The notes under the pieces were generated by a model, which worked only from the letters and a program-made list of their open reading frames with translations, made no database searches and was not told where the DNA came from. A DNA stretch of 64,000 nt from Protoeuglena noctilucae (taxonomy: Eukaryota), in the NCBI GenBank assembly GCA_958009085.1, contig OY253671.1, forward strand, positions 124,001 to 188,000, given 5' to 3'. This document shows, piece after piece, positions 1 through 64,000 of this stretch. Each line of letters opens with the position of its first letter. The first letter of the stretch is position 1. The position numbers and the translations under genes are program-made.

Positions 1-7
1 CCTGCAG

Positions 8-1243
8 GAGAAAGAGAAGAAGGACGACGGGAAGGGCAGGAAAGCAGAGAAGGAGGGGCAAGGGAAGGAGGGAAGGAAGAGCTATGGGAACGGGTTGGTG
101 AGCGGCATATTGCGCGAAATCGCGTGCCTCCTCAACTCGACGTTCCGCTCCCTCAAGACTGTGGTGTCAGCGGCCGAGGACGGCAACAGCGGAGTGGGCC
201 TCGAGAGTGGGTTCGCTACTGATGGAGACGTCATCGCATTCTTCAACAAGATGGGCCTGCCGGACCTTCGCAATAAGGTCCTTGAGACGCTCCTGGGGAG
301 GAAGCTGACGATGCGTGAGAAAGCCCCCAACACCAAGCACAAGCTCCTCTTGAAGGGAGAAGGGCTGCTGGGGGCCAAGAAGGGTGACCTCCGCAACAGG
401 GTCTTCTCGGTGAGGGTGCATTTGATCATGCACATCCGCCGGTGGGTGGAGGACAACCCGGAGGCAGCCAAGAAGCACATCAAGGAACTCCGTGACCGTT
501 TGCGTGAGAGGGCTCTCAACAGCAGGGGCTGCGCGGGCAAGCGCAGGTCCAAGCGCAAGTCTGGGACGCCCCGGGCGCAGCGGGGGTGAGTCCGGATTTC
601 CCATGAATCCATGGGGAGGGCAGCCGTTCCCATTGCGCAGCGCTGCAATCTCAAAACTAGCATTGCGTTTGATGATCATGATCACCTTCTTCTTTCGACT
701 GCCGGCCGCAGGGGGACTGGCAGCGGGCCCGAGGCCACCAACACGCTCGCTGCCAAGGGCGGCGTCGAGAAGCGCAAGGCGGCGATTATCGCTTGCAAGG
801 CAGCCACTCCCCGCAAGGCAGCCAACCTCCGCAAGGCAGCCACCGCCCTCGGCCCAGCCACGGCATCCCGCATGCGCACCCAATCTGTGGCGGCGAGGGA
901 AGCCGCGAGCGTCCCGGAGGCAGACATCGGGTCGGACCCTGACCAGCCGCTGCCGCCGACGCCGATGACGCTGGACATGGGCAAGGCGTCGAGGGGGACA
1001 ATGGAGGTCGACAGCAAGTTCAGCAGCGGCCTCTCTGAGCCCACCAGCGACGGCGGCGATTCGTTGCCGGCCAGCATCGGTGACCTTTTGGGGCCGGCCA
1101 AGGGTGGCGACCCCTGGGAGCCAGCTTGCAGTGGTGATGTGCTCAGCGAGCTCCTGGGTAGTGAATGGAAGCCCATCCGGGACATCCAGGATATCGAGAG
1201 CTCCTGCCTGCAGCCCGCTGTGTCCGTGTGGGCCGAGCACTAG
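8..1243 (+). CDS. Hypothetical protein, 3' exons of a gene entering from the left edge
   Basis: CTGCAG acceptor at 2-7 opens a Lys/Glu-rich frame continuing into ORF 95..589. GTGAGT donor-like site at 586, second ORF 611..1243. No family recognised; splice phase not resolved. Confidence 0.4.
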
Positions 1244-1638
1244 GCCGGATGCTGCCGTGCACGCGTGCCAGCGAGCAGCCCGCCTGCGTTGCCCCATTGC
1301 GATTCTTTTACCCTGTTCGCACCTTTCCTGCCCTTGACTTCCCGCACCCGGCTGCCTCGCTTTGCTTTTGTGTGCCCTGCCACCCCATCCTCAGCAGCCC
1401 TTGTCTGGCAACGCTGCCCTATAGTCGCATGCGCTGCCAGCGCTAGCCACACTCATAGGTGCAACCTCGCATCGCAGCACCTGGCCCTTCTCAGCCCTGA
1501 AAATTGAATGCGTGCCCCCGTTTTACCACCAAAGCGGACCACGCTGCCCCGACAAGCCTGACAGCAAACGCTGACCAAGCATGCCATGCCAAAGCAGGTT
1601 TTTAGTAACCATGCATTCCATGCACCACAGCTGCCTCT

Positions 1639-5695
<4,057 letters not shown>

Positions 5696-5944
5696 CCCCG
5701 CCCTCGGCATCCCAAGGTCTCGGATCCGAACTCAGGAAATGCGGAAGCCCCCTTGGGCGCACACAGCAAGCGCCCAGGGGCCAGGCCAGGCACTGGTTTG
5801 CCGGCGAGGCCTAAGCCGCTCTCCGAACGCAGCATCAGCTTAGGCGCTTTGCTTTCAGAGCATCTCCGAAGATCTAGATGGTGGTCATCGCCAGTAACTT
5901 CAACGGGTTGCGGGTCCCAGCCGGACAGCACGTTTCATGGCACG

Positions 5945-7460
5945 TCAGCGCGTGAGCGTCTTGCCGGTGTTGGTCTTGGGGCCCGCAACGGCCAGCGCCT
6001 GGCCCAACGTCGACTTCTCGAGTGCGTCGAAGTCCTCGTTGGGGCACGGCTTGCCCAGGTTGGTCTGGTGCTCGTTGTAGTCCTTCGCCCACCGAATGGT
6101 CTGGGGCACCATTCCGCACAGGCCAGGGTTCATGTGAACGGACGTAACGACCATGCCCGTCCTGCGCGCACATGATAGCACAGCGAGACCTTAGAGACGC
6201 GGCCGACAGCGCCAGCACTGGCCGCACGCACGCATGCATGCACACCCGCACACCGCAGCGCAGCGCAGCACAATACATCCCAGCGCCTCTCACTTAGCCA
6301 CCGGGTAGAGGTTGCCCTCGAGTTTGTTGGCTGCCAGGGTCAGCTGGTTGAGGTTCTCGGAAATGGCCACCCACTCCTCCGGGATGCCCCCCGTGAACTC
6401 GTTGTACGCGAACCGCAGGCGGTAAATATGTTTCATCTTAGAGAACTCCGGGATCTGCGGGCAGTGACGCGGAATAAGCTGCGACTAACCCGTTGCAACC
6501 TCGTGACCACCTCGCGCACCCACCCGGCCCGGTCCGCGCCTCGCCACCACAGCCTCTCTATTGCCACCGCAGCTGCGCGTCTCACCAGGGGCCCGCCCAG
6601 CGTGAAATTGTTCTCGACCTTAAACTCCTCGAGGTACTCCAACTCATGCACGTTCCTGGGGAGACCTCCCGAGAGGCAGTTGAAGGAGAGATCAAGCTCG
6701 ACCAGGTCCTTGAAGCACTTGGGGAACCAGTCGGGGATCGGACCCGTCATGCACGACCTGCGGGGGTGCGAGGGAGGTCGCCAGGGTCGCTCACCCGCAC
6801 ACGACGCTTTGCTGAGGACATCGACTGCATATGCGCACCACATGTGCACGTGGGCTGTGGATCAGGGTCGCACACTATGCTCCGCTCCTAGCACAGACCG
6901 CATATGGCCACATGAGCTGTCGCCATGCCGCACCCGTCCATGTCGAACTCGCGGAGGTGCGAGAAGACGCACAGCGGCTGTGGCACCGGCCCCGTGAGGT
7001 GCAAGTCGCAGAGGTGGATGTTGGTGACGTAGCCGTCGTAGATGCCGTTGTTGATGGAACTGATGGCCGGGCCGCGGCAGTACATGTGGTCCCAGTTGCC
7101 GCGCCAGTCGGGGCCGCAGGGGTCGCATGTGCCGATCGGGGGACAGGTCCAGGTCCGGAGCCCCTGCGAAGGTGCGAGAATGCGGCCCGTGGAGACAGGT
7201 CCAGGTCCGGAGCCCCTGCAAAGCGGTGCAAAGGCGAGCGGGTGCCGCCCACACTCGCGCCCCGGGGCTGTCCCCGAGGGCTGGCCGGGAGCGCGGTGGC
7301 GCGGCTTGCTCACCCACGCCCACTGCGGAGAGCGGTTCTCGTACAGCTTCTTGAACGCCAGGAGCAGCTCTATCTGGTCGGGGCGCGTGTAGGCGCGGGC
7401 CAGGCCAATAGCCATGCCCGCCAGGGTCCCCACCGCCAGGGCGGCCCTGAGGAGCAGCAT
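5945..7460 (-). CDS. Secreted plant-type extracellular LRR protein (PGIP/RLP-ectodomain-like), 5 exons
   Basis: Signal peptide MLLLRAALAVGTLAGMAIGLARA and Cys-rich N-cap. Repeats LVELDLSFNCLSGGLP, IYRLRFAYNEFTGGIP, LNQLTLAANKLEGNL. C-cap NPGLCGMVP. No TM segment seen. Confidence 0.8.
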
Positions 7461-8001
7461 CGCGAGAGATGGACGCGGCAGTCGACGTATCGCCAAGAGG
7501 TCACGCTGGGTATGGCAATGGCGGAGTCCTCGCGCGAGGCCGTGGAAGCAGGCCAGCACAGGGCGTTGGCGGGCAAGTCACCTGCCTGTCCGACCACGTC
7601 CGCGCCCGACATCGGGTCACGCGCACCCCTGCGCTTCGATGCTTCAATACAGGGGGCGATGAGGGCACTTACGGCTCCCCAGCACCCGCGGGTCGACCGG
7701 GGGGATCGCTGTGGGGTCTACATCTGGGCCTCGCGCGCGACGGGGCCGTTGACCCCCGATGCGCCTCCTTCTCGGGGTTACTGTCAATCACGCGCAGGTT
7801 CTGGCGTAGAGAAACGTTGAATTGCCCTGTGGATTGGGCCGGGGCGGATGCCCTTCTCTTGCGCTTGGTGCCAGGTCAGCAGCGCATCGAAGAGGCAGCG
7901 GGCGCGGCTGGCTGGGTCCATAACAGCTCTTTCGTTCGTGGCTTGATCTCGACGTACGAGCCGTGAATTTCTGGACCCCAGCCGAGCCAGGCGCGAGCAC
8001 C

Positions 8002-10938
8002 ATGGCGTCCCACGGCGCGCCGGAGAGGGCCGCTGTCCGCCAGCAGGTTCTCCTGCAACATCTGACTCCGGTGAGGGCATGCGGATCCCCGCGCATGGCT
8101 TCTGCGCGCGCGTCGGGACCTGGGACGCTCGGCGCCGCCTGCCCGCGCGTGGTGGCCGTTCTGCGCGAGTCAGGGGCGCGTTTCTGTGACCTTTTGATCG
8201 TGTTATGTTGGGATTGCCGAGGGTGTACGGAAAAAGCCGCTGATGGTCTCGCGGGAGCCGCGACTGGCCGGCCCTCAGTTCGGAACCGTTTCCCTCGCTC
8301 TCGCGCCACCCCGGACTTGGAAGCTCCCTTCGCGAAACCCATGTAGCCCTGAAGTACCCAAATCGCGTTGTCGGAGGACTCCCGCGGGCCCGGCGCGTGC
8401 TTTTCCCCTCCCTCAGCAAATGCCTCTGGCGCGGAGCGCAGACCGCACCGTGCGGGCAGCGATCGTGTGCTTCCGACGCTTGCATCGACGAAGACGCGGC
8501 CATCATGGATGACCTCGTGCGCGCGGCCCCGAGATCCTCGTTCTGCCTCTGCTCGCAGGGCCAGGGCCCCGTCGCCCTCCCGACGAGCGTGGGTGACTCT
8601 GCGGCTTACGAGCGCTGCATCGGTGCGGCGGACGATGTTGTCGTGGTCGCTGCGCTGCGCAGCCCGCTGACCAAGGCGCGCCGGGGCATGCTGAAGGACA
8701 CGAGCGCGGACGACCTGCTCGCCGCCGGTAAGCAGCGCCGCCCGGCCTCAGGACTCCGCGGTTTGATGCGTAGCATAGTGTCTGACGCTTTAGCTTCACT
8801 CCCACACCTCCCTGCTCCTGTCCCGTGTCGGGGGTGTTGCCGGCAACGCTTCTGCGCCCTCGGCGCGACCCACCCTGCGCGACCCACCCGCAGTGTTAGA
8901 GGCGGTTCTGCAGAAGACGGGCGTGAACCCCGCGGACGTGGGCGACGTCGTGGTGGGCTCGGTCCTGGGCCCTTCGTCCCAGCGTGCCAACGAGGCGCGC
9001 ATCGCCCTCTTCCTCGCTGGCTTCCCCGACATCGTCCCCGTGCGCACCGTGAACCGCCAGTGCTCGAGCGGGCTGCAGGCGGTCGCCGACGTGGCCGCGG
9101 GCATCAAGGCGGGCTACTACGACATCGGCATCGCAGGAGGGGTCGAGACCATGTCGCGCAACCCCATGGCGGTGAGGAGGGAGCAAGGAGCTCTAAGCGA
9201 GGGGTTCATTGGAACTCGGCGGGAGCTAGGTTTTGGTGATTGCGTTTTGCTTGTAACGACGCTGGTGCCCGGCAACCCCCACGGGAGTGCGCGAGTGACC
9301 GACCCCCGTCACCAACCCCCCGTCGTCGTCACCGCTTGCAGTGGGAGGGCGGGATCAACCCCCGCGTGAAAGACGTCCCCCAGGCCAAGAGCTGCCTGAT
9401 GCCCATGGGCATCACCTCCGAGAACGTGGCCGCCAAGTACGGCATCGCGCGCGAGGTGCAGGACCGTTTCGCGGCCCTGTCGCACGTCCGGGCCCACGCG
9501 GCGCAGCAGGCGGGCAAGTTCGTCTCGGAGATTGTGCCCATCCGCACCAAGGTCAAGGTGAGCGATTTCGAACGGCTGCGGCGGTGTTGATTGACAGCTG
9601 GGAGCATCCACTAGTGCCGGAACGCCCACCCACCACCACGCCACCCGCCCGGCCACGCTGAAGTGATGACCCGGGTACCGGGTGACCAATTCGATACCTG
9701 CGTCGACTTAGCTGCGTACTTTGTTCATCTCGACTGCAGGACGAGAACGGGAAGGAGCATGAGGTGACCGTCACGGTGGACGACGGCGTGCGGCCCGAGA
9801 CGACGGCCGCGTCCCTGGGCAAGCTCAAGCCGGCCTTCTCGGAGCGGGGGACCACCACGGCGGGCAACTCCTCCCAGGTCACGGGTGAGTGGACGCGCGG
9901 GGTGATGAGGTGTTGGGGTGGTGGGCGCAGGTGCAGTGCTAAGTTACTTGGGTCAACACTTGTCCATGCCAGCTGGCTCCGCACATTACCCCCACCGCCC
10001 CAGCGACGTCACACCTCACATCCCGTGCCACCTCGCCCCACCGCAGACGGCGCCGCAGCGGTGATGCTGATGCGCCGTGCCGAGGCCGTGCGCCGTGGCC
10101 TGCCCATCCTGGGCGTCTTCCGGACGGCGGCCGTGGTCGGCGTGGACCCGGCCGTCATGGGCATCGGCCCCGCCGTCGCCATCCCCGCCGCTGTGCAGAA
10201 GGCCGGTCTGCAGGTGAGACGTCGCATGGTGTGGGGTCGGCGCAGCACGGGTGCGAGCACTGCCGATGCACGATGCACGCGCGTGTGCTGGTACTGCGAG
10301 CACACACGCCTGTGCGTTTGCATTTGATGGCCATGCGCGTGCATGGTGCATTTGGCAGAGCCAATCAGGACGCGCCTTGCACCCCACACCGCGCCCGCCC
10401 CCCTCTTGGCCACCCTGGCTGGTCCCAAGCAGACTTCCCGACCTTTCAAACTCCCACTCTTTCATTGGCCTACTTTGATCTCGAAACTTAGTTATCTCTG
10501 CCCCCGCAGCTCTCCGACATCGACGTCTACGAGATCAACGAGGCGTTCGCCAGCCAGGCCACCTACTGCGTGGAGCACCTGGGGCTGGACCCGCAGAAGG
10601 TCAACCCGAACGGCGGGGCCATCGCCCTGGGGCATCCCTTGGGCTGCACGGGTGCACGACAGGCGAGTGCCACATGGGATGGGCTTGGATGGGCTCGGAA
10701 CGGTGGTGCGGGCTCGGTGTTGGCGAACGTGACGTGGCGCTCTCACCCCGCACAGGTGGCGACGCTGCTGCACGAGATGGGCCGGCGGGGCAACGCGGCG
10801 CGCTTCGGGGTGGTGTCGATGTGCATTGGGTCTGGGATGGGCATGGCGGCCGTGTTTGAGGCGGGGCCCACCGTGGACCCCTTGCGCAACGCCAGGCCCA
10901 CCACGCACCACGCGCACCTGTCCCGGGACGCGGCGTGA
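8002..10938 (+). CDS. KAT2: Peroxisomal 3-ketoacyl-CoA thiolase (KAT2/PED1-like)
   Basis: Exon 1 [21 protein letters not shown] carries a PTS2 (RQx5HL). Catalytic motifs NRQCSSG, NEAFA, GHPLG and SMCIGSG present. Confidence 0.93.
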
Positions 10939-11439
10939 GGAGGTCAGCGCGGGAGTGGCCGGAAGGGCGTAGCGGACAGCCTCCGCGCGGATGCATGTGG
11001 ATGTAGCTTTGCGAGGAAAAGCTCTGACGTGTTTGCGCTGCCAGGCAGAAGCGCGCGTTGAACGGACGGAGCATGAGGTGGTGCGGATGACATTTCCTGG
11101 TGTTCATGAAAGCGCCGTTGAGAGCAGGAGGGGTGGAAACTCGGTGCTAGGCTGCCCACGGCCCTCTTGCGTGAATGGAGCGAATTGGGGTCTCTATATG
11201 GCTGGCTGCAATCGACCGACAGCCGCAGTGAAGTCGTTTTAACGTCATGGCCGACGTCTTTCATGGCGCACTCGTGGCGGGCGGCGTCACTGGACCAAAA
11301 TGCAGTCACCACCGCAACTGCGGCGTGGCCTGGGGCAGGTCGCCCGCGAAGCCTGTATATGCAGCGTTCACATGGCATAGAAGGTGATGCGCATGGTTGC
11401 TGTCGCCACCGATGGCTGCGGCGCGAGGAGGCCGTAGCA

Positions 11440-13607
11440 ATGCCTTACGCACTCGCATGGCTGCCGCTGCGCGGGGAACCGTCCCCGCGCCGAGATTTTG
11501 TCCATTTACATAGCTCATTATGCTATCGATGCAGATTTGCGGAGACACGCGCCGCATCGGGCTCCGCGGATCGTAAGACGACCTCAGCAAACCCAACGCC
11601 TCTCCGGGAGGCCCTCGTCTGCGTCTCCGGAGAAGACGACTGGCGAAAGCCACTTCTAGTTTCTCCAAGTGAGATGCAGCCGTTTGGCATGGCGAAGCCG
11701 CGCCTTTGCGACGCAGCGACCTCAGCCCAGCTTCGTGCGTCCCCAGAGCAAGGCGGGGGCGCGTGCGTGGCGCTCGGCAAGTTCGACGCGATGCATGTGG
11801 GGCACCGGGAACTCGCGGCGCGGTGCGCGGCCATGGGCGAGACCCCTTTCCTGGTCAGCTTCTGGGGAATGGCGGAGGTCCTGGGATGGGAGGGCCGTCT
11901 CCCCGTGGGTGAGCCCCTTGCGCGCTATGCTTTATATCTAACGATAACTAGCACACTTTTGTCAAATGGTTTCGACACGCGCCGCCCCCGCCCGTCGACG
12001 CTCCTCGCAGTGGCGCCACAGGACCGGTCCCGCGTGCTGCAGTCGTGGGCCCCGCATTGCGCCGGCCGCGCCCCTCGCCAGCGGGTGCTGCCCTTCCGGG
12101 CGATCCGGGAGATGCCGCCGGAGGATTTCGTGGAATTCCTCGCACGCGACCTCGGCGCGACTGGGTGAGGGAGATGGGTGGGCACTTGTCTTGGCGTGCT
12201 GCTGCGCGCATGGGATGCGCATGCTGTGCTACCAACGCCGACAGCTTCGTTGCTGTGCACTCCTGTTGTTGCTTGACTTATGCGGATGTCTCAGAGACCT
12301 GCAGGTTGCTTCGCAGTGGAGCTAGGCCCAGCCTGTGTGTGCTATGCAAACCCAGCTGTCGCTATGGTCATCGCCATCGTTGTCTGACGCTGCAGGGTCG
12401 TGGCTGGGAAGAACTACCGATTCGGATACAAGGCGCGTGGCACGGCGGAGGACCTCGTCTCTCTCGGCCATCGGTGGGGCATGCGCGTGGAGGTGGTCGA
12501 GATGGTGGGGCCGCATGGGGAGGGAGGGCCTCATGCCTCCAGGTGCGTGGCATTATAACACCGTGCAGTTTCTTAAAGAGCTTTCATGTACTACATGACC
12601 GTTATTATGGGAGTAATGGTTATCTAGGCAGATGACAAAACGCGCTGCCCCAAGCCACCCTCGCACCCTTGCACCCATGTCCCATGCTGTCGGTTGCTCC
12701 TATCGTCTCATGCCTTTCTTTCATACCCACTATCGATATCTCCATCTACTCCCGCCTCGTCTCCCGCAGCTCTTTGGTCAGGGAGGCCATGGCAGCTGGC
12801 GACATGGGTCGTGTGACGCAGCTGATGGGAAGACGGCATCGGGTCATAGCGCTGGGGACCTGCAAGGGTGGGGATGGTGCAGGGTTGCCAGCAACACTGC
12901 ATGGCGTTGAATCGGCTCAGCCAAGGACGGCGGAGCAGGAGGGGGAGGGTGCGGGTGGGGCACACGCTGTGCGAGGGAGCGGGGGTGTCACTCCCGCAGG
13001 ACAGGTGAGCGAAGCCGTGCCCGGCAGCTGCCGCTGTGGCTTTAGTAAGTCTGTCAGCCGTAACAATGTGCGCGGATGGTATCCAGGTGTGTTCCCGTTC
13101 AGTTGCTTTGAGCACTGCTGTCACACTCGCGACCTGCAGGGCTTGCGACTGGAGGGCGGGCGGCTGTGGGTGCCCCGCGGCGCGCTGCAGAATCTGGCAC
13201 CTGGCCAGGGCGAATACGTGGTTGATGCGGGGGTGGGGCCGAGCGAAGAGGGCGATGGTTTGATGGGAGACTGGCGGCCGACGCTGGTGTCAGAGCAGGT
13301 GAGTGGCGGCGAGGGCATGGTGTGGCGCATGGCGGGGCGGTGGCAGCAGTAGCGGGACAGGGATGACAGCGATGGTCTATGGCAATGGGTGGTAAATATT
13401 ACCATCAATGGAATGGTGGGGCGGGGTCAGGGTTGGGTCATGATTGTGGTGATACAGAGCTGAGAAGCAAGGGGGCTGTTTTTGCAAATGCAGGTCAGGT
13501 TGTGTGTGAACGCGGATGGCCTGGAGGCGCACCTGGGAGCGTCAGCAGCAGAGTGGCAGCGTGCGATGGAGCGGGGAGGTCGGGTGCTGGTGACGATCGA
13601 CTTTTGA
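11440..13607 (+). CDS. Plant-type FAD synthetase (RibF-like FMN adenylyltransferase), probably organellar
   Basis: VALGKFDAMHVGH (HxGH), GVVAGKNYRFG, SSLVREAMAAGDMGRVTQLMGR. C-terminal region lacks a clear riboflavin kinase motif. Start uncertain. Confidence 0.8.
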
Positions 13608-13914
13608 AAGGCACAAGCCGTTGCAGGCCGTAACGCGACGAGTTTCGCACAGCAGGTGTCAAGCCAAAGCCCGACAACAGGGCTTTGCAGACACGTGGAC
13701 AGCAGCAGGCACGGACGTCGCACAATGCTGCTGCGCAAAGCCTGACCACTTGCGTCGCAGCACAGAGCAACAGACGTCTCACTGCGCTCCAAAGCGACCT
13801 CCTCTCAGCGCGTCTAGTCCCCATACACGAGCACCAGGGGCGCTGCTCTTCGATTAAAGATCGAGCCCTGCCTCCCTCACAACGCGCATCACATCGCAAG
13901 TACGGTCCCCAGCT

Positions 13915-16900
13915 TCAGACCCCGAAGTCGCGCGCAAGGAACTCCTCGAGCGCAATTTCCTCCAGGTCCTGCTTCCTCTCGTGCGTCTTGCTGACCTTCT
14001 TTTTCGGCAGAACGCTCCGGAACATGACGGGCTTGTCCTTTTTCTTGGGGACGGGCTTGTCCAATGCGCGCGCAAGGGACGCCTTGGCCTTCCGCGCGCG
14101 CTCCTCCACCTGCTCCGATATCTGCGGAGAGAAGTGAGATCGGGAGCGGGGTTGGAAATACATGGAGTGGGAATACATGCAGGGTAAGAGCAAAGTGGAA
14201 CGCGTGCCCAGTTTGTGAAGAGCAACGACGAGCCTCAACATGCAGCTGCGATACATCATTCGCGCAGCTTGCTCATATGCTTCATATGTCTCCCCTCGAT
14301 CACACCACACGCACAACTCACCTCGCGCTCACAACTCTCCTTTCCAACACCCGCTGTCGCTCACCTTGCGCTCCCGCGCTTTCTGCCTCCGCTCCTTCTC
14401 CCGCGCCTTCTCCGCCTCCATCAGCACGTCGCTGGGGATCTCCGCGATGTCCGACAGGTACCGCTCCATCCGCACCTCGATCGCCTTGAGCATCGAAATG
14501 GTGTCCTGCGCCCCGTCCTTCTCCCCCAGGCACGTCTCGAACACCTCCTTGACCTGCGAATGGGAGCGAAAGTGTTGCAATCGACCGATGGAAGCATCGT
14601 GCAATCGCATACGCGTCAACAGAAGGGACCAGGAGGCCAGCAAGGGTGAGCCACCGTGCACCGCCCGTCCCACCGCAGCTCCCCTCTACCACACGCATCC
14701 GCTGCCACTTCACAACATACGCACTGCACTGCACATGCTTCAGCATTGGCAGCCTCGCAACCCCGAGCTGCACAGCCCTCTCCCATCTCGCTCTCGCTCG
14801 CCTTCTTGTGCAGGTCGTCGAGCGTGATGGACCCGGCCCCCTGCTCCGCCACCCCGCTGATCTGCGCCTTGCCCTCGAGCGCTTTCACGCGCTCCCGCTG
14901 CGCCGCGATGCCGACCTCCAGCGCCGCGATCTGCTCCTGCAGCGACTCGGTTTCCGCGTCCATGCGCTCTTTGGTCTCTTTGAACTTCAGCCGCAGCTCC
15001 TCCAGCTGCTCCTCCGTCTCCTGCGCGTTCTGTATCAAGAACAGGTTCTGCTCCTCCAGCTGCGTGAAGACCTCGAGAAGCTGCCCGGGAGTCTTGAAAT
15101 ACATTGGCTCTTGCCAGTCATCGGGCCCGAGGTCCTTTGGGGGCATCGGGGGCCGGGGGCGGTCGCGGATCGCCTCGTAGGTCTTCCGGGCCACTGCCAG
15201 GGCCTCCCGCGCACGCTCTTCTTCCTGTGAGGGAGAGGGAGGGGTGACGGTGGGTGGTGACGGGCGACGGTGGGCGCGGGTGGTGTTGCAAGAGTGACAG
15301 GGGTGGGGCTGGGCATGTCTTGACATCCCGGGCACCATCTTCTTGCTGTCTCTGAACACCACGTGATTTTGACTCACCTGGATGGTCCCACACAGTCGTT
15401 CGCCTCCCACCATCACCATCACCATCACCATCACCATCACCATCACCATCACCATCACCATCACCGTCACCATCACCATCACCATCACCACCTACCCATC
15501 TCACCTGGATGGTCCCGGCATTGTCGAACGCCTCCTGCGCCTTTACCAGCACCTCGTGCGCCTCGGCCTTCCTCGCGTCCAGCTCCCGGCAGTCCCGCTC
15601 CCACCGGTCCATCCGCTCCGCCACGATCTTGCGCTTGCGCTGCTCCTGCTCCTCGAAGAACTCAGGCTGGGGGCGAGAGGTGGGGGTGGGGGGTTGTGGT
15701 GGGGGGTGCGACGAGAGTGGTAACGAATGGGTGTTAGGCGAAGCGGAGTGAGGGTGATGGGAGGGCGAGCGGTGGGGGGATGGTGCAGGGCGGTGCGAGG
15801 CTAAGGGGGTTGATGAGCTGAAGCCGCACGCTGGGGGAGGTGTGGGTGGCAAGCTGTGCAGCACCACGCCTTGGTGGCTAGAAGAGGGACTTATACTTTT
15901 GGCATCTCTCATCCCATGCCCATCCCATCCTCACCGGCGTCAGGTTGTCGAGGAACTCCTTGTATGTCTTGCACTCGTTGAGCTGGTCCTCGTACTTGGT
16001 CAGCTCGGCGTTCAGCGCCTCCTTCTGCTGCACCAGCTTCTTGATCTCCGCCAATCGATCCAACTGCGCGACGAGGAGGGTTCACATGCAGTGTCAGAAC
16101 CCAGCGCATCAGGGCTGCGACGGTCGACATGTGAGGATCCAAAGCGGAGCCGAACAGACCCATGTCTTACCAAATAAGTGAAAGACGCTGAAACTAATCA
16201 GACCAGTTTGTCATCAACGCCCACCCGCACCCAATTACCCACCCCTTCCACACACACCGCATTCACCGTGCATCACACCGTCCACCCGCACCTTGATCTT
16301 GGTCTGGATCTCTGCCTTGGTCTGCGCCGTCTGGACCTTGTCGCGATCCTCCGCGAGGAAATCGTCGAATTTCTGCTGGTGCTGGTCCAGGAGCTCCTTG
16401 GAACGCTTCAACGCCTCCTCGCGCTGTGCCGCACGCTCCTCGAGCTTCCGGATCTCCGATTTCTTCGTGTCCAGGCTCATCTGGACCAAGAAGATCTCAC
16501 GCTTCTGCGGAGTAGAGAAGGAAGGGTGGTAGAGTGAGTAGTGCTCACTCTGGGGGAGTCGAGGGAGAAGGTGCAGGTGGGGCTTGCTGGGGAAGCGGGT
16601 GCTGCTGGCGGGAGGTGCAGCAGAGACCCGAGGCGTGTCGCGTCGCGACCTCTCATGCTCGGGGCGCGCACGGCACCGGTCCCAAGTCCCCAGCACGCAC
16701 CTTGGCGATGAAGTCCGCCATGCTCTCGCGCTCCCCCGCGCGGTGGTCCGTGGGCATCGTCGCGGCCGCCGCGGATATCTCCTTCAGCGCCGTCCGCGCG
16801 GTCGTGCGGTCGTGGACGTCGAGCCCGCTGACGTCAATCGCGGCCATGCGCGCCGAAAAGGTCGACTTGTCCTTCACGGAGGCCTGCAGGTTGCGCTCCC

Positions 16901-17081
16901 GGGCCTGGGCGCGCTGCAGGCGCTCGGCCTCGATGCGTCGGAATATTTCCTCGTCGGAAGGGAGCTCGAAAGGGTTGCCGCGCGGGCCGGCCCCCTCGCC
17001 CAAGTCGCCCCGGGAGCCCGCCCCGCTGTCCCCGCTCGGCGTCCCCTTCCGCCGCGGGAGCGGGGGCAGCATGGACGCCAT
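13915..17081 (-). CDS. CFAP100: Cilia/flagella-associated protein 100 (CCDC37/FAP100, DUF4200)
   Basis: ESMADFIAK-KREIFLVQMSLDTKKSEIRKLEE, MYFKTPGQLLEVFTQLEEQNLFLIQNAQE, long coiled coils. Confidence 0.88.
15408..15490. repeat. (CACCAT)n hexanucleotide microsatellite in a CFAP100 intron
   Basis: About 13-14 tandem caccat units, one caccgt variant. Confidence 0.95.
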
Positions 17082-18077
17082 GACCGCCTCCGCCTGCCGC
17101 GACGGGCGCGAGCCCTGCGGAGGAGCCGGGAGGAGGCGCGAATGGGCAAAGGCGCGCGACCCACTGCAGAACTCCCAACCGGACCCGTCCCGCACCGACC
17201 AGCGCTGTCAGCCACACGCGCGTGATAAGTATGAGTGCCCCTAGAATGTGGGCCACGCAAAAAGGATGCGCAGGGCTTCCGTTCGGCCCACAAGAGCTGC
17301 GAGTGACGCTGCCAAGCAGGCAGCGCTGTGGGAGGACCGGAGGATGGAGCATGGCGACTATCCCGCTTTCATACACGCGTGAGAGCGGATGCCGGGGTCC
17401 GGACAGGCGGGATGGTGGCCAGCGTCGCGCCCGTCGTCCCCACATGGCGCGCGAGCACAGCCGGCAGCTCGGCGCGGGCGTCACCTCTCCGACCCTCCCC
17501 CCGGACTATGACCCTTGAAAGCTATGCGTAGAGCAGCTTTGAACGCGCAGAGGCGCAGTCGACGACGCAGGCTGTGTTTGGGACGAGGAAATGAACACCG
17601 CACCACCGGAGTGGATCGCGAGCTAGGGTGCGATTCGAGTTTAATGGGCAAGGTAAACTGAATGCTAGCTTTCGAGAAATGGGCGATCTGACACCCGCAT
17701 GCCAGACACGACCGCGCCCGCCACAAGCGCTTTTGCTGAGCGTGTCCCCATCACCGACAGCAGTACCCCATCACCTCATGCGGGGACGTCGGGCTTGTTG
17801 TCGGGCTCGCTGTGCATCGCTGAACTAGCGCACACGGGGCAACGACGACGCTCCTGGGCCATTTGGCTCTTTGCGGGCCGGCCCCCGGCGCTTCGTTTCC
17901 CCGATCTCGCAGAGGCGGGGCGCGTAGTGGCTGGGAGGGTGTGGGAGCCTCTCGGGGTCCACGGCAGGCTGGTGTGAAGGGCCGCCAAGCGCTGGACGCC
18001 CGAGGGCGTGAGCGGGGTGGCGTCCACGAAACAGTCTTGCGCGACCTGCGCGCCGGTCTGTCTTTGGTCGCGGCAAG

Positions 18078-20353
18078 ATGTACAACGGCATCGGTTTGAC
18101 GACCGTTCGCGGGTCGGGGACGTCTGGCTATGTGCAGGCGAGCCTCGTGGCCCGCCTGGAGACTGCTGGCGGTCAGCAAGTGCTGATTGCGGCTTTCTTG
18201 CGATCGGCAGCGAAAGGGCGCCCTTGTATCGCCGGGGGGGGATGCACAAGGCGAAAACCAGTGCGTGCTCCCCCTCCCCTCGCAGACGAACAAGTTCAAC
18301 CTGCGCCGGCGCCATGAGTCGCACCAGATCAACAAGGACTCGAAGGTGGACCGCGCCATCGCCCGGGCGCCCAACGAGGAGATCGTGGACCATAACCGCC
18401 GCCGGGAGATCGAAGTGAAGCTCGTGGAGATCAGGCAAGGCCTCGCGGCTGCCGTTCGGGTCTCCAGCGACTGCATATGTCTTGTCCCGCTGATATGGCG
18501 TCCACAGAGCGCGGCGCGCGCCTCGGGGCCCGCAGCTGTGGCACTGCAGCGCAGCACGGGTGGCCCTCCAACGCCTCCTGCTCCCCGCCCTTGCAGGGAC
18601 GAGTACGAGACCAAGGGGTACAGCGAGGAGGAGATCGAGGAGCTGATTGCGGCGAAGCGGAAGGAGCTGGAGGAAGAGGCGGCGCGGAAGAGCGCAGCGG
18701 ACGCTGCCCTGAGCGAATGGTCGCAGCGGAACGGGGCCGGGGTGGGCTCGGGCAACATGGAGACGCATGCGCTTGCGGAGAGGAAGCAGAGGCAGATGGA
18801 CAACCTCCGCAGCGCGCTTGGTTTCCGCGACGAGGTGTGTGCGCGAGCTGCAGCGGCGCTAACGGCCCTTTTCGAGCTCAGATGGACAGGTCAGATGATT
18901 TTCATTCCTATCTCAACCATGGGCGCGTCGCGTTTGCCGCCCGCGCACCGCCGGGGCTGCCGCCGAGATGTGCCTTCGCCCTCTTTGCACGCAGGTCCGC
19001 GAGGGCGAGGCGTTCGACCGGGATCTCCAGGAGCGAAGGCGTCAGGAGCGCATCGCAGCGCGGGAGGCCGAGGAGCGGGCGAGGGAGGAGGCGGCGCGGC
19101 AGCGGGAGCGCGAGGAGCGTCGCCGGGTGAAGGAAGCCAAACGCGAGGCGAAGCGAGCGAAAAAAGAGGCGAAAAAGGAGGAGAAGAAGCGAAGGAAAGA
19201 GGCGAAGAGGGAGGCCAAGCGAGCGGAGCGGCGGGCGAGGAGGGGCGACTCGTCAAGCTCAGACGACTCCTCCAGGCGAGTTCGTGTTTCGCCGAGGGAC
19301 CTGTGGGGAATTTGGCAGCTGCGAATGGACAATCGAGGTGCATGCCTTCCGTCTTGTCTTACACTTGCTGCACTGTTAGCTGAGAAATGCGGCAGCTTGG
19401 CTGCTTGCACGTAGCAGTGTGGTGCTGCTTAACCGAGCAGTCCATTCTCCCCGCAGTTCGGATCGGGAGACGTCGCGTAGCCGGGACAGGGACGTCAGCC
19501 CTCCGAGGGGCGGCGGGGCCGGGCGGGCCGAGAGGGCAGGGGACAGGGGCCGGGACGATGGCGGCCGAGGGGGCAGGGAGCGCGACGGTCGGGAGCCGAG
19601 GGGCGCGTTGCCGCCGCCGCCTGATAGCCGAGACAGGGACAGGCGGGATGACCGCGACAGGTGGGGCGAGCGGAGCTGGCGGGACGACGGGGTCGCCTTG
19701 CCGCCCCCGCCTGATAGCCGCGAGCGAGAGCGGCGGGGCGAGCGGGACACCCTCCCGCCTCCGCCTGATAGCCGCGACAGGGTAGGCGCGATGATCGGGA
19801 CAGGCGTGGCGACCTGCCGCCCCCGCCCGACAGCCGTGAGCGAGAGCGGCGAGGCGAGCGGGGCGCATTGCCGCCCCCACCCTGATAGCCGCGAGCGGGN
19901 NNNNNNNNNNNNNNNNNNNNNNNNNNNNNNNNNNNNNNNNNNNNNNNNNNNNNNNNNNNNNNNNNNNNNNNNNNNNNNNNNNNNNNNNNNNNNNNNNNNN
20001 NNNNNNNNNNNNNNNNNNNNNNNNNNNNNNNNNNNNNNNNNNNNNNNNNNNNNNNNNNNNNNNNNNNNNNNNNNNNNNNNNNNNNNNNNNNNNNNNNNNC
20101 CCCCTCGCCCTCGCCCTCCCGCTCCCGCTCCCGCTCCCGCTCCTCCACCTCCCGCTCCTTCTCTCACTCCCGGTCGTCCTCGCGCTCTCGGCCGTCGTCG
20201 CCCTCCCGGTCCCTCTCCCGCTCGCGCTCTCCCCGCTCTCTGTCGCGGCGGTCGCGGTCGCGGTCAGGGACTCCACCCCGGCGATCCCGGCCCTCGCGGT
20301 CCCCGCGGTCGGTGTCTGGAGAGAGAGACGTCAAGCGGGCCAGGAGGGACTGA
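18078..20353 (+). CDS. CWC21: CWC21/SRRM2-like spliceosomal protein with RS-rich tail (spans the gap)
   Basis: MYNGIGLTTVRGSGTSGYVQ-TNKF, PNEEIVDHNRRREIEVKL, ETHALAERK. After the gap the + strand reads SRSRSRSRSS...ERDVKRARRD-stop. Confidence 0.9.
19609..19899 (+). repeat. Coding tandem repeat, at least 5 x LPPPPDSR(D/E)R
   Basis: ccgccNccgcctgatagccg units recur up to the gap. Confidence 0.85.
19900..20099. other. Assembly gap (200 N)
   Basis: Run of n. Confidence 0.99.
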
Positions 20354-20979
20354 AGGAGATGGGCTGGGGTGCCAGTGAGCGATTGCCGGCTTCTGTGCTG
20401 TCCGGCAGGTTGTGTGTGTTGTCTGACGTGGGGAGCAAGTGGCACTGCTGCAAGGGGGTGTGGTGAACGGGCCAGTGGGGTTTGAGCCGGCTATGTCCCA
20501 AGCTCAGGTTGCTTACTAGAATGGGTCGCTGGCCCCACGTGCGGCTGCGGGGCAAGAGCTGGTCGGCTTTCAAACTGCGAGCTGCTTTTGAAAACGCCCT
20601 CGACTTGCAAATGGGGTCCGACTGCCAAAGTAACCACGGATGGCTCCGGTCCTATGCTATCTTTCGAAGCGTAAATATGCTAGTCAGCCAGCAGGTCCCA
20701 TGGATCCGGTCGTTGCAGGGATGCTGTCGTCATGGCCGCACCGCACACGCAGAGCGAAAGGCGCAACAAGGTGTGGCGCACGGCGGGGATACGGAGGTGG
20801 CTTACACGCGGCTGCCGCGATGCAGGATGAGAGAGGTACGTCAAAGGGCCTCGGGACTGCCACGCGAGGTGCTGGAGAGATGAGCCAGGTGTTGTGCACC
20901 CGAACTACGGCCGTGAAGCAATGACCGCCAGGCACGTACGGTATCCGCCACCCCGCACGCCAGCGGCACATACGCTCCA

Positions 20980-21129
20980 TCAGGACAGTGTTACAGCGCC
21001 ACACGTGCCATCAAGACAGCGCTGTAGCGTGGCACGCCTTATCAGGACAGCGTCAGACGTCCCATCAAGACAGAGCATCAGGCGTCCCATCAGGCCAGCG
21101 CTGTAGCGTGGCACGCCTCCTCAGGACAG
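20980..21129. repeat. Degenerate 23-31 bp minisatellite overlapping the desaturase stop codon
   Basis: tcaRgMcag core at 20980, 21011, 21042, 21065, 21090 and 21121; cagcgctgtagcgtggcacgcct occurs twice. Confidence 0.85.
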
Positions 21130-23473
21130 AGGCACCTCCCGCCCATGGAGCCACGCAAACTGCGCCCTCGGCACCGCGCCCCTCTTTCGCGCCCGCTCTC
21201 TCCTCTCCTCTGCTAGGTCCGCCAGCCGATGGATACGGGAAGCGTGCTGCGGGGGTGACGAGCGCACACGCATGAACAAACCCTGCTCACCGACCACACC
21301 ACTGCCCACCCACCCACACCCACACCCACACCCACACCTCTCACCTGCATCAAGAACTCCTGTTCCCTCGCAGCATCCCCCCTCAGCCCCTGCACGTCCG
21401 CCACCCCCCACCGCGCCACCAAATGCTCCACAATGCTCGCATAGTCCCGGGCCGTGTACACCCCCGCCGCCTCCGCCACGGTCGCATAGTCGTCAAACAG
21501 AGACCGGCCCCGGTTGGCCTCCGAGTGCACGCCGTCGTCCATTAGATGGGCCGGCATCAGGATGCCCTTTCGCATCATGTCGCCGAACGCCAGCACCGCG
21601 CCCTCGGGGTCCCTGCGATGTGGAGGCAAGCGAGGGAGACATGGGGCGGTGGCGGTACTTGCATCGGCAACAGCCAACCCTGGATGCGATGCGGTGCTTG
21701 CCTCGCGATGCGCTGGTGATGCATGCCACCCACCCACTGACCTCTGCATGACCTGCCCCACTCGCATGCCACCTCACCCACCCCTCACCTCTGCATGACC
21801 TGCCCCACGATGCGCTTGTACGCCTCCTCGTGCCGCGCCTCGTCCGATGCCACCAGCCCGCACAGCCTAGCCAATGCACCGTCCCCGTGCTCCTTCGCCA
21901 GTCTTGCGGTGTTGCCGTGGGACACCCGCGTGGCCCTCTCCTGGAACGACGTGTAGACGAAGCAGAGGTACGGTATGTTCTCCAACTGCGGATGGAGGAG
22001 AGAGGGATGGGAGGGTGACCACGCATCCACCGCAACACATTTTAAGTCACTCTAATGAACGCACAACACCACACCTCACCTCGCCACCTATGCCCACCTA
22101 TTCCCTCATCTCTCCCAGTCACCCCCACAAGCGCTTCACACCACACCGCATCGCACCTTAGGGTCCAGCCCCGCCCCAATGAGCCTTTGGATGGTGCTCT
22201 CCACCGCGCGCATGTCCACGCGTCCGCTCAAATACAGCCACTTGTGCAGGGCGTCCCCGTGTCGATTTTCCTCGGCAGTCCACGCCCTTGTCCACCTCGC
22301 CCACGCATGCGACTGCGCCCCCGTCTCGTCCTGCACTCGCGGAAAAGCACAAAACGTAACCGTAGCACGAAACGTGACTTGATGTTCCTGTTCCCACACT
22401 GTTCCCACAGATGCGACATTCCCACCGCAGTCACTCAATCGTCGCACGTCGGGCGCAACTATACCGTGTCCCACACGCCCTGTCAGGCCCTCGCATCCCC
22501 CACCTTGGTCCCATCCAGCAGGTTAAGCATGTTCATGTAGCTCGGGAGCGCCTCCTCCGTCACCATGTCCCCCACCAGGGCGACCAAGTAGGCGTCTGGC
22601 AGCTCCCTCGCCCGAGCACGCAGCTCCCGGACCTGGTCCTCGAAATCCGGGCCAGCCGCATCGGGAAGCAAGTCCTGAGGCTGCCTGCGGGACGACGGGA
22701 GACGAGCGGAGCGACATGAGCATCAGTGTCGGCATGTTGGGCAGCCGCTTGCAGCCCGGGCGTTGATGCCCGTCACACGCCCCCGCTCAGTCGGCAGTGT
22801 CTAGACAGCGACTGAGAATGTCTAGACGTGCGATGGGTACATGTCATTAAATGACAGTCGATAAGCACCCAGTTAGTGATGCCTGCCGACGCACCAATTG
22901 GCTTTGGGATCCTTGAGTAGAAGCAGCAGGGATTCCTCGGCCCAGGGCGTCAGGCTCTGGATGACGTCGAACCCTCTCGCGTGCAAGCTGTGCGCCTTCT
23001 GTCCCCCGATATACACGTAAGGCCACTTCCCCAGATAATCTGGCCGCGGAGGCAGGCCGAACGGGTCCAGCCTGCGTGCGTGCCCGTCGGTCTCTCGGTC
23101 CGCCTCTTCAACCGCCCCTGCCGCAATCTCCGTCGCTTGGGTATCTGCAGACGGTAGAGATGCATTTCGCCTCACGATCGCGGGGCTCGAGCTCCCCGCG
23201 CCGCCCCAAAGGCAGGGCAATGCCACAAGTCATGCACGCGTGCGCACGCGCGTCGTCGAGCCCCGAGTCGCGCAGCGGTTCGAAGACGGATGCAGGACAC
23301 GGGGAAAACTTCCTCGCGGTGCGGGATCGCCCGCGAACTTCGTCACCTGTGTGGGCCACACGCGTCGCCACGCCCTCCGCGAGCATCCGGCGAGCTCTGG
23401 GCGGCCGCCACCCCCGCCGTCCAAAGTTCCCATCGCTAGCTACCGAGCGCGAGCAGCTTGGCTGCGCGGACAT
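21121..23473 (-). CDS. FAB2: Plastid acyl-ACP (stearoyl-ACP delta-9 type) desaturase
   Basis: [44 protein letters not shown] di-iron motifs. Transit-peptide-like N-terminus. Confidence 0.92.
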
Positions 23474-23738
23474 CGGCAGCCAGCAGGTTGCTCTGGAGGG
23501 ACCGTGTTGAGATGAATTCGCTGGATCTCTTGGATTCAAAGCCCACCAGTTTACCGCCAAGAGTGTAATAAGGCTCCAGGAGTCTCGATCCTTCTCTCTG
23601 TCTTTCCACAAGCAGGCTTCTTGCGGGTAGGGTACCGTCTGCCCACCTCCGCCTCACAGCGAGCCGCAATCCTCGTTGGGGTGGCATTTGGGAAGCGTCG
23701 GAGACAGCAGAAGTAGCTGGTTTGAAACCCTGATTCCC

Positions 23739-24868
23739 ATGCAAAGCAGCACTGCCGCTCGGCAGCCTGTCGAGCCAGGTCCGAGGCCGGCGAAGGTGCC
23801 CAGGACGATGAAGGCGGCCCGGCGGGTCGTCGTGTCAGGTGCAGACGCGCTAGCCTCCCGCGGCGGTGCCTGCTGCATTAAACTGCATGAACAAAGAACG
23901 TGAAGTGCAACGGGCCCCCTTGCCTGATGCAGCGATGATTCGGGAGGAGGAGTGGCACACCATCGGGAAAGAGCTGGCCGAGTACGATGAGAAGCGCGAA
24001 TTCGTCATCAAGCGCACCCGTGACGTGCAGAAGCTGGCGAAGCAGGTGGGGTCACCTCCCAAGGGCGCCAGGAGGGCCAGCCGCGCTGTTTGCACGTAAA
24101 CATCGATCATTTAAAGCAACAACATCGCATCTCGCAGGCTATCTTCTCGCTGCACCGCGGCGACGCGGAGAAGGCCAAGACGCAGCTCCGGGACGCCACG
24201 GCCATCGCGCAGGAGATCTGGCCGACCGTCCAGGCGAACCCTTCCCTGCGCCCTGGCTCTTACTCGAGTGCTCTCGAGGAGCTGGGTGAGGCGTTGGTGT
24301 TCCAGGTGTTCTTGGAGGAGCGCCGGCTGGCTTCGCGGGACGAGATGCCGCTCCTCAACGCTGAGGAGTTCTTGGGAGGCGTGCTGGACTTCACGGGGGA
24401 GCTCAACCGCTACGCCGTGCAGCGGGCGACCGCCCGGGATGTGGAGGAGGTGCAGCGGTGCAAGGTGGGGCGCAGCGCCCGGGGGAGAGAGTTCTGAGGA
24501 ACTACACAGCACGTCATGCCCATCCGCATCCCTGTTGCCCCGCAGGATCTGGTGGAGTCGATTTTTGGTCTCTTTTTGCAATTCGACCTAAGGAACGGGG
24601 CGCTGCGGAAGAAGTACGACACGCTCAAGTACACGCTAAAGAAGCTCGAGAACACGCTCTACGAGCTGAGCTTGACGGAGGTGAGGGGGCCATGGTGGGC
24701 GTGGGTGGCGCCCACTCCAGCCCGGCAGGCTTGCAGGTGCAGGTGCAGCTGAGGAAATGGCGGCTGGCCCTCACTGCGCAGGCCTTGGGTCGCAAGAGGG
24801 AGGCGGAGGACGGGGCGGAGGCCATGCAGGACGACGGGGCGGGGGACCGTGGGGAGGACGAGGGCTGA
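23739..24868 (+). CDS. Translin/TRAX (C3PO) family protein, archaeal-like
   Basis: DEKREFVIKRTRDVQKLAKQAIFSLHRGD, ALEELGEA, FLGGVLDFTGELNRYAV, LRKKYDTLKYTLKKLE. Confidence 0.82.
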
Positions 24869-24984
24869 CGGGCCTCATGCGGTGTCAGCAAGTGTTTGTT
24901 AGGAGCATAGCATGATGAGGTCGCACAGGACCAGCAACTAAGCTTGTTGAACGGGACATTCAACAAGAGACCGGGGCCTCGCAT

Positions 24985-26639
24985 CTACGCCACCACGTTC
25001 GTGATGTTGAAGGCCTTGTCGATGCGCTTCCAGATGCCCGCTGTGACCTTGCCCGGCCCCACCTCGAAGCCCTCCTGCAGGCCCTTCTCCTGCGCGGACG
25101 CCGATAGCTCTATTGTCTCATTCCGTCAATAATACGTCACTTGTCATGGCTAGTCGCGCGGCGCGCGGCCTCAGGGACGTGTAAAATGCGGATGCGAGAG
25201 GGCATCCCCACCTTGAGGGTCACGAGGGTCTTCTCCCACATGACGGGACCCGTCAGCTGCTTGGAAAGGATGTCCTTGATGACCTGGGGGTCCGCGTGCG
25301 GCGCAGCGTCCACGTTCGAGATTACGGGGATCCGCGGCTCGGTGATGCTGGTGCCCTCCAGCGCAGCCTTCAGCTTGTCCGCCGCGGGGGCCATGAACTC
25401 GGTGTGGAAAGCACCTGCGGACACGGCAGCGATCGGAGATCGCCCAGCGCCCGCGTCCCGCGGCGGGTTCGCCCGCGACACGCAGCATGTCGCTGCCGCT
25501 CACCGGCCACCGCCAGCCGCACCACCATCTTGGCCTTGAACTCCTTGGCGCGCTTCTCCGCCGCCTCGATCCCCTTCATCCCGCCCGACACGACGTAGTT
25601 GCCGGGGCAGAGGAAGTTGGCGACCTTGATCTTGTCGTCCGCACCCGCGAGGTCCTTGTTCACCTCATCGCTGCGAACAGGGACAGCGCGTGTGGCGTCA
25701 CGTTGGGTCCAGTCATGCGCGGGAAGCGAGGAACACCGTCGCTGCGGCCGCCACGCACCACATGGCCTGGACCTTGTCGGCGTCAAGGCCAATCACCGAC
25801 GCCATGCCCGACGGCTGCGGTCAGGGCGCCAGGGCGTTATGTGAACCAAGGGCGGCATGTAAACTCAAGCGCCGCATGCTAGGTGCTTGGCATTGTATAA
25901 AAGCATTCCCCGCCTTGCACGCGCGCCACTCGCCTTCATGTCCGCCGCCGCCTGCATCGACTCGCCCCGGATCTTCACCAGCCGCACGCCGTCCTCGAAC
26001 TTCATGGCCCCCGCGAACGTCAGCGCCGTGTACTCCCTGCAAAGTGAGATATGAGTTCGCACCCATGCAACGCCTGTTGGCTCCCTGCCCACTCTCATGT
26101 CCCACGAAGGGGACGCCGCCTGACCCACGCTCACCCGAGGGAGAGGCCGCAGCAGACGTCGATGGACTGCAGGAAGTCGTCGCCCTTCTCGACGCGAAGC
26201 TTCTCGACAGCCGCCAGGCTCGCCACATAGATGGCCGGCTGCGAGACGGCCGTGGTGTTGAGCTTGTCCTCCGGACCCTCCACGCACACCTTGAGGAGGT
26301 CATACCCCAGGATCTCCGAGGCCTGCTCGAACATCTCCTTGGCCTTCGGGAGCTCCTCCGTCAGGGCCTTGGCCATCCCGACCGACTGCGGGTGAGGCCA
26401 GCTCGCACCAGTCAGAGCTGAAAGGGCCCACGTGCGGGAGGCGCGGTTTGCGGCCCGGGTGCTGCGCAGACCTGCGCGCCCTGCCCCGGGAAGAAGAACG
26501 CCTTCTTGGGCGTGTACCCCGCGTACTTGTTGTCCGCGGCCCGCGCGACGACGCCGCGACGCCCGGCCGTACCCCGGGCCCCGTCCCTGCGGAGCGCGGA
26601 GGTGCCAGCCGTCAGTCGCTGCATGGATTCGCCATGCAT
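24985..26639 (-). CDS. fabD: Malonyl-CoA:ACP transacylase (plastid FabD/MCAT)
   Basis: FFFPGQGAQ, SQPAIY, CGLSLGEY, VANFLCPG, GAFHT, EVGPGKV. True start may lie in small upstream exons near 27025. Confidence 0.93.
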
Positions 26640-27607
26640 GGAGACCCATCAATGGAATTTAGCACAATGGTTCGTTTAAGGTGGCCGATGGGCCATGTGC
26701 GGGTCCCATGCGCAGGGAAAGGGGCCGAGATATCCGTACATCAAGGTCATGCCGCGCACTCAGGAGAAGCCTGATGCCACGGTCGGCGACATCACCGCAG
26801 TAGGAAAGACCGACCGGTCAGAAAAGCGGGACTCTGCTGCGCATACCCGGCGGCTCGAGTGTGGGAGCCCCTGGGTTTGTGTGCGGCTACAGGTGGGCAT
26901 TGCGCGCTCCCGACGGCTTGGCACAAACAAGAGGCAATTCGAGCTAATCAACAAGCATCTCAGGAATGCATCGGCAGTAGGCATCGGGACCCACAGGCCC
27001 TGGGCGCGAGCTGTCGGGGCTTGCATCGGACAGCACTGGGAACCGCAGATGCGCCAGTGGGCTCGGCCTGCGCCAACACCCGCAGCGACCGTCGTACCAG
27101 TCGTATATTTTCTCACCTGGGGCCCGCTTGGGGAAGGCTCAGCCCCACGCTGGACATCTGCGTTATCAACCAGCCGACGATGAGGGGGGGGAGGTGCAGC
27201 AGCGGGAGGCAGCGAGGCTTCGGCTTGAAGTGGGCTGGGGCGGGGGTGAGCACAGATTATCGCGTCGCCAGCAGTTCCAGCAAACATGATTCTGACGAGA
27301 GGGCGCCCGCCTCGCGCGTGAATCCGCCAACGCCGTCGCGGCCCAGCTCAGATTTCCCGCGTGGAATTGCCCTCCGATGTCCACTTAACTCTGAATTCAA
27401 CCGCGCTGGCCCTACACTGGCTTACAGCGGTGCTGAGGCGCTCTCCTGGATTGCTGACGTGCCTTTGATCAACGCGGTCGTCAGCGAGCTGCGCAGGGGC
27501 CTTGCCATTGCCCCGAACCGCGGCGCCTGGGCTGCAACTGCGCGGCGACGCTCCTCGTGCGCCCTGGAGCCGCATCCAACCCGTTCCGCGCGTCCGTGGT
27601 CGAGGAG

Positions 27608-30600
27608 ATGGAAGCGGGCAGGCAGATCCCTTCTGATGCAGGGGACCCGTCGAGCCAGGCCCAGGCGAGGGCCCCAGAAAGAGGCCGGGCGCAATTCGGG
27701 GACGGGCCAGCAGTTTCTTAGAGGAGGGACCGTGCACGAGGAGTGAAAGTCCTAAGCTTCTTCTCTCTTTTGTCGCAGGGGGGGGCTGGTCCAAGCCCGA
27801 GCTCGCCGGGCACCGGGGACGCACAGCCAGCTGCGGCGAGGTGGGGACAGCTGAGACCCGGCGAGGGGGGGTGGGTGCGGCTGTGGGGCATCGCGAAGTG
27901 CAGCTGAGTGCCTTCCGTGTCCGTCGCAGGCTTGGGGGCGCTGGAGAGGGTCACGGGGATGAGAGCCGGGTCGGCGAACATGTCATGGAGGGCGAAGAGG
28001 GCGAGGAGGGCGACTGGGACGAGGCTGACGATGAAGACATGTTGTACGGGTGCGTACTTGAGGATATCGAATGTCCATTTTCGGAGCACGCCAGGGTTGG
28101 TCGCGCTGTGACGCAGCGTGCCCGTGCCGGTCGCTGCCTATCTCTGTGCTTCAGTTTGAGGAGCACCCTCTGACACCTTGACCGTGTCACGCGCCATCGG
28201 AGATGCCACGTTGCTACCGCGCAGGGAGGACGACGCCATGCACGACGACGACATGGACGAGGACCTGGGAACGGACGAGGACGAGGAGTTCGAAGATGCC
28301 GAAGAGCTGGAGGTGGACGATTGGTTCGAGAGCGATGACGACAGCTTCGGTGAGCGCCGCACGGATGCGCTCGGGAGTTCCGAGGTGTGCCAGGAACATA
28401 TCAGGTTCTGTGGGCGTTTGCCGAAGCCAGGCGCCCTCCGCCTCACTCAAGCAGCTGTTTGCGACGCGAACTGCTGCCCCGCGACGTCGACGAGCTGGAC
28501 TGCGCTCGCGTCCGATGTGGCTCCGGGATTAGGTTTTGAGGGCCTCCGCGATCGGCGCTGCGGTATATCGGCGGCGTCTGACCGCGAACCGTTCTTTCAG
28601 TAGTGCTCGAGTTTGCCTGTATCGTCTCTTTTTGGTTTCGTTGCCCGTCGACGAGCCCCGGACCGCCGTGGGTGCAGCCGGTGCCCTGCCGGGTCCCCGC
28701 CCTCGCGCGCCGTCCCCGCCCTTCCCTGCAATCGCGTTTGGCCACCTGCGACCATGGAAGCGGAGGAGGGGCCCGAGGTCCCCCTCCTCGTCCCGCTCGA
28801 GCTCCTTTTCCCGACCCCCTTCCCGCCCCCGGCCCCTCCCGCCCCAACGGGGCTCGTTTCCTACCTCTCCACCATTGCCAAACCCGTGGCGGACCTCTTC
28901 CCGCCCCGCCGGCACGTCGCGACCGCCCTCCGCGCCGCCGTGCGCGCGGCCGGACTGGCGGTCCCCGCGGCACTGCAGGCTCTGGCCGGGCTGGCTTTGG
29001 TGGCGAAGGCGCGCGGCCTCTTGCGGGCCGCTTTCGCCGGTCGCCCGGCGGAGCTCCTCCGCTGCGCGTTCGGCACCCTCTCTTGGCTCGCGCTGGCCCT
29101 CCTTGCCCACCTCCTGGTCGTGGGTGCGTGGGCATGGGCCCTGCGGCCTACCAGGCCCCCCGTGCGAGGTAATACACGTCGGCAAGCAATGTCCCGGTCA
29201 CAGCTACTGGTGTTGCTCTTTGTGCTGCGCATTTGCGGACGACCGGGAGCGCCGGGTGTACCCACCCATGCATGTGTGCACATGGACATGCATGCCGACG
29301 CGCCCGCACGGCACCGTGTCGCCAGGGCTCCCCGCGTGGTGCCCGCAGGGCTGCCGGTGACCGACGACCCGCGAGCGCCGCTGACGGACGCGGAAGTCGA
29401 GGGGGCGAAGGCGAGGGCTGCATGCGCTCACTGCGATGACGGCGCTCACTGTGTGGACGACAGCGATGTCACACACATGAGAGCCACGTCGCCTCGTGGG
29501 ACAGAGACCCGTGACCCAGTGCTCGTTGTTGCTCTCATATGCGCCGCTACCCGCACCGGCCTCGTGCGGTGGCAGAAGCGAACGGTGGGGCGCCTGGCCC
29601 ACTGCATTGCAGGAGCGCGCCCACATGGTGGTGGAGGGCGGGACACTGCCTACGGCCGTCTTCCGAGACTCACGGGCGCTCACGTCTCATTTCCAGGTGA
29701 TGTTCAAACATCGAAAGAGCGTACAAACACGACCCCTGCGTCCCTGCTGACATCACGATCCCACCACCACCGCCCACCCCACCCCACTTCCTCAGCTTCC
29801 GGTGTTGCTTCCCAGCGAGACGGACCTCAACAACGCTCCCCGCGCCTCCCTCTCTCCCCCGCAGATCTGCGACTCCCTCTGCGCCCTGCCCGCCTGCCCC
29901 GGCGACCCCGCAGAGGCGGCCGACTGCGACGTCATCGCCACTGTGTACCCCGACACCGTCGACGAGCACCCCACCTCCATCCTGCGTATCTGGGCACTAC
30001 CCAGGGAATCTCAATCTCACGACGCCGACCGCAGCGGCATCCACGCCCAGGCCTCCCCGCGACGCACCCCAGGGGCGCACCCCGCAAGCGTGGTCCCACG
30101 GGATGCGGTCCTTTTGGCAGAGCACGACCTCCCGGCCTTACCTGGCCCCGTCGGCTCCATGTTCATCCCCAGCTCCGTCGCGGCCTCTCCCGATGGCCGC
30201 CTAGTGGCTGTTACTGGCTCCAGCAGCACCCTCCTGCTATTCCATCTCCTGCCACGTGCCGAGGCGGTGCAAGCCGGCCTGCCCCGCACCTCTGAGATGC
30301 CCCCGCGCACCCTCCCGCTGTCGCTCATCCGATGCGGCATGTACGTGCTCATCACCCCCGCGGCTATGGCCAACAGCGTCCGGTTCGGGGACTTGTTTGG
30401 CCGAATGCGCATCGTGGTGGGAATGCAGTACCGCAAGTGAGCCGGGGGGGTTACATGGCCTAGCATTGCCAGGCAATGAGTTTACAATCGCTGGCTCTCC
30501 ACGTTCTCAACACATATGTGCTTGCTTATATCCCCTCGCTTGACGTCTCGCACCCGCTCTCGACCTCTCACTCCCTCTCGCTCTCTCTCGAGCTCTCATC

Positions 30601-32728
30601 CCCCTCTCTCTAGGCCCTCCTCTGTCTCACCCCTCCTTTCCCTATTCCTCCCTCTGTCTCCAGCACTGGCTTCAGCATCATCCTCAACACCCCGCGAGTG
30701 GGTGACGCCGCCAACAGCTTCGGGTGCAACATGAGCGAGGAGGGCCACGGCTGGCACGGTTCCGATGGCAACTCCCAGACGCCGGAAGAAAGGCAGGTCT
30801 ACATCCACGCGGTGTCGGTGGTGAGTGGCGTGGTGGGGCATGCATGCTGGGCGTTGGGGGCCACCCTCCCCACCCTCGCCACCCTCGGCACCCCTGCCAC
30901 CCTCCCCACTCTCCCCACTCCCGCCACCCATGCCACCCTTGCCACCCTCCCCCCCCCATTGTCGCAGGCTGAGGGGACTGTCGTGCCCTTTGCCACGTGC
31001 GTCATGGGGCAGTTCAGCGTCAACATCAACCAAGTGGTTGGTGAGCAGAGCAGAACAGCACAGCGCAGCGCAGCAATGCATGTCAATGACATGGGACGCG
31101 CTCTCCAACGCTAGGCGCTGGGCTCGCCAATTCAAACACTACTTGCTTGTGCAGATTTGCGACTGTTTGCACTCGCATATCTGCAAACGCACGGATTCCG
31201 GCCCCCGCAGTCTCCCCCAACGGTCAGATGATCGCCTTGGTGGGCGACCACGCCAAGCTGCAGATTCTGACGGCTGCCAGTGGCTACAGTGTGGAGAACA
31301 AGTCCGAGGTGAGACGCGCTCTCTCGCCAACTTAGGACCCCACACCTCCCTGCCCCTCAACCCCACACCCTCCCTGCCCCTCTTACCTCACGCCCTCCTC
31401 TCACTCACCCTCCACTCTCAACCCTCCCTGCCCCACCAACCCCACGCCCACACTGCCCGTACTCTCCACCTCACGCCCTCCCTGCCCCTCCAACCCCACA
31501 CCCATCCCACCTCTCACTGCAGCACAACTTCAGTGACCTCTCCATCCTCAAGCAAGCGGGCGTCACCCAGCACGGAGGCTCCCAGTACGTGGCGTGGTCT
31601 GCCGACAGCTCCCGCGTCGCCCTGACCATGGACGGGCTGCGGTGCTGCCTCGTGTTCGACGTGCAGGTCGCGGGGGTCAGGGCACAGGTGAGCGTGGGTT
31701 GAACAGTGGAGGCGGCGCTATGTGGCAGGTGGGGTGTCACTTGGGGAGGGTGGGTGAGGTGAAGGCGAGATGCGATGTGCTGGGTGGGGATTGGTTAGAA
31801 TTCATAGGCCAGCTGCACTGCGTGAAGGGCAGGGCTGCCTCGATGAACAAAAGGAAAGGGGGTGTCATTGCTTGTAATCACACCGGTAGGCCCCCGCACG
31901 CCCCCGCAGATCACTCCGGTGGCCATGCTGCCCCTCTCGGCGCCCTGCCCCGGCCCCTGCCTGGCCGTGGCCTTCGACCCGGAAAGCCGGGACGTGGTGG
32001 TGTTTGGAGAGCGGAAGCGGGTGTGGGTCGCGGATGTGTGGGGATCCGATCCCTTGGTTCAGGCTACCCAGTGGGGCCCGGAGGCAGACAAGGCGCAGGG
32101 GGCGCTGCTGGCTTGCTTGACGATGCCGCAGCTCCGTCCGCGGCGGGCGGAGGGTGAGGGCGGGGAGGGGGCAGGGGCGCGGGGTGGAGCGGCTGGGGGG
32201 GCGGGCGGTGGAGGAACGGGGGGTGCAGAGGGGGCGGGCGGGGGCAGTGGCAGTGAGAGCGAGGAGGGGAGCGGGGAGGAGGAAGAGAGGCGGTCGTCAA
32301 TGATGAGGATCCACGGGATGGTCGTCACAAATAGGCGAGGAGCGGCCTTCGCGATGCTTTCCTGACATGCCTGCAGCCTCTATGGCTGAGTCGGGCCACG
32401 GGCGACAGTGACCTATCTGTCAAGCTGCGTCGCCCAACTCCCTCCACGACCCACCAACCCACCAACCCACCCCCGCCCCCGCAGCGGCCGCATTCTGGCG
32501 TCCGGCCGCGCTGGCACCTTTTCCTGGCAGCTGCGCCGCCGGTGGTCGCCCGCGGTGCACCGCCGCTGGCCCGCGGCGTTCCACGACGTGACGCGTCAGG
32601 TCCTCGTTTCGGCGCCGGAGGACCCGGAACGTGCTTCGCGCGAGGTCGGGATGTGGTCCCTGCCGAGGGAGATGCTGCTGGAAATCGTCGCCAGGGCAGC
32701 CGAGCCCATTGATGCCTGGAGGAGCTGA
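27608..32728 (+). CDS. WD40/beta-propeller protein (DUF2415-like) with acidic N-terminus, hydrophobic segment and F-box/SOCS-like C-terminal motif
   Basis: In-phase exons 27608-27664, 27779-27840, 27930-28049 and 28225-28349 (the last two acidic). Propeller pieces VAASPDGRLVAV, AVSPNGQMIALVGD, VAWSADSSRVA, AVAFDP. Junction near 28350-28750 unresolved, so this could be two genes. Confidence 0.6.
30860..30950. repeat. 9-bp intronic tandem repeat (gccaccctc-like)
   Basis: About 10 degenerate units. Confidence 0.8.
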
Positions 32729-33050
32729 GCAAGTAGCTGAGCTGTGTTGCTTTGGGAACTGCTGGTTGGGCATTGCTAGTTGGCGGGTCCTTGGCTGTGT
32801 TGCCACGATCGCGTCTCCATCCCACATTGTTTCTCCTGCGCCCCCGTTTGCTCTTTCTTACGCGTATTCCCTACGCCGCTTCCTTGTCCAGAATTGCCCC
32901 ATCCAAGAGTGCGTGCTGTTCGCAACGCTTCCGTGCCAGAGAGCGCATTTTCAAGCAGAGCCAAGCATTGCTTGAAGCAATCGTGCAAGACGAGCTTAAA
33001 AACCTCAACCGACGCCATTATATAGCAACTTCCCAGGCCAGCCCGCCTCC

Positions 33051-34672
33051 TCAGTCCTCGCCCCCCTCCTCACCCGCGCCCTCTCCTGCACTCCCACCCT
33101 GCGGCCCCTCTCCCTCGCCCCCGCGTGCACCCGCCGGAGCAGACCCCGCGTCTTTCTTCCTCCATGTCCCCGCCTTCTTCATCTTGGCAATGATGTCCTT
33201 CGCCACGTTGAATATTCCCTTGGTGGGCTCCCCGCACTGCGCACAGACCTTGCTTGATGCATTGTGCTTGAGCGCGCAGTGCTCGCAGAAGTAGTGCTTG
33301 CAGAGCGTGACCACGGGGTCGTCCACCTCCGCCCACGGCTGCCTGCGGGGCGGTCGGAGGTGAAGCGGATGCAGGGAAGAGCAAAACTCGGCATGAGACG
33401 ACGCTTGTGCAGTTGCGGCACGCGACGCGGGCGGCGCAGCAAGCGCGACGGAATCGATTGCATATCATAATACAATCTTTACTGCTACGATTGCAATTAC
33501 GATAGCGACGTCGCTCACCTGCAGAGGAGGCAGGCGAAGGGGAGGTCGTCGTCCTCTGCTTTAACCTTCCCCTCTCCCTCCTCCTCGCTCCCCGACGCCC
33601 CGCCCTGCTCCATGCGACGCTCCATCTCCGCAGCCTTGCGCTTCTGCTCCTCCTGCCACTCAAGCTCAATCTGCCACCCGCTCTGCAGTCACGGAACACA
33701 GACGAACCCGTCAGCGAGCTCGCAATCAACCAAAGCTGCCTCGCGAGCGCACCCGCGTCCGCCTTTCATTGCCTGCCAGGTCGCATGTGTCAAGTTGCAC
33801 GTGCAAAAAGCATCGCGACGTGCGCGGGCGTGGAACTCAGAGCTAATTCCGCACCTTGTAATCTTCGCGGGTGTGGAGGAACTTGCAGGCGTCGCCCCAG
33901 CCGCAGTAACCAGTCTCCTTGTAATCCTTGCACACGTCCGGCTGGTAGTCGAACCGGACGCTCGAGCGGATGGCCGTGGACGCGCGGAGAGGGCCGTGAG
34001 CGCCGCGGCCCTTCTCAGAAGCAATCGTACTCTCCATCCGGAAGCCCGCGCGGTAGTCCTTGTACGCTGCCTGGCCGCGGTACTTCCCGTCGTCCTCCGC
34101 CGGCTGCTGCCCGGCCTGAAGCACCTTCTCTCGCAACGCGCGGCCATCCCGGTCGAACTCGGTCTCCGTCTGCAGCTGCCGCGTCGCGCCCTGGTCCCCC
34201 GACTGCTGGATCATCCTGCGAACGCGTTGTCACGAAACGTAAGAACCCATCCAAACACGCCGGGCGACCCCCTCGGCAGCCGCCGACCGAGGGCCCCGAG
34301 CACATCGTCCAAAAGTGCTTACCTCGAAGCCTCGAAGGCGTGGACCTCCGCCTTATCCGCTCGCTGAGAGGAGAAGGCGAGACCTTTCCGCTTGGCTTGT
34401 CGGGCCTCCGGAACTGCGCTTTCCTCGCCCACGGCGTCCTCCGCATCGTCCCGCTTGCGTATGTTGGCCCGGTTGCGCTTCTTCACGAACGTGGGGCCGG
34501 CGCTGGCAACGCCTGTGGCAGACGAATGTTGCGAGGATCGTAGCGCGGCGCGGCGAGGCGAGATGGCGAGCTGGGAGAGGGAGCGAGCTGAGAAAGCGAA
34601 CTCGTCCCTCCCGGAGCACTCACCGGTTGCGGAGGCATCCGCCCCCGACGCTGCCCTCTCTTCTTCACCCAT
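33051..34672 (-). CDS. CWC24: CWC24/RNF113A splicing factor (CCCH zinc finger + RING)
   Basis: [66 protein letters not shown]. Confidence 0.93.
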
Positions 34673-34866
34673 GTCCCTGTCGAGGCTCGCTCGCGGCCAG
34701 GGAACTGCGCCAATTTGCAGAGCAGGTTGCTAGTCGTAAACGCTGTCGCGGTCGTGTGAACAACACTCGGAATGAGATGCTGTGACAGGGCAGCACGCCA
34801 CTTTTGCTGACGCACGCGTTCCTTGCGCAGTAGACGTCCTTGCTTTGCGGCGTACTGTCACTAGGT

Positions 34867-36253
34867 TCAACCCGCCAGCTGCTTGCTCCTTGCGACTGCA
34901 GCGCTCACGGCCGCCAGCATCGCCCGCCGGACCCCCGCATCCTCGAGCGCCGCCACAGCTTCAATCGTCGTCCCGCCGGGCGAGCACACCTTGTCCTGCG
35001 TGCGCCGAGGGAGAGGCCGGCGTCACCACTGGTAGCAGCATGCACGATATGACGCCACCCCGCCTGCCAGTCCTCAACACACCCCACCTTGAGCTCCCCC
35101 GGGTGCTCCCCCGTCTGCAGCACGAGCTTCCCCGCTCCCATCACCGACTGCGCGGCCATGCGCAGTGCCACGTCCCGCGGCAGCCCCGCCCGCACTCCGC
35201 CATCCGCCATCGCCTCAATGATGAGGAACAGATACGCCGGTGCGCTGCCGGCGACCCCGACCACGGCGTGGATCTGCCGCTCCTCGACCTCGCAGACCAG
35301 CCCCATGGCCGAGAGCAGCGCCGACAGAGTTGCCACGTCGCCTGCCGTCGCGTGCGTGCCCCTGCGGCCGCGGGCGAGGGGCGATGCCATGGCTGACCGG
35401 AAGAAGCATGTTTCTTAGTAAGTGCAACTGGTCAGCGCGGCCCGCACCGTGTGATGCTGCAGACGCCCGCCTGCACTGCGCAGGGGGTGTTGGGCATGAC
35501 ACGCAGGAACCGAGTCTTCTGCGGGAGGGCGGCCTCGTAAGCGGCGATCTCGATACCGGCCGCGACGGTCGCGATCTGCGGGTACGGAGGCGCGGGCTGG
35601 GTCGGCTGGGCAGCTAGCCTGTGTGGGCGTGGCTGGCGTGGCCCACGGTGACAACTTACCACGTGGTGGGGTTGGACGTGAGGCGCGAGCTCGTCGACGA
35701 CTTTGGACATGACGACCGGCTTGACGCTCAGGAAGATCACGTCGCATGCACGCGCGACTTGTTGTGCACCGCCGCCGGACGCGGCCACCAGCGTCACTCC
35801 TAAGGACCTGGGGGACACAGTGAGCAATGATGGCGAAGTCCGATGAAATCTTCAGCACGGAATATGGTTGGCGGGCGGCAGAGAGACCCACCGGAGTGCC
35901 TTGGATTTGGGTGACGAGACGTCCCGCACGCACACGACGACGTCCTCCGGGAGGCACGTCCCCGCGGCGATGAAGCCCCCTATCATCGCCGTCGCCATGT
36001 TCCCGCCGCCGATGAACCCGACCTTAACTCCCAGGGGCTGCCGAGGCTCCGCCTCGGCGCGGGCAGCGACCCATCCGCGCTGCACGCTGGCCCTGCACTG
36101 GCCCCGATGCGCCCCGATCCCACGCTTCGGCACGCACCATTCGCTCCCCGTGCGAGCCAATGACAGCAGAGGCCTATGACGATGGCATGGCACCCCTCGC
36201 GGCGACGCGCAGGGGCTGCACAGTGCGTGTGCTTTGGGGACCGAGAGCGACAT
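34867..36253 (-). CDS. proC: Pyrroline-5-carboxylate reductase
   Basis: VGFIGGGNMA, RVMPNTP, GSAPAY, ADGGVRAGLPR, HPGELKDKVCSPGGTT. Confidence 0.93.
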
Positions 36254-36549
36254 GCCCAGCGCGTCCCTGGGAATAATGGTCGTGCGCAGAGCCAACTGGG
36301 ACACCAGAATTCAGAGTAGTCGGCGCACGCATCATTTCGGGGAGAAATGGCATCGCGACCTCAACCGTTGCTCAGTCGGACTGGCCAGACTCGCGATCCC
36401 CGCGCACTTCACACGTTCGCAGTCAAATCGACTTCTCTGACAACGGCGCTTGCATCGTGGTGTTCAAAACACTCGTAACGACCCCTCCTTGCCGCGCCAG
36501 GTGTTCGGCTCTGCGGGGAGCCCCCGCCCGGCGGGGCACGCGGTTCACG

Positions 36550-39500
36550 ATGTCGTGCATGTCTGTGCAGCTCCCGCGAGTGGCGGCGGGCCAGGGGGTG
36601 AGCGGTCGGACTCCGGGAACGATGTGCGCGCTCGCTGCAGCGGCGAAGCGGTCCCCGGCGCGGCGACATGGATATTTTGTTTCTCGAACGATCGCTGACC
36701 AAGATCAGCGGAGCTCACGGAGCCCGGGGGGCGCGACACGGCGGTGTCGAAAGCGTGACCCTGCCACCCCGCATAACTTCGCGAGCGGTGCATTCGTGGC
36801 CGTTTTCTACTCGCAGTTGCTACCCGTGTCGTGTCTGCCGTGCGCGCAGGTCAGGAATGCCGGGATCCGATGCCGGCGCGCGCTGGTGCCGGCGGGGTCC
36901 CGCGCCCTGTCAAGGGTGGCCTACCAGGCGAGGCCGCGGTCCGGTGGCGCCGCAAATCCCGCATCGATGACTTTTGGCGCAATGTCGAAGTCCCTGAGCG
37001 ATCTCCGCGCGGACACGCCGTGCACGGGCGCCATGCACGCCAAAAAGTGTCCTCCGGGCAGTGACCTCGCGAACGGCACTCTACGCCTCGCAGGAGCGGA
37101 AGAAGGAGGGCGACGGCAAGGATGGCAAGCCCACGGCGGATTACGGATCTCGCAGCAACGAGCAGGAGGTCCTCATGGACCTGGTCGAGCACGGCCTGCT
37201 CGACCAGCAGCAGCAGAACCACGCCATGCCCGTTGAGGTCGTGGAGTCGTCCCCTAAAGACAGGAGCGGGGCCACGGTGAGAATCGGGACGCTCACAGCT
37301 CCCGCAGGACGGCACGCGACGTCCCCTGCCACTCTCACTCCGTGCGTGATATGCGCTATGCCCAGTGTGCCCTTGCTTCGCCCTCGCCAGACCACCGCGG
37401 CGCTCCCCGAGGACGTCATGCCATGCCCCAACATCCGCCACCTCCTGGCACCCCGCCCCTCGCCCTTCGTGGTTCACAACAACTACGGTGGGGGGTTCGT
37501 CCACGACAACGACCTCGTCACGCTGCAGGCCCTCAAGTGAGTCTCAGATTCCAGCTTTCCCACCTTGCTTCCATCAAGATGCCTTTTCCATGTTAAACCC
37601 CCACCTGCCAGCACGGTGCTGGTGGGCCCCAGCCGTCATGCCCCCCATCTCGCACGTCGCTCTCCCACCCCTGTTCATTCATCAACAAACACCGCCCCCT
37701 CGCAGGTTCGCGAGCCAGCCCGCCCAGACCCGCCCGGCCCCGGCCGCTCCCGCTCCCGCCCCCACCCCCGCACCCGCGCCCGCCGACGGCTCGAACCCAA
37801 CGTCCCCGTTGTCCAGCACCGCAGCTGACATGGTGGCGTTGGACTTGAGCATCCAGCGACAGGTCCGCAGCGCCGACACGCGCCTCCCCGAGCGCGCCGC
37901 GAGCCAGAAGGTCCTGCCCGCCTGGGCCGTCCGTGCGGGGGCCCGCGAGACCATCTTCTACGATCCGGGGGAGGTGCGGGCCGCCATCTTGATCTGCGGG
38001 AGCCTCTGTCCCGGGCTGAACGGTGAGGGGTGGTGGGGTGGGAGGGGAAGGGGTCGGGAATGATGGGATGGGGCTGAGCGTGGCGGCGGTGACGGTGCGC
38101 GTAGTGGGATGGGCGAAGAGAGAGGGTCCTGCTGGGGTTGTGTCGTTGTTGTTGGCAATGCCCCAGGCGCAGTGCCCCAGTCGGTGCTTGGGACCTCGCA
38201 TGACGAGCGCCCTTACCCACACTCGCCCCTCGCAGACGTGGTGTGCGGGATGGTGCGCAAGCTGGAGGACTACGGCGTGAGGGACGGCAACATCCTGGGG
38301 GTGCGGTACGGCCTGCGGGGCCTTTACGCCAAGGGGTCGCCCAAGCCCATCGCCCTCAACAGCAGCATGGGTGAGTGCGCATGTGCTGCGTGATCGCCCT
38401 CATATAGCTGTCTTCGTGGACTAGTATCAGTGCAGTGCCTTATAATAGCAACCCCCCTACCCAATCGGAACATAACCCTCTCATATCTCTGTCCCACACA
38501 CAGTGGACCAGGTGCTCCGTGAGGGCGGCACCATCCTGGGCACGTCCGTGGGCACGGTCGACATCAACGAGGTGGTCAAGCGCATCGACATGCTGGTGAG
38601 AAGACGAGGGGGGCAAGATGCAAGTGGTGGGGTTGGAAGGGGGGGGAGAGGAGCAACGATGGCGCAGAACACGGCTGGCAGTGCCGAAACTGCACGCATG
38701 CCCTACGCAAGCATGCATACACTCGCGACCACCCTCCCGATCACTGTCATGTTCCCCACCCTCCCAGACACCATTACACTAACACCCCCCCCCAGGGCAT
38801 CAACATGCTCTTCGTGATTGGCGGCGAGGGCGGCCACATGAGCGCCTACGAGATCCAGCTGGCCATGCAGGACAACGACGTCCCCTGCACCGTCGTGGGC
38901 GTGCCCAAATCGATCGAGAACGACATACTGCTCATCGATCGCACGTTCGGGTTCGATACTGCGGTGGAGGAAGCCCAGAGGGCTCTGTACGCGGCAAAGA
39001 CCGAGGCTTTCAGCGCCTACCGGGGCATCGGCATCGTCAAGCTCATGGGGAGGCAGTCGGGGTTCATCGCCATGCAGGTGAGTGCATGTGGGGTGGGGTT
39101 GTTGGGGTGGCAGTCGGGGTTCATCACCATGCAGGTGGGGTGGGGTGGTTGGGGTGGGGTTCGTCGCTATGCAGGTGAGGGCAGTGGGGGTGGGGTGGGC
39201 TGGGGTGGGAATGAGGGGAAGAGAAAGGGTGGCGGTCAGGATGTCAGCAAGTGTACTCCCCCACTCACATCTCTCCACATCTCTTCACCCACAACCACCG
39301 TCCGCTCACCCACATCCTTCACTCCCCACCCCACCCTCCCCACCCTTCATCCCCCACCCCTCCCCACACCCTCGTCCATCCCTCCACCCCATCACCCCAC
39401 CCCATCAACCCGCCTCCCCCACCCCTCCAACCCCCACCCATCCCCCCACCCTCCCCTCACCCATCCCCCATCACCCCACCCTCCCACCCCCACCCCCAGG

Positions 39501-40863
39501 CCGCCCTTGCCTCCGGCGTGGTGGACGTGTGCCTGGTCCCAGAGGTCCCCTTCATCGTGGACGGCCCAGATGGCCTGTATGCATATATCGAGGAGGTGTT
39601 GGAGAAGAAGGGTCACGCCGTCATTTGCGTGGCCGAGGGGGCGGGGCAGGACCTCATACCCACGGAGAGGGACGTGGTGAGTCAATTGGGGGATCTGAAT
39701 TGGGGGATTTGATTGTAAATATCCATGGGATGTGCATGGGATGTGGTGAGTCATTTGGGGCAGGACCTGATACCCACCGAGAGGGACGCGGTGAGGGGGG
39801 ATGGGGAAGGGGGTGGGGAGTGTTGAGTTGCTGTGATTGATGGGGATGCGGTGAGGGGTTGGGATGGGAGAGGGGGGGCAGAGTTGCATGGGGACGAGGG
39901 CGTCGCCAGCCTGCTCCTCTCACCCCTCACCACCATCACCCCGCTGCTCTCACCCCCGCCATCGCCTTCACATTCCACGGCCCCGCTCACCCCCCTCCCC
40001 TCTTGACCACAGCCCCAGGACGAGTTCGGCCGCCCCCTGTTAAAGGACGTGGGTGCCTTCTTGAAGAAGGGCATCAAGAAGCACTTCAAGGGAGACTGCG
40101 ACATCAAGTTCATCGACCCCGCCACCATGATCCGCGCCATCCCCACCACCAGGTGAGCGACGAGCGATACTGTGTGCAGTGCTGGTGGTGGTGGACGGGG
40201 CTAGGGTTGCCATGATCCGAGCCATCCCCACCAGCAGGCGAGAGCGATGCATGGCGCATTGCGAGTTATAGCAACGCAGTTAGCAAAGCGAGTTTTGGTG
40301 AATGGGGATAGGGTTGCCATGATCCGAGCCATCCCCACCACCAGGTGAGAGCGATGCACTGTAAGCGAGTGGGGTGATTGGGGCTAGGGTCTGCATGTGA
40401 CCCCACCCTCTTTACCACCTTCTCCCTGTGTTACACAGCCCCACCAACTTCCCCCGCATCTCTATCAAAACATCCTCGCCCACCACACCCACCCACCCTC
40501 TCTATGCTCCCTCGCAGCGGTGACCGCATCTACTGCAAGATCCTGGCCCACAACGCCGTGCACGGCGCCTTCGCGGGCTACACGGGCGTGAGCGTGGGTC
40601 TCGTCAACACCCACTACGTCTACCTCCCCTTTCCGGTGATAGTCGCCACCTCCCGCCGCGTCGACCCCCGGGGCAAGATGTGGAACCGCCTTCGCCACGC
40701 CATCGGCCAGCCCAACTTCGTGCCCGGCGGGGACTTGGAGAGGCACCTTAAGCAGATCGAGGCGCAGCGGGCCACGCGGCTGCAGACGCTGTCGCCCCAC
40801 CCGGCGATCCGCGAGCACCGGGAGCACCTGCAGGACGACTGGGCGTACACCAACCAGGCGTGA
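36550..40863 (+). CDS. PFK: Plant-type ATP-dependent 6-phosphofructokinase family protein (PFK4/5-like, plastid), with atypical active-site residues
   Basis: RAGARETIFYDP, CPGLNDVV, GGTILGTS, TFGFDTAVEEAQRA, KLMGRQSGFIA, VAEGAGQ, AHNAVHGAFAG. Confidence 0.9.
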
Positions 40864-41198
40864 GATAAGGGAATGGGGTTTGCACTAAGCAGAGGAGTGG
40901 GCTTGCACCGGCCAGGCTTGAGGGAAGGGATGGGTCAAGTCTACACAGACCAGGCCTGAAGCGATGGCTGGGCTTACACGGGCGCCGTGGAGTTTTGCTT
41001 TTGCTTTTGTCGCTGCCTCTGCTGCGCGCTGCTGTGCCCGTGCCCCATACGTCTGCGTCATCACCCCTTGTCTACTACCAGAGACGCTCGCATGCGTCCG
41101 TCGATGCATTTTGAAAAGCCGTGACACCATTTTCTTGTTCAAAAACTTAACAGCCACAGCCACCCCACCATGCCACGCTCAGGTCACCGCTCACGCAA

Positions 41199-43852
41199 TC
41201 ACCCAGGCACCGCCGCTGCCACCCCACCCTCGCCCCCGCCCTCTTCTTCCCCAACCGAATCCTCAGTGTCAGAAAACTCGCTCTCCCCTTCCGCCACCGG
41301 AGCCAGGGTCCCAGGCACAGCCCCCACATCTCCCTTGACGCCCACCCCACCACCCCCATCGCCACCCCCAGCCCCCTTCCCCACCCCCCGCCTCCCCGCC
41401 CCGCGCCCCCCACCCCTCGCCGCCAGCCCCTGAAGCAACGCCCCCCGCGCGTACACCGCCTTGGCCGCCCTAAGCTTGTCCTCCCATCGCTGCACTGTCT
41501 TGGACGCAGGCCCCTGCCTCAGCCCCTCCCCGCCCTCCGCCCTCGCACCCGCACCACCCGCACCGTCGCTCTCGCCCCCCGGGCTCCCCTGCCGCACCAC
41601 CGAGACCCCCGCCTGGGCCAACAGGGCATCCCGCACCCTCAAATCCCCCTCCAGTTCAAACACCCGTGCCTCCAACGCCCTCACGCGGTCCTGGTGGGAC
41701 TCTTTGAAGTTACCCAGGGCGCTCGACCGCACTTTGAGTAGGCGGCGGCACTCGGTCAGCTGCTCTTCCAAAAAGATGACCATGTAGCTGCGGTGGTGGG
41801 GATGTGGGGAGCTGGGTCTCATGTTGCCTTCATTGCTGCCGCTCACCGCAGCAGCTGGGAATGCTAGCGCTTACCGCAGTTGGCTCTCACCCTCCCCTAT
41901 CGCTACCGTGCATGCGAGTGGTCATGCCGCATTCCCACTCACCGCAGTTGGCTCTCGTCCTGCCCCTGCATGCGCGCCTGCTCCTCGGCCACCATCACTT
42001 TGCTCCGCATGGACGAGTTGAGGCGGTTGGCCTTGCGCAACTCCCCCTCCGTCCGTTGCAGCTGCAGAGAAGGACAGGCAGAGGGGTGAGCAAGCGGCTG
42101 GTAAGCACAGAAGCACCGCAACTCCACCTGCCCACAACCGCCACCCCCACACGCACACGCACCCGCACCCACCACTCCCACCTGCACCCCCACCCTCGCT
42201 ACCACCCCCAACCCCCCCCCCCCCCCCCCCCCCCCGCGCGCCGCCCCACCACCCCCACCTGCACTGCCACCTCGTCCCTCTCTCCCTCGACCTTCCTCCT
42301 TTCTTCCTCCAGCCGTTTTATGCGCTGAGCCTGTTGCTGAATCTCAGCCCCCCGCTCCTGCAGCCGCGTCAGCAGCTCCGACACCTCGTCCTGCTTCTCC
42401 TTGGCCGTCCGACGCTGCACCTGACTCAGCTCCCGCACCGCCGCCACCTGCACAGGGGAGGTGTTATGGAACAACGATCGGGTTTGTTCGCGCGGCACAC
42501 GTGTCCTGTCAGCACTCGCCAGAGCTTTTCAGAATGGTCATCACACGTCAACGCACCCTAAGGTGCCAAGTAGCAGCCCTGCTCTGGGCATGCACGCAGC
42601 AGACAGTATGTGCTGACATACTGTCATCTGCATGCTGGTGCCATTACCAACGACACGACAAGACAGCTGCAGTAAACCCACCCCTCACCTCCGTCTTGAG
42701 GTTGGCGATCTCCTGCTGCAGCAGCTCGATCCTCCCACGCACGACGGGGTGCGTGAGCGGGTCGACCCTCGCACCAGGGCTCGCGTGGCGCGCGTCCCGC
42801 CCATGCCCGTCCGCCGCGTCCCGAGAGTGCGTTGTATGCCCCGCGCCGGTCGCAGGGGCGTGCGCGGGGCGGGAGTTGCTGGAACCGGCCCCAAAACCCC
42901 CAGTCATGCCCTCTTGTGCTGAGGCTGCCAACATCGCAGGAGCGCGGCCCGGTGTAAGACCTAGCCCGAGGCTCTTGCGCCTGCAGAGATGGCCGGGTAG
43001 GTGTGTACGGTAAAGCTGAGTTTTTTTTCGAGGTTTGGGACAGCAGGGTGGCGGCAAACACTGGCCAGCACCCTGTCTGGGTGGTGCCACCGTGTTCCCG
43101 CACGAGCATCTCGCCTGGATTTGCCCTTGGCCGGCGCCGTCTGCATCCTGAGGGCGCTCGGGGCCTTCTCAGGGACGCCGCGGGTGCTGCCGAGTGTCGA
43201 CGCCATCGGGTCGAACTCCGGGCGCGGCTCGACGCCTTGCTCCACTGCGCGGGGGCGGATACGACGCATCACCACGTCCGTGATGCTCCTGATGCGTTCC
43301 ATGTAGCGGTAGGCGTCCGCGTAGTTGTTCTTCCTGCGCGGCAGGGAGGCAGCTTTTGATGGAGGGCGCGGAGAACGAGGGGAGGCTGAAGATCGCAGCG
43401 CAGGATCACAGCATGAAGTAATTGATGCAACGGCAATTTCGGCGTGCGAATCCGGGCCCGCGCACCCTAGCATGTCCTGAACAACGATGTCGAAGTGGAC
43501 CATCTCGTCGTCGCTCGTCAGCCGGTCGAACGTCTCCTGCTGGTGCTTGGCGAGAGCGTCGAGAGCCTCGCCGAAGTTGCTCTTCCCGGCGGCCTTCTTC
43601 ATCGCAGCCGCCTGCGCGTGCGCCTCGTAGGTCGACCGCACGCTACGGACCGAGGAGCGCTTCTGGGGCGCCACTGCGGGGATCGCAGGAGTCGCAAGAC
43701 GATGATGTAACCGTTTGGTGCAAATACGAGCGGCACGCGGGCGGAAACCATGCGAGAAAGACCACAGTCGGGCTGGCACATGCCGGGCATGTTCCGCGCG
43801 CACCGGTCGACCCTGCGGTCCTTCCGGACGTGAGGCGCTCGTCGGTCGACAT
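41199..43852 (-). CDS. Hypothetical coiled-coil protein
   Basis: Chain of spliceable exons with heptad-rich peptides (RIELLQQEIANLKTE, LTRLQERGAEIQQQAQRIKRLEEE, VRALEARVFELE). No family recognised. Confidence 0.6.
42212..42235. repeat. Poly-C tract (poly-G on the transcribed strand) in an intron
   Basis: More than 20 consecutive C. Confidence 0.9.
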
Positions 43853-44027
43853 ATTCGTCATCGTTGTACTCAAGCCTACAGGCCTTTCGGCCTAAGCGCC
43901 CTTCAAAGGGCCCTTGAGAAGACTGCAGGTAGGAATGCAGAGATGTAGCGAGGGCGGGATCCAAGGAACACTTGTCCAGGAGACGACAAGCACGAATGCG
44001 GTTCGCGCTGGTGGATCGAGGACATGA

Positions 44028-45509
44028 ATGGCTCCGCCACTTGGCGATGCTAGGGTTGCAGCTGCGTCTGGCGCTGCAGCACAAGGGCAGAGGGCGGTAC
44101 ATTCCGACGGCAACGCGCGAGCAGCTAGTCAAACGTCGCACTCTACGCAGGAGCAGTGCATGGACCTCCCAGCATCACGACCAGTGCAAATCCCACCTCG
44201 GCATCCCGCACGCGGCATCTAAATGAGGTTGTAGGCGTCCTGCGAGGAGCTTGGCGCAGCATCTAGGCCATGGGTGAGATTATGAAGCCGCTGGTGATTA
44301 TGACGTGACTTCTCTGCGTCTCAGACAGCCATCTCAACTGGATGTTCCCGATTGCACGCAGGGGGGCGGTGCGGGAAGGCCGCGGCGGGGCTGACACAGG
44401 ATGAGAAGGAAATGGAAGAAGACTTTTTAGAAGACATGGAGCTGATGGTCGAGGACCTCAAAGACCTCCTCACGGACGTGCTCGAGGCGATTGCGCACCA
44501 CGCATGCCAAAGCGAGCCCGCTTGCCGGCGCGCAACTGAAATCCAGACCACCGAGCCCGCAGGAGAAGGAGGGCCTCCGCCAGAGGCTCGCAGAGTGCGA
44601 GCAGGAGATCCGCGCGCTCGACGGCGTTTTCTCTGGCGGGTTTTTCCTGCTCCGGGGGAGGAGCCCGAACGACAAGATAGCCGCGTATCAAAGAAAGCGG
44701 GACATCGAGGCAGAAATCGACGACAACGCAAAACTCGAGATCGTACTCGGGTGAGGCGCCGGGGCGCGGCGCGGGCCGCGCGGGGGACCCCCGCGGGCGT
44801 GCCTGACTGCTGAGCTCCCCCGCGCGCCGCAGGATCGTCGCCCCGGCCGCGGACCTCTACGTGAGCATCAAGAGGGCGGAGATTGAGGGATTCGAGATGC
44901 GCTCAATGGGCGCCAACAGCACGGCGGTGCTCAATCGCATGGAGGAGTACGGCCTGCCAGGTGCGCTGCTCGAGACGCGGCTCTCCCGCAGCAGGCTGGC
45001 GCTGGCATGCCTGCGCAGACGCGGGCGGATTCGTGCCCTGTCGCCGCAGAGTTGGTCGAGGAGGTGGTGGAGGCAGAGCACGTTCTGGATATGTACGAGC
45101 GCGCCAAGGAGTTTGCCGAGCTGATGGACTCTGCGCACGTGTCGTTCCTGCAGCACGAAATCGACGCGGGACTCTTGAAGAAGGGAAGGAGAAAGCAGGT
45201 CGAGAAGCGCCACAAGAAAATGGTGAGCGACGGGGTTGTTGGGGCAAGCAAGAGTGGCTTGCTTGTGTGTAGAGGGGATGCATGCATTATGCGCTGCGTA
45301 GACACGCTGGTACGTTACGGCAACGAACCAACAGCAGCTGACCGGGGACCTGACGCTCGAGGTCCTTGGCGCCCCCGCAGCTGCGTAAGAGGGAGCGGAA
45401 GCTGCGCAAGCGTGCAGGACGCCAGGACTCCGTCAGAAACCACACGCGGCTGACGGCCATGCAGGCGACAGACGCAGGGGCAGAGTCAGAGGCAGAAGTG
45501 ATGGGATGA
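44028..45509 (+). CDS. Hypothetical helical protein with basic C-terminal patch
   Basis: In-phase exons EKEMEEDFLEDMEL, EKEGLRQRLAECEQEI, ELVEEVVEAEH..KKGRRKQVEKRHKKM-LRKRERKLRKR. Start uncertain. Confidence 0.5.
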
Positions 45510-45758
45510 CACGTGTTTGAGTGTATAGAGCGACTCTTAGCCTTCATAGCACAGCATAGCGCTGGCGTTGCTTGGCTCGCGATGGTGTCTGCCATCCAGC
45601 CCATACGACCGCCCCCATGCTTGTTTATAGGTCGAGCAATAGAGTCAGGTATCGCACTTCACAGCATTGACCCTTCCCACGCATCACTCTCGTTTCAAAC
45701 GACACGGATCACCAGCAGACGGACAGCGTGACGACCATCGACCGTACCCTGCCCCGGC

Positions 45759-48700
45759 CTACCGTTCCCGCGGGCGGAGTGGCGAGCCCTGCCGAGGAGT
45801 GCCAAGCGGCAGCGGCGGCGGCGCGGACCTCGCGGGCAGCGACGTCATCGCACCGGACGCGCCAGGCGCAGTGCTGCTCGCCAGGTTCAGCGGCAGGGGC
45901 GCGTACCCCAGCTGAGACCCTGACCCGGGCAGCGGTGGCGGAGGCCCCAGGTCCGGCAGCCGCGGGAGGGGAATGGGGGGAAGGGACGCGGCCAGATCCG
46001 CGCCGGGGCCGGGCATGGGGGGCAGGGAGGGGAGGGGCGGGAGGCCGGAAATGCCCTGTGGTGCGCGTCCCATTGACGGTGAGCCGAGGGCGGCTGGGAG
46101 CATGGGGAGGTCCGGGAGGGGCGGGAGGGGGGCGGAGGAGCCGGGGAGGGGCAGAGGAGGCGGCGTGGATGAGGCGAGGAGAGGGGACGAGCGCGAGGGG
46201 AGGGGGGGCGGCGACGCGGGACCTGGGGAGAGAGCACGTTCTTCATGATTAGTGGCAATAGTAAGTAAGTTACTCGTTATTGGCAACATGCGATGTGACA
46301 AGCGAGGAAGAGTGAGGGAGGTGGCTTGAAGGGTTTGGGGTAAACGGAGCAGGGCGGTGGGATGACTGAGAGTGGCGAGGCAGGTCGCACCTGATGGCTG
46401 CCCGGCGTTGCGTTGCCCTGCGCGGGACTCCTGGATGCGCCGGTGCCGGTCGGCGGTGGTCATGGCGCGGGGCGGAGATTCGGATGCGCTGGGGTGGGTC
46501 TGCGGTGGGTGAATGGGTGGGACGCTATGGGTCGCTGTCGTGTTATCCTACCTTAGGAGATACGCGGCAAAATGTGCAGCAAGTTGGCATCGATGGAGGT
46601 GGCAAGCTCTATCATTCTTGACGATGGAGCGGGCAGGCAAGTGGAGTTGAGATGAGCGAGGTGACCAAGGCTGCGCAACATCACCAAACCATGTCGCTTA
46701 TGATGCATACACAGCCCCCGCTCTTTGTGCCGCCCTCACCGTCGTCTCCTCCGCCTCTGGCCTCCGCTCCTCCCTCCCTTCCCTCGCCTCGTGGTGACCC
46801 ATGACCTTGGCGCGGGCCCTGGCCAGACGCGCCGCACGCCCGCTCCTGCGACGGACAAGCAGGGGAGAGAGTTGGGCTGGTGCGAACGGGATGCGAGCGG
46901 TGCGGAGAAGAGCGAGACAGTGCCAAAGCTGTGAATGGATCTCGACACAACTTGTGGTGTTAACATCAACGTACATAGTACTTCTTAGGCCAATGTCGAC
47001 ACGCACCTTGCAAACCCCAATCCCTCCTCTCTCCTCCAACACCCCTCTCTCACCTCACAAACCTCAGCCCCTCCGTCTCCGACTCTTCGTCCTCCTGGTC
47101 CCGGGCATACCCACCCGAGAGCACCTTGCCCCCCACCACCGCCGGCACGTCCGACCTCAGCATCGCCGCCCCCGCCCTGCGCTGCACCCTCCGGGCCTCC
47201 GCTTGCTGGAGGGTGTTCACAAGAACAGCGTCCATGTTGGCCGTCATCACGCTCAGCCGCAGCACGATCTTCCCGGCCGGCCGCGTCTCGAGGGTCGTGC
47301 CCAGCAAGCCCCGCCGGCGGAACACTGGGGCATGACGACGGGAGATGGATGTGTGAGGGACTCGGGTGGGGTTGTGCGATCCGACAACCATTGGCATACA
47401 CAGTTCATGCGATGTGATTCGTAAGTCGTTGCCCACACCACGCATGGTCGTCATCGCCCATGCCCACAGCGATGCAAGCACCCCAAACGCACTCGCATGG
47501 ACCAACACACATACCCTTCCCGCCCACAAACACACTCACCGGCCTCTGCGTTGGGAAGCATCGACCCCCCCGCCCCCATCGCCGCCCCCGCCTCTTCCCA
47601 GACCTTTGTGCGGCCATCCCCGGGCGCCCAGCACGCCACGTCCACCACGTGCGTGCCCGCGGAGCACGGCAGCGCGCACATCCCGTAGGCGAAAGGGTAG
47701 TCGGTGACGTCCACCCGCCGCAGTATCGTGAAGGCCAGTTTGGGCCACCCCCCGCACATCGTGTCGGTCGCCAACTCCATGCACACCGGGTGCGCCCACA
47801 CGCTCATCCCCGGGCCGTCCAGTCGCTCGGACGCGATCGCCGCCTGCGTGGTCCCCGCCCCGCGGCCCCTCACCACGCGCCATCGGGACGCGGTGGATGC
47901 GACCCCAGTTCGGCCGTCGTCTGGGCCCTCTCCGGCAGCCCCAGCCGCCTCCGTTTGGCTCCGTGGGCGACTCGAACGCAGAGGGACGCTGGGGCCGGCG
48001 GAGGTGAGCGGCCCGGCGGTGGTGACGGGAGCGGCGGAGGCAGTGGCGGTGAGGCCGGCTGGCGCGGTTGAGATGGCGGTGGACACCTCGGCCGCTTGGG
48101 GCGGCTGCTGCGCGGGGTCGTCCGATCCCAAGTCGTCGAGTGGCTCTGCGGGGACACGAGGGCACCTCGTGCACTGACAAGAGGACCTTGCTTGACAAGC
48201 GACATCACACCATGCCCCCACGTATGCATCCATGCTGAGGTCGGGTCGTCTGCCTGTGCCATCCAATGCAATCCCATGGGAGCATCCAACGGTCTCGGAA
48301 CACGCACCGTCATGAATGGGAGCGGGTAGAATGACCTCGAAGTCCGCCAGAATGGGGACGCCCTCCATCCCAACCGCCTCCATCCCCACCACCTCGCCCA
48401 CCACCATGAGCGCCCCCTCGGGACCCCTTTCCTGCCCTTCCTCCGCCCCTTCCCAGTCTGACGCGCGGCCGGGCTGGGACTGGGCCACGGAGGCCTCGGC
48501 CGCGCTCCTGGAGAGGTGCAGCGGCTTGGGGCGAGCGCGGCCTAGGGGCGATGCATGGCGGGAGGTGCCGGGGGCGTTGGTGGTCTGCGAGGGAGGTCAG
48601 CAACACAGGAGTGCAAGGGTATGTGTCTGTAGCTCTGAAGCTACTTATGCAAGGGCGCAGCGGGATGAGCGAGGGATGAGCGAGGGGCGCGGCAGTCATG

Positions 48701-49475
48701 GGTCGTGGTGGCGTGGTCGGCGGAGGTCAGGCGAGCGCAGACACACGGGGCGTTGCGCCAAGGGGCAGGGGCCTAACGTACTTAACAGCCGAGAGCGGTC
48801 ATGGTTTGTGACCACATCCAAGGCAGCGTGTCCAGCACGCACCTCTGCGAGCGGTGGGGCGCGCTGGGATGGCGGGCCCAGGCGATCTCCTGGCATGGGC
48901 AGCCGCGGGGGCCCCGACCCCATCGCGGCCAGCTCCACGGTACCCCCCGCTTGGGCTCCCCGGAGAGCCTGACTCAGAGCGGACTGCAGTGACAGTACAG
49001 AACGCGGGGTGTGTTGTTATTGTTCATGCACGCGGGAGCATCTGTGCAGAGGTGCCCGTTGTGACGGTGCACCACGACGCACCTCGCCGGGCGCTGGTCC
49101 GAGAGGCATCGTCTCCCCCGGGAGGGGAGGTAGGGGCGGCAAGGAAGGGCTGAGGGTGGCTTGGGCCACGGACAGGGGCGGGAGCGGACCCAAGGGCAGG
49201 GGCAGGCCGCCGTTCCCGGGAAGGGGTGGGAGGGATGCCTGCGCCGACGAGCGAGAGGAAGTCGAGTCAGATGTTCGGGGTCGGCGAAGGAGCGATAAAG
49301 ACAGCAGCGGGGAAGCGCAGTTGCATACGGTACACGAGCGCGCGAATGCGAGACGCTCAGACGCTTCGCTACGCACCAGCATCGGCGGCGCGGAACGCAT
49401 GGGTGCTTGGCCGGCGGACGGGGGCCTGTCCGCCGGCCCGGCGGATGCGAGGGCCGCGGCGAGAGGGGACAACAT
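45759..49475 (-). CDS. B9/C2-domain ciliary transition-zone family protein (B9D2/MKS1-like) with Pro-rich extensions
   Basis: WRVVRGRGAGTTQ, VWAHPV, GWPKLAF, YGMCALPCSAGTHVVDVACWAP and GKIVLRLSV match the B9 pattern. Confidence 0.72.
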
Positions 49476-50033
49476 CGCCCCTGCGTCACGGGCCTCCGCG
49501 CTTGCAAAGCTCAAGGGCTGACGGCGCGCGGGGCGCCCATCCCGACGCGAGACGATGCAATACAGTCGGTGGAGGTTCGCCGCGCAAAATCAGGCGCGAG
49601 GGGGCCACCCAGGGAGCGGCGATATTCAAACCCCTTCTCGCCGACGCCCGGTCCCGCTGCCGCGTCCAGAGAGCTCCTGGGTGCGCTGCTATGTCTGAGA
49701 ATGAGCGTGCCTTAGCGCGGGGCGCGTGAGGAGCGAAAGAGAGCGCGCTGGCCTCAGTAACGCGTCAGACTATGTCAGAGCGGAGAGGGCAGACCAAAAG
49801 ACAGCGCCAGCGGGGCTGCGTCTGCATCATGGCACGATGCTGTGCATCGCGGTAGCTGTCTGGTGACGAAGCCTGTGGAGTTCCTTTCTGAAGAGCACGT
49901 CGCATGTGTAGCACCGTAGCCCCTCTTTCGTGCATGCCAGTCTAAGCGTGCGGGCTAGTTGCAATCGGGAGGGGTACCACCCAGCGCCCTGGCCCCGCGC
50001 CCTGGGCGCTCTGTCGAGGGTTGCGCAGGCTGG

Positions 50034-50694
50034 ATGGCAGGACGCGGCAGCGCCCTCGGCGCGCTATGCGCCCTGTTCCTGGCTCTTCTCCTAGCTCTTG
50101 CCTCTCGCGCCGTTGACGCTCGTGACCTCCCCGTCAGGTGAGGCGCCGACAAAGCCCACAAACGGTGTCGTGGCTTTTCACTGCGTTCCCTGCGCTCTAG
50201 ACGCTGCTTCGCTGTCTTCATCGTGACCCATGTTGTGCTCCCTGCTGACGGGTGGCGCGGCGACTCCCCACGACCTCGGAGCGTCGGTCAATTGTGCCCC
50301 GAATGTCTGCCATCCCTGCCCGCAGTTCGGAGAGGGAACTCCAGTCCCTGACGCAGGGCGGCATCGCGTACTCTCAACAGGCGGTGCTGCAGACGCCCAT
50401 CATGTGTCGCTTGCACGCACGATACCCGGAGCTAGGTGCGGTGCATGCGCACAAGCGAGTGGGAGGCCCGGTGAGGCCCGTTGGCCGCAGGAAGGCCAGC
50501 ATTGATTGAGTTCGCTCCCCTTTGCAGCCACGTTCGTCGAAGTGGACCTGCCCAACCACCAAAGAGTGGAGTGGCGCCCCATTGGCGGCGACCCCCGTCT
50601 CTTTTTCTTCCAGGACGGCAACTACCGGCAGTTCTACTTGGCGAACTCCAGTCGCGCCGAGCTGCTCCAGCTGCTGGCGGACAACGGCCTTTGA
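50034..50694 (+). CDS. Sep15/SelM-family thioredoxin-like secretory protein, Cys homolog (3 exons)
   Basis: Signal peptide, then spliced AVLQTPIMCRLHARYPELATFVEVDLPNHQRVEWRPIGGDPRLFFF..LANSSRAELLQLLADNGL, colinear with the SelM core. Confidence 0.72.
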
Positions 50695-51081
50695 CGGGGA
50701 GCTTTTAGATGCGGGGCGCATTTGTGTGATTTCTATCACAGTTAGAAACTAAATTTGGCTGCTTCCCACGCGGCATATGAATATCACGGTGACAAATCCG
50801 GACTCGTTGGGGCCTCCTCGCCACGCAATCCGCGCAGAGGGTCCAATGCCCTAACACCTGTCGACCCTGTCCGACTGTCGCTAAATGTGGCGTCGCACCT
50901 CTCCAGAGTCTCAGCCATCGGGATCTCCTTGATCAGGTCGTGGTCTGTGCAGGTAGACTTGTCGCCCAGGGTCGGCGACGTGGCGAGGTGTGAGTGCGGA
51001 CGTAGAGAACAGGACTCCCTGGACGCACCTGGGCGAGCAAGCCGCCCTCGCACCCTCAGCTTCGTGCAAGTTGTTCGCGAG

Positions 51082-52214
51082 ATGAAGGTCGACCTCGTCA
51101 CAGCGCAGCTAGCGACCGAGGAGCACTGCACCCACTGCTTCGATGTCCTCGTGGCCCATTTCACGTGAGAGCCACCGCCTCGCAGTCGCGCTTGGCTGGC
51201 GCGCTTATCCGAAACAGCAGCAGAGGTTGCGCTGGCCTGGGGCCTGCTGTGATTGCCGCCCGCGCGAAGGGGCCAGCCTCGGGACGCGGCAGCGTGAACG
51301 GGCCCTGCGCGCTCGTCTCCGGCTTCCGCGCAGGGGTGAGGAGGTCCCGAAACCGGATTTCGCTCCCGCCACGTGCCCGCTGTTCGTGACGTGGTCCAAG
51401 GACCGCGGGAGGGGCGCGGAGCCCCGCCTGCGCGGTTGCATCGGGACGCTGGAGCCCACGACGCTGCCCCGCGGCCTCACCGAGTTCGCCCTGACGAGCG
51501 CATTGCGTGACAGACGCTTCCCTCCCATCGCGGCCAGGCGAGCCGGGGCAGGACGCGCGCAGCGGCGACTGAGGCAGCCCCAAACCCTTGCGCATCAATC
51601 TTGGGCCAACACCTCGTTCGCTTCGCTGCAGCGAGGTCCCTGAGCTTCACTGCGGCGTGTCTCTGCTTCATTCGTACGAGAGCGACTTGGCGTGGAACAG
51701 CTGGGAGGTGGGCAAGCACGGCATCGTCATCCGCTTCCCGGACCCCGTCACCAAGCAGCAGCTGCAGGCGACGTTCCTCCCGGAAATCGCCGAGCGAGAG
51801 GGATGGGTGAGGATATAATGGTGCTTGAGATGATGCATCTCGCGGCTGCAGGCACTGGGGAGCGCACGGAGAGCCAGCCGGGCGGACGTGCTGTCAACGC
51901 CAACTGCGCCTCCATTCAATCCTGGCGGCGGAATTGGGAACGTTGTGGACAGCGTACGGTCCTCTTTGCCTCTGCAGGACCACGCCACGACCCTGGAGCA
52001 TTTGATACGCAAGGCCGGGTGCCGCAGCCCCATCACGCCTCAGCTCCTCGACTCGGTCTCTCTCACGCGATACCAGTCCTCCTATTGCACCATGGAGTAC
52101 GGCGAGTACCAGAAACGCTCCCGGCTTGCCTCCGTCCGGGGCGATGCCTTGCAAGAGAAGGAGGGCGGCACCCAGGGCGCCGTCAACGCCATCAAAAAGG
52201 CCTTCTGCTTTTGA
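51082..52214 (+). CDS. AMMECR1: AMMECR1-domain protein
   Basis: CFDVL, PLFVTW, RLRGCIGT, SALRDRRFPPI, WEVGKHGI, ATFLPEIA, LIRKAG, LTRYQS. Confidence 0.93.
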
Positions 52215-52695
52215 CAAAAACAGACACTGAGAACGTCTGAGCCAATCCAATCTCAGCCAATCGAGGAGAGAGGTTTTATGAGATCCAGCACTTTGGCAAG
52301 CAGCGAGCCCAGCCGCTGGCATGGGACCGTCAGTGTCGATGTCTTGCGTGTCTTCTATCCTTGTCCCAATGTTCACTTCGCTAGCAGTCGTGTATGCGTA
52401 GGAGCGCAGATCGCACTAGTAGAAGCGCACGGTGGCCAATGGTTGAACCCTGCTCTGGTTCAAGCATGAGTGTGCGTGCGGCTACTGCAACTGCAACCCA
52501 TAGCGCAGATGCCAGCACTGAATGGTCCCTAGTGATACGAAGGGCGACCAGCAGACACAGCACCAGCGCAAAGCAAGCCAGTAGACCTGGCCCAGACGAC
52601 ATCCCTGCTGCTCCGACTCCGCACAGTCGTCAAGAGGGTCACGAATACAGTCACAACGGCTACTAGTGTCGGCACCGCAACAACGATCAGTGTCT

Positions 52696-55600
52696 TCAAA
52701 TGCGTCCGCCGATTTTGAATTCGTCGTCGTAGACTCTCCGGAGCTCCGCCAGCGCCACACGTCGCCAGCTCGCCTCAACACCGATAAACCCGGCATGCAC
52801 CTGCCAGTCGCGCACGAGGGGGCTAGGGGTGAGATGGGGATACTTTCCAAACACAAACGATCTGTGCTCCTCTACGGAACATATTGGGGACTCACCCATG
52901 TGCCCACATCTCTACTGCAGTGGACAAGGCACTGTCGCTCACCTGCTGCATCTCGCGGGCCCCGCAGGCGCCATAGAGGCACAGAGCGCCCAGCCGCAGC
53001 GCCTGCCCCACGGTTCGGCTGAGCACCCTGCCCCGGTCGTCGCCACCCGGCGCCATGCCCTCTTCGATGTACGTGGCAAGCACCCCGGGCACGTACTTGC
53101 TCGCAACCCTCTTGTCCTGAACCAGCTCCTCCATCAGCGTCCCCAGGTCCTCCGCACACGCAGACAGCGCCTCCGCCGCCAACGCGCGAGGCGGGGCGGG
53201 CCCAGCCGCGCTGCCGCCCAGCGCCAGGTCGGCGCGCGACACCCACCGGACGATCGCGGCGGTGGCGGCGGCGGCGTGGGCGAGGAACCTTGCGCCGCCC
53301 CCGCTGCGGTGTCGCAGCAGCGCCTGGAGGGCGGAGCACGCGGTGGATGCCTCGCGAGCGGCCGCAGCAATGGACGCGACAGCGGCGGGGTCGTCTGGGG
53401 AGCGAGCGCGAGCGCGATGGGCGGCACGGGCGAGCGCGGGTGCGCGTGCGAGCGGTGCGCGTGCGGCCATCGCGAGGTGTGCTTGGGACAGTCGCAGGGT
53501 CCGCCGGGCGCAGAGGGCCTCTACGCCCCGGAAAGCGAGGCACGCCGCAGCGTGGGACCACGCATCGAAACCATCAGAGGTCGAGGTGGCACCCGGGACG
53601 CCGCCAGGGCCACCGCCGTAGTTGCCCAAAGCACTGGCGCCCATGCCGGTGCTACGGTTGACGGTGCTGCTGGCAACAGCCCATGGGGGAGCAGGGAGGC
53701 CCCGGGTCAGCGCTGACAGCAGCGCCGTGCATATGGATCCCGCCTGGCCCCCCACGGCACGCGATAGGGCCTCAGGAAGCTGGGTCTCGAGCAGGAGCGT
53801 GACCAGGAGCAGGGCGGCGTAGATGTGAGACGCGGGGCTGGCCTTGGGATCGGAACCGACCGCCTCCAAACGACGCTGCATGAGATGGCCCGTCGTCGCA
53901 GCGTTGCTCGACTCCCCGTGAGTGAGCACGTCAGAACTCGGTCTCACCACACGAGCGTGCCGGGCGTCACTCGGCATGACTGTGTCAAGGCCCCATTCGG
54001 CGCAGGCGATGGCCAGAGAGGAGCACAGGGCCCCGATGGCTGCCTCCATCTGCAATGGGGAGAGTCTTACAAAGAGGGCCTGTGCCGAGGTCAGGATGGC
54101 CTGGCGGGCCGAGTCTGCGGGTGGGGAAGGAAGGGAGCGGCGATGGGCACATGAGGAACAACAGTCGCACAGATGGTGTAAGGCACTCAACCATGCAAGA
54201 GTACACCTAGGTGTCTCTTCACAGCTTATGAGAATTGCAAAGTCGGCGTTTGACACGCCAGACAGCCCTCACCTCGCTGGCAGCCCCCGATGTGGGCGAC
54301 GGCCATCACCGCCGCATGCTCGTCACCACCGATAGTCACGCGGCAGCACATCGCGGCGTCCGGAGGGCCCGCGACGCTCTCCAGCGCTGCTATGTGCGCC
54401 GCCACCAGCTGACACGCAGCGTCGTCCATCAACGCTCCCCAGGATTGTCGCTGTGGCACACCCGTCGGCCCAGCAACGCCCCCGCTGTCGTGGCGCCTCA
54501 TCCACGCCCCGCACAGCCGTGCGCACGCGGCCCTGCCTAGCGCCTCCACACCGTTGATAGATGCATCGGCCCCTGTGCCACCATTACTGGTCAGCACGCC
54601 CCATGCAGCCTCGACTGCGGCCCTCACGTCCGCCCGCACGTCGCCTGCCACGTCCCCGTCACCACTACGTCCCTCTACGCCGCCCCCGCCGGCATCCAGC
54701 CACGCCGCAAGCGCCGCCCGCGCCGCCGCCACGCTCATCACCCGCGCCGCCACTCGCTCATCCCCACGCTCTGCGTCCCCTGATCCATGCCGCTGCGCTT
54801 CGTCGGACACTACCCGCAGAGCTAGACTTAACAGACCCTTGCCCGCGTCGCCCAGCCACTTTGTCGGATCCCTCTGCTGACCCCCACCACCGCTTGCGTC
54901 CCTCACTTGCCCGTCCTCCGCGCTGCCCTCTCCATCATGTGACTGTAACCCCACTAGACACCCGTCCCAAGCGTACAGCAGCACCGTCACCCGGGATGAC
55001 CACCCACGCCCCTTGCGCCCCTTCTTCGCATCGCTCAAGTCCTCAAGCCACTGCGGCAGCGCCCCGCGTGCCAGGCGCCTCGCCTCACGGGGGCCCAGAC
55101 CCGCCACGGCCCCTTGCCAGCCCTGTGACCACCATTTCACGACATCCTCTACCGCTGGGACCCCGACTGGCACCCCAACTGGCGAGGCCTGTGTAAGCAA
55201 GCAGTCGCTGCCGGCCGCCTGCGTGGCTGTCGTGACCAGCACGACCATCAGCCCGTGGAGCCCACCCAGAATCTCCCCCGCGACATGCCTCCGTGCCTTT
55301 TTGTGCGCGGCAGCCTCTGGTGTGATAGCATCTGCGTTGTCAACACCGTCATCGGCGCCCCTGCACACAGCCTGGGCCACCTCGCAGACAAGCGCCGCCA
55401 TGCGGGATGCAAGGGCAACCGCGTAACCCATCGACCGGCCTGCCTGCTCCCTCTCGTCGCCCTCCACGGCCCCACGCCATCGCTTCAGCGCCCCTCGCAT
55501 GCCCCCTTCCACGTCCGTTGCGCAAGCGACCAGGACCCTCGCCAAATCCCCCGCTCCCCCAACACCGGGATTTCCGGCCGCAAGCCACGCGATGCCGGGC

Positions 55601-58600
55601 GCTGTCAAGGCAACCTGCTCTCTTAGACCCACCAGCAGCGACCCCAGCTTCCCGCACACCTCCCGCACACCGCCACCATCCCCGGCGTCGCCCAGGGCCA
55701 CCCGGGCAGCACTCGCCGCAAGCTGAACCGCGCTGATCACCGCCGCAACCACCAGCCGCCCCGCCGCTGGCCCATCCGTTCGCCCCGCCCCTCCCGACAC
55801 TGCCGCCTCCGCCACCACCCCCAAAGCCTCCACCAACCGACAGGCCCCGTCAAGGGACTCCGGAGAGACCGAAAATCGTCGACTGTCTTCTTCCACACCG
55901 GCGTCACCGCTGTCGTCCCCTCGGCCGGGGTGCGATGACACCTCCCGCCGCCGCTTGCCCCGCCGCCCACTCTCAGCATCGCCGTCGCCCGAGCGCGGCT
56001 CCGCGCCCGGCGTCGCGCCCGCATGACTCACGCTTTCGCCGATACCGACCTCCAGTGACCCCATGGACAGCGTCGCGGCTTCGACCGCAGACACGCCCGA
56101 CGCTCCCATCACCAAGCAGCACCCCACGCACTGCGACAGAGCCTCCAGAGCAACCTTAGACACCGCATTGCGTTCTGTCGCCCAGCCGCGCCGCAGGTCC
56201 CGCGCCGCTGCGGCCACCACCTCCCCGAACATCACTTGCGCGTGTTCCCGACGCCCCCACCCACTGCCACCCTCCTCGGCACGCCCCTCCGACACCCCTT
56301 GCGGCTTCGAGGTGAACATGGCCGCCTTGCACGCCTCCACATCGAGCTCCAGTTGCATGCAGGCCGCCTCCAATGCCAATGAGGCGTGGGTGCTCGCCAG
56401 GCCAGCCTCGGGCCCACTCAGCGTTGCAAAAGAGGCCACTCCTTGGCGAAGAAAGCCCAGAGGGGCCGCCGCGAGGTCCACCGCGCGCGCTTGCGGCACG
56501 CGCCCCTCCACAGGCGCAAACAGCCCCGTCCCACTGTCCCTTTCCTCATCGCGACTATCGGAGCCGGGCCACCCCGGCAGCACCGCCACCTCCGGCTGCA
56601 TCCGAGCGCAGGCGTCGTGCAGCCGCACCGCCGCAAGATAGACTGCCAGCACTCCAGCTTCCGCCCAGCGCCTGCCGCCTCCGCCCTGACTGCCCCGCTC
56701 CCCATCGCCATCCACGCCCCCTCGCAAACCCTCCACAGCGTCCCCTCCCAGCCCCTCGCCGCTCGCGACCTTCCGGCGCTTGCCCCTCTTCCCTTCACGC
56801 CCGCTCCCGCGCGCTCCCGCAGTGGTGTCCTCCCGATCCCCGGCACTCGCACCCGCTAGCACCCCACACGCGACGGCCGCCATCGCCGACCCCAGCGGAC
56901 CCTCCAGCCCCTCCCCCCCTGCCTTCGCCAGCGCCGGCGCGATCGCCATGTCCGGAACAACCTCCCGGGCCACCAGCGCCGCGAGTGCTGCTGTTGCGGC
57001 CACACCCCACCACTGGCATCCCGGCGTGTCACAGGGCATTACCCCTGCAAAAACCCTCTCTGCCGGTTCCCCAGCCACGCACGTGACAGCTGCCACCGCC
57101 CCCGCCCTCTGCCCCTGCGGCAGGCCCCGCACGCGCTCCCGCAGTGCGGTCGCCGCGTGACCTTGATCACCCAGCAACACCTCAGCCAGCGAACGTGCCG
57201 CTGGCTCTGAATCGAACGCCGCCCTGGCCAGCGCCTCCAGTAGCGTCGGGAGCTGCCGCACCTCCGCAAAGGTGTGTGCCAGAGACGCCAGCATGCCGTC
57301 CGACGTGTGATGGCCTGCCCCGTCACCGCCGCCCTCAGGCCCAGCCCCAGCCGCCCCTCTCACGTGCGGCATCATAGGCGGCTCTTCGTCCCTGGCTCTG
57401 AGTACGAGCTGCAGCGTGCCCGGCAGCAGCGCCTCGAATGCGCGGTGCTCCAATGCGGCCAACGCCACACCCGCCCGCGCCGCCGCACGCGCAGCCAAGC
57501 CCCCACCCCCCGCCCCTCGTCCCAGCACCTCGCTCGCCAGCCGCACCACCGATGCGAGGCGGTGCAGGTACCCCAGCTGCGCTTCACCCGACGGCTGTGA
57601 GGGGTCGTATACACCCCCACCCTCACCCGCACCCGCACCACGCGCTGCCTCAAGCAGTGATGCCAGGGCACTCAACCCGCACGCCGCCACGGCCACCGCC
57701 TCCTCCCGCACGTTCTCTTGTGCGCGACGCCCAGCTTCGCTGTCGGCATGGGCAGTCTGTCCCTTGGCTTTCTTGGCCTTAACACCGCTACGCCCCAACT
57801 TGGCCTCCCCTGCAGCCTCGGTAGCTTGGCCATCCCAAGCAACTGGCAGCAGGGATGCAAACGCCACGCTGTCATCCAGCAACCGCGCCTCCTCCACCCA
57901 CCCCTGCCACCCCTCAGATAGGGTTCCCAGGGCTGCAGTCGTGTTTGTGCCACGCTTGCACGTCTCCGTCAGAGTGCGCAGCGCCCGCAGCGTGGGACCC
58001 GCGACGGAGGCCGCCAGGGCGGAAAAGAGAGCGAAACCCGGGTCCATGGCTGGGGTGGAGCCCGTGCTTGCGCCTCGGTGCGACGTGGCCGATGCCGATG
58101 CTGCGGGTGGCGAGAGCAGTCGTGTCACCCCGGTGAGAGTGGCTGGTTGCGGTGGAAGAAGTCAGGAGTTGTGGTACTAGGCATGCCATCAGCACAGCAA
58201 AACCAGCTGGGGACAGCAGAGCACTGCCATGCGAGAATGGCATGGGCACATATCACACGAACCCCTCCGCTCGCCTGTGGCGCTCGACGTCCCCGCAGCG
58301 ACGCCCAAGGCGACCAGTCCGCACGTCACGGGAGCAGCGTTGAGACTCTCCGGTGACTTGGCCGCTGCCTCGCGGGCCTCTGACACCAGCAACTCTGACA
58401 TACGCTGCAAGAAACCCTCCGCGTCGGCGGGGCCGCCCCGGCGCGACTTGCCGTGGCCCCGTCCCTGCATGCAAAGTCCCGGCAGGTCATCTCACTCTTG
58501 CATGCCCCTGGCGAGCAGCTGCCGGTTGTGCTGACACAGTCAACCCCACCGGTGCGGACCTGCGCCGTTCCGCGACCCCCTGGGGTGCCGTCGGCCTTAG

Positions 58601-59714
58601 CCGGTCCCTGCCACAGCAGCGTGGCGCAAGCGGAGGCGAGTGCGGACCCGGCGACGCCCTCAAAGAGGCACCCCGAGAGCACGCGTCGTGCAGATGTCCG
58701 GGCAGCGTCTGCGTGGGGTGAAAGCCAGAGATGGTCAGCCCAGCCAGAGATACTGATGCTAATGAAGTGCTGCAGCGGAGTGATGGCGTGCACCGAGCCC
58801 CATCAGCAGTGCGCGCCAGGGTCCTTGGAATCCATGCGTTTGTCTCGCCTGAGATGGAGATGTCGGGTCCGTAGGCCGCCCTGCCCAGAGACCAGAGCGC
58901 AGCTGGGGAGGAGGCGGCGACGAAAGCCACTCGCGAGGGGACCCACGGACCCAGACACGCGGCCGCGGCGGCCAGGGCGGCCTCGGCTGCCCGGCAGAGG
59001 TCCGCCTGCGCCAGTGCACACCGACTGCGCAGCGCGGGCACCGCCGCCACCGCCGCGAGAGCCGCGTCCTCAAACGGAGCGCGTGCGCGAGGCGCAGCGT
59101 GATATAGAAGGCGCGCAGCTCCCCTGGCCGCGCTCTCGTCGCGCTCTTCGGCCGCGCGGGCCATCCCGCGCGCCGCGGCAGGCAGCAACCCCCGCTCGAG
59201 CGCGGCAGCCGCGGGGCCCGGGCATTGTTCCGCCAGGTCCCCGGCGAGCTCCCAGAGGTCCGCTGGCGGAAGGTCGTCGTGGCCGGCGGCCGGACGCGAC
59301 GTGCGGGGCTGCTTGTCGGCCGGGGCCACGGCGCGGACGCTCCACGCGACGACGCTCGTCACCAGGTGCGCCCGGATGCGGGAAGTCAGAGCCACGTCAT
59401 AGTCAAGCGTGGCGTTGGGCTCGCCGTCGCGGGCGCGGCCGCCGAGCAGCCCCACGCTGGATGCAGCCTCGCGTGCTGCAGCCACCTTCCTGCGCAGCGG
59501 AGAGCAAAGGCGCCCTGATGAGCAGCGTCTCGCGCATCAGCGTGGCAGCATCCATCGCATGCAAGGAGAAGAACGGGCAGGAACGCGGCTGCCGGCACCG
59601 ATGCGGACCCTGCGGCTTGCCGGCCGCGATGGCGCGATGCAGGTTCGCTTACTCGCTGGACGACGCGTCCGCCCTCGGAAGGAGAGATAGCGCTTTCGAC
59701 ACGCTCTCCTCCAT
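52696..59714 (-). CDS. URB2: Large Ala-rich helical protein with C-terminal Urb2/Npa2 domain (nucleolar pre-ribosomal protein)
   Basis: About 3.9 kb exon (1300-aa ORF). C-terminus SKYVPGVLATY..LRLGALCLYGACGAREMQQ..LAELRRVYDDEFKIGGRI-stop fits the Urb2 pattern. Confidence 0.7.
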
Positions 59715-60111
59715 GTCTCCTTGTTTGTCACAGCCAACGAATCATGGTCTGTGTCGGCGGCTCGGTGGCCGTCAACCCATCGCCGACGCCCTGAGCACTA
59801 GCGGCCACCTCCTGTGATCTCACAAACATCTCATCGCTCGATTTGTTGCCAGCAGGCTTCTGGAGGTGTTTTGGCTGGTGGCTGTTGCTGACGCGCATGT
59901 CAGTTGCGTCCATGCGTCCACCTCTCCGTCGAATCGCACCACTCCCGTCTCCTGCATCCAACATAGTGCGCCGCCTCTCTGTCTGCGTCGTGTGGGGACG
60001 GGGAGAGGACCGTCCACTTTTCACTTTCGGCGGGCATCTCCGGGAACTTTCGGCATACTCGACCCTCGACCCGTATCGCACCCGGCGCCGCACGATTTTC
60101 GTCTAATCATC

Positions 60112-63100
60112 ATGGGCTGTGCCTTACGGCGGCCGCTGACTGCCGAAACGGCTGAGGGTTTTGACGAGGGTCAGACCCCTGGCCCAGCGTGCGCACAAGG
60201 GAAGCCCCCGCTGTGTTCAGGAGAGGCAGTGTGCGTCACGGATGCCAGGTGAGCGACACAAAAGGTGCAGCAGCGCTTCTATGAGCGCAGCCAGGGTTGC
60301 GGGGCACCCAAAAATGGCACTTGCTATTCGCCTGCTATCCGTGCTCTGATGCGTCCCTCGGCGACACTCCATGCATGAATCTCCTCCGTTTTGCGCGTCA
60401 TGGCCTTCCTTGCCCAGCTGGTGTGGAGGCTGAAGCTTTGGCGCCAACAACTGTTCGCGTCCTATCGTCCCCAGCTCGCGGCCCGTCGTGGCCCTGTCGT
60501 CCCAGTCCGAGGTCTGCCAGAAGACCCAGTACCTCGTAGACAAGGAAGCGAGCCCGGGCTCGGCCCGCTTCTCCCCGCTGACAGCAGCCGAGGTGTCGGC
60601 CTTCTCCCGCCGGCAGCCCCCTCTGCCCGGCCCGCGCGTGAGCCACGCCTGGAGCGCATGCCTTCACCGCGCTCCGTCCCTAGCCCCATGCGCTGTCGCA
60701 GCTTCCCATGGCCGTGACCGCCTTCTGACCTGCAGAAGGGCGCCGGAAGAGGGAGGGACACGGACGTCAACGGAGAGCCCTCGCCGACCAGTCGAAGGGC
60801 GCACGCGGCCCTCCGCGCCGACAGCTCTCTCCTCAACAACCTCCCCTCGTTCCAGCGAGTTTCCTGGGTGAGACGCGGCGCCCTTGCCCCCGTGACTGTT
60901 CATCCGCCCCGTGCAGTCTGCGGCTGACGTCGTTGGTTCCAACGAGCACCTCCGCGCCCACGCAGGCCGACGTCAGCTCCGCGTCCGTCTCCATTGTCCG
61001 CGAGCCCAGCTGCGGGGTCCCCACCAGTGCCAACCGCGCGCTGTCTCTGGACTTGGCACCTCCCTGCCTCCGACGCGGCTCGCGCCTCACGCCCCGCACC
61101 TCCCGCGCCCTGTCGGGGCTGCCGGTCTCGATTCCCGCTGACCGCCTCAGCACCGGCGCTGCTTTCGACCGGCCCCACGGCACCTCTGCGCCCCTGCACC
61201 CTCCTTGCGTGAGCTGCCCTTCGGGTATTGATTCCATCCAGGGCAGCACGGGCCGTGCCCCGCCGCGCCGCTCCGGCTCTCGAGAGGCCGTGTTTGAGGG
61301 AGCCATTTCCGCCCTCCGCGCCACCCAAGGCCACCCGCCTCTCCCCGTGTCGGTGCGAGCGCTGGGAGCTGCGTGACAGCCCCGCTTTGTGTACCAAAGG
61401 TGGGCGCCCCTTTCCCGCGCAACTAGAAGGCCGGCCCATTTCCGCCATCTCTGCGCCAAAAAGACCCCAGCTGGGTTTTGCCAACGGGTGCAGGCGCCTC
61501 TTGCCGCAGCCCACTTGAGTGCGCGTTGCGGGCCCCCTACCACCCTGCCGCGCTCTTTCCAAGGCGCGTGCCTGGCCCGGTGCCGGTCGTGACTACCGAC
61601 TCGTTTCCTTCTGCACCACTGCCGCAGGTGACTCCCTTAGCTCGTACCACCTAATACAGGCTTTGGCCCCGCAGCCCTAATACTGTTGGCGCTCTGGCCG
61701 CCAGCCTAGCCTCCGACGACGCGACCGCGGGAGCGGTAATAGATTGAGCGCGCCACGCTCGTGCCCTGCCGTCTCGGACTTATACGCTTCCTGACTGTGC
61801 ATCGATAGGCCAGGCCCGGTGACATGCGCTGCGCAGCCGCAGCCGAGCGCTTTCTGTGCCATGGCGCCTCGCGCGAGTCTCTCGAGTGCCTTTTGCAGTT
61901 TCCCCGCTCGCTAGCTCAGGTCGCCCGCTCAGGTATGGACAGCAGGCCCACAGCTACAGGCCACTGCCTAGAGCATAGTGTCAAGTTTGAAGTCGTCCCA
62001 GTGCAGAAGCCGCCCTCTCCTTTCACCATGCAGGCTCCACCCAGACATGCTTCCCATGTCATGCCAGGCTGCCATGTCTGCCGCCGCTGGTCATGGCTCC
62101 AAGGCTTTGGACGGGACGGTCCATGTGTCCCCAGTCCCCGCGACCTCCCCCTCGGGCGGGACCCTCACGGCGAAAGTCCCCGCGCTCTCTGGGCCCGACG
62201 CACCGATCTGCACGCATGGGGCTGCTCTCGGGACGTGCGTGGTGGAACCAGCGGACGCATCTCGGTGCCCGTCGCCCCGGGCATCGACCCTGGCGCGCAC
62301 CGCGTCGTTCGACAGGGCGTCGCACACCACCCGCGCGCTCGGAGGCACGGAGACGCGAGATCACTTGGGCCTGCACCCGCCCCACAGTCCCGGGTCGGGC
62401 CCCAACGTCTCTCGGGTGTCGCGCGACGCTCGCCCTCGCGTGCCCGTCCGGGCGAGCTCGGGCCCCTCCGTGCTGGACTCTCCGTGTGTTTCTCCCGGAG
62501 TCCACTTGCCGGACGACAGCCCTACGCAGGCCCCTCCCAGGCCCCCTGGTACGGTCCTCACGTGCCGCGCCACGGACGTGCTGTTGTTTCCCCATGCCAC
62601 GACGGTTCCAGGTTCCGGGCCCCCTGCGTCTTTGGCCGGACCCCCGCGCACCCTGGCTCTCATTCCGGCCAGCCCCGTGGCTGGCGCGATGGCTGCGGTC
62701 CCGATGCGCCAGCGCACATGGAAGGAGGCGCGGGAACGGGCGTTCAAACGCGCATGGCCCACGATGGAATCGTTCGAGTTTGTCAGGGACCTCGGCAGCG
62801 GGTCTTTCGGAGAAGGTGAGCGGCAGCCGAGGCCCAGGGACTCGGCATATGAGTGTCCCACAGCACGTCCCAGCATAGCACGTGTCGCATGACATGCGCC
62901 AGTGTTGTCACGCCACCCGCCGTTCCTCCGCCTTAGTGCTTCTCGTCTGGCACCCCCCCTCCCGGCGCCACTACGCCCTCAAGGTGGTCGACAAAGCAGC
63001 CGCCATCGCCGCCCGCGCCACCCGCGCGCTTCGTGACGAGCGTCGGGCCCTGCTGGCCGCCGACAGCCCCTTCGTGGTCGACCTCATCGCCACCTACCAG

Positions 63101-64000
63101 ACGCCCCGCAGCGTCTTCTTTCTCATGGAGGCGCTCGTGGGCGGAGAGGTGTTTGAGCACCCCACGCGAGTGCCGCCCTTTCGGTTCCCTGAGGAAGCCG
63201 CCCGCGCCGTCGCTGCGCCGGGTGAGGTCGCGTGCGCTGTCAGGGCAGGTGCAGCTGGGCGCTGCTGCTGCGCATGCTGAGTGTTGCTGCCAATGCCGGG
63301 TGCTGTGGATGGCAGGTGTTAGTGCAGATGCCGAGTGCTCGGATGCTGGATGCTCGAATGCTGAGCACGTCATCAGTCATGCGTCGTTGGCCTCGCTTGC
63401 AGTAGCCCTGGCCCTGCGGCACCTCCACTCGCGAGGCATCGTGTATCGGGACCTCAAGCCCGAGAACCTCGTGCTGGACGACCGGGGGCGGCCCAAGATC
63501 GTCGACATGGGCTACGCGGTGGTCGCGGGGTCCAAGCCCCTTCGCGGCGTGGCTGGGACGTTCGAGTACATGGCGCCAGAGATGATCGCGATGCGCGACC
63601 ACGGAGCGCCCGCCGACGTGTGGGCCTTCGGGGTCTTGCTGTATGAGCTGCTATCGGGAAAGACGCCCTTCGCGTCGGATGGCCCAGAGCACGACCCGGC
63701 GCGCGCGGTGATGACGGGACATGCGGTGAGGGAGCGAAGGCGCCTGCAGCGAGCGGTGTGCTAGGCAGCAGCTCCGGCCTTGCAAGGCGCATCGTGTACC
63801 TACTCGTTCTGCAGGAGTTCCCTTCGTACTTTAGCAAAGCGGCGCGCGACCTCATTGGCCTGCTGCTGCGGAGGGACCCGGCGATGCGGATCAGATGCAA
63901 GGCGCAGCCGCAGCTTTCCGTGGTCTGGGAGGACATTATGCGGCACCCGTGGTTCGACGGGGTCGCCTGGGACGAGCTGGCGAGCGGCCCCGTGCAGGAC
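60112..64000 (+). CDS. AGC-family (PKA/PKG-like) Ser/Thr kinase with long N-terminal extension, runs off the window
   Basis: LGSGSFG, YALK, YRDLKPEN, DMG, GTFEYMAPE, DVWAFG, HPWF in 62770-64000. Link to upstream exons starting MGCAL at 60112 is inferred. Confidence 0.85.

Follow-up and report, generated by a model that had tools for sequence, protein, structure and literature searches.

Minisatellites that span an exon-intron junction and carry 5' pseudo-sites have been described in human F7 intron 7, CBS intron 13, 6-16, lamin B2 and PDGF (Borensztajn et al. 2006, PMC1557585). The F7 intron-7 pseudo-sites are the closest known system to the sequences reported here from the marine alga Protoeuglena noctilucae. 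We use the term echo for a second copy of a neighboring exon end and its splice signal that lies inside the intron and is apparently unused, and we refer to the 64-kb stretch of DNA in which such copies were noted as the window. The F7-type repeats (PMC1557585) resemble echoes in that the first unit spans the exon-intron border and the donor is repeated within the intron, in that the most upstream donor is used (as at 3 of 3 donors in the algal PFK gene), and in that the units lie head to tail and include intron sequence, the intron halves being homologous at individual significance in 27 of our 67 testable echoes. However, F7-type repeats occur in a handful of genes as 5-25 near-identical monomers (PMC1557585), whereas echoes occupy ~2.6% of the algal introns, mostly as 2-3 degenerate units; they also occur at acceptors, keep their exon half far better, and differ from the exon with a silent excess. 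The VNTR property described for the F7 type, many near-identical monomers in variable number, is not found here.

Intron gain by tandem duplication likewise involves short duplications with splice signals, although in the reported cases an exonic AG|GY is duplicated and a new intron is created (2010, PMC2891723; Hellsten et al. 2011, PMC3265369), whereas in the alga an existing junction is duplicated and an existing intron grows. Junction repeats themselves are known from single genes; in this alga the copies are frequent, and they differ from the exon mostly at silent positions.

Tandem exon duplication with mutually exclusive splicing also gives a gene a pair of similar exon sequences that differ silently, but an echo is partial, has one splice site and carries non-conservative replacements. 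Gao and Lynch, in 2009, reportedly found frequent short internal gene duplications that included exon-intron borders; we know of no strict boundary anchoring or coding-type divergence between exon and copy in that work. Introners form families of complete introns scattered over a genome. With the introner elements of green algae (the subject of PMC9860276), echoes share the repetition of intron sequence in a compact algal genome. Unlike introners or mobile elements, each echo matches only its neighboring exon (other-gene null, 0.3 in 1,490 introns). Within the portions of the literature that our search reached, no paper on silent-biased junction copies was found.

Echoes in the window

The first-pass annotation had reported eight or more such copies in five genes, and every site that it named was recovered by an exact-repeat scan and a log-odds scan of the window; one more, decayed, donor echo was added from outside the range that it had covered (Table 1). 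The DUF4200 gene is presumably CFAP100-type, and the LRR_1 match in exon 3 of the LRR gene is weak. The two echoes in PFK intron 10 have one silent difference from their exon in common, and shorter sub-echoes lie near 39738 and 39843 in PFK intron 9.

Table 1. Junctions, echoes and associated repeats, in positions of the window
Feature	Position	Strand	Evidence or remarks
Extra decayed donor echo	4282..4400	-	copy at 4282-4306 of the exon end at 4376-4400
LRR gene, start of exon 2 (22 nt) with its predicted working acceptor	7142..7167	-	repeat scan, gene prediction
LRR intron 1, acceptor echo	7194..7219	-	52 nt upstream of acceptor; whole units align 44/55
DUF4200 gene, donor echo	15373..15389	-	127 nt into intron
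6-bp microsatellite, 13.8 copies, expanded between DUF4200-gene donor and echo	15408..15490		tandem-repeat evidence
DUF4200 gene, exon 4 end and donor	15500..15516	-	repeat scan, gene prediction
Acyl-ACP desaturase, degenerate 3'-UTR tandem array	20964..21134	-	first unit overlaps stop codon; PF03405
Desaturase, donor echo	21740..21761	-	tandem unit 47 nt, 41/51 aligned; also in wild DNA contigs
Desaturase, exon 5 end and donor	21787..21808	-	repeat scan, gene prediction, PF03405
PFK intron 8, exon end and working donor	39046..39082	+	used in RNA contigs
PFK intron 8, two donor echoes (from 39103 and 39156)	39103..39182	+	offsets 57 and 97
PFK intron 9, exon end and working donor	39643..39681	+	used in RNA contigs
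PFK intron 9, donor echo	39757..39795	+	offset 114; differences from exon: 2 silent, 1 replacement
PFK intron 10, exon end and working donor	40125..40157	+	used in RNA contigs
PFK intron 10, two donor echoes (40210-40242 and 40317-40349)	40210..40349	+	repeat scan
Coiled-coil gene, donor echo	41873..41888	-	offset 68
Coiled-coil gene, exon 6 end and predicted donor	41941..41956	-	repeat scan, gene prediction

A stop codon had also been counted among the echoed junctions. The repeat is real (21096-21118 and 21017-21039, offset 79), and an RNA contig spans the array without gaps; it is a 3'-UTR minisatellite and lies outside the splice-site pattern. Minisatellites whose first unit overlaps a stop codon occurred once in 800 kb.

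An assembly that joined two haplotypes or repeated read ends could in principle produce such copies; they do look allelic, and the assembly has gaps (one of 200 N lies at 19.9-20.1 kb). We regard this explanation as barely credible, however, as contigs from another study, of two independent runs on marine DNA, largely refute it at five sites. The echoes within 20.9-40.9 kb recur in those contigs, which span the desaturase echo and those of PFK introns 8 and 9 and tile those of intron 10, with no gap listed.

Frequency and boundary anchoring

We sampled 800 kb outside the window, taking exon boundaries and frames from a self-trained gene model that had 9 of 10 introns right in the one gene checked against RNA. 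Echoes were present in 38 of 1,490 predicted introns (~2.6%), which by rough extrapolation corresponds to ~1,250 genome-wide, and they were clustered. A search with the exon sequence only, ignoring the splice signal, yielded 28 donor and 12 acceptor echoes (p 0.017 for the donor excess), against 0.3 donor and 0 acceptor echoes per replicate when the exon end was sought in introns of other genes with a similar length. These results confirm that echoes are real and genome-wide.

Further properties were measured on a full set of 72 echoes (50 donor, 22 acceptor), of which 48 formed the first set. The 180 kb behind the second set was picked beside echo-rich blocks and is left out of the frequency figures. 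One low-complexity match in a doubtful predicted exon near position 2015 of the window was dropped beforehand, and a few slipped anchors are still among the 72.

Copying is tied to the exon boundary: intronic copies reached it in 40 cases, whereas only 1 of 2,698 anchors in exon interiors had been copied. Together with exon-exon repeats, whose offset was a multiple of 3 in 31 of 31 cases, this bears out the earlier proposal of short local duplication in which events that spare the coding sequence survive. The companion idea that only boundary-straddling events survive found no support. Its author had named as its refutation a finding that echoes are no commoner than duplications inside introns, and in order of magnitude that is what we observed, with intron-internal duplications in 20-28 of the 1,490 introns, about as common as the 38 with echoes.

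Structure of the duplicated units

Echoes are degenerate head-to-tail duplications across the exon-intron junction, with a tandem structure in many cases rather than in every echo. Tandem units measure ~30-220 nt, usually in 2-3 copies; a second copy is present in 20 of the 72 echoes, and the maximum counted was 4. The matched exon length in the first set was 11-58 nt. In the 40 of 67 echoes whose intron halves are not individually significant, these halves are still skewed towards homology (KS p 6e-4); rows with intron halves too short to compare were dropped (2 of 48 and 5 of 72). The first-pass annotation had described echoes as copies of 16-40 bp. These pieces exist, but they are not isolated; they are the best-kept halves of longer degenerate tandem units.

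Identity between exon and copy is 0.94 across the last 12 exon bases and 0.89-0.94 at +1 to +4, falls to ~0.45 at +6 to +21 against a background of 0.30, and is at background just beyond the exon-side end of the copy. The intron halves have diverged several times more than the zero-fold sites of the exon halves. The splice signal is often intact, with GT or GC kept in 45 of 50 donor echoes and AG in 18 of 22 acceptor echoes, and 20 of 50 donor and 12 of 22 acceptor echo sites score like the real site. The donor signal positions are kept in 47, 45, 44, 41 and 39 of 50 echoes, no better than zero-fold sites.

Sharp copy ends, with identity at background past the exon side and after +5, would suit templated insertion of the polymerase-theta or template-switch type with the donor motif as microhomology, as would the 40 echoes with no individually significant intron-side homology. 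Templates of this kind should often lie wholly within an exon, though, which the single interior anchor argues against for direct copies; residual homology in most intron halves also speaks against it, and it gives no reason for the codon-position bias described below. We rate it as very unlikely.

The tandem structure, together with several near-perfect recent units, is what plain tandem duplication on a single chromosome, with selection as the filter, would leave. The exon copy would be frozen while the G-rich or C-rich intron halves mutate and slip fast, leaving only the exon end and splice signal visible. The equal frequency of intron-internal duplications fits this explanation, as does the 28:12 excess of donors, given that upstream acceptors may do more harm; the strong divergence of the intron halves relative to zero-fold sites does not.

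Silent differences between exon and copy

The most unusual property of the echoes, absent from the first-pass annotation, is an excess of silent differences. Exon and copy differ at 56 of 302 four-fold sites and at 51 of 1,130 zero-fold sites across the 72 echoes, a ratio of 4.1 (p 1.5e-4 against 2:1; gene bootstrap 2.9-6.6, with a ratio of 2 or less in 0 of 5,000 replicates). A first estimate was composition-weighted; the final one uses uniform scores and simulation, in which neutral echoes gave 1.7-1.8. The excess holds across thresholds, in both in-frame and out-of-frame echoes, and in the 63 echoes with an intact signal (49 of 272 four-fold vs 44 of 1,003 zero-fold). Acceptor echoes of the first set gave 3.1 on their own (p 0.26), and the replication set alone gave a ratio of 2.85 that was not significant (21/111 vs 27/407, p 0.14).

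Transitions lie at the neutral 2:1 between four-fold and zero-fold sites and transversions at 9:1, and the excess consists of C<->G transversions (C<->G 23/269 vs 7/598). This spectrum is unlike that of intron-internal duplicates (9/52; Fisher p 5e-4 pooled with zero-fold). Replacement differences are non-conservative (BLOSUM p 0.48), so the copies have no coding role at present. After 3 of 20 multi-copy introns had been dropped for exon-internal repeats or slipped anchors, the exon alone differed at 9 silent and 2 replacement sites in the remaining 17, and changes private to one echo were nearly codon-blind (14 silent, 22 replacement); those private to the proximal echo showed no significant silent bias (6 vs 9, p 0.13).

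Several candidate causes of the excess were rejected. Present-day translation of the echo would not account for an equal excess in out-of-frame echoes, nor for its persistence when echoes holding the proto-splice motif are removed. Sequence context is discounted by a context-matched ratio that is unchanged (4.2-4.4), and CpG methylation by a CpG loss that is not one-sided and by a CpG observed/expected of 0.97 in the exons flanking echo introns vs 1.01 elsewhere.

Plain duplication within one chromosome is consistent with the exact 2:1 fit of the transitions and with the non-significant replication subset, and under it the excess would be partly chance or faster four-fold turnover. By our argument, however, it caps the ratio near 2 even with within-chromosome gene conversion, as in the simulations, well below the value observed, and we consider it unlikely, if still a serious contender.

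Possible exchange between diverged haplotypes

Our preferred reading, to which we give slightly less than an even chance, is that unequal exchange between diverged haplotypes formed the echoes or refreshed them, and that they were kept because the coding copy was untouched. Short head-to-tail duplications spanning a junction would survive as the coding copy and splice site stay intact. The exon half of the second unit would have been a working exon end on a well-diverged haplotype until fairly recently, once under protein and GC3 constraint and since decayed neutrally by perhaps ~4-5%. Most likely, alleles that had diverged would have undergone unequal exchange or ectopic gene conversion during rare sex or hybridization, one chromosome supplying an exon end and intron start and the other its own exon end, together with the splice site and intron. 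The repair or crossover error behind this would be a recurring one, resolved at the transition from homologous exon to intron that does not align, and an existing echo may mispair again with exon ends and so give rise to arrays.

We infer both this inter-haplotype origin and the existence of diverged partners. Scaled roughly from 7 events, the partners would have to differ by ~0.1-0.3 substitutions per neutral site, a high value within one species. The reading is weakened because the wild runs are near-identical to the assembly: one substitution was listed in 20 kb, with no echo length variant, and neither of the two runs showed a diverged haplotype over those 20 kb. Nor was a close relative found among metagenome contigs (80 of 561 loci retained; best full-length match 68% amino-acid identity), and a protein search returned no match above 76% across most of an exon. 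Run X13, with 0.05 of the search words, might represent a diverged lineage but is no evidence of one, and none of the words turned up in other samples labeled as this species. A paralog as echo donor was rejected, the best exon matches being 71-87% for the four genes searched (PFK, the desaturase, a DEAH helicase and the gene at C4:111-114 kb).

The inter-haplotype reading is also weakened because the same data fit old duplications in which the exon half and splice signal are selected within the intron, as a splicing aid, back-up or decoy, while the exon drifts silently. Selection of this kind accounts for the identity cliff and for the excess of silent differences just as well, and it agrees with the triplets, in which the exon is the deviating copy at silent sites, and with the many intact signals that score like the real site. 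Yet selection that keeps the copy like its exon would act against silent changes in exon and echo alike and bring the ratio back to 2, the signal positions are conserved no more than zero-fold sites, and base-level constraint would be needed in 72 unrelated sequences; the frame and RNA results given below do not favor it either. We consider it improbable.

Stated for the whole genome, the claim would be that ~1,000 introns hold fossil exon ends from strongly diverged haplotypes, and we place this just short of an even bet; in an alternative form, the copies would be a class of intronic exon-end elements maintained by selection. If the inter-haplotype reading is true, introns would grow by capturing allelic exon ends, and a single haploid genome would be a readable record of past sex or hybridization and of extinct alleles. 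Cryptic sex or hybrid ancestry of unicellular algae would then be detectable from one assembly. If the silent excess holds genome-wide, the copies record alleles or parental lineages lost from the genome.

Splice-site use

In contigs of two RNA runs from one study, the first donor was used in 3 of 3 PFK introns, and no echo joint appeared among the RNA joints listed, although assembled contigs drop rare forms. The spliceosome keeps to the site next to the exon at these three donors and probably does so at the others, and acceptor echoes are presumably silent as well. Offsets modulo 3 were 21, 20 and 31 over the 72 echoes, with no frame bias (chi-square p 0.57 for the first 48), and 9 of 72 echoes were both in frame and open. 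The suggestion that echoes form a decoy system coupled to NMD is unsupported, because the RNA contigs use the first PFK donors and the offsets lack a frame bias; the echo signal is also no better kept than the exon part. Intron gain, raised at the same time, found no backing in the joints listed for the PFK RNA contigs, which contain no new intron, and a proto-splice motif lies inside the matched part of 13 of 72 echoes.

Junction repeats are frequent enough in this alga to measure intron lengthening. They allow the choice between near-identical splice sites to be studied, at acceptors too, where the unused copy precedes the working site, and they allow a test of the shared history of exon and copy. 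Echoes also mislead gene prediction and break short-read contigs; in PFK intron 10, the gene prediction called a false 3-nt exon.

Echoes in the window

The first-pass annotation had described eight sites at which an exon end and its splice or stop signal recur in adjacent noncoding DNA, and we found all eight of these echoes in place, at offsets of 47-192 nt. Gapped alignment revealed that most are the best-preserved half of longer head-to-tail units (table). The desaturase stop codon does have its copy, but this copy is part of a degenerate array in the 3' UTR that begins with a unit overlapping the stop, an arrangement with only one comparable case in 800 kb.

Misassembly was assessed with contigs from two sequencing runs on marine DNA, both belonging to another study, placed on 20900-40880, a stretch that leaves the LRR, CFAP100-type and coiled-coil sites outside. 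The wild contigs run across both desaturase echoes (stop and donor) and those of PFK introns 8 and 9, and they tile the intron 10 echoes in three pieces, breaking at its 32-bp exact repeat. Given that wild marine DNA carries the desaturase and PFK echoes, an artefact is scarcely credible. One substitution and no gap were listed against the assembly in this stretch, so that the two wild samples are one base away from it in 20 kb. None of the sampled words occurred in other samples that carry this species label; this is a near-clonal lineage within a broad species label.

Genome-wide frequency

We sampled 20 contigs with 20 blocks of 40 kb whose positions had been set beforehand, and predicted genes with an HMM trained on the sampled blocks. 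Compared with RNA, it placed 9 of 10 PFK introns correctly once a false 3-nt exon was merged, with the first donor wrong. An anchored search that used exon bases only and ignored the splice signal recovered 28 donor and 12 acceptor echoes in 1,490 introns, compared with 0.3 and 0 when the same exon ends were sought in other genes' introns, and with 1/1,327 and 0/1,371 when anchors were shifted 30 nt into the exon. The 38 echo-bearing introns (2.6%) lie in 20 of 284 genes and are clustered, with 33 same-gene pairs versus 7.3 after intron-length matching (p = 0.0005). The other introns of echo genes are also longer (148 versus 116 nt), with less C at the 5' end and less G at the 3' end. Echoes occur in 8 of the window's 121 introns, and the preceding 40 kb holds 15 in 80 introns; together they form an echo-rich region. 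The flanks of another echo-rich block had none in 159 introns, both sides taken together.

A duplication process from which only boundary-spanning events survive, as had been proposed, fails the comparison that the first-pass annotation itself had set, with intron-internal duplications, here of at least 20 bits. These occur in 36 introns (0-2 in shuffled introns), 28 of them not echo-derived and 20 without short-period arrays, which is of the same order as the 38 echo introns. All 31 exon-exon repeats preserve frame. Common internal duplications and in-frame exon repeats are what random tandem duplication under selection predicts. As the whole account of the echoes we nevertheless consider plain duplication unlikely; it leaves over the identity cliff and the silent excess (4.1 against a ceiling of about 2) described below.

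Splicing

The echoes had alternatively been viewed as decoy splice sites, and of this we saw no sign. Offsets modulo 3 were unbiased (21/20/31 across 72 echoes), and only 9 of the 72 extensions were in frame and open. Donor echoes retained signal positions +1 to +5 in 47, 45, 44, 41 and 39 of 50 cases, which is not above the retention of zero-fold exon sites. In contigs of two metatranscriptome runs from one study, which lose rare forms, PFK used the first donor each time (table), and none of the listed joints fell at an echo. According to Borensztajn et al. (2006, PMC1557585), the most upstream donor wins; the surplus of donor over acceptor echoes in the unbiased set (p = 0.017) fits this rule, together with the presumably greater risk of an upstream acceptor. 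It is odd that 12 of 22 acceptor echoes score as high as the real site.

Divergence between exon and copy

Exon-copy identity starts at 0.94 for the last exon bases, stays at 0.89-0.94 from +1 to +4, then falls to 0.74 at +5 and to about 0.45 further into the intron (background, 0.30). With other genes' introns as the null, 27 of 67 echoes have homologous intron halves, with an aligned identity of 0.70-1.0; the rest show weak homology as a group, to which shared local composition may contribute.

With replacement sites held fixed in the exon and the copy evolving freely, four-fold differences should be at most about twice zero-fold ones, and we argue that this ceiling also holds under single-chromosome conversion; simulated echoes gave 1.7-1.8. 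The first 48 echoes gave 5.5 (four-fold 35/191, zero-fold 24/723), and 24 more, from stretches chosen next to echo-rich blocks, gave 2.85 (21/111, 27/407; p = 0.14 alone). Over all 72 the ratio is 4.1 (56/302, 51/1,130; p = 1.5e-4), with a gene-bootstrap range of 2.9-6.6 (35 genes) and a leave-one-block-out range of 3.8-4.5.

The ratio is exactly 2.0 for transitions and 9.2 for transversions, with C<->G differences at 23/269 four-fold and 7/598 zero-fold sites. As GC3 is 0.87, third-position C<->G swaps are probably the residue of prolonged divergence as coding sequence at such a high GC3. By BLOSUM, the 60 replacement differences are random, so the copies are under no protein constraint today. 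Among 17 multi-copy introns, it was the exon that stood apart from the copies at 9 silent and 2 replacement sites; changes private to an echo were nearly codon-blind.

Origin

These data need a history between exon and copy that includes a long phase retaining silent changes only. No close paralog was found as donor for the four genes tested, and templated insertion as the source is most improbable. The simplest source of the second copy would be another allele. Where diverged haplotypes meet, unequal crossing-over, one-ended repair or ectopic conversion could yield exon end A, part of intron A, exon end B and intron B. Such exchange would by itself cover the anchoring, the cliff, the silent excess, the substitution spectrum and the arrays. 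When the C<->G excess is scaled to the neutral spectrum, a rough estimate from 7 events puts the partners about 0.3 neutral substitutions per site from each other, a distance at which short, low-complexity intron halves would be blurred. No diverged partner haplotype appeared in wild DNA contigs, metagenome contigs or a protein search, and we favour inter-haplotype exchange tentatively, as the likeliest single reading but one that may well prove wrong. An old duplication whose copy selection maintains would match these numbers too. It comes without a mechanism, its copies show no sign of being used, and we regard it as distinctly improbable. The broader claim, that echoes are tandem duplications across a junction which persist because they leave the coding copy intact, is very probably correct.

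The echoes behave as the pseudo-site repeats of F7 intron 7 do but, unlike them, are no VNTR minisatellite. They are neither mutually exclusive exons nor Introners, and they differ from intron gain by proto-splice duplication (Lehmann et al. 2010, PMC2891723). We found no report of a genome-wide echo pattern or silent excess in the open-access literature. The echoes are real; their interest lies in their frequency and unexplained coding-type divergence, not in a new splicing system.

Introns and genes near echoes

Some genes have long introns whose 5' half is C-poor and G-rich and whose 3' half is G-poor and C-rich, possibly with a role in end-to-end pairing or as splicing enhancers; echo introns show this composition in its most extreme form. 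A short-period repeat turns up repeatedly around echo genes, with matches at many sites in the genome, at times in both orientations within one gene. The young higher-order array in L050, a stretch elsewhere in the genome, shows repeated unequal exchange.

The genome (26.3 Mb in 27 contigs), from which the window covers C4:124001-188000, is intron-rich, with 65% GC, and window DNA was found in marine metagenomes. Protein search with the PFK exon named Haematococcus and Closterium as relatives. Together with the presence of a DUF4200 gene, these findings make the source a probable marine green alga. Pfam confirmed PFK, acyl-ACP desaturase and DUF4200, with a weak LRR match. GC-AG introns are common, and RNA joints back the GC donor of PFK intron 2.

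Features of the window and of other stretches of the genome (L036, L050, L180; contigs G000:C8, G000:C12)
Feature	Position	Observation
Desaturase donor unit		41/51 aligned (gapped)
LRR acceptor unit		44/55 aligned (gapped)
PFK intron 8 unit		46/57 aligned (gapped)
PFK intron 9 unit		83/125 aligned (gapped)
PFK donors used in RNA	39077, 39676, 40152	First donor each time
Split-composition introns	39300-39499, 30860-30957, 31337-31508	Many more genome-wide
Short-period repeat	15408-15490; L036 near 3870-3940, 4830-4910; L180 near 8600-8720	
Putative DEAH-box helicase gene (sequence motif)	L036:4100-5400 (G000:C8, about 324-325 kb)	Donor echoes of 46-51 nt in three consecutive introns; spacers very AT-rich
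Higher-order array	L050:6090-6540 (G000:C12, about 306 kb)	Five donor units, periods 54 and 106
GC-AG introns	10663, 14801, 36928, 42688, others	
Gene end, CWC21-like in our reading	19590-20350	54-bp Arg/Ser/Asp-rich coding repeat, broken by 200-N assembly gap
Predicted single exon	54273-58100, minus strand	3.8 kb; exons elsewhere in genome are short
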